Assembly: GCA_964366875.1 (NCBI GenBank)
Contig: CAYIVF010000003.1
Coordinates: forward strand, 1-48,074
Direction: 5' to 3'
Length of the DNA: 48,074 bases
Origin: an uncultured Candidatus Saccharibacteria bacterium
Lineage (GTDB): Bacteria; Patescibacteriota; Minisyncoccia; Minisyncoccales; Staskawiczbacteraceae
Below, piece after piece: positions 1 to 48,074 of this stretch. The position numbers and the translations under genes are program-made. The notes under the pieces were generated by a model. The model saw nothing but the letters and a program-made list of their open reading frames with translations. It was not told the DNA's origin and made no database searches. Within the stretch, counting starts at the first letter, position 1. Each line of letters opens with the position of its first letter.

Positions 1-82
1 CTTGCTCCGGCTCGATTATTCCTCAGGCAAATCTTTATTTATGTCCCAGACATAAAACTACCTCCAACTCTAGAGCCGCTTT

Positions 83-1405
83 TTAAGCAGCTTCTTCGTC
101 TGCTTCAACGACTCTTTTGACTTCTTCAAAGGTAGTTTCTCCCAAAACAACATCAATAAGGCCAGACTGGTACATTGTTACCATTCCTCTTTTAACAGCC
201 AATTCTCTTATTGATGAAACAGGAGGGTTGGTTAAAATAAATTTCTCCATTTCGGAATCAACTAAAAATGCTTCAAACAATCCTTGCCTGCCCTTATATC
301 CTGTAAAGTTACAGGTTTCGCATCCTCCTTCTTTAACTTTTGCAATTTCCACTTTGTCTAAATTAGGGAGCTTTATATCAGCAGGTAAAGACTTTAGTCC
401 TTTTTTAATTTCAGCTCTTTCCGATTGAGCGGGCTTTGTTAAAGTAGAACACTTTTTGCAAACCTTTCTTACCAATCTTTGCGCCACAGCCATTTTTAAA
501 CCAGAGGCAATTGACGAGGAATCGGTCCCTAAATCTACCAATCTCGGAATGGTGCCTGCCGCATCATTAGTGTGCAAAGTAGATAAAACCAAATGGCCCG
601 TCAAAGATGCTTGCAGGGCTATTTTTGCGGTTTCCAAGTCCCTAATTTCACCAACCAAAATTACATCGGGGTCCTGCCTTACAATTGATCTTAGCCCGCC
701 TGAAAAGTCATATCCTTTTTCTGGAGCCACCTGCGTTTGCGAGACGCCTTTTAAGTGATATTCAATCGGGTCTTCAATTGTAATAATTTTTATTTCCGGA
801 TTTTGTATCTTTTTTAAAAAGGCATAAAGAGTTGTTGTTTTACCGGAGCCCGTGGGACCTGCAACAATTATCATGCCGTTTGGTTTTTCAATTTCTTTTT
901 TAAAAGTTTTATACAAGTCGTCTCTCAATCCTAAATCTTCTAAATTGATTAGGCTTTTTGGATTTAGAATTCTCATTACAATCGACTCTCCATATTCGGC
1001 GGGTAAGCTGGAGCTTCTTACTTCAATCAGAGCATTGTCTATTTCTATTGTGAACCTGCCGTCCTGAGGTTTATCAGTTATATTCAATTTAAGCTTTGAA
1101 AGGAGTTTTAATCTGGAAAGCAAGTGGTGGTACGCGTTTTGGTCAAAAAAAACAACATCCTGTAAGATGCCGTCTAATCTTATTCTTAATCTAGCTTCTT
1201 CTTCCTGGGGCTCTATGTGAATATCGGAGGCGTCAAGAGTAATTGCCCCGAATAAAATGACGTCTAAAAGCTCTGTAACGTTTTGGGGTATGTACTCCTG
1301 GATCTTTTTTTTATAATTACCGATATTTTTTACATCATTTTTAACCTCCTCAACTATTTTCGGAGAAATTGTTACAGACCCCAATAATTTTTTTGTTTCC
1401 TCCAT
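83..1405 (-). CDS. GspE/PulE/PilB family secretion/pilus assembly ATPase
   Basis: ASDIHIEP, PQDGR, Walker A GPTGSGKTT, TIEDPIE, RQDPDVILVGEIRD, GHLVLSTLHTND, CxxC pairs. Confidence 0.93.
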   Translation of the reverse strand: MEETKKLLGSVTISPKIVEEVKNDVKNIGNYKKKIQEYIPQNVTELLDVILFGAITLDASDIHIEPQEEEARLRIRLDGILQDVVFFDQNAYHHLLSRLKLLSKLKLNITDKPQDGRFTIEIDNALIEVRSSSLPAEYGESIVMRILNPKSLINLEDLGLRDDLYKTFKKEIEKPNGMIIVAGPTGSGKTTTLYAFLKKIQNPEIKIITIEDPIEYHLKGVSQTQVAPEKGYDFSGGLRSIVRQDPDVILVGEIRDLETAKIALQASLTGHLVLSTLHTNDAAGTIPRLVDLGTDSSSIASGLKMAVAQRLVRKVCKKCSTLTKPAQSERAEIKKGLKSLPADIKLPNLDKVEIAKVKEGGCETCNFTGYKGRQGLFEAFLVDSEMEKFILTNPPVSSIRELAVKRGMVTMYQSGLIDVVLGETTFEEVKRVVEADEEAA

Positions 1406-1411
1406 ATAATT

Positions 1412-2152
1412 TTATATGTTGTCTATTATTTGTTTTAACTCAGCTCCCTGTTTCATTAAATAGCCGGCAGTTTCAAAAATGTCCGCAGTTATTTTAGAGT
1501 TTTTAAAATTATCTGTATAAAGCACTAAACCTGATAAAAGGCATTCAGCAGTTTCTTTTTTGATAATATTATTATTTATATTCTTTATTAAGTCAAAAAC
1601 CGCTTCTGTCAAAGAATGATTGCTTAGTAAGTTAATTTTACCAAAGTTTTCGTTATTTTGCTCGCCTGTGCTGAGCTGAGCCGAAGCATCAATGTTCAAA
1701 ACAGGAGAATCCAGCAAAAAACCAAAAGAATTCAATTTATCGGATAGGTGCGTTTTATAGTTTTTTATACCCAAGGTTATAATAAGGTCGGGCTTTGATT
1801 CCGAAAAATAAAAGGAGATATTGTCTTTTTTTATAGAGGAGCCCTTTTCTACGGTTAAGTGTATTTTAAGATCGTTGTCGTTTTTTTCATAATAGATTTG
1901 TGATATTTCGGCTATTTTATTTGGAATTGAGATTACAAAGTTTTTAGGATAGGAAATAAAGTCTAAGGATGGCGCCAAAAACTTAAGATTTTCCGGGATA
2001 GCCTCTATAATTAAGTTTACATTTTTGTTTAATTCTTTTAAAGTATAAAAAAGAGCCAATGCAGAAACTATGCCCTCTGGCTCTTGCGAAGGTATAAGAT
2101 AAATATTTTTAGCTTCCCCTATAATTTTTTTTATTTCTTCTGTATTTTCCAT
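1412..2152 (-). CDS. Degenerate DHH/exopolyphosphatase-related protein
   Basis: DHH-like layout (PDLIITLG, VLNID, N.NFG.IN, A.CLL.G...T..F) but no DHH catalytic triad. Confidence 0.6.
   Translation of the reverse strand: MENTEEIKKIIGEAKNIYLIPSQEPEGIVSALALFYTLKELNKNVNLIIEAIPENLKFLAPSLDFISYPKNFVISIPNKIAEISQIYYEKNDNDLKIHLTVEKGSSIKKDNISFYFSESKPDLIITLGIKNYKTHLSDKLNSFGFLLDSPVLNIDASAQLSTGEQNNENFGKINLLSNHSLTEAVFDLIKNINNNIIKKETAECLLSGLVLYTDNFKNSKITADIFETAGYLMKQGAELKQIIDNI
1661..1688 (+). repeat. Family A intragenic hairpin repeat (in DHH-like gene)
   Basis: GCCTGTGCTGAGCTGAGCCGAAGCA; encodes ASAQLSTGE. Confidence 0.7.
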
Positions 2153-2196
2153 TTTTCTGAATTACTATACCCTATTCGATTTTAAAAAATAAGTCA

Positions 2197-2700
2197 ATGT
2201 TAAAGAAATACACAACCAAAGATTTTAAACAAACTCAAAAACTGGGAGAAGCTCTTGCGAAAAAAATTTTAACCCTTCGGCAAGCTCAGGGCAAGAAAAC
2301 AGCTGTGGTTTTGAGTTTGCAAGGAAATTTGGGTGGAGGAAAAACAACCTTTTTGCAAGGTTTTGCCAAGGGACTGGGAATAAAAGAAAAAGTTTTAAGT
2401 CCCACCTTTGTAATACTGAAAAAATTTAGAATGCCGGCATTGAGCGGATTCAAATATTTTTATCATATTGATTGCTATAGGATAAAAAATCATAAAGATA
2501 TTACGCAATTGGGATTTAAGGAAATTATTTCTAATTCTGAAAACATTATAGCTGTTGAGTGGCCGGAGAAAATAAAAAAAGTTTTACCCAAAGATTCAAT
2601 TGTAATGAAATTTAAATTTATTTACCCTGAGAGAAGTCGAAGGGTTGCTCAAAACAAAAGAGAGATAGCTGTTAATTTTGAAAACGGCCTTTTAAAGTGA
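2197..2700 (+). CDS. tsaE: tRNA t6A biosynthesis ATPase TsaE
   Basis: LQGNLGGGKTT, SPTF, HIDCYR, VEWPE. Confidence 0.95.
   Translation: MLKKYTTKDFKQTQKLGEALAKKILTLRQAQGKKTAVVLSLQGNLGGGKTTFLQGFAKGLGIKEKVLSPTFVILKKFRMPALSGFKYFYHIDCYRIKNHKDITQLGFKEIISNSENIIAVEWPEKIKKVLPKDSIVMKFKFIYPERSRRVAQNKREIAVNFENGLLK
2273..2295 (-). repeat. Family A intragenic hairpin repeat (in tsaE)
   Basis: CCCTTCGGCAAGCTCAGGGCAAG; encodes LRQAQG. Confidence 0.85.
2625..2644 (+). repeat. Family A intragenic hairpin repeat (second copy in tsaE)
   Basis: CCCTGAGAGAAGTCGAAGGG; encodes PERSRR. Confidence 0.8.
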
Positions 2701-2711
2701 TACAATAAAAT

Positions 2712-3605
2712 ATGGAAGAGAAAAAGTTGATTATCGTAGATTCCAATAGTCTTTTGCACAGAGCTTTTCACGCCCTTCCTCCTTTGTCAACAAAATCCGG
2801 AGTTCAGACAGGAGCAGTTTACGGATTTCTGCTGACCTTATTTAAAGCTATAAACGACTTGAAAGCTAACTATGTCGTTGCTTGCTTTGATACAAAAGCA
2901 AAAACATTCAGGCACGAAAGGTTTCAAGAGTATAAAGCTCAAAGACCACAAACCCCAGATGGTATAGTGTCTCAAATACCAATTGCTAAAGAAGTTTTAG
3001 GAGCTTTCAAAATACCTGTATTTGCGATGGAAGGTTTTGAAGCAGATGATTTAATCGCTACGATTTGTAAATTAGCGATAGAACAGGAAAAAAACTTAGA
3101 GATTTATATTGTTAGCGGAGATTTGGATAATTTGCAGTTAGTAAATAAGAATATAAAAGTTTATACTTTAGGAAAAGGCATTAAGGATACTGTTATATAT
3201 GATAGAAATAGGGTTAGAGAAAGATTTGGGGTGGAACCCGAACAAATGGTTGACTTTAAAGCATTGACTGGCGACCCGTCGGACAATATTCCGGGAGTTG
3301 AAGGAATTGGAAAAAAGACAGCAGCAGAAATAATACAAAGATACGGCAGTATAAAAAACCTTTATGACGAGCTTTCTACAGATACAGCTGTGTTAAAGTC
3401 AAAAATAAAAGAGACGCTGAAGAAAAGCAAAGAAACAGCTTTTATGTCGCTTGAACTGGTCCAAACCAAAAAAGATGTAGATATAGATTTTAAAGTTCAA
3501 GATTGCAAGTTTGGAAACTTTGCCCTTGCAGAGGTTGAAAAAAAATTAAAAGATTTAGAGTTTAATACTCTTATAACCCGTTTATTATCATTAACTAATA
3601 ATTAA
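2712..3605 (+). CDS. Stand-alone 5'-3' exonuclease (Pol I N-terminal domain only)
   Basis: VDSNSLLHRAFHA, YKAQR, EADD, SGDLD, GDPSDNIPGV.GIG.KTA; ends at 297 aa with no polymerase domain. Confidence 0.92.
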   Translation: MEEKKLIIVDSNSLLHRAFHALPPLSTKSGVQTGAVYGFLLTLFKAINDLKANYVVACFDTKAKTFRHERFQEYKAQRPQTPDGIVSQIPIAKEVLGAFKIPVFAMEGFEADDLIATICKLAIEQEKNLEIYIVSGDLDNLQLVNKNIKVYTLGKGIKDTVIYDRNRVRERFGVEPEQMVDFKALTGDPSDNIPGVEGIGKKTAAEIIQRYGSIKNLYDELSTDTAVLKSKIKETLKKSKETAFMSLELVQTKKDVDIDFKVQDCKFGNFALAEVEKKLKDLEFNTLITRLLSLTNN

Positions 3606-3609
3606 ACTT

Positions 3610-4191
3610 ATGGCTAAAATTTCTTTTAAAATAGCTCTGCCGATAATTCTTGCAGGAATTTTTTCTATAGTCACCTTTATGGCGCTTGACTATGAGAAGT
3701 TGAGCATAGAATTTTATTTAGTTTTTTTTCTTTTGACAGTATTTGTATTTTTCTTCGGTTTTGCCATTGGCCAGAGTTTTGCTTCGCCTATTAGAAAATT
3801 ATTAAACAGAGCCGTGGAATTAAGCGGCGGAAATTTGTCCAGTAGAGCTTATTTGGAAACCAAAGACGAGTTGGCGGAGCTGGCAAAGGTTTTTAATAAA
3901 ATAGCCCAAGAACTTGAAGAAAGCCGCATTCTTCAAGGAGAAACAGAAAAATCAGTTGATATTAAAGTAAAAGCCAGAACACAGGCCCTAGAGGAAACGA
4001 TAAACGCGTTAGAGCAAAAAGTAAAAAACAGGACCATAGAGCTGGAAAGATTAATGCAAGAATCAAGAAAGCTGCAAGAAGGGGCAAAATCAAAAGAACT
4101 GCAAGCAAGAGAGCTCAAAAAAGAATTTGATATTTTAAGATCAAAAGTGGGAAAATACAAATCCAATAAAACAACAAACAATAATGCCTGA
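3610..4191 (+). CDS. Membrane protein with HAMP domain and coiled coil
   Basis: Two TM segments, HAMP pattern PIRKL...G.L...DELAELA..FN, then VKART..LE coiled coil. Confidence 0.8.
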   Translation: MAKISFKIALPIILAGIFSIVTFMALDYEKLSIEFYLVFFLLTVFVFFFGFAIGQSFASPIRKLLNRAVELSGGNLSSRAYLETKDELAELAKVFNKIAQELEESRILQGETEKSVDIKVKARTQALEETINALEQKVKNRTIELERLMQESRKLQEGAKSKELQARELKKEFDILRSKVGKYKSNKTTNNNA

Positions 4192-5059
4192 GCTACCAGA
4201 AGTAGAAACTACTGTGCGTGGTTTGAATAGCAAGGTCCTTGAAAGGACCTTTGTTGATGTTTGGTCAGATTGGGAAAAAATCATTAAAAAGCCGAAAGAG
4301 TTTTCGCAGTTTAAAAAAGAACTAAAAGATAAAAAGATAAAAAGAATCTGGCGCAGAGGTAAAAATATTATTTTTGATTTATCGGACGATTATTCTCTTT
4401 TAGTACATCAAAAAATGACGGGGCATTTGTTGTATGGAGATTGGAAGTTGGAATCTGGGATGTGGAAACCGAAAATAAAAGGGCCGTTGGAAGATCCGCA
4501 AAATAAATTTATTCATTTGCTTTTTTGGCTGGACAACGGAAAAATGCTTACTTTGTCAGATTTAAGGAAATTTGCCAAAGTTGAATTCCAGAAGACAAAA
4601 GAATTATTAGAATCAAAAGAGTTCAAAATTTTAGGACCGGAACCTCTTGAAAAAGATTTTACTTTTGAAAAATTTAAGGAAGCATTAAAAAAGAAAAAAG
4701 AGAAAATAAAACAGGTTTTAATGGACCAAAATGTGATTGCAGGCATTGGCAATATTTATTCTAACGAAGCATTGTGGCATGCTAAAATTCATCCAGAAAA
4801 AAACATTGCCAAATTAAACGAAAAAGAGTTAAAATTGCTTTACCAAGCCATTAAAAAAGTTTTAGAGCTGGGGGTAAAACTCGGCGGGGAAAGTTTTTCT
4901 GACTACAGAAAGCCCGATGGTTCAAAAGGCGATTTTGACACAGAAAGGAAGGCATATAAAAGAGAGGGTCAAAAATGTCATAGGTGCGGCGCAAAAATAA
5001 AAAGAATAAAATTTAGCGGCAGAAGCGCTTTTTTCTGTCCCAACTGTCAAAAACTATAG
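4184..5059 (+). CDS. mutM: Formamidopyrimidine-DNA glycosylase
   Basis: MPELPEVET, RRGK, GIGNIY, C-terminal zinc finger CHRC...CPNCQ. Confidence 0.97.
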   Translation: MPELPEVETTVRGLNSKVLERTFVDVWSDWEKIIKKPKEFSQFKKELKDKKIKRIWRRGKNIIFDLSDDYSLLVHQKMTGHLLYGDWKLESGMWKPKIKGPLEDPQNKFIHLLFWLDNGKMLTLSDLRKFAKVEFQKTKELLESKEFKILGPEPLEKDFTFEKFKEALKKKKEKIKQVLMDQNVIAGIGNIYSNEALWHAKIHPEKNIAKLNEKELKLLYQAIKKVLELGVKLGGESFSDYRKPDGSKGDFDTERKAYKREGQKCHRCGAKIKRIKFSGRSAFFCPNCQKL

Positions 5060-5060
5060 C

Positions 5061-5996
5061 ATGGTCATATTTCTTTACGGAGAAGATTCATACAGGTCAA
5101 AGAGAAAGCTGGAAGAGATAATCGAGAGTTATAAAAAAATTCACAAAAGCGGGCTGAATTTAATTTATTTTGATGCAGACAGTCAGGACTTTAAGGATTT
5201 TGCCAGCAATCTTAAAATTACCTCAATGTTTGATGAAAAAAAACTGATTGTTCTGAAAAACGTTTTTTCTAATGTAAAATTTCAAGAATGTCTTTTAGAA
5301 AACATAAAAAACTTAAAGGAAGTAAAAGATATCATCGTTGTTTATGAAAGTGCAGCAATAGACAAAAGAAACAAGCTTTTAAAAACATTAGAAAAAGAAG
5401 TTAAATGCCAGGAGTTTAATTTTTTACAGCCTTCGCTTCTTAAAAAATGGCTTAAACAAGAATTTGAAAAAAATAAAACAAAGATTAATCCTGAAGCAGA
5501 GGACCTTCTCATGGGCTTTGTGGGAAACAACCTCTGGCAAATGGCAAATGAAATAAAAAAACTTTCAGATTATAAAAGAGGCAGCGTCATAAAAAAAGAA
5601 GATGTTGAATTGCAAGTAAGAGCTAAGACCGAAAGCGATATTTTTAAAACGATAGACGCATTAGCCTCAAAAAATAAAAAGCAGGTCATTGGTCTTTTGC
5701 ATAAACACATAGAAAACGGAGATAGCCCCCTGTATCTCCTTTCAATGATAAGTTATCAGTTTAGAAACCTTTTAATAATTAAAGAATTGCAAGACGCGCA
5801 AAAGCCCTACGCGGTTATTGTAAAAAAAAGCGGCTTGCATCCATTTGCAGTCAAAAAGAGCTATGAGCTTTGCAATCGGTTCTCGTTCTCGCAGCTAAAA
5901 AAAATCTACCAGAAGATTTTTCAGATAGATTCAGATATTAAAACAGGGAAAATTGAAGCGGAAACAGCGTTAGACCTATTAGTCTCGGAGATATAA
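5061..5996 (+). CDS. holA: DNA polymerase III delta subunit
   Basis: FLYGED start, SMF, NEIKKL, IF...DA, D..IKTG; convergent with rpsT as is typical. Confidence 0.9.
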   Translation: MVIFLYGEDSYRSKRKLEEIIESYKKIHKSGLNLIYFDADSQDFKDFASNLKITSMFDEKKLIVLKNVFSNVKFQECLLENIKNLKEVKDIIVVYESAAIDKRNKLLKTLEKEVKCQEFNFLQPSLLKKWLKQEFEKNKTKINPEAEDLLMGFVGNNLWQMANEIKKLSDYKRGSVIKKEDVELQVRAKTESDIFKTIDALASKNKKQVIGLLHKHIENGDSPLYLLSMISYQFRNLLIIKELQDAQKPYAVIVKKSGLHPFAVKKSYELCNRFSFSQLKKIYQKIFQIDSDIKTGKIEAETALDLLVSEI

Positions 5997-5997
5997 A

Positions 5998-6258
5998 TTA
6001 CTTTCGTTCAATAAGCTTGGTTATTCTGGATTTTCTCCTGCCAGCAGTATTCTTTTTTATAACGCCAACTTTAGCTGCCTTATCTAAAGCCTTGTAAAGG
6101 TTGGGTAACAGTTTTTTAGCTTCTGCATTTTTTTTTGCAGACACTAAAACACCAATCTCTTTAATGAGACTTTTCATCTTATTTTTATAAACAAGATTCT
6201 GTATTCTGCGCCTTGCTGACTGGCGGATAGCTTTTTTAGCTGATTTTGTTATAGCCAT
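5998..6258 (-). CDS. rpsT: 30S ribosomal protein S20
   Basis: MAITKSAKKAIRQ, LDKAAK.GVIKKNTA.R.KSR. Confidence 0.97.
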   Translation of the reverse strand: MAITKSAKKAIRQSARRRIQNLVYKNKMKSLIKEIGVLVSAKKNAEAKKLLPNLYKALDKAAKVGVIKKNTAGRRKSRITKLIERK

Positions 6259-6330
6259 ATTTTTGTATTTTTTAATTTACCATAGTATAATAAAAGAAAC
6301 AAGAGTAATATTAATTTTATTTTAAATTAT

Positions 6331-7629
6331 ATGCCAGAACAATTTTCATCAAATGAAACTCCGCCAGAAACTGAGCAAAAAAAATCACCAAACATTGAGC
6401 CCGATTTAGATATTGCGAAAAGAGAATTGGAAAAGCTTTATAGCCCGGAAAAATCATCAATTGACGTTGGTTTAGATGTTGGAAAAGGCATTGAAAAAGA
6501 ACCGGAGATATTGGTTGATAAATCAATAGAAGCTAAACCAGAGAAAACTCCAGAAAAAGCACTAGAACAACTAAAAACAAAAATATCGGCCCCAGAGGAG
6601 GTAGAAAAATCGATAGAAGAAGTGCGCCAGCAAGTAATTGAAGCCTCAAAAAAGGAATTAGCAGATAACCTAAAAGCCATAAACGAGGCCAGAGCAAAAA
6701 AAGACAGAGCAGCTGAGTATTCTCTTTTGGAAAAATCGGAGTTGCCATTTGAGATGTCCGAGGGGAAAATTTTAAAAGAAGAAGCAGTTAAAAGAGCAGA
6801 TGTTGAGCTTAAGGAAGAAAGGCTTGTCAGAATGAAGCCCGAGGAATACAGAGAAAAATTTACGGGTCGGGCGGAAGACCTAGCTGAACAAAGAAAAAGA
6901 TCTGAAGTTTTGTCAAAGGTTTTAGCAAGGCGTTGGTCCTTTCTTTCCAATGAAGAAAGATTGCAATACACATCTCAAGATGGGGGCATAGATTACAATA
7001 AATTTAATGTGGAGATGGTAGGTAAAATAGACGCTAAAAGGCAAGAGTTAGAGAAAAAAGGTATTGTTGTTTCTGCAAACGCTCTTTACGCTATGGCAGA
7101 GCGGGGAATGAGGCCGGAAGATATTCAAGTAAGAGGATTTTGGGGGAAACTATTTATAGGCAGCGACATAAAAATACCGCAAGACCCGTTATTTAGAGGA
7201 GAAAAGCCCAGAGCTCACGAATTGTTTAAAAATGAATTTGAAGAAATGGTAAAAGGAAGCGGGATAGTAAGAGGTTTAGAGAGCGAGTTTAATCAATCTA
7301 TAAAAGATGAGGCCAAAGCATCAATTGAGAGGCAGATTAAGAGAGGCCGGGAAATGTGGAGAGCAAAGAAGCAAAAACACACGAGAGCTATAATACAAGA
7401 AACCGTTGATGGATATAAAAAACAGCAAGAAGAAGCAGAGCGAAGAGAAGAAAAAAAGAAAGCTAAAAAACCATCAATTGAAGTAGTGGCTAGAATAGGT
7501 GAAAAAAGAACGCCTGAGCGGGTGGAAGAAATGAAAAAAATAAGAAAACAGGTTGAGGCAGATATAAAGAGAAAAAAGAAGCCAACAAAAAAGTCCGCTC
7601 CCAAAAGACCAAAAGGCAAGGGTAAATAA
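6331..7629 (+). CDS. Hypothetical highly charged protein
   Basis: 432-aa E/K-rich ORF with Lys-rich tail, followed by a terminator. Confidence 0.75.
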   Translation: MPEQFSSNETPPETEQKKSPNIEPDLDIAKRELEKLYSPEKSSIDVGLDVGKGIEKEPEILVDKSIEAKPEKTPEKALEQLKTKISAPEEVEKSIEEVRQQVIEASKKELADNLKAINEARAKKDRAAEYSLLEKSELPFEMSEGKILKEEAVKRADVELKEERLVRMKPEEYREKFTGRAEDLAEQRKRSEVLSKVLARRWSFLSNEERLQYTSQDGGIDYNKFNVEMVGKIDAKRQELEKKGIVVSANALYAMAERGMRPEDIQVRGFWGKLFIGSDIKIPQDPLFRGEKPRAHELFKNEFEEMVKGSGIVRGLESEFNQSIKDEAKASIERQIKRGREMWRAKKQKHTRAIIQETVDGYKKQQEEAERREEKKKAKKPSIEVVARIGEKRTPERVEEMKKIRKQVEADIKRKKKPTKKSAPKRPKGKGK

Positions 7630-7647
7630 TTGGTAAATAATTTTTAC

Positions 7648-7678
7648 AAAACTCCGCCTTAGGTGGAGTTTTTTGTTT
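7648..7678 (+). terminator. Intrinsic terminator
   Basis: ACTCCGCC-TTA-GGTGGAGT followed by T-run. Confidence 0.8.
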
Positions 7679-7756
7679 GTATTTGAAAACAAGCGTGTTA
7701 TTATATAAAAACAGTTGTTTATCCGCACCTTGACACCAACATAAGGAATATATGCC

Positions 7757-9328
7757 ATGAGTGAAAGAAAGGTATTTTTGTGCCGGCTTATCAGGCCTGC
7801 AAATCCGCGAGGACGGGTTAATATCTATAGTCAATTTACCAATAGAACCACGACCTACGGGCTTGTAATGGTGGCGACTGTCATCAATAAGCTTTGGGGC
7901 TGGCGGGTTGAGGTAATTGATGAAGAAAATTATCGCGGTCCAAGAGGCAGAGATGGCCTCCCCAACCATGAGGTCTTACAGCAAGAGAACCCAGCTGATG
8001 TTGTTGGATTTTACTGCGGATTGACAAGCACCATAGAGCGCGTCTGGGAATTAGCAGACTTTTACAAGTCACAGGGAGTAATTACTCTAGCTGGTTCTTG
8101 GCACGCGCACTATTGTCCAGAAGAAACCCTGCGCCATAATATTGATTTGGTGGTGCATGGCGACGCTGAGATGGAAATCATAAAAGTTTTTGCCAATATT
8201 GACAGCGGCCGTCCTTTGCACGAAGGTGTTGGGGGCGTTTCGTATTTGGATAACGATAAGGCGAGGTATGTTCTGCCAAATCTTCGAGATGCTGGTCAGA
8301 TACCCGACTGCGACGAGAGGTTGGTTTTATTAGAAAACAGACTGACCTGCGAAGAATTGAGTCGGTTGCCATATCCTGATTTTGGGCTTGTAAAGTATGC
8401 CAGAATCAAGATATATCCTATTGGCAGAATCCGTGGCTGCAGTATGGGGTGCAAATATTGCACCGTAAAAGGTGGCGTACGGTTTGCCAGCGCCGAGTGG
8501 TTTTTTGGAGTAATTGACTGGCTTGTCAAAACAAGAAGAGCCGAAAGCTTTTTCATTGTAGATGACAGGTCAGAAGAAGATCTCCAAGGAACCCTCAAGT
8601 CTTTTGGGATGGTGGCCGAGAGATATGGCAGAAGACTGAGATTTACTGTTCAGATGCGCTTGGCAGCAGCAAAAAACATCATGCTTTTGGACATCATGAA
8701 AAAAGCTGGTGTTAGAGCAGTCTGTATCGGGTTGGAGTCGCCTATTGAAGAAGAGTTGAAGGCGATGAAAAAGGGACTGGCAGCAAAAGTAATGCTCGGT
8801 CTTCTTAGAGTCTGGCGCAGATACATGAAAGTGCACGGAATGTTTATCTTCGGCTTTCCTGTAGCTGGATTCAAAATGAGCATCGCAGAAAAAATACGGA
8901 GATTCAAAAGATTCATCCAAAGGGCGAGGTTGGATTTTGTTCAGGTGCTTCTGCCCATTCCTTTGCCAGGGAGCGAGCTCTATAGCGAGTACAAAGCGGC
9001 TGGAAAACTCTTCCCGTTGCCAGTTGCTGGATGGAATAAGTACGATGGAAACTTCCTCTTGCTTAAACTAGACAGCAACGTGAGCATGCGGGAGTTTCAG
9101 TCAGCTCATGTAAAAATCATGGCATGGTTTTACGGCCCATTCAGCCTTTTTAGGATGATTTACAGGACTCTGACCCTACCTGTAGATTATTTCTTGCGAG
9201 GTTGGGAATCATGGCATTCTGATTGGGGCCGCGAGGTTATATTGTGGATTGGCCACAATATTGTTACGCGCTGGCTTAAGACCAGAGAAAGCGATGAGCA
9301 CATAGCAAACCTGGAACAAAAAAGCTAG
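7757..9328 (+). CDS. B12-binding domain radical SAM protein
   Basis: RGCSMGCKYC (CxxxCxxC), IGLES, GMFIFG, PLPGSELY; N-terminal cobalamin-binding-like region; GC-richer than flanks. Confidence 0.88.
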   Translation: MSERKVFLCRLIRPANPRGRVNIYSQFTNRTTTYGLVMVATVINKLWGWRVEVIDEENYRGPRGRDGLPNHEVLQQENPADVVGFYCGLTSTIERVWELADFYKSQGVITLAGSWHAHYCPEETLRHNIDLVVHGDAEMEIIKVFANIDSGRPLHEGVGGVSYLDNDKARYVLPNLRDAGQIPDCDERLVLLENRLTCEELSRLPYPDFGLVKYARIKIYPIGRIRGCSMGCKYCTVKGGVRFASAEWFFGVIDWLVKTRRAESFFIVDDRSEEDLQGTLKSFGMVAERYGRRLRFTVQMRLAAAKNIMLLDIMKKAGVRAVCIGLESPIEEELKAMKKGLAAKVMLGLLRVWRRYMKVHGMFIFGFPVAGFKMSIAEKIRRFKRFIQRARLDFVQVLLPIPLPGSELYSEYKAAGKLFPLPVAGWNKYDGNFLLLKLDSNVSMREFQSAHVKIMAWFYGPFSLFRMIYRTLTLPVDYFLRGWESWHSDWGREVILWIGHNIVTRWLKTRESDEHIANLEQKS

Positions 9329-9335
9329 GCGCATG

Positions 9336-9360
9336 GGACGAGCGATCGTCCTTTTTTATT
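9336..9360 (+). terminator. Intrinsic terminator of the radical SAM gene
   Basis: GGGACGA-GCGA-TCGTCCT followed by T-run. Confidence 0.8.
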
Positions 9361-9457
9361 TGGCCTGAGAAAAAATAAAATTTTAAACAAAAAAATAGGG
9401 CATACGCGATGCGCAGCCCTTTGCTTTTGGAGTTCTCCCCAGCAGTTAGCCGTTTGG

Positions 9458-9871
9458 CTAGTTGCCGGTTTTCGTCGGCGCCTTTTTCTCCGGTGGCGGA
9501 AGGAGAGGTCTGAACCTGTCCTTGCCTACCACGAGAACCTTTTTGACGCCGAGCGGCCCTTGAAATTCGCCGACATATTGCCGTCCTTGGCTGTCCTCAG
9601 CTACGACTGCAGTTGTGCCTTCGGGAGTTCTTTTCTCCCACTGAATCTGGTAGAAATCCTTTTCATCGGCTTCAGTCGCTTGTTGCGCTCGGCAGACCGA
9701 TATCGTTGCCGATGCGGTGCCTATTGCAACGAAGATAAGACAGACAAGAAGGATTGCCCCCGTCTTCCAAGGCGCCCATCTTCCACGGTGGCCGGCAATT
9801 CCTGCTATTATAGCAGCAACTAAGCCGAGTGCCGCTATAAACAAACTAAAAACAAACACCAGCGTCTCCAT
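9458..9871 (-). CDS. Hypothetical membrane protein (2 N-terminal TM)
   Basis: Two hydrophobic helices; AAGGAG 7 nt upstream; TTGACA-17-TAATTT promoter (9928-9956); GC-rich. Confidence 0.75.
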   Translation of the reverse strand: METLVFVFSLFIAALGLVAAIIAGIAGHRGRWAPWKTGAILLVCLIFVAIGTASATISVCRAQQATEADEKDFYQIQWEKRTPEGTTAVVAEDSQGRQYVGEFQGPLGVKKVLVVGKDRFRPLLPPPEKKAPTKTGN

Positions 9872-9942
9872 TTTCGCACTCCTTGTGTTGAGAACTTTAG
9901 CACAACCCAGCGTTGTGCCTATTATTTAAATTAGCAAACTAT

Positions 9943-11934
9943 TTATGATTTGTCAATAGTGGGGGTAGAAGAGAGTTTTTTAATTAGGTCCCTGATTTCT
10001 GCCGCCCTTTCAAAATCAAGATTTTTTGCCGCAATTTTCATTTCTTTTTCTAATAATTTTTTATCATGCACTTGCCAGAATTCAGAGACAATATCTTCTT
10101 TTTTAGAAAATCCCCAGTCTCGTATATCTTTAATTATGGGTTTTGGAGTTATTTTATTTTTTTTATTGTATGCTGCCTGTATTTTTCTTCTTCTATTTAT
10201 TTCGTTTATGGCAGACTTCATAGAGCCGGTTATTTTGTCGGCGTATAAAATTATGCGGCCATCGGGGTTTCTTGCCGCTCTGCCCATTGTTTGTATTAAT
10301 GTTGTTTTGTTTCTTAAAAATCCTTCTTTATCTGCGTCTAAAATTGCAACTAAACTAACTTCTGGCAAATCAATGCCCTCTCTTAAAAGGTTAATGCCCA
10401 CCAAAACATCATATTTGCCCTCGCGCAGATTTTTTAATATTTCCGGCCTTTCCAATGTTTTTACTTCAGAGTGCAAATATTGAGTTTTAATGCCTTTTTC
10501 TATTAAGTAATCAGAAATTTCTTCAGCCAGCCTTTTTGTTAAGGTTAATACTAAAACTCTTTGTTTTTTTGTAATTTCTTTTTCTATTTCTCCGATTAAA
10601 TCTTTAATTTGGTTTTCTGTCTTTTTTATTTCTATAGAAGGCTCTAAAAGTCCGGTTGGCCTTATCAGTTGTTCTATAATATATTTGCCTGCTCTTTGTT
10701 TTTCAAAATCAGCCGGAGTTGCTGATACGTAAATTGTTTGTTTTTGCCTTTTTTCAAACTCTGAAAAAGTTAACGGCCTGTTGTCTATGGCAGAAGGCAA
10801 TCGGAAGCCAAAATCAACTAAAGTTTTTTTCCTTATCTTATCTTGTACCGCCATTGCCCTTATTTGAGGCAAGGAAACGTGAGATTCATCAATAAACATT
10901 AGAAATCCGCCCTGCCCTGAACTTGTTGAAGGGTTAAAATAATTAAAGTAGTCAACTAAAGAAAAGGGCGCCTGTCCCGGCTTTCTAAATTCTAGGTGGC
11001 TTGAATAGTTTTCTATTCCATGGCACCAGCCGGTTTCTGAAAGCAGCTCTAAGTCGTAGTTTGTCTTTTGCTCTAATCTTTCAGCTTCTAACAATTTCGG
11101 GGCACCCTCTGGCTCGTTTTTTAGTTCTTTTAATCTGGCTTCTAGTTCCAGTTTTATATTATTGATGGCAATATTAACTTTGTCTTGCGGGGTTACCCAA
11201 AAATGAGCTGGGAAAATCTTTAACTTTGGCCCCAAGTTTTTATACTTTTGGCCAAGGCCTGGTTTTGTTTCAGATATTTTTTCTATTTTGTCTCCCGCAA
11301 ATTCTACTCTTAATATTTTTTCACCGGTAACGATGTAAATTTCAATTATGTCTCCCCGTGCTCTGAATGTGCCGGGTTTAAAATCAATATCATTTCTTTG
11401 GTATTGCAGGTTTGTTAGAAGAGAAAAAAAGTCCCTTCTCTTTATCCCTTGTTTTAACCTTATTTCTAAAGAAATGTTTTCGTAATTTTCAGGCGAACCA
11501 ATGTTATATATGCAAGAAACAGAAGCGACAACAATCACATCTTTTCTCATAGTAACGTCCTGCACTGCTGCGTGCCTCAATCTGTCTATCTCTTCATTTA
11601 TTTTTGCATCCTTTTCTATATATGTGTCTGATTGCGGTATATATGCTTCGGGCTGATAATAGTCATAGTATGAGACAAAGTAGTGGACGGCGTTATTTGG
11701 AAAAAACTCTTTGAACTCCTGGTATAACTGGGCAGCTAAAGTTTTGTTGGGAGATATAATTAAGGTTGGCTTTTGTATTTTTGAAATAACTTTTGCCATT
11801 GTAAAAGTTTTTCCAGATCCCGTAATGCCTAAAAGCACCTGGTCTTTAATACCAGCTTTTAGGTTTTTTGTGAGCTTGGCGATGGCTTGCGGTTGATCGC
11901 CTCTGGGTTTAAACTTGGAAACTAATTTAAACAT
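9943..11934 (-). CDS. uvrB: Excinuclease ABC subunit B
   Basis: [44 protein letters not shown]. Confidence 0.98.
10911..10933 (+). repeat. Family A intragenic hairpin repeat (in uvrB)
   Basis: CCTGCCCTGAACTTGTTGAAGGG; encodes PSTSSGQG. Confidence 0.85.
11096..11116 (-). repeat. Family B intragenic repeat (in uvrB)
   Basis: Reverse complement CGAGCCAGAGGGTGCCCCGAA; encodes EPEGAP. Confidence 0.7.
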
Positions 11935-11948
11935 GTTAAGATAGAAAT

Positions 11949-12509
11949 ATGATAAGTTATTTAGAGGGAAAAATCATTTTAAAGCGCGACAAGTTTATTA
12001 TATTAGAAGTCAACAATATTGGCTATAAAGTTTTTTTGTCGCGTCAAATCTTGTTAAGGTTACCAGAAATCGGCGAGACTATCAAGCTATTTACATACCA
12101 AAATGTAAAAGAAGACGCCTTAGACCTTTATGGATTTTTAACCTATGAAGGACTGGAATTTTTTGAGACGTTAATGGATATTCGCGGAGTGGGGCCCAAA
12201 TCAGCTTTGGATATTTCAGCTCTGGGGTCTTTAGAAAAAATTAAAGAAAGAATTTTGGCTCAAGATGAAAAAATATTTGAAGGAATTCCGGGTATTGGTT
12301 CAAAAAAGGCGATGACAATAATTTTAGAGCTTACTGGAAAAATAAAAATGTTGGGAAATAAAAAAGATTCTGCCGACGAAGCAGAATCAGCCTTAATGCA
12401 ACTTGGCTTTTCAAAACAGCGGGCAAAAGAAGCGCTGAGTCATGTTTCTGCAAATGTAAAAAATCCCGAAGAAAGAATAAAATTAGCATTAAAAAACTTA
12501 GGTAAATAA
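11949..12509 (+). CDS. ruvA: Holliday junction branch migration protein RuvA
   Basis: [36 protein letters not shown]. Confidence 0.95.
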
Positions 12510-12510
12510 T

Positions 12511-12816
12511 ATGCAAAATATTTTTATATTTTTGATTGGTTCGTTGTTAGGAATGGTTATTACCCGGTTGTTTGAATTTATTTTAAAAACAAATAAAAAT
12601 TTGAGAAATAAATACTATAAACATCATGAGATTTTTTGGGGGTATCATATTCATCACAGCACGTATGGTATTTTGTTTATTGTAATAAGTATTATTTTAT
12701 TTTTTATAAATCAAGAGATATCAGCTCTATTTTGGGCAGCATTCGGCATTGGAGTTATTATCGTCCACACCATTTCAGACCGCAGGTTTATTTTTATAGA
12801 AAAACAAAGATTGTAA
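12511..12816 (+). CDS. Hypothetical membrane protein
   Basis: About three TM segments, GYHIHHS motif; fills the gap between ruvA and murE. Confidence 0.7.
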   Translation: MQNIFIFLIGSLLGMVITRLFEFILKTNKNLRNKYYKHHEIFWGYHIHHSTYGILFIVISIILFFINQEISALFWAAFGIGVIIVHTISDRRFIFIEKQRL

Positions 12817-14010
12817 ATGAACATAAAGGAAACAATCAAAAAATTTATACCCCCTTTTTTATTAAGCATTTATCATTACAAGCTGGCTCTATTGGGAGCT
12901 TTTGTTTTTGGTTTTCCGGGAAAGGATAAAAAAATGAAAATTATCGGGGTGACGGGCACCAGCGGCAAGTCCACAACAGTTGATTTTATAACAAGAATTT
13001 TGGAAGAAGCTGGAAATAAAGTGGCTTCAATCTCAACAATCAGATTTAAGGTGGCTGAAAAGGAATGGGAAAATAAACACAAGATGACAATGCCAGGCCG
13101 CTTTGCAATACAAAAGTTTTTAAAGCAGGCAAAAGACGCAGGGTGCAAGTTTGTTGTTTTGGAAGTTACCTCAGAAGGCATAAGGCAATTCCGCCATAAA
13201 TTTATAAATTTTGATACAGCGGTTTTTACAAACTTAAGCTTAGAGCACATTGAGAGTCATAAAGGTTTTGAGAATTATAGAAATGAAAAATTAAAATTAT
13301 TTAGGGCAACAAAAAACATCCATGTTATAAATACCGATGATGAAAATTCAAAATATTTTTGGGAGATTCCGGCAAAACAGAAAATCGGGTTTTCAATTAA
13401 GGACGCAAGAGAAACAAAATTTAATTTGAATTTAATCGGGGACTTTAATATTTTAAACGCTTTGGCCGCGATTTCTGTTGCAAAGGCATACGGTATTGAT
13501 TTTGACATTTGTAAAAGGGCTTTGGAAAAAGCAAAAGGAATTTCAGGCAGAATGGAAGTTGTATCCGAAAATCCGGTTAAGGTTGTTGTTGATTATGCCC
13601 ATACGCCAGAACAGCTGGAAGCTGTTTACAAAACTTTTAAGGATAAAAAATTAATCTGTGTTTTGGGTTCTTGCGGAGGAGGAAGGGACAAGTGGAAAAG
13701 GCCGGTTTTAGGAAAAATAGCAGGAGAATTCTGCAAAGAAATTATTATCACAAATGAAGACCCTTACGACGAACCACCTATGGAAATTATAAAGGAAGTT
13801 GCATCAGGAATCCAAAATCCAACACCTAACACCCAACACCTAATTTTAGATAGAAAAGAAGCGATAAAAACTGCTATAAAATTAGCAAGACCCGATGACG
13901 TTGTAATAATTACAGGCAAGGGTTCAGAACCTTGGATGTGCGTAGCAAATGGCAAAAAAATGCCCTGGGATGACAGGAAAATAGCCGCAGAAGCGCTGCA
14001 AAGCAGATAG
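12817..14010 (+). CDS. murE: Mur ligase, MurE-like
   Basis: GVTGTSGKST, LEVTSEG, FTNL..EH, GRME, VDYAHTP, NEDP, TGKG. Confidence 0.88.
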   Translation: MNIKETIKKFIPPFLLSIYHYKLALLGAFVFGFPGKDKKMKIIGVTGTSGKSTTVDFITRILEEAGNKVASISTIRFKVAEKEWENKHKMTMPGRFAIQKFLKQAKDAGCKFVVLEVTSEGIRQFRHKFINFDTAVFTNLSLEHIESHKGFENYRNEKLKLFRATKNIHVINTDDENSKYFWEIPAKQKIGFSIKDARETKFNLNLIGDFNILNALAAISVAKAYGIDFDICKRALEKAKGISGRMEVVSENPVKVVVDYAHTPEQLEAVYKTFKDKKLICVLGSCGGGRDKWKRPVLGKIAGEFCKEIIITNEDPYDEPPMEIIKEVASGIQNPTPNTQHLILDRKEAIKTAIKLARPDDVVIITGKGSEPWMCVANGKKMPWDDRKIAAEALQSR

Positions 14011-14077
14011 CTTGCCTCCCGAGCTGATTTATGGTAAAGTGTAAAAGACATAAGGAATGTCTTTTTTATTTATTGAT

Positions 14078-14218
14078 ATGTCCAAAAAGATGCCAAAATC
14101 AATTAGAAAATTTATTCGCAGAGAAAAAGCCCGCATAAGACGGCAATTTTTGGATGTAAAAAAGCAAGAAGAGCAAATAGCAGGGTTATATAAAAAAATT
14201 AAAGAAAATATTAGCTAA
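14078..14218 (+). CDS. Small basic protein (46 aa), below the ORF-track cutoff
   Basis: Hand translation MSKKMPKSIRKFIRREKARIRRQFLDVKKQEEQIAGLYKKIKENIS; stop 12 nt before the NIF3 gene. Confidence 0.65.
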   Translation: MSKKMPKSIRKFIRREKARIRRQFLDVKKQEEQIAGLYKKIKENIS

Positions 14219-14230
14219 TATTAAACTACT

Positions 14231-15187
14231 ATGAAAATACAAGATATTCAAAAATTATCTATAAAAATGGGTATAGAGTCAGATTTTAGAGGCAAAGAAG
14301 GCGTGCAGAAAGTTTTAGAAGACAAGAACAAAAAGTTTCAAAAAATGTCTAGCCAAGAGCAAGAAGAATTTGACAAAGAGGCGCTGGAAAACCCCTATTT
14401 AGACTCGGGCGTTTATAATGTTTCAGATGACAAAGAAATAAAAAGAGTTTTAGTGGGAATTGACGTGGGTCCCGGGGAAATTTTAATGGCGAAGGAGTTG
14501 GGAGACATTGATCTGATTATAGCCCATCATCCGATAGGAAAGGGATTGGCTCAATTAGCAGATGTAATGGATTTACAGTGTGATGTTTTAAATTTTTACG
14601 GAGTTCCGATAAACATTGCAGAGGGTCTTATGAAAGAAAAGATTTCAGAGGTTGCCAGAGGCGTAAATTCAGCCAATCACCAGCGCACGGTTGACGCGGC
14701 CAAGCTTTTAAGTTTTAACTTAATGAATTCTCATACTCCCTGCGATAATTTAGCCGCCAAATTTTTAAGGGACTTGATAGAAAACAAAAAGATAGAAAGA
14801 ATTTCCGACTTAATAAATACATTAAAAGAAGTTCCAGAGTATAAAGAAGCAATTAAAATCGGAGCCGGTCCTAAAATTTTTGTCGGTTCCCCGGAAAACA
14901 GATGCGGTAAGATAGCCCTTTCAGAAATTACCGGTGGCACAGAAGGTTCTCCTAAGCTTTACGAAAAAATGGCTCAGGCAGGGATTGGCACTGTAGTTGG
15001 CATGCATGTTTCAGAAGAGCATAAAAAAGAAGCAGAAACAGCCAATGTTAATATTGTAATTGCCGGCCATATTTCTTCTGATTCTTTGGGCATGAATCTA
15101 TTTTTAGATGAATTAGAAAAACAAGGAATTGAAATTGTACCGTGTTCTGGACTTACAAGATTTTCAAGAGCAAGGTCCGATGGATAA
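14231..15187 (+). CDS. NIF3 (NGG1p-interacting factor) family protein
   Basis: VGID, IAHHP, HTPCDN, TGGTEG, AGHISSDSLGMN. Confidence 0.85.
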   Translation: MKIQDIQKLSIKMGIESDFRGKEGVQKVLEDKNKKFQKMSSQEQEEFDKEALENPYLDSGVYNVSDDKEIKRVLVGIDVGPGEILMAKELGDIDLIIAHHPIGKGLAQLADVMDLQCDVLNFYGVPINIAEGLMKEKISEVARGVNSANHQRTVDAAKLLSFNLMNSHTPCDNLAAKFLRDLIENKKIERISDLINTLKEVPEYKEAIKIGAGPKIFVGSPENRCGKIALSEITGGTEGSPKLYEKMAQAGIGTVVGMHVSEEHKKEAETANVNIVIAGHISSDSLGMNLFLDELEKQGIEIVPCSGLTRFSRARSDG

Positions 15188-15253
15188 ATTGTGAATAAAA
15201 AGTGTGTCTGCGGTGGATAAAAGACTTGACACTTTATATTTAAAGAATAAAAT
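15179..15253 (+). promoter_or_regulatory. DnaA-like boxes plus sigma70 promoter
   Basis: GATGGATAA 15179, TGTGAATAA 15190, GGTGGATAA 15212; TTGACA 15226 -16 nt- TAAAAT 15248. Confidence 0.6.
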
Positions 15254-15261
15254 GCAAATAT

Positions 15262-15393
15262 GAGGGGGTGAGAGATTAATTCTCAAGGACAGAGTAGTTC
15301 TAAACGAAAGAGGTCAAAAGTATATACCTAAATTTATTGTCCGAATTTGGGCTCGAGAAGAAACCTAGGTCGTTAGGAATTATAAACCCCCTC
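15262..15393 (+). ncRNA. Candidate structured non-coding RNA (possibly 6S-like)
   Basis: Terminal stem GAGGGGGT/ACCCCCTC, inner stems TAATTCT/GGAATTA and CCTAAATTT/GAATTTGGG; own promoter and terminator; no ORF in the track. Confidence 0.65.
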
Positions 15394-15400
15394 TTCAAAG

Positions 15401-15430
15401 GCCGCCAGATTAATTCTGGCGGTTTTTGTT
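15401..15430 (+). terminator. Intrinsic terminator
   Basis: GCCGCCAGA-TTAAT-TCTGGCGGT followed by T-run. Confidence 0.85.
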
Positions 15431-15497
15431 TGATATAATTTATTTTTTTTGTTAAAGTGTAATAAAGGTCTAACATATTAAAAACATAAATAAAATT

Positions 15498-15764
15498 ATG
15501 GTAAACAATAAAGAAGAAGGAAAACTAATAGGTAAAATTACCCATTATTTTTCAAATATTGAAGTGGCAGTCGTAGACCTGTCAGCGCCGCTGAAAGAAG
15601 GAGACACCATTAGGATAACTGGCGGAGAAAACACTGATTTTACCCAGACGGTTGGCTCAATGCAAATTGAGCACGAAAAGGTAAAGACAGCGAAGAAAGG
15701 AGATTCTGTTGGTATGAAAGTTAGCGAAAAAGTGAGAGAGGGATACCACGTGTACAAAGTTTAA
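15498..15764 (+). CDS. Small translation elongation factor-like beta-barrel protein
   Basis: IGKITHYF..I.VAV, L..GD.I, Q.V.SMQIEH, GD.VG.KV...VREG..VYK. Confidence 0.8.
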   Translation: MVNNKEEGKLIGKITHYFSNIEVAVVDLSAPLKEGDTIRITGGENTDFTQTVGSMQIEHEKVKTAKKGDSVGMKVSEKVREGYHVYKV

Positions 15765-15849
15765 ATATATAAACATTAGTTTTACCTGTCTTAATTTTTA
15801 ATAAATAAAAAAGATTTTGTAAGATTTTTGATTGAGGCATTTGAAAAAA

Positions 15850-18204
15850 ATGAAGTTTATAGCTGATTTTCATATCCATTCAAAATACTCAAGAGCCACT
15901 TCTCCGTCAATGGACTTGGAAAATTTGGATAAGTGGGCGAAAATCAAGGGGATTAAGGTTTTGGGCACAGGAGATTTTACGCATCCAGAGTGGTTCAAAT
16001 CAATAAAAGAAAAACTAGAGCCGGCAGAGTCCGGCCTTTTTAAGCTGCGCAACTTAGACTCTTCTACCCGTTTTATTCTAACCTCAGAAATAAGCTGTAT
16101 TTATTCAAAAGGAGGAAAAGTAAGAAAAATTCATATTGTTGTCTTTTCCCCATCGTTTGAAGCAGTAGAAAAGATTAATGCCAGATTAAGTCAAATTGGA
16201 AATCTAAAAACAGACGGCAGGCCGATTTTAGGATTAGATGTTAAGGAATTAGCAAAAATAGTTTTAGACGCAGATGAGAATTGTTTAGTGGTGCCAGCTC
16301 ACGCCTGGACGCCCTGGTTTTCTATTTTTGGTTCAAAGTCCGGTTTTAATTCTTTAGAAGAGTGTTTTGAGGATTACACAAAATATATTTACGCGATTGA
16401 AACCGGACTTTCCTGTTATGATGAGAAAACAGATGTTTTGACAAATAATGGCTGGAAAAAATTTTCTGATATAAATTACTCTGATAAAATTTGTACATTA
16501 AATATCAAAAATAATAAAATTGAATTCCAAAAATCAGTAAAAAAATTTAGTTATCAATATAAAGGTAGAATGTATAGATTAAAAACGAAAAGAGTTGATT
16601 TATTGGTTACTCCCAATCACAGGCTTTTTGTCTGCAAATGTGATTTTCGTAAGCCGCCAAAATTTTTTCTAAAAGAAGCTGAATTTCTATTTAATAAGGC
16701 AAAAAGATTTAAAAAAGATGGCATATGGATTGGCAAAAATCCAAAATATTTTACCTTGCCTGCGGTTAAAATGAATTGGGGATGCGAGAATTATTCTGGA
16801 TTTAGGTATAAAAAAGAAAAAAACTTTCCCATTAGAAACTGGCTAAAATTTTTCGGTTTTTGGATAGCAGAAGGTTGGACAACTCAAGGAAATAATAGTG
16901 ATTACTGCGTTTGTCTGTCTAACACAGATGTAAATCTGATGTATGAAATGAAACGAATTCTTGAGAATTTTGGATATACTGTTTTTTATTTTAAAAAAGG
17001 CAACACCCTCAGAGTCAGGGATTATCAATTGTTTGATTACCTCAAACGATTTGGTAAGTGCTATGATAAGTTTATCCCTCAAGATATAAAATCTTTATCA
17101 AAAGAGCTTTTAGAAATTTTACTTAGATATTATATTAAGGGTGACGGTCATATATATGGGCGGAGCGGTAAGGGTTTGTCTGCTACCACTACATCTATCC
17201 ATTTGAGAGATGATTTGCAAGAAATAGCATTAAAGATTGGATATTCGGCATACTATAAATTAGGGTATAAGAAGGGAACCCCATTCCACGGGGTGCTTTA
17301 TAAAAATAGAATATATAAACAAAATAATGATAGTTGGGTAGTTTATTTTATCAGAAGAAATATCCATGCAGTTTTACCCTCAACAAATAAGAAATATGGT
17401 CATATAGAGTCATGGATTAAATTTAAAGGGAGAGTGTTTTGTGTTTCCGTTCCGAATCATGTAATTTATGTTCGAAGAAATGGTATTCCAGTTTGGTGTG
17501 GAAATTCAGATCCAAAGATGAACTGGCGCTTGTCTCAACTAGATAAAATAACCTTAATAAGCAATTCAGATGCCCATTCGGTTCAAAAAATCGGCAGGGA
17601 GGCAAATGTTTTTGATACAGAAATTAGTTATGGCGCTATTGTAGAGGCAATTAAATCAAAAAATCCTCAAAGATTTTTGTACACCATTGAATTTTTTCCA
17701 GAAGAAGGAAAATATCACTACGATGGCCACAGACTATGCAACCTAAGCTTATCTCCTCAAGAATCTAAAAAATACAACAATATTTGTCCAAGGTGCGGCA
17801 AACCATTAGTAATAGGAGTTTTAAACAGAGTAGAAGAGTTAGCTGACAGACCAGAGGGATTTGTACCGGAAAATGCCATACCATTCAAAAGTTTAATACC
17901 TCTGGAAGAGATAATTGCCGAATCAATCGGTGTTTCAACCGCGTCAAAAGAAGTTTCTAAGATATATAGCAGTTTAATTGCAAATTTAGGCAATGAGTTA
18001 AAAATATTATTAGAAGCTGATAGAAAAGAGATAGAATTAAAATCTTCATCCAAGGTAGCAGAAGGAATTATTAGAACAAGGACAGGAAAGGTTTTTATAG
18101 ACCCGGGATATGATGGAGTTTATGGAAAAATAAAGCTCTTTTCTAAAACAGAATCTATGGCATCTGGCGAGAAAAAATCTTTGTCACAGAAAACATTGTT
18201 TTAA
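15850..18204 (+). CDS. Endonuclease Q family PHP-domain protein, intein-containing
   Basis: ADFHIHSKYSRATS, GTGDFTHP, PAHAWTP, ETGLS[intein]SD, SNSDAHS, GKYH, CPRCG, PGYDG.YG; ATG at 15850 preferred over the track's 15832. Confidence 0.88.
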   Translation: MKFIADFHIHSKYSRATSPSMDLENLDKWAKIKGIKVLGTGDFTHPEWFKSIKEKLEPAESGLFKLRNLDSSTRFILTSEISCIYSKGGKVRKIHIVVFSPSFEAVEKINARLSQIGNLKTDGRPILGLDVKELAKIVLDADENCLVVPAHAWTPWFSIFGSKSGFNSLEECFEDYTKYIYAIETGLSCYDEKTDVLTNNGWKKFSDINYSDKICTLNIKNNKIEFQKSVKKFSYQYKGRMYRLKTKRVDLLVTPNHRLFVCKCDFRKPPKFFLKEAEFLFNKAKRFKKDGIWIGKNPKYFTLPAVKMNWGCENYSGFRYKKEKNFPIRNWLKFFGFWIAEGWTTQGNNSDYCVCLSNTDVNLMYEMKRILENFGYTVFYFKKGNTLRVRDYQLFDYLKRFGKCYDKFIPQDIKSLSKELLEILLRYYIKGDGHIYGRSGKGLSATTTSIHLRDDLQEIALKIGYSAYYKLGYKKGTPFHGVLYKNRIYKQNNDSWVVYFIRRNIHAVLPSTNKKYGHIESWIKFKGRVFCVSVPNHVIYVRRNGIPVWCGNSDPKMNWRLSQLDKITLISNSDAHSVQKIGREANVFDTEISYGAIVEAIKSKNPQRFLYTIEFFPEEGKYHYDGHRLCNLSLSPQESKKYNNICPRCGKPLVIGVLNRVEELADRPEGFVPENAIPFKSLIPLEEIIAESIGVSTASKEVSKIYSSLIANLGNELKILLEADRKEIELKSSSKVAEGIIRTRTGKVFIDPGYDGVYGKIKLFSKTESMASGEKKSLSQKTLF
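16414..17505 (+). mobile_element. Intein (364 aa) with LAGLIDADG homing endonuclease
   Basis: Starts CYDEKTDVLT..GW; block B VTPNH; GFWIAEG and YYIKGDG; ends VYVRRNG.PVWCGN before Ser+1; removal restores ETGLSSDP. Confidence 0.93.
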
Positions 18205-18267
18205 AAATAAAAAAAGCCCCTGCCGTAGCACGAGCCTTGCGAACAAACGGGGCTGAGTAAAACGATT

Positions 18268-18579
18268 TCAGGTGATAGAAATAGTCACTTCAAGTTCTTC
18301 GCAGCTTCCAGCGGCTTTTTCTAGCCATCCTATGACTGCGTCTATAAGGCTTTTTATCTCCGCCGCAGCCTCCTGGATTCCTTCATCTTCGGCTCCTCCG
18401 CCCATTATCTTTATTTGACCAGGGAGAGGCCCCCTTACTTCGATTTTTTCGCTTTCCAGCAGAACTTCTAGGAGTTTTGCTGCTTCATGGGTAATATCTG
18501 TGATTCCCACGAGCTTGCTACTTTTTTCTATCACCATTTTGATAGTCCGGCTTTCTTGGACTTTCGTTGAGGTAGCCAT
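18268..18579 (-). CDS. Hypothetical protein
   Basis: 103-aa ORF, GGAGG SD, TTGCAT-17-TAGAAT promoter (18631-18659), terminator-like hairpin 18211-18254. Confidence 0.7.
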   Translation of the reverse strand: MATSTKVQESRTIKMVIEKSSKLVGITDITHEAAKLLEVLLESEKIEVRGPLPGQIKIMGGGAEDEGIQEAAAEIKSLIDAVIGWLEKAAGSCEELEVTISIT

Positions 18580-18698
18580 TTTAATCGCCCTCCATTTGTT
18601 TGCGATTGCTGAATGAGCAAATATTAAAATATTCTATAACGTTTGATTTTTAAATGCAAGCTTTTTTTCCTTGGCTTCGCCAAGTTTTGATTAGAGGC

Positions 18699-18727
18699 TT
18701 GACATTGTAAAAACTACAGACTAAAAT
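18699..18727 (+). promoter_or_regulatory. sigma70 promoter upstream of greA
   Basis: TTGACA-17 nt-TAAAAT. Confidence 0.7.
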
Positions 18728-18780
18728 TGAAACTACCCCTGAAAAATTAAAAATTATATTGTATAATATAATAACAAAAA

Positions 18781-19257
18781 ATGGACGGGAAAACTTTTTA
18801 CATAACTAAAGCAAAACTGCAAGAGCTCAAAAAGGAATATGAGGAGCTGTTAGATTTTGAACGCCGCAAAGCAGTTGGCGAAGAGGCTCCTAAAATTTTT
18901 GAATCTGAAGATATAAATCCAGAATTTCTTAGTTTTCAAGAGGATATGACTTTTTTGAGGTCAAGAATCGATGAATTAAAAAATATTTTAGACCACCACG
19001 AATTGATAAGGAACCCAGCGAAGAATGAACGAGGTTTTGTCGGTTTAGGCGCTAAAGTAAAAATAGATGTTAATGGCGGGAAAGACGAATTCATAATCGT
19101 CGGCACCCTTGAGGCAAATCCTGCTTTGGGAAAAATCAGCAACGAGTCGCCAGTCGGCAAAGCGCTTTTGGGCCACAAAATTGGAGACGAGATTATAATT
19201 TCTTCACCCATTAAAACGACCTATAAAATAAAAGGGATAAAATACGAACTTAATTAA
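18781..19257 (+). CDS. greA: GreA/GreB family transcription elongation factor
   Basis: YIT....EL..E, N.E, IVG..EANP..GKISNESPVGKALLG. Confidence 0.9.
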   Translation: MDGKTFYITKAKLQELKKEYEELLDFERRKAVGEEAPKIFESEDINPEFLSFQEDMTFLRSRIDELKNILDHHELIRNPAKNERGFVGLGAKVKIDVNGGKDEFIIVGTLEANPALGKISNESPVGKALLGHKIGDEIIISSPIKTTYKIKGIKYELN

Positions 19258-19269
19258 AAAAACTAAAGA

Positions 19270-19297
19270 GCTCGCCAGACACGGCGGGTTTTTGTTT
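19270..19297 (+). terminator. Intrinsic terminator
   Basis: GCTCGCC-AGACAC-GGCGGGT followed by T-run. Confidence 0.75.
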
Positions 19298-19346
19298 ACT
19301 TTTCCCTCGCTTGTAATTATAATGTAGAAATAACAATTTAAATATT

Positions 19347-19988
19347 ATGGCTAATATAATAAACAAGATTATAAAGGTATTAATTACAAGCGACTTCTTT
19401 TTAAATTTGGGCTGGGGACTTTTATCTCCTATTTTTGCCTTGTTCATCCTGGAAAAGATAACGATCGGTAATCCGGCAAAAGCTGCAGAGGTGGCTGGAT
19501 TTGCCGCTTTGTTTTATTGGATATCAAAGGCACTCATTGAAATACCAATAGGCCGCTTTTTGGACAAGCATGACGGCGAAAAGGATGATTTTTGGTTTAT
19601 GGTAATAGGATTATTTGTTGTTAGTATATCTCCACTGGGCTATCTTATTTCTACAGAGCCGTGGCACATTTATTTATTTCAAATAATTCACGCTTTCGGT
19701 ATGTCAATGACCTTGCCTTCATGGCTGGCCATATTCACCCGCCATATAGATAAGGGAAAAGAAGCATTTGAATGGAGTGTGGAAACAACGTCTATCAGTA
19801 TGGGGGCTGGCATAGCCGGCGGATTGGGCGGCATTTTTGCCTCAATATTTGGTTTCAGAATACTTTTCGTCTTTGTAAGCGGTTTGACGATATTTGCCGC
19901 TTTGTTGTTGTTGCTTGTGCATAATAATGTTTCCAAGAGAGGAGATGGTTTTAAGGGAGCTCCAGAAAAGCCGGTAGTTGAGCCGTAA
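19347..19988 (+). CDS. Half-size (about 6 TM) MFS-like transporter
   Basis: PIG..LDK..G loop motif, about 6 TM segments in 213 aa. Confidence 0.75.
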   Translation: MANIINKIIKVLITSDFFLNLGWGLLSPIFALFILEKITIGNPAKAAEVAGFAALFYWISKALIEIPIGRFLDKHDGEKDDFWFMVIGLFVVSISPLGYLISTEPWHIYLFQIIHAFGMSMTLPSWLAIFTRHIDKGKEAFEWSVETTSISMGAGIAGGLGGIFASIFGFRILFVFVSGLTIFAALLLLLVHNNVSKRGDGFKGAPEKPVVEP

Positions 19989-20001
19989 TATATTTTGTTA
20001 T

Positions 20002-21726
20002 ATGCGAAACCAGGAATTAGCAAAAATTTTTAATGAGATGGCAAACTTTCTGGAAATGGAAGGAGTCGCTTTTAAGCCCTATGCCTATGAAAGAGCAGCT
20101 TTATCTTTAGAGGCGCTTAATGAAGATGTCAGCGATATTTACAGAAAAGGCGGGGTTAAGGCTTTATTGCAAATTCCGGGCGTTGGCAAAGCAATCGCAG
20201 ACCACATAGAAGAATATTTAAAAACTGGAAAGATAAAACACTACGAAGCATATAAAAAGAGATTGCCCTTGAAAGTAGATGAACTAATAAGAGTTGAGGG
20301 TATGGGGCCCAGAAAGACAAGAATTCTTTATCAAAAATTGGGAATTAAAAATCTGAAGGACTTGGAAAAAGCAGCCAAGGCGCATAAAATTGCGCCCTTG
20401 TTCGGCTTTGGTGAAAAGACGGAAAAAAATATTTTGCAGGGCATAGAGTTTTTAAAGCGCGATAAGGGAAGATTTCTTTTGGGAAATATAATGCCGACAG
20501 TCAAAAATATTTATGAAAAAATAAAAAAGATGAAAGAAGTTGATGAAGTTAGTTTGGCGGGATCAGTAAGAAGAAAAAAAGAAACAATTGGAGACGTAGA
20601 TATATTGGTTGTTTCTGAAAAGCCAAAAAAAGTCATGGATTTTTTTGTTAATTTAGACGGCGTCGAAAAGATTTGGGGCAAAGGAGGAACTAAGGCATCT
20701 ATTCGCATAGCAGAAGGTTTTGATGTTGATTTAAGGGTTGTGCCGAAAAGAAGCTATGGTTCTGCCTTGCAGTATTTTACAGGAAGCAAAGACCATAATA
20801 TTGTCACCAGAAAAATTGCCATAGAAAAAGGATTAAAGTTGAGCGAATATGGCGTATTTAAGGGTAAAAAAATGATTGCAGGTAAGACGGAAGAGGAGGT
20901 TTATAAAGCAATTGGTTTGCCCTGGATAGAGCCGGAGCTAAGAGAAAATGAAGGAGAGATTGAAGCAGCTCTAAAAGGCAGATTGCCAAAAATTATTGAA
21001 TATAATGATATTAAGGGCGATCTGCACTGCCATTCAAATTGGGACGGAGGTGAAAACTCTGTTGAAGAAATGACTCAGGCAGCAATGGATATGGGCTATG
21101 AGTATATCGGCATTTCAGACCACACAAAGTTTTTAAGAATTGAAAATGGAATTGATGAAAAACAATTGCTGGCCCAGCATGAAGAAATAAAAAAAATAAA
21201 TGAAAAGTTTAATAAGCGGGGTATAAAATTTAGAGTTTTACATGGATGTGAGGCGAATATAATGACAGACGGCACAATAGATATTAAAGACGATGTTTTA
21301 GCAAAATTGGATTATGTAATCGCAGGAGTGCATTCTGCTTTAAAACAAGAAAAGATAAAAATGACAGAGAGATTAGTAAGAGCAATAAAAAATCCAAATG
21401 TTGATATAATTTCGCATCCTACGGGCAGGCTCATTGGCCGCAGAGACGAATATCTGGTAGATTTTGATAAAATGTTAAAAGCCGCTAAGGAAACAGGAAC
21501 AATTTTAGAAATTAACTCCTCGCCGGAAAGATTGGATTTAAGAGATTTGTACATCAGGCGAGCAAAAAACGAGGGGGTAAAAATGATAATAAATACTGAC
21601 TCCCACCGCAAAGACCAGCTACTTTTAATGGAGTATGGAATTGGCCAAGCTCGCCGCGGCTGGGCAGAAAAAGAAGATATTATAAACACCAAGCCAGTAG
21701 AAAAATTATTAGAATATTTTAAGTAA
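20002..21726 (+). CDS. polX: DNA polymerase X with C-terminal PHP domain
   Basis: MRNQELA (ATG 20002), IPGVG, GSVRR, GDVD, YFTGSK.HN, GDLH.HS, HPTGR, NTDSH. Confidence 0.95.
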   Translation: MRNQELAKIFNEMANFLEMEGVAFKPYAYERAALSLEALNEDVSDIYRKGGVKALLQIPGVGKAIADHIEEYLKTGKIKHYEAYKKRLPLKVDELIRVEGMGPRKTRILYQKLGIKNLKDLEKAAKAHKIAPLFGFGEKTEKNILQGIEFLKRDKGRFLLGNIMPTVKNIYEKIKKMKEVDEVSLAGSVRRKKETIGDVDILVVSEKPKKVMDFFVNLDGVEKIWGKGGTKASIRIAEGFDVDLRVVPKRSYGSALQYFTGSKDHNIVTRKIAIEKGLKLSEYGVFKGKKMIAGKTEEEVYKAIGLPWIEPELRENEGEIEAALKGRLPKIIEYNDIKGDLHCHSNWDGGENSVEEMTQAAMDMGYEYIGISDHTKFLRIENGIDEKQLLAQHEEIKKINEKFNKRGIKFRVLHGCEANIMTDGTIDIKDDVLAKLDYVIAGVHSALKQEKIKMTERLVRAIKNPNVDIISHPTGRLIGRRDEYLVDFDKMLKAAKETGTILEINSSPERLDLRDLYIRRAKNEGVKMIINTDSHRKDQLLLMEYGIGQARRGWAEKEDIINTKPVEKLLEYFK

Positions 21727-22175
21727 TGCCAAGAGAAAAGTCAGTAGGAGCTATAATATTTAGGAAAGAGGATAATAAAATTTATTATCTTCTTTTGCAT
21801 TACCACTCTGGGCATTGGGAGTTTGCCAGGGGTCATGGAGAAGAGGGAGAGGGCGAACAAAAAACAGCGATAAGAGAGATTGAGGAGGAAACTGGCTTAA
21901 AGGATTTGAAAATAATTCCTGGATTTAGAGAATACTCAAAATTTTTTTTCCGCAGAACATATGGGTTAACAGGCGAGGCAAAGAAAAAAGCACCTTGGGT
22001 ATTTAAATTGGTTGTGCTTTATCTTACAGAAACTAATACTAAAGATATCAAAATATCAAAAGAACATAAAGGTTATGTGTGGCTTTTATACGATGCCGCT
22101 TTTAAAAAAATACCTAAAAATGCGAAAGGAGCTTTAGAGAAAGCAAATGATTTCATAATAAAAAATAAAATATAA
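21726..22175 (+). CDS. NUDIX hydrolase (Ap4A hydrolase-like)
   Basis: Nudix box GHGEEGE...TAIREIEEETG, SKEH. Confidence 0.9.
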   Translation: MPREKSVGAIIFRKEDNKIYYLLLHYHSGHWEFARGHGEEGEGEQKTAIREIEEETGLKDLKIIPGFREYSKFFFRRTYGLTGEAKKKAPWVFKLVVLYLTETNTKDIKISKEHKGYVWLLYDAAFKKIPKNAKGALEKANDFIIKNKI

Positions 22176-22188
22176 TTTTTTTTATTTT

Positions 22189-22533
22189 TTAACTTTTTAC
22201 CTCTTCTATAATCTTTTGGAAAATGTCAGGGTGTTTTTTTGCCAATTCAGACAATATTTTTCTGTCTAATTCTATTTTCTTTTTCTTTAATCCGTTGATT
22301 AGCCTGCTATATGTAATTCCATTCTGGCGGGCTAATGCGTTTATCTGTAAATTCCAAAGTTGCCTAAAGCTTCTCTTTTTTGCTTTTCTATCTCTGTACG
22401 CATAAGTCCAGGCGTGTCTTAAGGCCTCTTTAGCTAATTTAAATTTTGATTTTCTACCATACTTAAAACCCTTGGCATGTTTTATCAAGTTTTTTCTGTG
22501 CTTGCGGGCTTGTACAGCTCTTTTTACTCTCAT
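22189..22533 (-). CDS. rplT: 50S ribosomal protein L20
   Basis: MRVKR, YAYRDRK.KKR.FRQLW...INA, LDRKILSELA. Confidence 0.97.
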   Translation of the reverse strand: MRVKRAVQARKHRKNLIKHAKGFKYGRKSKFKLAKEALRHAWTYAYRDRKAKKRSFRQLWNLQINALARQNGITYSRLINGLKKKKIELDRKILSELAKKHPDIFQKIIEEVKS

Positions 22534-22537
22534 ATTA

Positions 22538-22726
22538 TTATATTTTTAAATATTTTTTTAGTTTTTTTGCTTCTGATTTCGCCAGCGGCACCCACTTGCG
22601 GCCCTTTCTTTTTCTTTCTCCTGTTTTTTTGGCTCTATAGTGGTTTTGTCCTGACATTCTCCTCAGGATTTTTCCAGTTTTGGTTATTCTAAACCTTTTT
22701 AATAATGCTTTTTTTGTTTTAGCCAT
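22538..22726 (-). CDS. rpmI: 50S ribosomal protein L35
   Basis: KTKKA..KRFRIT.TGK; lies between infC and rplT. Confidence 0.95.
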   Translation of the reverse strand: MAKTKKALLKRFRITKTGKILRRMSGQNHYRAKKTGERKRKGRKWVPLAKSEAKKLKKYLKI

Positions 22727-22727
22727 G

Positions 22728-23231
22728 TTATTGTTTTGATATTATTGTCGTAAAGCCCCTTGGCTCTTTTTTTATTTCTCTTTCTGTTTTAATTGGTAAT
22801 AATTTATTAAGTATAGCAAGAAAAGCCTCAATTTTGCCTCTTGCCATATATGCAAAGGCCTTTTCTCTTCCTCTCAAAACCAAGCTTACTTTTACCTTAT
22901 CTCCTTCTTTTAAAAACTTTTCTGCTTGTTTTGCTTTAGTCTCTGTATCGTGAGGAGAGATGCTGTATCCCAACCTTATTTCTTTTAATTCTCCCCCGCG
23001 GGTTTTGAGCTTTTTTTCTTTTTTCTGCACAGAATAGAGGTATTTTCCGTAATTAGCTATTTTACATACCGGAGGCGAAACCCTCTCTGTTACTTGGATT
23101 AAATCCAAACCTTTTGATTTAGCTAAATCAATTGCCTCAAATATATTCATTACGCCGAGCTGTTTGCCCGTTTCATCAACTACTCTTACTTCTTTTGACC
23201 TTATGAAATTGTTTATTAGTATTTTATCCAA
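22728..23231 (-). CDS. infC: Translation initiation factor IF-3 (non-AUG start)
   Basis: IN..IR..EVRV, LDL, PPVCKI, GDKVKV...RGRE; no in-frame ATG at the N-terminus (TTG, or ATA four codons upstream). Confidence 0.95.
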   Translation of the reverse strand: MDKILINNFIRSKEVRVVDETGKQLGVMNIFEAIDLAKSKGLDLIQVTERVSPPVCKIANYGKYLYSVQKKEKKLKTRGGELKEIRLGYSISPHDTETKAKQAEKFLKEGDKVKVSLVLRGREKAFAYMARGKIEAFLAILNKLLPIKTEREIKKEPRGFTTIISKQ

Positions 23232-23252
23232 AAATTTAGTTATTTTTTTATG

Positions 23253-23598
23253 TGGAGATGGGGAGTTTGATCTCCCGTCTGAAAAGTTTTTAAAAGTAAT
23301 TCTACAAGTTTAGTTAATTTTAGTGTTCGAGCATTAAATAAAAAATTAACAAAATTTTTAACGCCTTATCTCCTTAGTTTCGATAACTTACCGGAGAAAT
23401 AAATTATCTATCCTAATAATATAACACCTTCATTCGTTTATTAGGAGTCAACGGTGAAGATGCAGCATTAAGCGAAAGCTAATGCTGGTTGCTTATTAAA
23501 TAAATTAGCAATTATGTTTTTTCTCAGAAGATTAAAGAGCCCCGAGAATGCTCAACTTGCCTTACTTAAAAGAACTATTCATCGAAACAATCATCCCC
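23253..23598 (-). ncRNA. ssrA: tmRNA
   Basis: Acceptor stem GGGGAUG/CAUCUCC with G3:U wobble and A discriminator, T-stem GGGAG/CUCCC, tag ORF 23468-23509 ANLFNKQPALAFA*; adjacent to smpB. Confidence 0.95.
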
Positions 23599-24055
23599 GT
23601 GATAATTCGCGATTAACTTCTCTATCTACATCTTTTTTCTTTATTTTCTCTTTTTTGTCGTATTTTTTCTTTCCTTTAGCCAATCCGAATTCGAGCTTTA
23701 TCTTACCATCTTTTGCATAAATTTTCAAGGGTATTAAAGAAAAACCCCTTTCTTTTGACTTACCAAAGAGATAAATTATCTCTTTTTTATTTAAAAGCAG
23801 TTTTCTATGCCTTTCGGGATTGTATTCATCCGGCGCATTTTTTGGCTGCCAAGCAGGAACCTTTGTGCCCGTTAAATACGGCTCGGAGTACCCGCTTTCA
23901 GTGGGTTTTTTAAATACTACATAGGAGCCTGTCAGATTTATTCTGCCTGCTTTTATTGATTTTACCTCAGTTCCAAGCAAAACCAGCCCCGCTTCAAACT
24001 TTTCAAGGATGTTATAGTCGTAGAAGGCTTTTTTATTTTCTGAAAATATTTTCAT
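23591..24055 (-). CDS. smpB: SsrA-binding protein
   Basis: NKKA..DY, EAGLVL.GTEVKSIK, RKLLL.K.EI, GKKKYDK. Confidence 0.97.
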   Translation of the reverse strand: MKIFSENKKAFYDYNILEKFEAGLVLLGTEVKSIKAGRINLTGSYVVFKKPTESGYSEPYLTGTKVPAWQPKNAPDEYNPERHRKLLLNKKEIIYLFGKSKERGFSLIPLKIYAKDGKIKLEFGLAKGKKKYDKKEKIKKKDVDREVNRELSRG

Positions 24056-24132
24056 ATTGTTTTATGCTACCACTCATTTTTACCTCTCGCAAGCTTTATT
24101 TTTGCCTATTTTTATGATAAACTTTAAAAATC

Positions 24133-24810
24133 ATGGTTAAAGAAACAATTATTATATCTTTAGGCGGCTCTTTAGTGGCTCCCGGCGAAATTGATATAGG
24201 TTTTTTAAAGAACTTCAAGCACTCTTTGCAGAAATATTTGGATAAAAAGAAGTTTTTTATTTTGGTCGGCGGAGGAAAAATTTGCAGAGTTTATCAAAAA
24301 GCTTTGCTGGAATTTGGCGCGAAAAACAATGACAGGGATTGGATTGGAATTAATATCTCAAGATTGAACGCAGAAGTTGTAAAACAATTATTTACAGGTT
24401 ATGCTTACGACAAAATTATTACAGACCCGAATAAAAAAGTAAAAACAAATAAGGCTCTTATAATCGGGGCTGGCTGGAAACCAGGCTGGTCAACTGATTA
24501 TGACGCTGTTTTAATAGCAAAAAACCATAATATAAAAACAATAATCAATTTAACAAATATTGATTATGTTTATGATAAAAATCCGAGCCAGTTTCCCGAT
24601 GCAAAACCCTTAAAAAAAATAAACTGGAAAGATTTTGAGCGTATTGTGGGAGATAAATGGTCGCCGGGGCTTTCAATGCCTTTTGACCCAAGAGCTTCAA
24701 AACTTGCGGCAAGGTTAAAAATAAAAGTAATAATGATAAACGGAAAAAACTTAGAGTGCCTTGAGGATTTTTTAAATAATAAACCATTTATCGGCACAAC
24801 TATCCAATGA
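24133..24810 (+). CDS. pyrH: UMP kinase (archaeal-type)
   Basis: SLGGS, VGGG..CR.YQ, D.IGI..SRLNA, PGWSTD, PFDP, GT.I. Confidence 0.92.
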   Translation: MVKETIIISLGGSLVAPGEIDIGFLKNFKHSLQKYLDKKKFFILVGGGKICRVYQKALLEFGAKNNDRDWIGINISRLNAEVVKQLFTGYAYDKIITDPNKKVKTNKALIIGAGWKPGWSTDYDAVLIAKNHNIKTIINLTNIDYVYDKNPSQFPDAKPLKKINWKDFERIVGDKWSPGLSMPFDPRASKLAARLKIKVIMINGKNLECLEDFLNNKPFIGTTIQ

Positions 24811-26468
24811 TAAAAGAAGAAATAAAAAATTTAATTGAAAAAGCAATTAAAATTTTTTCAAAAGAAATTTCGGATTTTTCAGTTGAGGTGTCTGATGATA
24901 AAAAACATGGAGATTATTCAACTAATGTTGCTTTGATTTTGGCAAAGAAAATTGCTAAAAATCCAACAGAAACAGCTAATTTAATAAAAGAAAAAATCAG
25001 AAACAACGATATTCTTGAGAGAATAGAGGTTGCTGGGCCCGGGTTTATTAATTTTTTTCTTTCAAAAGATTTTTTTATCAAAAGTATAAAAAAGATTAAT
25101 AAAGATTTCGGAAAAAATGAGGGATTAAAAAACAAAAAAGTAATTATTGATTATACAGACCCGAATATCTTAAAAGAATTTCATATCGGACATTTAATGA
25201 GTAATGTTATTGGAGAGTCTTTATCTCGTATTTTCGAATTTCAAGGAGCCAAGGTTAAAAGAGTTTGCTATCAATCAGATGTTGGAATGGGGGTTGCAAA
25301 AGCAGTATGGGGGAAGGTTAAAAACTCTAGTTTTGAATGGGGCAAAGCTTATGCGTTTAGCGCGCAAAAATATGAGGAAGACGAAAATTTTAAAAAAGAA
25401 ATTATAGAACTTAACAAAAAAATTTATGAACGAAGCGATAAAAACATAAATAAAATTTATGATGAAGGAAAAAAGTGGTCGCTGGAGCAATTTGATAAAA
25501 TTTATGAAAGGCTTGGAACAAAATTTGATTATTTTATTTTTGAAAGTGAAGTTTCTGATTTTGGAAAAAAGATTGTTGAGAAGGGATTAAAAGATGGAGT
25601 TTTTGAAAAGGGAGAGAATGGAGCTGTTATTTTTAAAGGAGAAAAATACGGGCTTCATACAAGGGTGTTTATTAATTCTGAAGGACTGCCAACTTACGAG
25701 GCAAAAGATTTGGGATTGGCAGAAATAAAATATAAAAAATATGCTTATGATTTATCTTTTGTTGTGACTGGAAACGAGGTTAATGAATATTTTAAAGTAA
25801 TGCTTTGCGCAATGGAAGAAGCAAATCCTGATTTGGCAAAAAAAACAAAACACATTGGGCACGGAATGCTGCGTTTGCCTGGAGGAAAAATGTCATCAAG
25901 AACAGGAAAAGTTATAACAGGAGAATCATTAATAGAAAAAGTTGAGGAATTGGTAAAAGAAAAAATTAAAGACAGAGAATTGTCAGAAAAAGAAAAAAAA
26001 GAAATTATAGAAAGTGTTGCGATTGGAGCTATAAGGTATTCAATTTTAAAGCAGTCAATTGGGTCTGATATTATTTACGACTTTGATAAATCAATTTCTT
26101 TTGAAGGAGATTCTGGCCCGTATCTTCAATATTCTTATACAAGAGCAGAATCTGTTTTGAGAAAAGCAAAAAGAGAAGGCATAAAAGCTAATTTCAAAAA
26201 AATACCCGGAGAAATTACTCAACTTGAAAAAATAATGCATTATTTTCCAGACATAATTTTACAGGCAGGCAAAAACTATGAGCCGCATTTTTTGGTTTTA
26301 TATCTCACAGAGTTGGCTGGAATATTTAACAGTTATTATGCAAAAAATAGAATTGTCGATAAATCAGATGAATTTTCTCCATATAAAATAGCAATAACCG
26401 AAGCATTTTCTGTAATTATGAAAAATGGAATGTGGTTGCTCGGAATTGATGTTTTAGAAAGGATGTAA
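24807..26468 (+). CDS. argS: Arginyl-tRNA synthetase
   Basis: HGDYSTN, GPGFIN, HIGH, KMSSR.G, GDSGPYLQY, LERM. Confidence 0.97.
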   Translation: MIKEEIKNLIEKAIKIFSKEISDFSVEVSDDKKHGDYSTNVALILAKKIAKNPTETANLIKEKIRNNDILERIEVAGPGFINFFLSKDFFIKSIKKINKDFGKNEGLKNKKVIIDYTDPNILKEFHIGHLMSNVIGESLSRIFEFQGAKVKRVCYQSDVGMGVAKAVWGKVKNSSFEWGKAYAFSAQKYEEDENFKKEIIELNKKIYERSDKNINKIYDEGKKWSLEQFDKIYERLGTKFDYFIFESEVSDFGKKIVEKGLKDGVFEKGENGAVIFKGEKYGLHTRVFINSEGLPTYEAKDLGLAEIKYKKYAYDLSFVVTGNEVNEYFKVMLCAMEEANPDLAKKTKHIGHGMLRLPGGKMSSRTGKVITGESLIEKVEELVKEKIKDRELSEKEKKEIIESVAIGAIRYSILKQSIGSDIIYDFDKSISFEGDSGPYLQYSYTRAESVLRKAKREGIKANFKKIPGEITQLEKIMHYFPDIILQAGKNYEPHFLVLYLTELAGIFNSYYAKNRIVDKSDEFSPYKIAITEAFSVIMKNGMWLLGIDVLERM

Positions 26469-26471
26469 ATC

Positions 26472-27041
26472 ATGAAGCTAAACAACAAATATTATATCTT
26501 GCGGCATGGAGAGGCAATTTCTAACGTAAAAGATATTGTTTCCTGCTGGCCTGAAAAATTTGAAAATCACCTTACAGAGGAGGGAAATAACTCAGTGAGA
26601 AGAGTTGTGCAGGAGTTGAAAACCAAAAATATAAATTTAATTTTTGCATCCGATTTAGCAAGAACTAAAGAAACAGCAGAAATCGCTGGTAATATTTTGG
26701 GAATAAAGCCAGAATATGATAAAAGATTAAGAGAGATTAATTTTGGAGTTTTTAACTCTGGACCCATGTCAAATTTTAAAAAATATTTTAAAAATAAAAC
26801 AGACAGGATAAATAAGGCTTTGCCTGGAGGAGAAAGTTATGATGATGTTTTTAAAAGAGTTGCTGATTTTTTTGAAGAAATAAATAATAAATATAAGGGG
26901 AAAAATATTTTAATAATAAGCCATCAAGCCCCGCTTTTTCTTTTTGAGGGTTATATCAGAGATTTTTCAATATCAGAAACCATTGAAAATTTTCCAGAAG
27001 AAAAAATGCTTTACAAAGCGGAGTTAAGAGAAATTATATGA
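26472..27041 (+). CDS. Histidine phosphatase (phosphoglycerate mutase) family protein
   Basis: RHGE, SD..R..ETA, LRE..FG, GGES, ISH. Confidence 0.92.
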   Translation: MKLNNKYYILRHGEAISNVKDIVSCWPEKFENHLTEEGNNSVRRVVQELKTKNINLIFASDLARTKETAEIAGNILGIKPEYDKRLREINFGVFNSGPMSNFKKYFKNKTDRINKALPGGESYDDVFKRVADFFEEINNKYKGKNILIISHQAPLFLFEGYIRDFSISETIENFPEEKMLYKAELREII

Positions 27042-29950
27042 GTTATAACTTCCCAGAGAACGAAAATAAAATTTTGAAGTTCTGGCAGGATAATAAAATA
27101 TTTGAAAAGTTAAGACAAAAAAACCAAGGCAAAAAGCGCTGGTCGTTTTTGGATGGGCCCATTACAGCCAACAACCCTATGGGCGTGCACCACGCCTGGG
27201 GCAGAACATATAAAGATGTGTTTCAGAGATATAAAGCCATGCAGGGTTTTGACGAGCGTTACCAAAATGGATTTGACTGCCAGGGACTTTGGGTTGAGGT
27301 TGAAGTAGAAAAAGAATTGGGTTTTAAAAACAAAAAGGACATTGAAATATACGGGATAGATAAGTTTGTTGAGAAATGCAAAGAAAGAGTCAGAAAATAT
27401 TCAGCAATTCAAACCGCGCAATCAATAAGATTGGGCCAGTGGATGGATTGGGAAAATTCATATTATACAATGTCTGATGAGAATAATTATGCTATTTGGC
27501 ATTTTTTAAAGAAATGCTGGCAGGATGGATATTTATATAAAGGAAGAGATTCGGTTCCATGGTGCCCGAGATGCGGAACAGCAATTTCTCAGCACGAAAT
27601 TTTGACAGAAGAGTATAAGGAGATAACCCACAAAGCCGTATATTTTAAATTGCCTATTATAGAAGGCAAACTAAAGGGTAAAAAGTTTTTAGTTTGGACA
27701 ACAACTCCTTGGACAATACCAGCCAATGTCGCGCTTGTAGTAAATCCTGATTTTGAATATGGAGTTTACAAAAAAAATAACGAAGAGTTAATTTTATTAA
27801 AACCCTTGGCAGAAAAGATATTAGATAAAGAATATATTTTAGAAAGAAAAATTAAAGGCAAAGATTTAAAGCAGCTCAGATACGAGGGGCCATTTGATAA
27901 TTTGCCAAGAGTTAAAAAAATAGCCACCGAAAAACCTGGAACTTTTCATACAGTCGCGCTAGATAAAGATTTGGTGACAGAGCAAGAGGGCACGGGCATT
28001 GTTCATATTGCGCCGGGGGCGGGTGAGGAAGATTTTAAAATTGGCAAAAAAGAAAATTTGGCAGTAATAGACGTTATTGATGAAGCAGCTGTTTATCTTG
28101 ATGATATGGGAAATTTTTCTGGAAAGAACGCAAAAGAAAATCCCGAGATAATTTTTAACGAACTAAAAAAAGACTATAACAAAAAATTCTTTTTTAAAAC
28201 AGAAGACTATATTCACCGCTATCCTACCTGCTGGAGGTGTAAAAAAGAATTAGTGTGGCGCGTTGTAGACGAATGGTATATTTCAATGGATAAACTGCGA
28301 AAACCTCTTGCAGATATAACAAAAAAGATAAATTGGATTCCTGAATTTGGCAGGGACAGAGAGTTAGACTGGTTAAAAAACATGCACGACTGGCTTATTT
28401 CTAAAAAAAGATATTGGGGTTTGGCTTTGCCGATTTTTGAATGCCAAAAGTGTAAAAGTTTTGAAGTTATTGGCTCTAAAGAAGAATTTAAAAAGAGAGC
28501 CGTTGAGGGCTGGGAGAAATTTGAAGGAAATTCGCCCCATAGACCCTGGGTAGATAGCGTAAAAATAAAATGTAAAAAATGCGGAGAAGTTGTTTCAAGA
28601 ATTAAAGACGTGGGCAATCCTTGGTTAGATGCCGGAATAGTTTCTTTTTCTACAATGAAATACTTTTCAGATAAAAATTATTGGAAAAAGTGGTTTCCCG
28701 CAGAGTTAATTTGTGAATCATTTCCCGGCCAGTTTAAAAATTGGTTTTATAGTCTTTTGGTAATGTCAGCTGTGTTAGAGAACACAAATCCCATAAAAAC
28801 TGTCTTTGGGTATGCTTCAGTGCGCGACGAAAAAGGCGAAGAAATGCATAAATCCAAGGGAAACGCTATTTGGTTTGACGAAGCAGTAGAAAAGGCGGGG
28901 GCCGACCCGATGAGGTGGCTTTATGCAAAACAAAACCCCGCTGAAAATCTTGGGTTTGGTTATAACGTTATTGAAGAGACAAAAAGAAAATTGCTTACAT
29001 TATATAATACTTATGTTTTCTTTAATACATACGTGAAAAAAGAGGAAATATCTGAAAAAGACTTGAAGATAAAGCCTAAAAATATTTTAGACAAATGGAT
29101 AGCTTCAAAAATTGACCATTTAATCAGTTCCTCAGAATTTAATTTAGATAAGTATGATGTTGCCAGGACAGTTTTAAACATAGAGGATTTTTTTATAAAC
29201 GACTTATCCTTGTGGTATATAAGAAGGTCAAGGCGCAGGTTTCATGAAGATAGTCTGAACAGAAAGGAAGTTATAAGTGTTTTCTATTACGTTCTACTCA
29301 ATATTACAAAGCTAGCCGCTCCCATAATGCCCTTTTTTGCAGAAGAAATGTATCAGCAAATAAAACTTGATGCTATGCCAGAATCTGTGCACCTGTGCGA
29401 TTGGCCGGAGTTAAAGGGTTCGGGACAGACCGACTTAGAGCTTGAGACAAAGATGGATGAAGTCAGGTCTATTGTAAATTTAGCTTTAGCTGAAAGAGCA
29501 GCCAAAGGAATAAAAGTAAAACAGCCGCTAAAGAAGCTCAAGATTAAAAGTTTAAAGTCAAAAATAAAAGATAATAAAGAGTTATTGGATTTAATAAAAG
29601 ATGAAGTGAATATTAAAGAAGTTGTTTTTGATACTAAAATCAAAGAAGAAATAGAGCTGGATACAGATATCACAGAAGAATTGAAAGAAGAGGGCATTGC
29701 CAGAGAGGTTGTGCGTCGTGTGCAAGAGATGAGAAAAAATATGGGATTAAAACCAGTAGATAAGATTTTGTTATTTCTTTCTGGCGATAGTAAATTAAAT
29801 AAAGCCTTAAAAGCCAGTAAAGACTTTATTCTAAAAGAGACAAGAGCTAAAGAGATTTATATCTCAAAAAAGACAAGTTTGAAGTTTGATGCAGAAAAAG
29901 AAATATCGGTAGATAACAGCACATTGTTTTTAGCTGTTAAAAAGCTATGA
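27038..29950 (+). CDS. ileS: Isoleucyl-tRNA synthetase
   Basis: DGPITAN...GVHH, WTTTPWT, GTGIVH.AP, DWLIS..RYWG, EMHKS.GN, WYIRRSRRRF. Confidence 0.95.
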   Translation: MSYNFPENENKILKFWQDNKIFEKLRQKNQGKKRWSFLDGPITANNPMGVHHAWGRTYKDVFQRYKAMQGFDERYQNGFDCQGLWVEVEVEKELGFKNKKDIEIYGIDKFVEKCKERVRKYSAIQTAQSIRLGQWMDWENSYYTMSDENNYAIWHFLKKCWQDGYLYKGRDSVPWCPRCGTAISQHEILTEEYKEITHKAVYFKLPIIEGKLKGKKFLVWTTTPWTIPANVALVVNPDFEYGVYKKNNEELILLKPLAEKILDKEYILERKIKGKDLKQLRYEGPFDNLPRVKKIATEKPGTFHTVALDKDLVTEQEGTGIVHIAPGAGEEDFKIGKKENLAVIDVIDEAAVYLDDMGNFSGKNAKENPEIIFNELKKDYNKKFFFKTEDYIHRYPTCWRCKKELVWRVVDEWYISMDKLRKPLADITKKINWIPEFGRDRELDWLKNMHDWLISKKRYWGLALPIFECQKCKSFEVIGSKEEFKKRAVEGWEKFEGNSPHRPWVDSVKIKCKKCGEVVSRIKDVGNPWLDAGIVSFSTMKYFSDKNYWKKWFPAELICESFPGQFKNWFYSLLVMSAVLENTNPIKTVFGYASVRDEKGEEMHKSKGNAIWFDEAVEKAGADPMRWLYAKQNPAENLGFGYNVIEETKRKLLTLYNTYVFFNTYVKKEEISEKDLKIKPKNILDKWIASKIDHLISSSEFNLDKYDVARTVLNIEDFFINDLSLWYIRRSRRRFHEDSLNRKEVISVFYYVLLNITKLAAPIMPFFAEEMYQQIKLDAMPESVHLCDWPELKGSGQTDLELETKMDEVRSIVNLALAERAAKGIKVKQPLKKLKIKSLKSKIKDNKELLDLIKDEVNIKEVVFDTKIKEEIELDTDITEELKEEGIAREVVRRVQEMRKNMGLKPVDKILLFLSGDSKLNKALKASKDFILKETRAKEIYISKKTSLKFDAEKEISVDNSTLFLAVKKL

Positions 29951-30978
29951 CAGAAAATCTCATATTTTTTTCCATATATTTTTTTATCATTGCAATTGTT
30001 GTTCTGTCTTGCGCTGTTATTATTGTTTCAATTTTTAAGTCGCTGCAGAAGTTATTCAGAAGAATATTTAATATAGAAGAAAGAGAAAAGCGCATTGATA
30101 AAGATGTCACAGAGGAATTTAAAATCATAAAAGAAGATTATAGCAAAGAGATTGCCAATATGCCAAAAAACCAAGTTATAGGCAATTTAGGAGGGCCCGC
30201 CCAAAATCCTGCGGATATTGAGGCGGGCGAGCCTGCCAGCCATGATGCCGCAGCTTCAGACGGGGAAGAAAAAGAACAAAAAGACATTGTAAAAGAACAA
30301 AGAGCAAAGAAAGAAAAAGATATCGCCGAAGGATTGGGTGAATTTAAAAAATCTTCCTCTGAAGAGAAGCTATCAAAATTGTCCGGACTTCCTGATAGAG
30401 AAGAAAAAGACGAAGAAGTCGGTATAGGCGAAAAGATAAAAATACCACGGGCAAAACGTTTTTATGAAGACGAAAAAACAAAACAAGAAAACGTTGCACA
30501 GGGAAAATATTTTATTAAAGACATAAATGGTTTAGAAAAAACTGGGATAACAACTAACCATGGCGTTATTCCAGTAGATAGAGAGCAGCCTGGAGAAAAT
30601 AAAGGGTCAAGGGAAATACCTTCTTCTGGCTCCGAAGCTAAAATATTAAGCGAGAAGATTAAAGAGGTAAAGCATGAAGACCCGTCTATATTTGAAGGTA
30701 AGTCGGAGATTTCTAGATTAAAATTAAAGAATGAATTAAGATATAATCCAAAGGTTTGGCAAGCCCAAAGACAGGCAGGACTTACATTGAGCCCAATAGA
30801 AAGGGCAAAACTTGAAAAAGAAGTTTTTTCGCAAGCGCTCGGCGGAAATATTTCTAAAACAGATATAAAGTGGGGCATAGAGAAGCTTAATCAAAAGATG
30901 CTGAGCACCAAAGACCTTGCTGAAAAGGGAAAATTAAGGAAAGAAATAAATTTTTTTAAAAAAATAGGAGGAGTATAA
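29947..30978 (+). CDS. Hypothetical membrane-anchored charged protein
   Basis: N-terminal TM then E/K-rich region; start overlaps ileS stop. Confidence 0.7.
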   Translation: MTENLIFFSIYFFIIAIVVLSCAVIIVSIFKSLQKLFRRIFNIEEREKRIDKDVTEEFKIIKEDYSKEIANMPKNQVIGNLGGPAQNPADIEAGEPASHDAAASDGEEKEQKDIVKEQRAKKEKDIAEGLGEFKKSSSEEKLSKLSGLPDREEKDEEVGIGEKIKIPRAKRFYEDEKTKQENVAQGKYFIKDINGLEKTGITTNHGVIPVDREQPGENKGSREIPSSGSEAKILSEKIKEVKHEDPSIFEGKSEISRLKLKNELRYNPKVWQAQRQAGLTLSPIERAKLEKEVFSQALGGNISKTDIKWGIEKLNQKMLSTKDLAEKGKLRKEINFFKKIGGV

Positions 30979-30986
30979 TAAATAAC

Positions 30987-31697
30987 ATGTCATTATATTA
31001 CAGGACAAAGGGCATTGTTTTTAAAAAGGACGACAGGGCAGAAGCCGACAGGGTTTTCACTATTTTTACTCATGATTTCGGTAAATTAGAAGTAGTAGCT
31101 CGCGCCATAAGAAAGATTAATTCAAAATTGAGGGCAGGCATAGATGTTTTTTACTTGTCGGAAATTGAGTTCATACAAGGCAAATTTTATAAAACCCTTA
31201 CAGATTCGGCGGCCATAGAAAGATTCAAAAATATATCTCAAGATCCAGAAAAGTTGAATATTTCTCGTAAAATAGCAGAGTTTATTAGTTGTTATATAAA
31301 TGGCCAGGAAAAAGATGAGGATATATTCAATTTGTTGAACGAAACACTTGCTAAACTGAATAGCCAAACTAACCACTCGCTGATTTATCATTATTTTTTT
31401 TGGAACTTCTTTTCTATATTGGGGTATCGGCCAGAAATATATAAGTGCGCTGCCTGCCAAGAGAAATTAAATCCGTATAGTATCTATTTTTCAAATAAAG
31501 AAGGCGGTGCTGTCTGTAAAAATTGCTTAGGAGCTGATAGAGAAGCTAAAAAAATTAACTCTGATGTCGTTAAAGTTCTAAGGCTATTTTTAAAAAACGA
31601 TTGGCAAATTATTTCTAAGTTAAAGATTGATAAATATTCCCAAATATTATTAGAAAAAGTGTCAGAAGATTATCATTTATATAAACAAAATTCATAA
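30987..31697 (+). CDS. recO: DNA repair protein RecO
   Basis: EADR....FT..FGK....AR..RK..SKL, LGYRP...C..C, GG.VC..C. Confidence 0.93.
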   Translation: MSLYYRTKGIVFKKDDRAEADRVFTIFTHDFGKLEVVARAIRKINSKLRAGIDVFYLSEIEFIQGKFYKTLTDSAAIERFKNISQDPEKLNISRKIAEFISCYINGQEKDEDIFNLLNETLAKLNSQTNHSLIYHYFFWNFFSILGYRPEIYKCAACQEKLNPYSIYFSNKEGGAVCKNCLGADREAKKINSDVVKVLRLFLKNDWQIISKLKIDKYSQILLEKVSEDYHLYKQNS

Positions 31698-31698
31698 T

Positions 31699-33360
31699 AT
31701 GTCCAAAAAAGCTATTTTTTTAATTTTACTTATTGTCGTCATGGTCGGTTTCTTTGCATATATAATTTATATGGGCAGTATGTTTTCAAAAGAGTTTTTG
31801 AAGCTGGAGATTTTAGGTCCCGATAAAGCCAAAACAGGAGGGGAAATTGAATATATTGTAAAATACAAAAATAACGGGAATTTTGTTTTAGAGCAACCTA
31901 AGCTTATCTTTGAGATGCCAGAGAATTCTTTGACAGAAGACGGCAAAACAAGAATCACCCAAAATTTAAAAGACATATATCCTGGAGACGAAGAGCTTGT
32001 AAAGTTTAAGACGCGTCTGTTGGGTAAAGACAATGATTTAAAAACCGCTAAAGCTTCGCTTACATATGTGCCAAAAAACATAACTGCTCCCTATGAATCA
32101 GACACTAGTTTTACTACTAAAATTGAAACAACCCCAATTACTTTAGACTTTGATTTGCCTTCTAAATTAGAAAAAGGAAAGGAGGCTCAATACTCTATCA
32201 ATTATTTTTCCAACATAGATTATCCTTTAGAAAACCTTAGCATCAAGGTAGATTCTGTGCCTGGTTTTGATTTTGTATCATCTACACCCTCGTCATTAGA
32301 CAGCTCAGAATGGAAATTGCAAACCTTGAATAAGGCCCAGGGCGGAAGAATTACCATTAAAGGAAAAATGAATGCCGATACTAATCAAACTTTAACTTTT
32401 AGCGCAAAATTAGGCATGCGGATAAACGGAAACTTTATTGTTATAAAAGAGGCGACAGCCGACGTTCAGTCAATACAACCCTTGTTATTTATTTCCCAGC
32501 AAGTTAACGGGTCTTCTGATTACGTTGCCTCGCCCGGCGAAACTCTTCACTATCGGGTCTTTTTTAGAAACATAGGGTCTAGCCCCTTTGACAACCTTTT
32601 TATAATAGCAAGGCTTGATGGTTCAGCTTTAGACACGTCTACAATACAAGCAGAAGGGGGCCAAGTTCAGCTCAATGACAATATGATTGTCTGGGATTCA
32701 AAGCAAGTGTCTCAGTTAAGGCGCTTGGATGTTCAGCAGGAAAGCGAGGTAGATTTTAATGTAAAGGTAAAAAGCAATTGGGTTCCTGCAAATCAAGATG
32801 GAAATGATACCCTGATAACTAATGAAGTTAATATTTCTCAAATTACCCAAAAGTTTACTATAAAAGTTAATTCTGGTTTGGTAATTTCTCAAAGAGCATA
32901 CTATAAAGACCCTGGTATTTCAAATTCTGGCCCCATCCCGCCAAAAGCAGGAAAAGCAACCACTTATACAATTACATGGGATATTAAGAATTACTTTAGC
33001 GACACTAAAAATGTTAAAGTAAAAGCAGTCCTGCCCCAGAATATCAGCTTGACTGGCCAGATTTTACCACAAGACCAATTATCAAGTTTTTCTTTTGATT
33101 CAGCCAGCCGTGAAATTGTTTGGTCTGCCGGCGACATTTTGGCCGGCACAGGAGTAAATGGAGACCCTGTTTCTCTTTCTTTCCAAGTATCTTTAACTCC
33201 TTCTGCTTTGCAAAAAGGTACTACAGCTCCTCTTATAGGAGAAGTAAATATTTCAGGCGAAAACCAATTTACCGGAACTGTTATTACGGCCAAAGATTCT
33301 GGGGTAAATACAAGTTTGCCGGACGATTTTGCCAATTCCGGCGGCGGAATAGTACAATAA
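31699..33360 (+). CDS. Membrane-anchored protein with repeated beta-sandwich (DUF11-like) domains
   Basis: N-terminal TM; repeated G....Y....N motifs; SGPIPPK.G..TTYTI.W. Confidence 0.7.
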   Translation: MSKKAIFLILLIVVMVGFFAYIIYMGSMFSKEFLKLEILGPDKAKTGGEIEYIVKYKNNGNFVLEQPKLIFEMPENSLTEDGKTRITQNLKDIYPGDEELVKFKTRLLGKDNDLKTAKASLTYVPKNITAPYESDTSFTTKIETTPITLDFDLPSKLEKGKEAQYSINYFSNIDYPLENLSIKVDSVPGFDFVSSTPSSLDSSEWKLQTLNKAQGGRITIKGKMNADTNQTLTFSAKLGMRINGNFIVIKEATADVQSIQPLLFISQQVNGSSDYVASPGETLHYRVFFRNIGSSPFDNLFIIARLDGSALDTSTIQAEGGQVQLNDNMIVWDSKQVSQLRRLDVQQESEVDFNVKVKSNWVPANQDGNDTLITNEVNISQITQKFTIKVNSGLVISQRAYYKDPGISNSGPIPPKAGKATTYTITWDIKNYFSDTKNVKVKAVLPQNISLTGQILPQDQLSSFSFDSASREIVWSAGDILAGTGVNGDPVSLSFQVSLTPSALQKGTTAPLIGEVNISGENQFTGTVITAKDSGVNTSLPDDFANSGGGIVQ

Positions 33361-33407
33361 TAATCTCCTTGGCTTTGCCAAGGAGAAAAAAATTAAAAAT
33401 AAATTTT

Positions 33408-34745
33408 ATGAAAAAAGATAATACTGATAACTTAATGGAAAAAATAATTTCGTTTTCCAAAAGGCGCGGGTTTATTTTCCAGTCGTCTGAGATTTACGGC
33501 GGGTTTGGTTCTTGCTATGATTTTGGTCCTTTGGGAGTGGAATTAAAAAACAATATTAAAAAGCTTTGGTGGAATGAAATGACCAGGCTTCATGACAATA
33601 TTGTAGGATTGGATGCTTCTATTTTAATGAGTCCTAAAGTTTGGCAGGCATCAGGTCACTTAACTGCCGGCTTTGCAGACGAATTAGTTGAGTGCAAAAA
33701 ATGCCATTATAGATTCAGGAAAGATTTAATTGAACAAAATAAATGTCCTGACTGCGGCGGAGAACTAACCGAGCCGCGCAAGTTTAATTTAATGATGAAA
33801 ACATTTGTGGGCCCCATAGAAGACGAGGCGGCAATAACTTATTTAAGAGCTGAAACCTGCCAGGGAATTTATGTTAATTTTAAAAATGTTTTGCAATCAA
33901 TGCGTTTAAAGCTGCCTTTTGGCATAGCTCAGATAGGAAAGTCGTTTCGCAATGAAATTACTCCCAAAGACTTTATTTTCCGCACAAGAGAATTTGAGCA
34001 AATGGAAATGCAGTGGTTTTGCAACCCAGATGATGCAGATAAATTCTTTGAATATTGGTTGAAAGAAAGAATGAACTGGTATATGCGGTTAGGCATTAAA
34101 AAAGAAAATTTAAGAATAAAAGAAACTCCGAAAAATGAATTGGCTCATTATGCAAAAAGAGCAGTTGATATTGAATACAAGTTTCCATTCGGTTGGAAAG
34201 AAATTGAAGGCGTGCACAATAGAGGAGATTGGGACTTATCCAACCACTCAAAACACAGCGGAGAAGATTTGAGTTATACGGACGAAAGCGGAGAAAAATA
34301 TTCCCCCCATATTATAGAAACATCTGCCGGAGCCGATAGAACCCTGTTTACCTTACTTTGCGCTGGTTTTGAAGAAGTTGAGGGTGGGAGAACCAAAACA
34401 ACAGAATCAACAAAAGAAATCGAAACAGTATTGAATATTAACGCCAGCTTGGCTCCCGTAAAGGTTGCGGTGTTGCCTTTGGTTAAAAATAAGCCAGAGA
34501 TTGTTAAAAAAGCAAAAGAAGTTTATGCTCTGCTTAAAATACACTTTAACTGCCAATACGACGAGTCGGGCTCCATTGGCAGAAGATATAGAAGGCAAGA
34601 CGAAATAGGCACGCCCTTTTGCGTAACTATAGATTTTGAGACATTAGAAAACAACGACGTTACTTTAAGATATCGAGACACAATGAAACAGGAACGGGTT
34701 AAAATTTCTGATTTAGTTATAAAAATATCAGATTCTTTAAAATGA
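33408..34745 (+). CDS. glyQS: Glycyl-tRNA synthetase (alpha2 type)
   Basis: KRRGF.F.SSEIYGG, YLRAETCQG, FRNEITP, REFEQME, IGRRYRRQDEIGTP; start likely 33408 or 33435, not 33120. Confidence 0.95.
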   Translation: MKKDNTDNLMEKIISFSKRRGFIFQSSEIYGGFGSCYDFGPLGVELKNNIKKLWWNEMTRLHDNIVGLDASILMSPKVWQASGHLTAGFADELVECKKCHYRFRKDLIEQNKCPDCGGELTEPRKFNLMMKTFVGPIEDEAAITYLRAETCQGIYVNFKNVLQSMRLKLPFGIAQIGKSFRNEITPKDFIFRTREFEQMEMQWFCNPDDADKFFEYWLKERMNWYMRLGIKKENLRIKETPKNELAHYAKRAVDIEYKFPFGWKEIEGVHNRGDWDLSNHSKHSGEDLSYTDESGEKYSPHIIETSAGADRTLFTLLCAGFEEVEGGRTKTTESTKEIETVLNINASLAPVKVAVLPLVKNKPEIVKKAKEVYALLKIHFNCQYDESGSIGRRYRRQDEIGTPFCVTIDFETLENNDVTLRYRDTMKQERVKISDLVIKISDSLK

Positions 34746-35452
34746 ACAATAAAAGGGTTTCAGTGATAATGCCGGCCTATAATGAATCAAAATACATTGA
34801 AAAATCTTTAAAAATGTATAAGAGCCAGGATTGTTCTTCTTTAGAGATAATCGTTGTTGATAATTCTACTGATGACGGAAAAACATTTAAAATAGCTAAA
34901 AAATACGCTGACAAAATTATAAGTTTCCCTTATCCTATTGGATTAAGCAATGCTAGAAACGAGGGCGCAAAAGCGGCTACAGGAGAAATTTTTATTTTTT
35001 CTGATGCCGACAGTTATGTTGAACAAGGTGGTATCAAAAAAATTCTTCAAATTACAGATGAAAATACAGTAGGGACTCTTTCGGGAAGAGGAGATAATGG
35101 TAACATTAGAGGAAAAATATTTTTCCGGTTTAAAAATTTGATTCACTGGTTAAGAATATATCAAGGAGTCGGAGGCGGTGTTTTATTCTGTCATAGAAAA
35201 GTCTATTTTAATGCGGGAGGATTTGATAGCAAAAAAGAGCCGGCTGAACTTTTTAACTTTGTGAAGAATGCAAAGAATTCAGGCGCAAAGTATAAAGTCC
35301 TTTTTAATTGTTATGCGACCACTTCTTTGCGTCGCTATGAAGAAAAGGGATACTTTAACGTTATTCTTTCTTGGATTAAATGGAGAATCTGTTCTTTTCT
35401 TGCTAAAGAAAATAAAGTTTTTATAAATTATTTCAATCTTAAAGATAAATAA
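34742..35452 (+). CDS. Glycosyltransferase family 2
   Basis: SVIMPAYNE, VDN.S.D, ARN.GA, F.DAD, TS.RR. Confidence 0.9.
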   Translation: MNNKRVSVIMPAYNESKYIEKSLKMYKSQDCSSLEIIVVDNSTDDGKTFKIAKKYADKIISFPYPIGLSNARNEGAKAATGEIFIFSDADSYVEQGGIKKILQITDENTVGTLSGRGDNGNIRGKIFFRFKNLIHWLRIYQGVGGGVLFCHRKVYFNAGGFDSKKEPAELFNFVKNAKNSGAKYKVLFNCYATTSLRRYEEKGYFNVILSWIKWRICSFLAKENKVFINYFNLKDK

Positions 35453-35462
35453 AAAAGACAAA

Positions 35463-36734
35463 ATGTATAAAAAAACAACGCTAAAAAACGGATTAAGGAT
35501 TATTACAGTCCCCATGCAAAATTCAAACAGCGTAACTTGTTTGATACTTATTGGTACTGGCTCTAAATACGAAACGAAAGACATAAATGTTATTTCTCAT
35601 TTCTTAGAGCATATGTTTTTTAAAGGCACTAAAAAAAGGCCCAATACCCTGAAAATCGCCGAGACATTGGATATGGTCGGCGGAGAATATAACGCCTTTA
35701 CCTCAAAAGAAATTACTGGATTTTGGGCAAAGGTAGATAAAAAACACCAAGACATTGCTTTGGATTGGCTCTCTGATATATTTTTAAATTCCAAATTTGA
35801 TGAAAAAGAAATGCAGAGAGAAAAGGGCGTTATAATTGAAGAAATAAATATGTATTTAGATAATCCCGCAGCTTACATTGGCGAACTATGGGAAAATCTT
35901 TTATACGGCGACCAGCCGGCTGGCTGGCGGGTCATTGGGGAAAAAGAGAATATATTGAGTTTTAATAGGCAAAAAGTCGTTAATTATTTTAAAACCCACT
36001 ATTCTCCTTTAAACACAATAGTGTGCGTGGCCGGGGCCATAGATTCAGAAAAAATTGAATCAAAAATTAAAGATTATTTTAAAAGTATAGCAGATGCGAG
36101 CCCTGAGTCTAAAGTAAAAATAAAGGAGCGGCAAAAAATACCGAATGTGCTGATTCATAGCAAAAAGACAGACCAGACCCATTTTTGCTTGGGGGTAAGA
36201 GCTTATGATTTATTTAGTCCTAAAAGGTATACATTAGCCTTGTTGTCGGTAATCTTAGGGGGAAACATGAGCTCGCGATTATTTATAAAAGTAAGAGAGA
36301 GAAATGGCTTAGCTTACTCTATACATACCTTAACCGATAATTCTACTGACACAGGGTACTTAGTAACGCAGGCGGGTATTGACCATAAAAACCTGGAAAA
36401 ATCTGTAAAATTGATTTTAGAAGAATACAAGAACTTAAAAGCTCAAAAAATTAAAAGCCGAGAGCTGCAAAAAGCAAAAGACTATTTAAAGGGTGTTATG
36501 TCTTTGTCTTTAGATTCCTCTGACAGTCAGGCGTCCTTTTATGCTGCGCAAGAATTGCTGGAAGAAACTATTTTAACCCCGGAAGAAAAGTTTAGAAAAA
36601 TTGACCAGGTTTCTATAAATGATATAAAGAAAGTAGCAGAGGATATATTTTCAGAAGGTAAGTTAAACTTGGCATTAATAGGCCCCTTTAACCAAAAAGA
36701 CTCAGAAAGGCTAAAACAATTATTAAAGTTATAA
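35463..36734 (+). CDS. M16 family peptidase
   Basis: HFLEHMFFKGT, NAFT, SSRLF..VRE..GLAY. Confidence 0.93.
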   Translation: MYKKTTLKNGLRIITVPMQNSNSVTCLILIGTGSKYETKDINVISHFLEHMFFKGTKKRPNTLKIAETLDMVGGEYNAFTSKEITGFWAKVDKKHQDIALDWLSDIFLNSKFDEKEMQREKGVIIEEINMYLDNPAAYIGELWENLLYGDQPAGWRVIGEKENILSFNRQKVVNYFKTHYSPLNTIVCVAGAIDSEKIESKIKDYFKSIADASPESKVKIKERQKIPNVLIHSKKTDQTHFCLGVRAYDLFSPKRYTLALLSVILGGNMSSRLFIKVRERNGLAYSIHTLTDNSTDTGYLVTQAGIDHKNLEKSVKLILEEYKNLKAQKIKSRELQKAKDYLKGVMSLSLDSSDSQASFYAAQELLEETILTPEEKFRKIDQVSINDIKKVAEDIFSEGKLNLALIGPFNQKDSERLKQLLKL

Positions 36735-36740
36735 AATCAT

Positions 36741-37772
36741 ATGAGCCAAGAGCAAACATTAGATATTTCTTGGGAGGCTGTAATCAAGGTGTTTATAGCA
36801 ATTTTTATTTTCTACATTATCTATTTAGCCAGAGATATCGCTCTTTGGTTCTTTTTCGGTTTAGCCGTATCTGTTTTGCTAGAGCCCGGTATTAATTTTT
36901 TAAGAAAGCTCAAAATACCAAAGGTTATAGCTGTTTTGCTTATCTATCTGTCAATTTTCGGTGTTTTAGGACTCTTGATTTATTTGACAGCTCCCATTTT
37001 TATTTATGAACTAAAACAGTTTTCCCAATATATACCTGACTATTTTGAAAAGATTAGTCCGGTTTTAAGGCAGGCTGGTATGGATGCAATGCAAAGTTTT
37101 GATGATTTTACGCAATTTTTAACAGGCAGGTTAGAGCAAAGCTCTAAAGGTATTATGAATGCCCTTATGGCTTTTTTTGGAGGAATATCTGCCACTGCCT
37201 TTATTTTAACCATTGCCTTTTTTCTTTCTTTAGAAGAGAAGGGACCTGAAAGGTTTTTAACTTTAATTACTCCCAAAAGATATGAAGAGCAGATAATATC
37301 GCTTTTTGAAAGGGTTCAAAAGAAAGTTGCAGGCTGGTTTGGAGCAAGAATATTATCGTGTCTTTTTGTAGGGATAGCCTCCTTTCTCGTTTTTTATGTC
37401 TTTGGAATAAACTATGCCTTTCTTTTAGCTTTAATTTCAGGCGTCTTGAATTTTATCCCGTATATCGGGCCATGGATAACCAGTATTTTATTGGTCGTAT
37501 TTATTATCGTTTCCACCGGTTCATGGCTGACTGTGCTTTATGTTTTAATTGCTATAACCGCAATACAAGAAATTGAAAACAATCTCTTGTCTCCATTGTT
37601 GATGAAAAAGATGATTGATATTCCTCCGGTTTTAGTTTTGGTTTCCTTGCTTGTGGGAGCTAAACTCTTTGGATTTTTGGGGACAATTTTTGCAGTTCCG
37701 GTCTTTGGTATTATTTATGAATTTCTAAAAGAGTTTTTAGAAAAAAGAAGAGAGGAATCCTCTATTTGCTAG
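36741..37772 (+). CDS. AI-2E family transporter
   Basis: Multi-TM, FIPYIGP, Q.IENN...P, G.LFG..G...AVP. Confidence 0.9.
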   Translation: MSQEQTLDISWEAVIKVFIAIFIFYIIYLARDIALWFFFGLAVSVLLEPGINFLRKLKIPKVIAVLLIYLSIFGVLGLLIYLTAPIFIYELKQFSQYIPDYFEKISPVLRQAGMDAMQSFDDFTQFLTGRLEQSSKGIMNALMAFFGGISATAFILTIAFFLSLEEKGPERFLTLITPKRYEEQIISLFERVQKKVAGWFGARILSCLFVGIASFLVFYVFGINYAFLLALISGVLNFIPYIGPWITSILLVVFIIVSTGSWLTVLYVLIAITAIQEIENNLLSPLLMKKMIDIPPVLVLVSLLVGAKLFGFLGTIFAVPVFGIIYEFLKEFLEKRREESSIC

Positions 37773-37777
37773 ATTTG

Positions 37778-38242
37778 CTAGATTCCGCGTAGCAAAACAA
37801 TAGACGCAAAAACTACTGCTATTTGGCTGGCTATTCTCCAAAATTTGGAGATTTTTTTATACTTTAAAAAATGTATTTTTCCATGATGAAAATTATCGTG
37901 AGTTTGCAGCGCCCTGCTTTTAAACATTGAATTTAAGATAGAAAGTCCGTCTGGGACTATGGCAGATAAGGCACAAATGTATATTATGGGCTGGTTGTTG
38001 GAAAATATTAAGATAAGCAGAATTCCTGAGCAAAAATCCAATAACGCCCTAGTAAACTGGGGTATGGCATTTTTCCATTGCTTTTTCTCTATATTTTCAA
38101 TATTATACTCAACATGGGGAAACAGATCTAAAAAATAATGACTTAAAAAAGCCAGAACAATGGGACCCAAGGGGTATCCCGACATATTTTTGATAACAGA
38201 CCCGATTGCCGCTCCGAACAATAAATGGACAATTAAAATCAT
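37778..38242 (-). CDS. Hypothetical membrane protein (metal-dependent hydrolase-like His motifs)
   Basis: VHLL.GA, SHY.LD..PH, PD, FH...H. Confidence 0.7.
   Translation of the reverse strand: MILIVHLLFGAAIGSVIKNMSGYPLGPIVLAFLSHYFLDLFPHVEYNIENIEKKQWKNAIPQFTRALLDFCSGILLILIFSNNQPIIYICALSAIVPDGLSILNSMFKSRALQTHDNFHHGKIHFLKYKKISKFWRIASQIAVVFASIVLLRGI
38164..38182 (+). repeat. Family B intragenic repeat (in 37778-38242)
   Basis: GACCCAAGGGGTATCCCGA; encodes SGYPLG. Confidence 0.8.
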
Positions 38243-38306
38243 GGAAATTTCCTCAAAATTATGATAAAATTAGTTAAAATAAAGATATTTTAACTAATTA
38301 TACCTT

Positions 38307-39551
38307 ATGCCGAAGGAAATTGTTATCCCTAAAAAAGAATTAAGAAAATTGTATTTAACTGATAAATTATATATTTCCCGAATAGCTAGATTTTATAATT
38401 GTTCTAGCTCAAGGGTTTGGTCTCATTTATGGAGGTATGGTATCGCCCCTAACCGTTGCAAAGAAGTATATATTAGCAAGAAAGATCTTAAAAATTTATA
38501 CTTAAATGAAAAAAAATCCAGTAGAGATATTGCTAAAAAGTATAATTGCGGCAAGTCGATTGTCGAAAGTGAATTGAAAAAATATAAAATACCATTAAGA
38601 AGCAAGTCTGAGGCGTTAAAACTTATTATCCATCCCGAAAAATATATAATTTCTCGTAAGACATTAGATGAATTTTATTGGTATAGAAAACTCTCTACAT
38701 ATAAAATTGCCGAAAAATTCGGATGCAGTCCCTCTGCAATCTTCCATAAACTTATAAGATTTAACATACCAAGAAGAAGCGATGTGGAGGGTATTATATT
38801 GACAAATGAAGAAAGGTGTAAAAAAATATCTAAAGCAGTTACGCTATATGCTAAAAAAGATTATGATGGTTCAGAAATTGAAAAAGCTTATTTAATAGGT
38901 TTTTGTTTGGGCGATATGAACGTTAGTAAAAGAAAATATGGAGAAACTATTTATGTTTCTTCTTGTACAACAAAAAAAGAACAATTGGATTTGATGAAAG
39001 ATTTATTTAGAAAATTTGGACATATAAATGTAAATAAAAGTAAAAAGTTGGCAAAGAATGGAAAAATCGATAGTTTTCATTTCATGGCAAACCTAAATAA
39101 GTCTTTCGATTTTTTGACATCAAGAGAAGATGATATAAAAAAGTGGATTTTCCAAAATGAAGTTTTTTTCTTGTCATTTTTAGGGGGATATACTGATGCT
39201 GAGGGATCATTCGGGATTTACAATAATTTTGGTTCATATACTTTGGCAAGCTATGATAAGAATATAATTAGTAAAGTTTTTAGAGGACTGGATAAAGTGG
39301 GAATTAGTCTGGAGAGACCGATAATCAGAAATAAAAAAGGGTATACTGATAAAAGAGGCATTAAAAATCATTGCGACCTTTGGTGTCTTAGAATAAGAAG
39401 AAAAAATGAGTTGTTTAATTTTATAAATATCATTGAGCCATACATAAAACATGCCAAAAGAAAAAGAGATTTGATAAAAGTAAAAAAACATATAGCGTTG
39501 AAAATGAATTATGAAAAAAATATATCTTACAACTACGCTTCCATACGTTAA
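38307..39551 (+). CDS. Free-standing LAGLIDADG homing endonuclease with three N-terminal HTH-like repeats
   Basis: AYLIGFCLGD and FLGGYTDAEGS; three repeats of I.K..L..LY....S...IA..Y.C......L..Y.I. Confidence 0.85.
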   Translation: MPKEIVIPKKELRKLYLTDKLYISRIARFYNCSSSRVWSHLWRYGIAPNRCKEVYISKKDLKNLYLNEKKSSRDIAKKYNCGKSIVESELKKYKIPLRSKSEALKLIIHPEKYIISRKTLDEFYWYRKLSTYKIAEKFGCSPSAIFHKLIRFNIPRRSDVEGIILTNEERCKKISKAVTLYAKKDYDGSEIEKAYLIGFCLGDMNVSKRKYGETIYVSSCTTKKEQLDLMKDLFRKFGHINVNKSKKLAKNGKIDSFHFMANLNKSFDFLTSREDDIKKWIFQNEVFFLSFLGGYTDAEGSFGIYNNFGSYTLASYDKNIISKVFRGLDKVGISLERPIIRNKKGYTDKRGIKNHCDLWCLRIRRKNELFNFINIIEPYIKHAKRKRDLIKVKKHIALKMNYEKNISYNYASIR

Positions 39552-40932
39552 CGCAGAACCCCACATAGGATTTGCGTTAGAAATTATTCAAGCTGATGTG
39601 ATGGCCCGTTATTATAGAGAAAACGGTAACGAAGTTTTTTTTAACACCGGTACGGACGAACACGGATTAAAAGTTTTTCGTAGAGCAAAAGAGAAAGGGG
39701 TTAGCCCGCAAGTTTACTGCGATAAGCTCGCCGAAAGATATAAGGAGCTAAAGCAAACTCTGAATTTAAGCTACGACAGCTTTATTAGGACCACGGATGA
39801 GAATCATATTAGATCGGCACAGGAGTTTTGGACCACTTGTTATAATAATGGCGATATTTATAAAAAAAATTACAAGATTAAATATTGTGTCGGTTGCGAG
39901 TTAGAAAAAACAGATTCAGAACTTGTTAATGGTAGGTGCTCTACACATCCGAACCAAGAAATAGAAATTATTGAAGAAGAGAACTATTTTTTCCGCTATT
40001 CTAAATATCAGAAAAAACTTTTGGATTTTTATAAGAGAAATCCAAATTTTGTTGTGCCAGAAGCAAGATTTAAAGAAATTAAAGAATTTACAAAACGAGG
40101 ATTAGAGGATTTTAGCATTTCTAGATTAAAAGAAAAAATGTCATGGGGCGTGCCGGTTCCCAATGACGATAAACACGTAATGTTTGTCTGGTTTGAAGCT
40201 TTGGTAAGTTATGTTTCTGCATTAGGGTGGCCAAATAGTAAAAAATTTAATGATTTTTGGCCAGGTTTTCAAATAGCGGGGAAAGATAATCTTCGGCAAC
40301 AGTCTTCCATGTGGCAAGCGATGCTTATGTCTGCCGGTTTGCTACCATCAAAACAAATTTTCATACACGGTTTTATAACTATCGGAAGCCAAAAAATGTC
40401 AAAATCATTGGGTAATGTGATTGACCCGTTTGAGCTAGTTAATAAATATGGTACGGATAGCGTTAGATATTATCTTTTAAGAGAGATACCTCCGACAGAG
40501 GATGGTGATTTTACTTACGAGAAGTTTAAGACAAGGTATAATTCTGATTTAGCTGGCGGCATAGGTAATTTAGTGGCAAGGGTTTTAGGCGTAGCAGGCA
40601 AGACAATTGTAAAAAAATCAAAACCGACAAAGGCAACTAGTGAAAGAATAAAAGAAGCAAAAAAGAATTATGCGTTAGCATTAGAAAAGTTTAAGTTTAA
40701 TGAGGCGTTAGCAGTTGTGCAAGAGTTGATAAGCTATTGCGATAAATATATAAATGATGAAAAGTTATGGGAGACGAAAAAGCCCGAGGTGATTGGTGAT
40801 TTATTCTATGCGCTGGACGAAATAAGTACTTTGCTTTTACCATTTTTACCAGAAACCGCAGAAAAGATTAAAAAAGCAGTTGCGACCCAAGGGGTACCCC
40901 GAAAATTAGAGTCGTTATTTCCGAGAGTATAA
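39511..40932 (+). CDS. metG: Methionyl-tRNA synthetase
   Basis: TTTLPYVN..PHIG, GTDEHG, FIRTT, EENYFF, KMSKSLGN. Confidence 0.97.
   Translation: MKKIYLTTTLPYVNAEPHIGFALEIIQADVMARYYRENGNEVFFNTGTDEHGLKVFRRAKEKGVSPQVYCDKLAERYKELKQTLNLSYDSFIRTTDENHIRSAQEFWTTCYNNGDIYKKNYKIKYCVGCELEKTDSELVNGRCSTHPNQEIEIIEEENYFFRYSKYQKKLLDFYKRNPNFVVPEARFKEIKEFTKRGLEDFSISRLKEKMSWGVPVPNDDKHVMFVWFEALVSYVSALGWPNSKKFNDFWPGFQIAGKDNLRQQSSMWQAMLMSAGLLPSKQIFIHGFITIGSQKMSKSLGNVIDPFELVNKYGTDSVRYYLLREIPPTEDGDFTYEKFKTRYNSDLAGGIGNLVARVLGVAGKTIVKKSKPTKATSERIKEAKKNYALALEKFKFNEALAVVQELISYCDKYINDEKLWETKKPEVIGDLFYALDEISTLLLPFLPETAEKIKKAVATQGVPRKLESLFPRV
40883..40903 (+). repeat. Family B intragenic repeat (in metG)
   Basis: CGACCCAAGGGGTACCCCGAA; encodes TQGVPR. 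Confidence 0.85.
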
Positions 40933-40934
40933 TT

Positions 40935-40967
40935 AAAAAAAGCCCGCAGCTTTGTTAAGTTGCGGGT
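40935..40967 (-). terminator. Terminator for the TIM-barrel gene
   Basis: A-run then GCCCGCAGCTT-TGTT-AAGTTGCGGGT. Confidence 0.75.
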
Positions 40968-41001
40968 CTGTAATTCTCGGAAAAGACGGGCTTTCAGAGA
41001 A

Positions 41002-42045
41002 TCACTTCTTGTCTGCTCCCATCCCTGCCTCAAAGGAGGTCTCGGCCACCTTGAAACAGCAGTTTTTGTTGACGAACCCGACGCCGTCAGCGCTGACTGT
41101 GTCAAGGTCAACCACAGCGTCTTCAGCTTCCACAACCAGGGGAGCTGTTTCTTTTCCTTGAATTTGGCAGTACCGTTGAGGATAGCCGATTGTGACAAGG
41201 AACTTGGCAAACTCGACAAGGTTGATGTCTCCTTTGCCAAGAAGAGTGAACTGCATCGCCCTTTGCGGCCACCTCGGTTCCATTGACCGCAGAGGAAGGC
41301 CGGGAATCACAAGGTGGTTCTTCATATGGCAGGCGACTACGTACTCAGCCACCCGATTGAACCGCGTCCGCCAATCCTCTCCTTCCCAGCAGTGAGAAGG
41401 GTCGGCGTTGACTTGGAGACAAGGGTCGGAACCACAGATGCTCACCAAATGGAGAAAGTCCTCGGCGCAGACAGCGGCGGTGCCAGGGTGAATCTCGTGG
41501 GCGAGATAGATGCCGAGTTGGCGAGCGTGTTCCCTTATTCTCTTCGTTTTGACCACGAAACGTTCCTCGCCTTCTTTGACGAGGTCGTAGCCGGGGCCGC
41601 TCCAGAAGCCCCAGGGATAGCCGGTGGCAATTTCCCAGCCAAAAGCCGTGCCCCAGAACATCGGGACGATTCTGACGCCGAGTTCGGCGCAGAGATCGAG
41701 CAGGTAGAGAATGTAATCCTCAGCCCATTGCTCGATTTCCCTAGGCGGCTCTTGAGCCACCTCGGCCGGAATAAAGGACCTGATGGTCGGGCTGTTGGTC
41801 CAGGCAGTGGTGTGGACCCAGAAAGGACAGTGGGCGCTGACGCCGTCGAGCTCGAGCTTGTATCTTTGGTACATGTTCCTGATTTCCGAGGCAGAAAGGA
41901 ATCTGCTCCCTTTGGCCTCCAGCATGAAATTCGAGGGCTGAGCACCCGTTGCGCCCGCATCCCTGGCAAACTGCAGGAATCCCAAGAGCCCCTTAGGACT
42001 GTGCTGGGCGCCCTCTACGCTGCTGTGAAACACTTTCTTCCCCAT
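41002..42045 (-). CDS. Sugar phosphate isomerase/epimerase (xylose isomerase-like TIM barrel)
   Basis: HEIHPG, NADPSH, H.K, E.ED metal-ligand motifs; AAGGAG before ATG 42045; strongly GC-rich. Confidence 0.85.
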   Translation of the reverse strand: MGKKVFHSSVEGAQHSPKGLLGFLQFARDAGATGAQPSNFMLEAKGSRFLSASEIRNMYQRYKLELDGVSAHCPFWVHTTAWTNSPTIRSFIPAEVAQEPPREIEQWAEDYILYLLDLCAELGVRIVPMFWGTAFGWEIATGYPWGFWSGPGYDLVKEGEERFVVKTKRIREHARQLGIYLAHEIHPGTAAVCAEDFLHLVSICGSDPCLQVNADPSHCWEGEDWRTRFNRVAEYVVACHMKNHLVIPGLPLRSMEPRWPQRAMQFTLLGKGDINLVEFAKFLVTIGYPQRYCQIQGKETAPLVVEAEDAVVDLDTVSADGVGFVNKNCCFKVAETSFEAGMGADKK

Positions 42046-42118
42046 GTTCGTTCTCCTTCTGTTTAGAGTTTTGGGGGATAGAACAGACCTGATTTTCAAA
42101 GTTCGGAGTTAATTGTTG

Positions 42119-42188
42119 ATTTAAGCAGATGTCATATATTTTGTCAAACAAATATAGAGTTTGACAAAATATATGTTTTTGCTATAAT
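42119..42188. promoter_or_regulatory. Back-to-back sigma70 promoters within a perfect 17-bp inverted repeat
   Basis: CATATATTTTGTCAAAC (42133-42149) / GTTTGACAAAATATATG (42159-42175); rightward TTGACA-16-TATAAT, leftward TTGACA-17-TTAAAT. Confidence 0.8.
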
Positions 42189-42271
42189 ATAATCAGCTCG
42201 TTTCTATTTTTTCAGGTCATGATGACTTGAGAGAGCGAGACCCTCCCTATAGTTAGAAGGAGTAGACAGCC

Positions 42272-42529
42272 ATGTTGATACTATCCCGCATGAAGGACGA
42301 AAGTATCATTATCGGCGACAACATCAGAGTCGTCGTGGTGGAGATCCGGAGGGACAAGGTCCGCCTTGGGGTTGAGGCCCCAAGGGAAGTACCCGTTCAC
42401 CGGCGTGAGGTTTTTGATGCGATTCATCGCGGTGAAAAGAGAGAGTCCGCGTCCTCTCAGCCCTCCTCTACTCAGTCCTCTTCTCCTCCACCACTGCCCA
42501 CGTTTGATGAAGGGAAATGGCTGGAGTAA
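42272..42529 (+). CDS. csrA: Carbon storage regulator CsrA
   Basis: MLILSR...ESIIIGDNI.V.V......VRLGVEAPREVPVHRREV. Confidence 0.95.
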   Translation: MLILSRMKDESIIIGDNIRVVVVEIRRDKVRLGVEAPREVPVHRREVFDAIHRGEKRESASSQPSSTQSSSPPPLPTFDEGKWLE

Positions 42530-42537
42530 GGAATCGT

Positions 42538-42570
42538 GGCAGGATGCTATGCAACCTGCCTCTTTTTTTA
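42538..42570 (+). terminator. Intrinsic terminator of csrA
   Basis: GGCAGG-ATGC-TAT-GCA-A-CCTGCC followed by T-run. Confidence 0.75.
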
Positions 42571-42591
42571 CATTTATGCTAAAATATAGTC

Positions 42592-43434
42592 ATGATTTTA
42601 GACACACATTCGCATTTAAATTTTAAAGCATACGATAATGACAGAGATGAAGTTGTAAAAAGAACCTTGCAAGGTTCTGTCTGGATGATTAATGTCGGCA
42701 CAAAATATGAAACTTCAAAACAGGCGGTTGAGATAGCTGAAAAATACAATGATGGGGTTTATGCGGCAATAGGCCTTCATCCTATATATGCATCTGCTGA
42801 ATTTCAAAAAGTAAAAACAGACCCTGAAGAAGGAGATTTTTTTGTTAAAGAAGAAGTGTTTGATTATGAGAGATATAAAAGGCTTGCCCTGAGCGCTAGC
42901 CGAAGGGTTGTGGCCATCGGCGAGATTGGCTTGGATTATTATTACAAACCGAAAACCAATGTAAAATTAGAGCAATTTAAGGAAAAGCAGAAAAGAGTTT
43001 TTATTGAACAGTTAGAATTTGCAAAAGAATTAAATTTGCCAGTGATTATTCATTGCAGAATGGCGCATAACGACATTATAGAAATTTTAAAAACACAGCA
43101 GGTTAGAGGAGTAATTCATTGTTTCACGGGCAATTTGGAAGAGGCGCAGAGATATATGGATTTGGGATTTTATATTGGTATTAACGGAATAATTTTTAAA
43201 CTAGATTTAGATGAGGTTATTAAAAATGCTCCATTGGACAAAATTTTAGTTGAGACAGATTGCCCGTATCTAATTCCTCCTTTGGCTCGCCGAAGCCCAG
43301 AGGGCGAAGGCGGCCGCAACGAGCCGATTTTTGTAAAACATGTAATACAAAAAATAGCTGACTTAAAAGGAATCAGTTTTAATGAAGTTGCAGAGACAAC
43401 AACTCAAAACGCCAGAAAGTTATTTAAGATATAG
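42592..43434 (+). CDS. TatD family hydrolase/DNase
   Basis: DTHSH, GLHP, GEIGLDY, IHCR, HCF, ETDCPY, RNEP. Confidence 0.95.
   Translation: MILDTHSHLNFKAYDNDRDEVVKRTLQGSVWMINVGTKYETSKQAVEIAEKYNDGVYAAIGLHPIYASAEFQKVKTDPEEGDFFVKEEVFDYERYKRLALSASRRVVAIGEIGLDYYYKPKTNVKLEQFKEKQKRVFIEQLEFAKELNLPVIIHCRMAHNDIIEILKTQQVRGVIHCFTGNLEEAQRYMDLGFYIGINGIIFKLDLDEVIKNAPLDKILVETDCPYLIPPLARRSPEGEGGRNEPIFVKHVIQKIADLKGISFNEVAETTTQNARKLFKI
42883..42907 (+). repeat. Family A intragenic hairpin repeat (in tatD-like gene)
   Basis: CTTGCCCTGAGCGCTAGCCGAAGGG; encodes LALSASRR. Confidence 0.85.
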
Positions 43435-43462
43435 AATATTTATGCTATTATGGAAAATAACT

Positions 43463-45898
43463 ATGGCAAAGTATAATCCTAAGAAAATTGAAGCTAAATG
43501 GCAGGATAAATGGTATAAATCCGATGTATTTTGCGCAAAAAACGGCTCAAAATCAAAGAAGTTTTATCTTTTAGTTGAATTTCCTTATCCGTCGGGCGAC
43601 GGGCTTCACGTTGGCCACTGCAGGCCGTATATTGCTTTAGATACTTTGGCTAGAAAAAAAAGGATGGAGGGATATAATGTTTTGTTCCCCATGGGCTGGG
43701 ATGCTTTTGGTTTGCCCACCGAAAACTACGCCATTAAAAAGAGAGTGCATCCCTCTGTTGTGACAAAAAAGAATACTGATAATTTCAGGCGTCAGATGAA
43801 GAGCTTGGGGCTTTCTTTTGATTGGTCGCGCGAGATAAATACCACAGACCCGAAATATTATAAATGGACTCAGTGGATTTTTTTACAGCTTTTTAAAAAT
43901 GACCTGGCATACAAAGCAAAGATAGACATAAACTGGTGTCATGAGTGCAAAATCGGTTTGGCAAACGAGGAAGTGATAAACGGCAAATGCGAAAGATGCG
44001 GCACTAAGGTTGAAAAAAAAGAAAAAGAGCAATGGCTCATAAAGCTCACAAAATATGCCGACCGCCTGATTAAAGATTTGGACTTAGTCAACTATCTGGA
44101 AAAAATTAAAACGCAGCAAAAGGACTGGATAGGCGAAAGCCACGGTAGTTTGATTAAGTTTGCAGTTGAAGGAGTGGAAGATTTTATAGAAGTTTTTACA
44201 ACCAGAATAGACACTATATTTTCCGGGACTTTTTTAATAGTAGCTCCGGGGAATAGTTTTATTGATAAATACAAAAATAAAATTGAGAACATTGACGAAG
44301 TATTGCAATACCAAGAACAGGTAAGAAGCATTTCTGATATAGACAGGACGAACGAGGAAAAAGAAGTTACAGGAGTGCAATTAAAAGGAATTATAGTAAG
44401 AAATCCTGCCACTGGAGAAGAAATGCCTGTTTGGACTGCTGATTTTGTTTTAGAACAGTACGGAACCGGCTCTGTTTTCGCGGACGCGCACGACAAAAGA
44501 GATTTTAAGCTTGCCAAAAAATATGGCATACCTTTAAGAACTTCTATAGAACCAAATGAACAATCAATAATCCAAAAAGTTAAAAATTTAGAAGAGTGTT
44601 ATGAGGGCGAAGGCACATTGTATAACTCAATGCAATTTGATGGTTTAATTTCAGCTGAAGCCCGGCCTAAAATTACTGCCTGGTTAGCTAGTAAGGGCTC
44701 TGCTCAGTTTAAAACAAGCTATAAGCTGCGCGACTGGGTGTTTTCAAGGCAGCACTATTGGGGTGAGCCGATACCAATGATTTATTGCCAAAAATGTGCT
44801 TGGCAGCCGGTGCCGGAAAAAAATTTGCCGGTAGAACTGCCCAAAGTTAAAAAATACAAGCCGACAGATACCGGCGAGTCGCCTTTATCGGCAATCAAGA
44901 ATTGGGTTAACGTAAAATGTCCAAAATGCAAAGGACCTGCTCAGAGAGAAACAGATACTATGCCCAACTGGGCTGGCTCTAATTGGTATTTTTTAAGATA
45001 CGCAGACCCTAGAAATAACAAAAAACTGGCAGACGAAAAGCTATTAAAATATTGGATGCCGGTTGACTGGTATAATGGAGGAATGGAGCACACAACCCTG
45101 CACCTTTTATATTCCAGGTTTATTTTTAAGTTTTTATGGGATATTGGAGCAGTTCCCAAATCAATTGGGCCAGAACCATATAAGAAGAGAACTTCGCATG
45201 GAATGGTTTTAGGAGAGCGGGGAATAAAAATGTCAAAATCAAAGGGAAACGTAATTAATCCCGATGCAGTTGTCAAACAATATGGGGCAGACACGCTAAG
45301 AGTGTACGAAATGTTTATGGGGCCTTTTGACCAGATGATACCATGGGACGCAAAGGGCGTTGTCGGAGCTAAAAGATTTTTAGAGAAAATTTACAATTTG
45401 TCGCAGAAAAAAGGAATATCGGCAACCAGCGATGAAAAATTAAAAAAACTTCTGCATAAAACGATTAAAAAAGTTTCAGAAGACATTGAATTGATGAAGT
45501 TTAATACTGCTGTAAGCTCTATGATGGAATTTGCCAACGCCTGGAATGTTTCTAAAAATGGCTTGGATAAAAAAGATTTAGAAGATTTTTTGAAAATACT
45601 ATCGCCTTTTGCTCCGCATTTGGCAGAAGAACTTTGGAATGTATCTGGATTTAAAGGATTGTGTTGCCAGCAAAAATGGCCGAAGTATGAGCCAAAATTG
45701 ATTGAAGAAGAAAAGATACTTTTAATTGTGCAGATAAATGGTAAAGTAAGAGATAAAATAACCGCGAATGCCGGGCTTTCGCAAAAAGAAGCTGAAAAAA
45801 TAGTTTTAAAGAGCGACAAAATAAAACAGCTGTTAGAAGACAAAGAAATTAAAAAAATAGTTTTTGTACCGAACAAGTTAGTTAATATTGTTATATAA
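43463..45898 (+). CDS. leuS: Leucyl-tRNA synthetase
   Basis: FPYPSG.GLHVGH, GWDAFGLP.EN, LRDW.FSRQ.YWG, KMSKSKGN, VQINGKVR; likely start MAKYNP at 43463. Confidence 0.97.
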   Translation: MAKYNPKKIEAKWQDKWYKSDVFCAKNGSKSKKFYLLVEFPYPSGDGLHVGHCRPYIALDTLARKKRMEGYNVLFPMGWDAFGLPTENYAIKKRVHPSVVTKKNTDNFRRQMKSLGLSFDWSREINTTDPKYYKWTQWIFLQLFKNDLAYKAKIDINWCHECKIGLANEEVINGKCERCGTKVEKKEKEQWLIKLTKYADRLIKDLDLVNYLEKIKTQQKDWIGESHGSLIKFAVEGVEDFIEVFTTRIDTIFSGTFLIVAPGNSFIDKYKNKIENIDEVLQYQEQVRSISDIDRTNEEKEVTGVQLKGIIVRNPATGEEMPVWTADFVLEQYGTGSVFADAHDKRDFKLAKKYGIPLRTSIEPNEQSIIQKVKNLEECYEGEGTLYNSMQFDGLISAEARPKITAWLASKGSAQFKTSYKLRDWVFSRQHYWGEPIPMIYCQKCAWQPVPEKNLPVELPKVKKYKPTDTGESPLSAIKNWVNVKCPKCKGPAQRETDTMPNWAGSNWYFLRYADPRNNKKLADEKLLKYWMPVDWYNGGMEHTTLHLLYSRFIFKFLWDIGAVPKSIGPEPYKKRTSHGMVLGERGIKMSKSKGNVINPDAVVKQYGADTLRVYEMFMGPFDQMIPWDAKGVVGAKRFLEKIYNLSQKKGISATSDEKLKKLLHKTIKKVSEDIELMKFNTAVSSMMEFANAWNVSKNGLDKKDLEDFLKILSPFAPHLAEELWNVSGFKGLCCQQKWPKYEPKLIEEEKILLIVQINGKVRDKITANAGLSQKEAEKIVLKSDKIKQLLEDKEIKKIVFVPNKLVNIVI

Positions 45899-45901
45899 AA
45901 A

Positions 45902-47536
45902 ATGAAAAAGATTCTATTAGGCGATGAAGCTATAGTCCAGGGCGCCTTGGAAGCAGGCGTTGATTTTGTTTCCGGATACCCCGGATGCCCTTCAGCTGAA
46001 ATAGGGGATGAATTTTTAAAAATCGCTGGAGGACCCAAAGGGCACCCCGGACTTTATGCGGAATGGTCTGTAAATGAAAAAGTCGCGCTTGAAGCAGCAA
46101 TTGGCGCCAGTTTTTCAGGACTAAAATCATTGGTAAATATGAAGAGTTTTGGAATAAACGTTTGTTCGGATTCATTGCTGCCTTTAGTTTATACAGGGAC
46201 TAAAGCGGGGATGGTAATTATTGTGGCAGACGACCCTTCTTGCTGGAGTTCGGCGCAGTCAGAGCAGGATTCAAGGGGCTATGCTTATTTATCCCATATA
46301 CCAATGTTAGAACCGTCTGATCCGCAGGAATGCAGAGATTTTACAAAATTGGGTTTTGAACTTTCAGAAAAATTTAATCTGCCTGTTGTTTTAAGGATAA
46401 CCACCCGCGTTGCTCACCAGAGAATGCCGGTTGAGTTTAACAAAGTTGACAGAAGACCTCAGAAATCAGGAGAATTTGTTAAAAATCCTCTTCAGTTTTC
46501 AACAATGCCGCCAAGGGTGTTGGAAATGAAAAAAGAGCTTTTAGATAAACTGGAAAAAATAAAAGCATACGCTGGTAAATTAAAAATCAATAAGATTGTG
46601 GGAGACCCGACCCCCCACAATTTTGGGATTGTAGCATCAGGAGTAGCTTATCTTTATGTGTTAGAGGCCTTAAAAGAATTAGCTCTTGATACCCCAATTT
46701 TAAAAGTTAATTTGTTTTATCCTTTGGCTGACAATACTATTTCAAAATTTATTAAAGATTTAAAAAAGGTTTTAGTCGTTGAAGAATTAGAGGGCTATTT
46801 AGAAAAAGAAATAAATGCGATTGCCAAAGACGCAAATCCAAAGTTGCAAGTTTTTGGCAAAGCTCTATTGCCAAAAATAGGCGAATTAGATGTAGAAAAA
46901 GTTTGTTTAGCTTTAGCTAAGGTTGCAGGCAAAAAGTTTAAGAAAAATATAATGAAACAATTATCTCTGCCAAAAAGAACCGCAAGGTTATGCGAAGGCT
47001 GTCCTTATTGGTATGTGTTTCCCGTTATAAAGAGAATTGCCCCTGAGGGCACAATTTTCGGCGGAGACATCGGATGCAATATGATAGCCGGGCTTTTACC
47101 TCACAATATGCAGGACTACCTTTTTTCAATGGGCGCTTCCTTGGGCATATCGCACGGAATCAAAAAGTCTACCAAGCAAAAGGTAATATCTATTATGGGA
47201 GACGGAACATTTTTTCACGCAGGCATTCCAGCTTTAGTTAATGCCGTATATAACAAATCAAATCCATTAGTGGTTATTTTAGACAACAGAATTACCGCAA
47301 TGACAGGTCTTCAGCAGAATCCAGGCATGGGAAAAACCGGCATGGGCGAAAATACTGAAGAATTAAAGATAGAGGAGATAGCCAAAGCTTGCAAGGTTAA
47401 GCACGTAAAAGTTTTGGACCCCGCAAACGTTAAAGAGTTTGAAGACGCAATAAAAGAATTTTTAGACAAAGAAGAGGTTTCGGTTATCATATGCAGGCGA
47501 ATCTGCGCTTTGCTGGCTAAAAGGCAAAAACAATAA
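45902..47536 (+). CDS. iorA: Indolepyruvate:ferredoxin oxidoreductase alpha subunit (no C-terminal ferredoxin domain)
   Basis: GYPG.PS.EI, NEKVALE, DDP...S.Q.EQD, LC.GCP, DIGC, GDGTF.H, DN..TAMTG. Confidence 0.92.
   Translation: MKKILLGDEAIVQGALEAGVDFVSGYPGCPSAEIGDEFLKIAGGPKGHPGLYAEWSVNEKVALEAAIGASFSGLKSLVNMKSFGINVCSDSLLPLVYTGTKAGMVIIVADDPSCWSSAQSEQDSRGYAYLSHIPMLEPSDPQECRDFTKLGFELSEKFNLPVVLRITTRVAHQRMPVEFNKVDRRPQKSGEFVKNPLQFSTMPPRVLEMKKELLDKLEKIKAYAGKLKINKIVGDPTPHNFGIVASGVAYLYVLEALKELALDTPILKVNLFYPLADNTISKFIKDLKKVLVVEELEGYLEKEINAIAKDANPKLQVFGKALLPKIGELDVEKVCLALAKVAGKKFKKNIMKQLSLPKRTARLCEGCPYWYVFPVIKRIAPEGTIFGGDIGCNMIAGLLPHNMQDYLFSMGASLGISHGIKKSTKQKVISIMGDGTFFHAGIPALVNAVYNKSNPLVVILDNRITAMTGLQQNPGMGKTGMGENTEELKIEEIAKACKVKHVKVLDPANVKEFEDAIKEFLDKEEVSVIICRRICALLAKRQKQ
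46032..46050 (+). repeat. Family B intragenic repeat (in iorA)
   Basis: GACCCAAAGGGCACCCCGG; encodes PKGHPG. Confidence 0.8.
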
Positions 47537-47537
47537 T

Positions 47538-48074
47538 ATGCAAGCTCAAACTTTCAACATTATTATTTCAGGCGTGGGCGGTCAGGGTGTTATTACCTTG
47601 CTTTCTTTAATAGACACGGCCGCCTTTATTGAGGGCTACAACGTAAAATCTTCTGAATTGCACGGACTTTCGCAAAGAGGCGGAAGCGTAGAAGTGCACG
47701 TAAGATTTGGTAAAAAAGTAGACTCGCCGCTGATTCCTTTTGGCTCAGCTGATTTGATAATGTCGTTGGAAATGTTAGAGGGTTTGCGGGAGTTGGCAAG
47801 AGCTGGAAAAAACACAAAATTCTTAGTAAACGAATACTGCCTTCCTTTTCAAGGCTCATTAACAAAAGAAGAAATAAAAGCTCATTTTAAGCAGATTGGA
47901 GACAGGTTGCATTTGATAGCTGCTTTTGACATCTGCAAAGAAAAATTGCAGAACGAAGTGGTAAGCACGATTTATCTTTTAGGTTACGCTGTGCATAAAA
48001 AATTAATTCCGCTCAAGAAAGAGTCGGTTATAAAAGCAATAGAGAGCACGGTTCCGGAAAAATACCGCGAATTG
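47538..48074 (+). CDS. iorB: Indolepyruvate oxidoreductase beta subunit (partial, runs off the window)
   Basis: Hand translation MQAQTFNIIISGVGGQGV...SELHGLSQRGGSVEVHVRFG. Confidence 0.9.
   Translation, partial: MQAQTFNIIISGVGGQGVITLLSLIDTAAFIEGYNVKSSELHGLSQRGGSVEVHVRFGKKVDSPLIPFGSADLIMSLEMLEGLRELARAGKNTKFLVNEYCLPFQGSLTKEEIKAHFKQIGDRLHLIAAFDICKEKLQNEVVSTIYLLGYAVHKKLIPLKKESVIKAIESTVPEKYREL

Follow-up and report, generated by a model that had tools for sequence, protein, structure and literature searches.

How a hairpin of about 25 nt comes to lie, in frame, inside several unrelated conserved genes is the question raised by the stretch of DNA analysed here (48,074 nt; hereafter, the window). 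The initial annotation had listed five copies of a GC-rich motif, termed Family A, and a likely decayed sixth, and had interpreted them as a minimal non-autonomous element that inserts into protein loops without breaking frame. The five copies were present where it had placed them, all in long ORFs and in both orientations (two sense, three antisense), and the peptides that it quoted were correct for each (Table 1). A covariance model run over the window found no copy beyond these five. The decayed copy proposed near 2437-2454 was not recovered; the model gave no match there even at E<=1, and the closest orthologue has a segment of equal length. The written consensus was exact at 2273-2295 (TsaE site 1, the top model score in the host genome) and at 42883-42907 (the tatD copy, which has a longer loop, GCGCTAGC) and was matched by 0 of 100 shuffles, but the other three copies depart from it by 1-3 bases or in the stem.

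Table 1. Copies of the Family A hairpin in the window and the genes that carry them
Feature	Position	Initial position	Strand	Context	Peptide	Score or match
Copy in ORF 1412-2152	1663..1694	1661-1688	+	antisense in ORF 1412-2152(-)	...DASAQLST...	27.3 bits, E 9e-5
TsaE site 1	2267..2297	2273-2295	-	antisense in tsaE	TLRQAQGK, residues 26-33	39.1 bits
TsaE site 2	2619..2650	2625-2644	+	sense in tsaE	YPERSRRVAQ, residues 143-152	31.2 bits
uvrB copy	10909..10939	10911-10933	+	antisense in uvrB	NPSTSSGQG	34.3 bits
tatD copy	42881..42913	42883-42907	+	sense in tatD	LALSASRRV	31.6 bits
ORF 1412-2152	1412..2152		-	conserved host protein; BLAST orthologues beside tsaE in 23 relatives		0 Pfam families
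tsaE	2197..2700		+	host of two copies		PF02367, E 1.3e-31
uvrB	9943..11934		-	host gene		UvrB Pfam domains; PDB match E 3e-233
tatD	42592..43434		+	host gene		PF01026, E 1.2e-79

Structure of the hairpin

The Family A DNA repeats, ~19-27 nt long and dispersed through a host genome of 0.69 Mb and 37% GC (G000; 691,631 bp in 52 contigs, 92% complete), form GC-rich hairpins. We aligned 23 copies from the whole genome (alignment A1) and built the covariance model on them; of its 26 matches at E<0.01 in this genome, 23 were the model's own seeds. Pairing was retained in 95.7% of the stem cells of the alignment, double-sided changes occurred at four of the six stem pairs, and the observed covariation was reached by none of 500 shuffles. 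The stem consists of 4-5 GC-rich Watson-Crick pairs that are free to covary around an invariant GAGC...YCGA core, in which two G.A pairs and one G-C pair are possible, enclosing a 5-nt loop. The copies are usually flanked by CTTG on the 5' side and by TT on the 3' side; CTTG was counted in 8 of the 23 and CCTG in 2, and neither GTAG nor CGTC occurred in any. The stem replacement noted earlier in the copy at 1663..1694, TGCT...AGCA instead of CCCT/AGGG, was seen in the alignment, and covariation holds over all 23 copies. The uvrB copy carries a compensatory change from G-C to A-T in the core (GAAC...TTGA). This change in one old copy, together with the conservation of the loop across phyla, suggests selection on the structure itself, which copying alone does not account for.

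The predicted folding energies of the copies were unremarkable, both for RNA (-4.8 to -9.1 kcal/mol, z +0.1 to -2.6) and for DNA (-1.8 to -3.3); the hairpin therefore rests on covariation rather than on energy. Above the gathering score, Rfam gave no match to Family A, the window yielding tmRNA only, and 18 motif-bearing loci of other phyla yielded SRP RNA only, with no match to the motif. Two single loci may be mentioned separately: one copy of the host genome (C14:9884) resembles a two-way terminator, and a Family-A-like hairpin occupies the place of a native 23S helix.

Copies inside genes

Seventeen of the 23 copies lie within identified or conserved genes (the ORF fraction of the genome is 0.90), 6 in the sense and 11 in the antisense orientation. 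The hosts are TsaE, a MurC-type ligase and FtsZ with two copies each, and UvrB, TatD, ORF 1412, RmuC, RNase HII, MetAP, a metallophosphoesterase, a ComF-like protein, a carbonic-anhydrase-like protein, DUF6938 and L10 with one each. About three quarters of the copies thus evidently sit in ordinary housekeeping genes and appear to be read through in frame. That conservation acts on nucleotides and not on the peptide, as first annotated, was borne out by copies that lie sense or antisense and are read in five different frames. As a short, dispersed, imperfect palindrome in many copies, the repeat agrees with the broad sense of REP-type elements (20-40 nt); the predominantly extragenic placement expected of REPs was not found in this genome.

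Filled and empty sites among orthologues

We compared the host proteins with orthologues from 30 relatives, in which the segment was mostly missing. The net length gain ranged from +24 nt down to 0. In the ORF 1412-2152 protein, 13 residues separate NID from NFGK; the closest orthologue has 7 residues there, and most orthologues have 6 (net +18 nt). The uvrB segment, whose peptide immediately precedes the FLMFIDESH strand, adds 18 nt relative to the closest orthologue and is absent in 20 of 23 rows; the solved Bacillus UvrB structure (2fdc_A) has 10 residues fewer at this site. TsaE site 2 is a net gain of 24 nt, the short form being present in 26 of 28 orthologues. MurC site A (+21 nt) is absent in all 27 orthologue rows that cover it, and the metallophosphoesterase site (+24 nt) is filled in two of six genomes. 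TsaE site 1 adds 9 nt over most orthologues, with the closest relative empty. The tatD copy adds merely 6 nt over the common LAKSKKV form, and the motif is also found at this site in four other relatives and is decayed in one. RmuC gains +3/0 nt, and the copies in MetAP and RNase HII show no length difference from orthologues. With net gains small or absent at several sites, the element often overwrites native codons. In-frame insertion as originally proposed consequently stands as to frame and as to the lack of the segment in most orthologues, but often native codons are replaced rather than added to. Orthologous segments of equal length, named in advance as evidence against insertion, were seen at one or two sites, all outside the window.

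The preference for protein loops was likewise only partly upheld. A structure model places TsaE site 2 in the coil formed by residues 142-154, which separates the last two strands (mean pLDDT of the 10-residue block, 69), and the UvrB site and disordered FtsZ regions agree with the proposal; TsaE site 1, however, lies at the end of helix 10-31, which the insert is predicted to prolong.

Contigs of ~90% identity from runs X6 and X9 lack 9 letters between 2276 and 2295 at TsaE site 1, though these related populations keep site 2. At position 2632, the window has A and the contigs of X2, X6 and X9 have C, which restores GAGC. The filled or empty state of Family A sites differs between near-identical populations as well as among orthologues, and copy number over 31 related genomes ranged from 0 to 49. 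The same codon position was occupied in non-sister lineages in UvrB, TsaE and TatD, which points to site-specific repeated gain or to precise loss. Each of the three filled UvrB alleles had an empty allele as its sister (support 97, 99 and 95). Grouping of the filled UvrB alleles in one clade was rejected (p-AU 4.7e-5), and the UvrB flanks showed no sign of allele transfer.

Comparison by eye of filled with empty alleles in UvrB, TsaE site 2, MurC site A and the metallophosphoesterase showed no target-site duplication. Empty targets, scored with weight matrices for each half of the element and ranked among the remaining positions in their own genes, did not resemble the element beforehand (median percentiles 0.27-0.85 over 10 sites). 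Homology-guided copying is therefore unsupported at the scale of 11-12 nt; target matches of 5-6 nt remain, seen by eye, in UvrB, TatD and the metallophosphoesterase.

The same core in other genomes

The core pattern was found in 191 of 401 genomes of the phylum, with about 1,195 matches in all, and its backward control gave at most one match per strand per genome (401 genomes). An exact 19-mer occurred at no fewer than 120 loci in many phyla, compared with 33 single-match loci for the reversed control. The same core is present in cultured isolates of other phyla, and in GC-rich genomes it forms inverted doublets resembling REPINs. Genome G401 carries 76 copies, and genome G337 of the phylum, a single complete contig, carries 64. 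In G337 the core lies within a repeat of ~45 nt, and 58 of its 64 copies are intergenic. Fifty-six of them bear a CGTC or TGTC tag and 50 an unpaired 5' CGTCAT; the stem starts AT...AT, with A-T at the first two positions, and the tail is CTC in 59. The copies are leading-strand in 50 of 64 cases, and in unidirectional contexts 35 of 45 are oriented as the genes. The genes of G337 show an equal strand bias (654/918), so that the bias of the copies may reflect transcription.

Going by these sequences, Family A is a member of a cross-phylum hairpin lineage that includes longer, CGTC-tagged, mostly intergenic REP-type repeats, and the element of the host genome is apparently a bare hairpin, reduced relative to the longer repeats of the same core. 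The proposal of a self-contained, new minimal element was accordingly abandoned.

Comparison with known repeat families

The CGTC-tagged REP superfamily (Di Nocera, De Gregorio, Rocco 2013, PMC3733652) is described, in the parts of that report available to us, as short palindromes of several phyla in four families, without a dedicated transposase, with copy numbers strongly different among relatives and with intragenic in-frame units in uvrB and other repair genes. The same excerpts define it by an unpaired CGTC (or TGTC/CCTC) tag, a stem of 8-9 bp with two A-T pairs first, a loop of 4-5 nt and a 3-nt tail. Against this partial description, Family A is alike in consisting of multi-phylum short palindromes with in-frame intragenic units, variable copy number and no transposase gene, and the G337 subfamily also matches the description in its CGTC/TGTC tag and in beginning its stem with two A-T pairs. 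The copies of the host genome differ from the excerpted definition in several respects: they carry CTTG or CCTG, with CGTC in 0 of 23, and have no A-T stem start; their tail is TT rather than CCA; their stem (4-5 Watson-Crick pairs, two G.A pairs and one G-C pair, with a 5-nt loop) seems shorter and interrupted by the two G.A pairs; and they are mostly single rather than head-to-head dimers and mostly intragenic.

GTAG REPs and REPINs, which are mobilised by RAYT, are also short, GC-rich, imperfect hairpins that are dispersed in variable copy number, as excerpts of two reports describe (Bertels and Rainey 2011, PMC3116915; PMC3733652). We rejected membership in this group, given that none of the 23 copies has a GTAG tag, that PF01797 disclosed no RAYT gene in the host genome (92% complete) and that the copies there are mostly intragenic. 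Rickettsia palindromic elements, like Family A, are palindromes that lie in frame in unrelated housekeeping genes, in a genome that is likewise reduced, and seem to leave the fold and function of the proteins intact; in the portion of the source consulted (PMC10969869), they measure ~150 bp (~100-150 bp as the group was defined for this comparison) and encode a conserved peptide of their own, whereas Family A measures 19-27 nt, occurs in five frames and often replaces codons. Only the in-frame intragenic location is held in common, and membership was rejected.

MITEs resemble Family A in being non-autonomous, multi-copy and now and then in frame in genes, but they are longer and have the terminal inverted repeats of a parent IS and target-site duplications. 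None of these features was seen by eye at the four clean filled/empty pairs, PF01797 and PF07282 revealed no IS-type gene, and membership was rejected. Small dispersed repeats (SDRs) are reportedly a feature of heterocyst-forming cyanobacteria. Like Family A, these cyanobacterial repeats are mobile, a few tens of bases long and, in the passages available, linked to no known transposase (PMC5861425, PMC3116915); one of these sources, as excerpted, records them only from Nostocaceae (PMC5861425).

Possible origin of the copies

A selfish REP-type hairpin, host-mediated copying and selection for tolerated copies together provide the best explanation overall, and we regard this combination as fairly probable. 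We are considerably more confident of one part of it, namely that Family A is a selfish REP-type repeat with tolerated in-frame copies; the host-mediated copying step is offered tentatively. The element would be selfish and non-autonomous, and new copies would arise when the replication or repair machinery of the host switches template or copies a short patch from a copy already present, with no dedicated cut-and-paste transposase in the copying step. Such copying would explain the missing target duplications, the net change of 0 to +24 nt and the overwritten native codons. Selection would then remove copies that break the frame, bring the one stop-containing frame or hit constrained protein parts, leaving survivors in loops, disordered linkers and the ends of helices, positions that may tolerate 6-8 residues rich in Gly, Ser, Arg, Gln and Pro.

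It is rather unlikely, in our view, that the GAGC...YCGA core and 5' tag are the target of a dedicated trans-acting enzyme not recognised here, which would insert and excise the element precisely at preferred sites. Such an enzyme would be a nuclease or transposase acting on single-stranded DNA, and its gene might lie in another part of the genome, in that of a host, or on a plasmid or phage. An invariant core beside a covarying stem is what a structure-specific recognition site would look like, and the conserved unpaired 5' tag of G337 (CGTCAT in 50/64) favours such an enzyme. Repeated filling of the same codon in non-sister lineages, with empty alleles of one length, suggests site-specific insertion or seamless excision, and this pattern with its possible precise loss fits a sequence-specific enzyme at least as well as host copying. 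The leading-strand orientation in G337 recalls single-strand transposons, but it equals the bias of the genes. The initial annotation had recognised no mobilising enzyme, and this holds for the whole host genome as regards Y1/RAYT and TnpB-type matches: PF01797 matched nothing in G000, G401 or the complete G337, nor did PF07282 in G000. Y1 genes exist in genomes G340 and G259, yet without a flanking motif. The sole GIY-YIG match falls in an open frame of 410 aa located where a contig ends, presumably UvrC. As the host genome is 92% complete and in 52 contigs, a mobilising gene could have stayed outside the assembly or escaped recognition. The net change of 0 to +24 nt with overwritten codons is unlike clean insertion, and the published CGTC REPs, as excerpted, likewise have no dedicated transposase (PMC3733652).

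We consider it very improbable that the hairpin is a functional nucleic-acid signal selected in place, whether for mRNA stability, pausing or protein binding or as DNA, with the protein changes as a side effect. Pairing maintained by compensatory changes, the conservation of the core across phyla, the intergenic and gene-oriented copies of G337, which resemble REP-type 3' elements, the terminator-like copy at C14:9884 and the hairpin that replaces a 23S helix all agree with such a role. In the host genome, however, genic copies occur in both orientations, and in the reverse complement of the element the G.A pairs become C/T mismatches; orthologous genes of sister genera do without the hairpin, copy number falls to 0 among relatives with as many as 49 in others, folding energies are not exceptional, and no Rfam family matches.

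Resemblance by chance or through base composition, conservation of a peptide motif or an error of assembly is almost certainly not the explanation and is refuted for the core set of copies: some weak matches are probably noise (47 three-mismatch matches and model matches above E 0.01), and MetAP and RNase HII are no longer than their orthologues, but shuffles never matched the consensus, backward controls were near zero, the use of five reading frames and of both strands excludes a peptide motif, and copies recur in contigs from separate runs as well as in isolates of other phyla grown in culture.

Significance for small genomes

The selfish REP-type reading, if correct, extends selfish DNA in protein genes, known mainly from Rickettsia, to candidate-phyla-type bacteria and to ~25 nt, and ties gene-dwelling copies by sequence to a multi-phylum core for which no mobilising enzyme is known. 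A bolder possibility, which we think improbable, is that GAGC-loop-YCGA is one cross-phylum, transposase-less mobile hairpin lineage, the CGTC REP lineage, which has shrunk to ~25 nt in ultra-small AT-rich genomes and repeatedly writes itself into the same codons of housekeeping genes, site-selectively, via host replication and repair only or via an enzyme class not yet linked to mobility. If true, it would add a new way for DNA to move and would systematically supply proteins with new surface loops and, perhaps, rRNA with replacement helices. Small, gene-dense genomes offer many clean filled/empty pairs as material for working out how such repeats move. The inserts inflate apparent protein divergence and give marker genes such as UvrB, FtsZ and MurC lineage-specific loops; masking them is advised in annotation and phylogenomic pipelines of these lineages. 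Several copies of the host genome lie at contig ends, and the inserts probably break assemblies.

Family A is a covarying hairpin

Sequence inspection of the window located Family A, a GC-rich hairpin repeat of approximately 25 nt, at all five of the positions to which the initial annotation had assigned it (Table). The consensus proposed there matched two of the five copies literally and none of 100 shuffles, but the other three copies did not match it. We then searched the whole of G000, the genome to which the window belongs, by using CCCTGAGC-N(1-7)-CGAAGGG, and 8 exact copies, 4 copies with one mismatch, and 11 copies with two mismatches were identified. The alignment of 23 Family A copies of G000 (A1) yielded the consensus nnCTTGCCCTGAGCTTGTCGAAGGGTT. 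The structure scored on A1 comprised five outer pairs and one inner G-C pair; pairing was observed in 95.7% of the cells, both-sided changes occurred in four of the six pairs, and covariation as high as that observed was reached in none of 500 shuffles. Shifting the partner by one column lowered the pairing to 61%. On each side, two positions separate the outer stem from the inner pair; these were always GA and GA and could form tandem G.A pairs. The UvrB copy and one copy on contig C49 carried GAAC...TTGA instead of GAGC...TCGA, the two sides of the inner pair having changed in a compensatory manner. Nearest-neighbour energies revealed no unusual thermodynamic stability of the hairpins, the values being ordinary for their composition. 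The Rfam search returned the tmRNA alone in the window and SRP RNA alone in 18 motif-bearing loci of other phyla, and a known RNA family was rejected as the identity of Family A.

A covariance model (R1) built on the 23 seeds of A1 was used to scan G000, and 31 matches at E<=1 and 26 at E<0.01 were obtained, the latter being the 23 seeds and one match each on contigs C6, C40, and C37. A further, decayed copy suspected at 2437-2454 was rejected because it had no R1 match and the segment was of the same length as that of the closest orthologue. On C6, the Family A loop was enlarged by a second small hairpin, and the arrangement looks like one element nested inside another. The C40 hairpin, which is Family A-like and lies in the 23S rRNA, occupies exactly the position of an ordinary variable helix of similar length in the bacterial LSU model and in approximately 15 relatives; it could reflect chance or an rRNA helix replaced by the element. 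A genome scan of all short GC-rich islands to define more families proved too unspecific.

The G000 assembly, of which the window is contig C3, comprises 691,631 bp in 52 contigs (37% GC, 92% complete), and the genomes of its relatives are all 0.3-0.8 Mb. Its size and composition suggest a candidate-phyla-type bacterium. Several copies (on C13, C34, C48, C49, C6, C37, and C40) are located within a few hundred bases of where a contig ends or on contigs that are GC-rich and very short, and these repeats may therefore be breaking the assembly. Within the window, the GC content was approximately 47% at 8001-10000 and 40001-42000 and 31-40% in the rest.

Table. Mapped features, with filled and empty alleles of Family A sites compared among orthologues (G, genomes; C, contigs of G000; L, loci)
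Feature	Position	Strand or orientation	Observation
ORF 1412-2152 protein	window 1661-1688		+18 nt vs closest relative
TsaE site 1	window 2273-2295		net +9 nt
TsaE site 2	window 2625-2644		+24 nt; short form in 26/28 orthologues
UvrB	window 10911-10933		+18 nt; segment absent in 20/23 rows
TatD	window 42883-42907		net +6 nt; LAKSKKV -> LALSASRRV
MurC-type ligase site A			+21 nt; segment absent in 27/27 covering rows (26 distinct genes, one G006 gene counted twice)
MurC-type ligase site B			net +12 nt
FtsZ, two copies			lysine-rich N- and C-terminal regions, not alignable
Metallophosphoesterase			+24 nt; filled in G000 and G008, empty in 4 genomes
RmuC			+3 nt vs three orthologues, 0 vs one
RNase HII			0 net change vs one orthologue, within hypervariable stretch
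Methionine aminopeptidase (MetAP)			0 net change in 5/5; G-E-K-L-V-E-G -> G-P-E-L-V-E-G
ComF-like protein			one copy
Carbonic-anhydrase-like protein			one copy
DUF6938			one copy
Ribosomal protein L10 edge	C12:17038-17056 (L216)	sense	residues 6-12 of open frame
R1 match	C6:42-84 (L392)		GGGTACCCTTTGGGTCC
R1 match, 23S rRNA	C40:402-433 (L393)		ATCCTGAGAGCAATCGAAGGAT; 22 bits, E 0.0035
R1 match	C37:157-188
tmRNA gene	window 23250-23598	-	Rfam, 96.5 bits
G337 tandem array	108,194-108,483 (L294)		period 68 nt
G337 tandem array	775,339-775,460 (L327)		period 52 nt

Most Family A copies lie in frame inside genes

We found 17 of the 23 copies of A1 within genes that either matched a Pfam family or had clear orthologues; 6 were in the sense and 11 in the antisense orientation. 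Long ORFs occupy 0.90 of G000, and the depletion of Family A from genes is therefore only slight. Of the six frames in which the element can be read, five are open, and the sixth, which contains TGA, was absent among the sense copies. The L10 Pfam domain begins at residue 39 of the open frame, downstream of the Family A copy, and this copy may precede the true start and belong to the leader instead of to the protein.

To compare filled alleles, which carry the Family A segment, with empty ones, we examined orthologues from 30 genomes related to G000 (Table). The gain was clean at MurC A, TsaE 2, UvrB, the metallophosphoesterase, and ORF 1412-2152. At the low-gain sites (MurC B, TsaE 1, TatD, RmuC, RNase HII, and MetAP), Family A overlies native codons, and approximately half of the events are therefore replacements, not additions. 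In the AlphaFold model of TsaE (mean pLDDT 91.2), site 1 (residues 26-33) is at the end of the helix 10-31, and site 2 (residues 143-152) is a coil between the last two strands, the 10-residue block having a mean pLDDT of 69. The extra residues of UvrB stand between ...DYF and the strand bearing DESH, where the solved Bacillus UvrB has 10 residues fewer.

Further insertions that were short, GC-rich, and in frame but did not resemble Family A were observed in the same genes, namely tatD, uvrB (loci L004, L009, L012, L014, and L023), and tsaE (loci L153, L166, and L179). G002 carried a different, perfect palindrome, CCTGCCTGCCGGCAGGCAGG, at the very same place as TsaE site 2. At 43283-43328 of the window, TatD reads LARRSPEGEGG in G000 and G014 and has 3-4 residues in the others. 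The UvrB orthologues contained inserts of 8-29 residues at six other sites.

The same codons were filled in separate lineages

We constructed a UvrB tree of 20 rows, leaving out two partial genes and one gene with an internal stop from the 23. The results revealed that each of the three filled alleles was sister to an empty allele (support 97, 99, and 95) and that forcing the filled alleles together cost 144 log-likelihood units (p-AU 4.7e-5). Sequence identity in the flanks of the site (120 nt on each side) tracked the gene tree; we therefore rejected the possibility that a filled uvrB allele had passed from one genus to another. The same pattern was observed at TsaE site 1, filled in G000, G018, and G001, and at the TatD site, filled in G000, G014, G011, G004, and G002, with a decayed copy in G016. 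The filling of the same codon in separate lineages implies that gain was repeated and site-specific or that loss was precise. Empty sites did not resemble the element significantly more than other positions in these genes did, and short target-element matches were thus rejected as a guide for the event.

Among the 19 runs listed as containing the window stretch, which were labelled as groundwater or sediment metagenomes, none was an RNA run. Contigs of other metagenome runs were informative only for 2157-3066 of the window; the records that span 1400-2197 contained 21 gaps, and coverage of the uvrB copy was very thin. TsaE site 2 is older than site 1, because the contigs of runs X6 and X9, which belong to different studies and match 2029-3066 at approximately 90% identity, lacked 9 letters between 2276 and 2295 (site 1) and had no gap and a GAGC core at site 2. 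This core is restored by a C at position 2632, where the window has A; C was present in the contigs of three runs (X6, X9, and X2), including 24.4 of 29.3 depth in X2, a near-identical population.

Origin of Family A copies

These findings indicate that Family A is a REP-type selfish repeat, in G000 reduced to the hairpin and tolerated inside genes. We searched for genes that might mobilise it. PF01797 (Y1 transposase) had no match in G000, G401, or G337; the further genomes G340 and G259 had two matches each, adjoining ORFs of approximately 410 aa, and no motif flanked these matches. PF07282 had no match in G000, and PF01541 had one, in a 410-aa frame that extends past the end of contig C37. 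This single GIY-YIG frame is presumably UvrC. RAYT, TnpB, and GIY-YIG enzymes were hence rejected as mobilisers, being either not found or not flanked by the motif; the absence of a recognisable mobilising enzyme, noted initially for the window, thus extended to Y1 and PF07282 searches of G000.

We favour host-mediated templated copying, through which new copies would arise, because no enzyme was found, no target duplication was present, the net length change was variable, and native codons were overwritten. The recurrence of filled sites at the same codons and the invariance of the Family A core are equally good arguments for a structure-specific enzyme, so far unrecognised. Because the intragenic copies occur in both orientations, they are unlikely to be explained by a host function of the hairpin itself; such a function may exist in intergenic subfamilies.

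Distribution of the motif and the G337 subfamily

With the covariance model (E<=0.001), 0 to 49 copies per genome were detected among the relatives, and at least one copy was present in 24 of 31 genomes. Of 401 genomes drawn from the phylum, 191 contained the motif CCTGAGC-N(3-6)-CGAAGG (150 listed and 1,045 unlisted matches); its backward control never occurred more than once per strand per genome. The exact 19-mer was found at no fewer than 120 loci (143 matches) in the species collection, compared with 33 loci of one match each for the reversed 19-mer. The matches listed included Bacteroidota, Cyanobacteriota, Alpha-, Beta- and Gammaproteobacteria, Actinomycetota, Chloroflexota, Acidobacteriota, Planctomycetota, Nitrospirota, and several candidate phyla, and cultured isolates were among the listed loci. 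In GC-rich genomes, the motif often stood, by eye, beside an inverted second copy with another stem, the same core, and complementary flanking bases; such pairs are REPIN-like doublets. At 414-432 of locus L042, a Staskawiczbacteria record, the motif abuts, by eye, an apparent tRNA 3' end on the opposite strand.

A search of the main text of open-access articles returned no description of the Family A core on either strand, of six encoded peptides, or of comparable insertions in the phyla concerned. Di Nocera et al. (PMC3733652) describe CGTC-tagged REPs by their tag, A-T stem start, loop size, lack of a transposase, and intragenic units. The longer same-core subfamily of G337 resembles these REPs in those features, whereas the G000 copies have the core of the G337 subfamily without the tag.

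The G337 genome, a single contig of 984,181 bp with 32% GC, carries 64 copies of this subfamily. The copies had 5' CGTCAT in 50 cases and TGTCAT in 6, and ATCTC stood 3' of the hairpin in 59. Although ORFs occupy 87% of the genome, 58 of the 64 copies were intergenic. The leading-strand orientation was observed for 50 of the 64 copies and for 654 of the 918 genes, and 35 of the 45 copies between co-directional genes were oriented like those genes. The copies were strongly clustered at 106-131 kb and 742-842 kb, and two tandem arrays were observed (Table).
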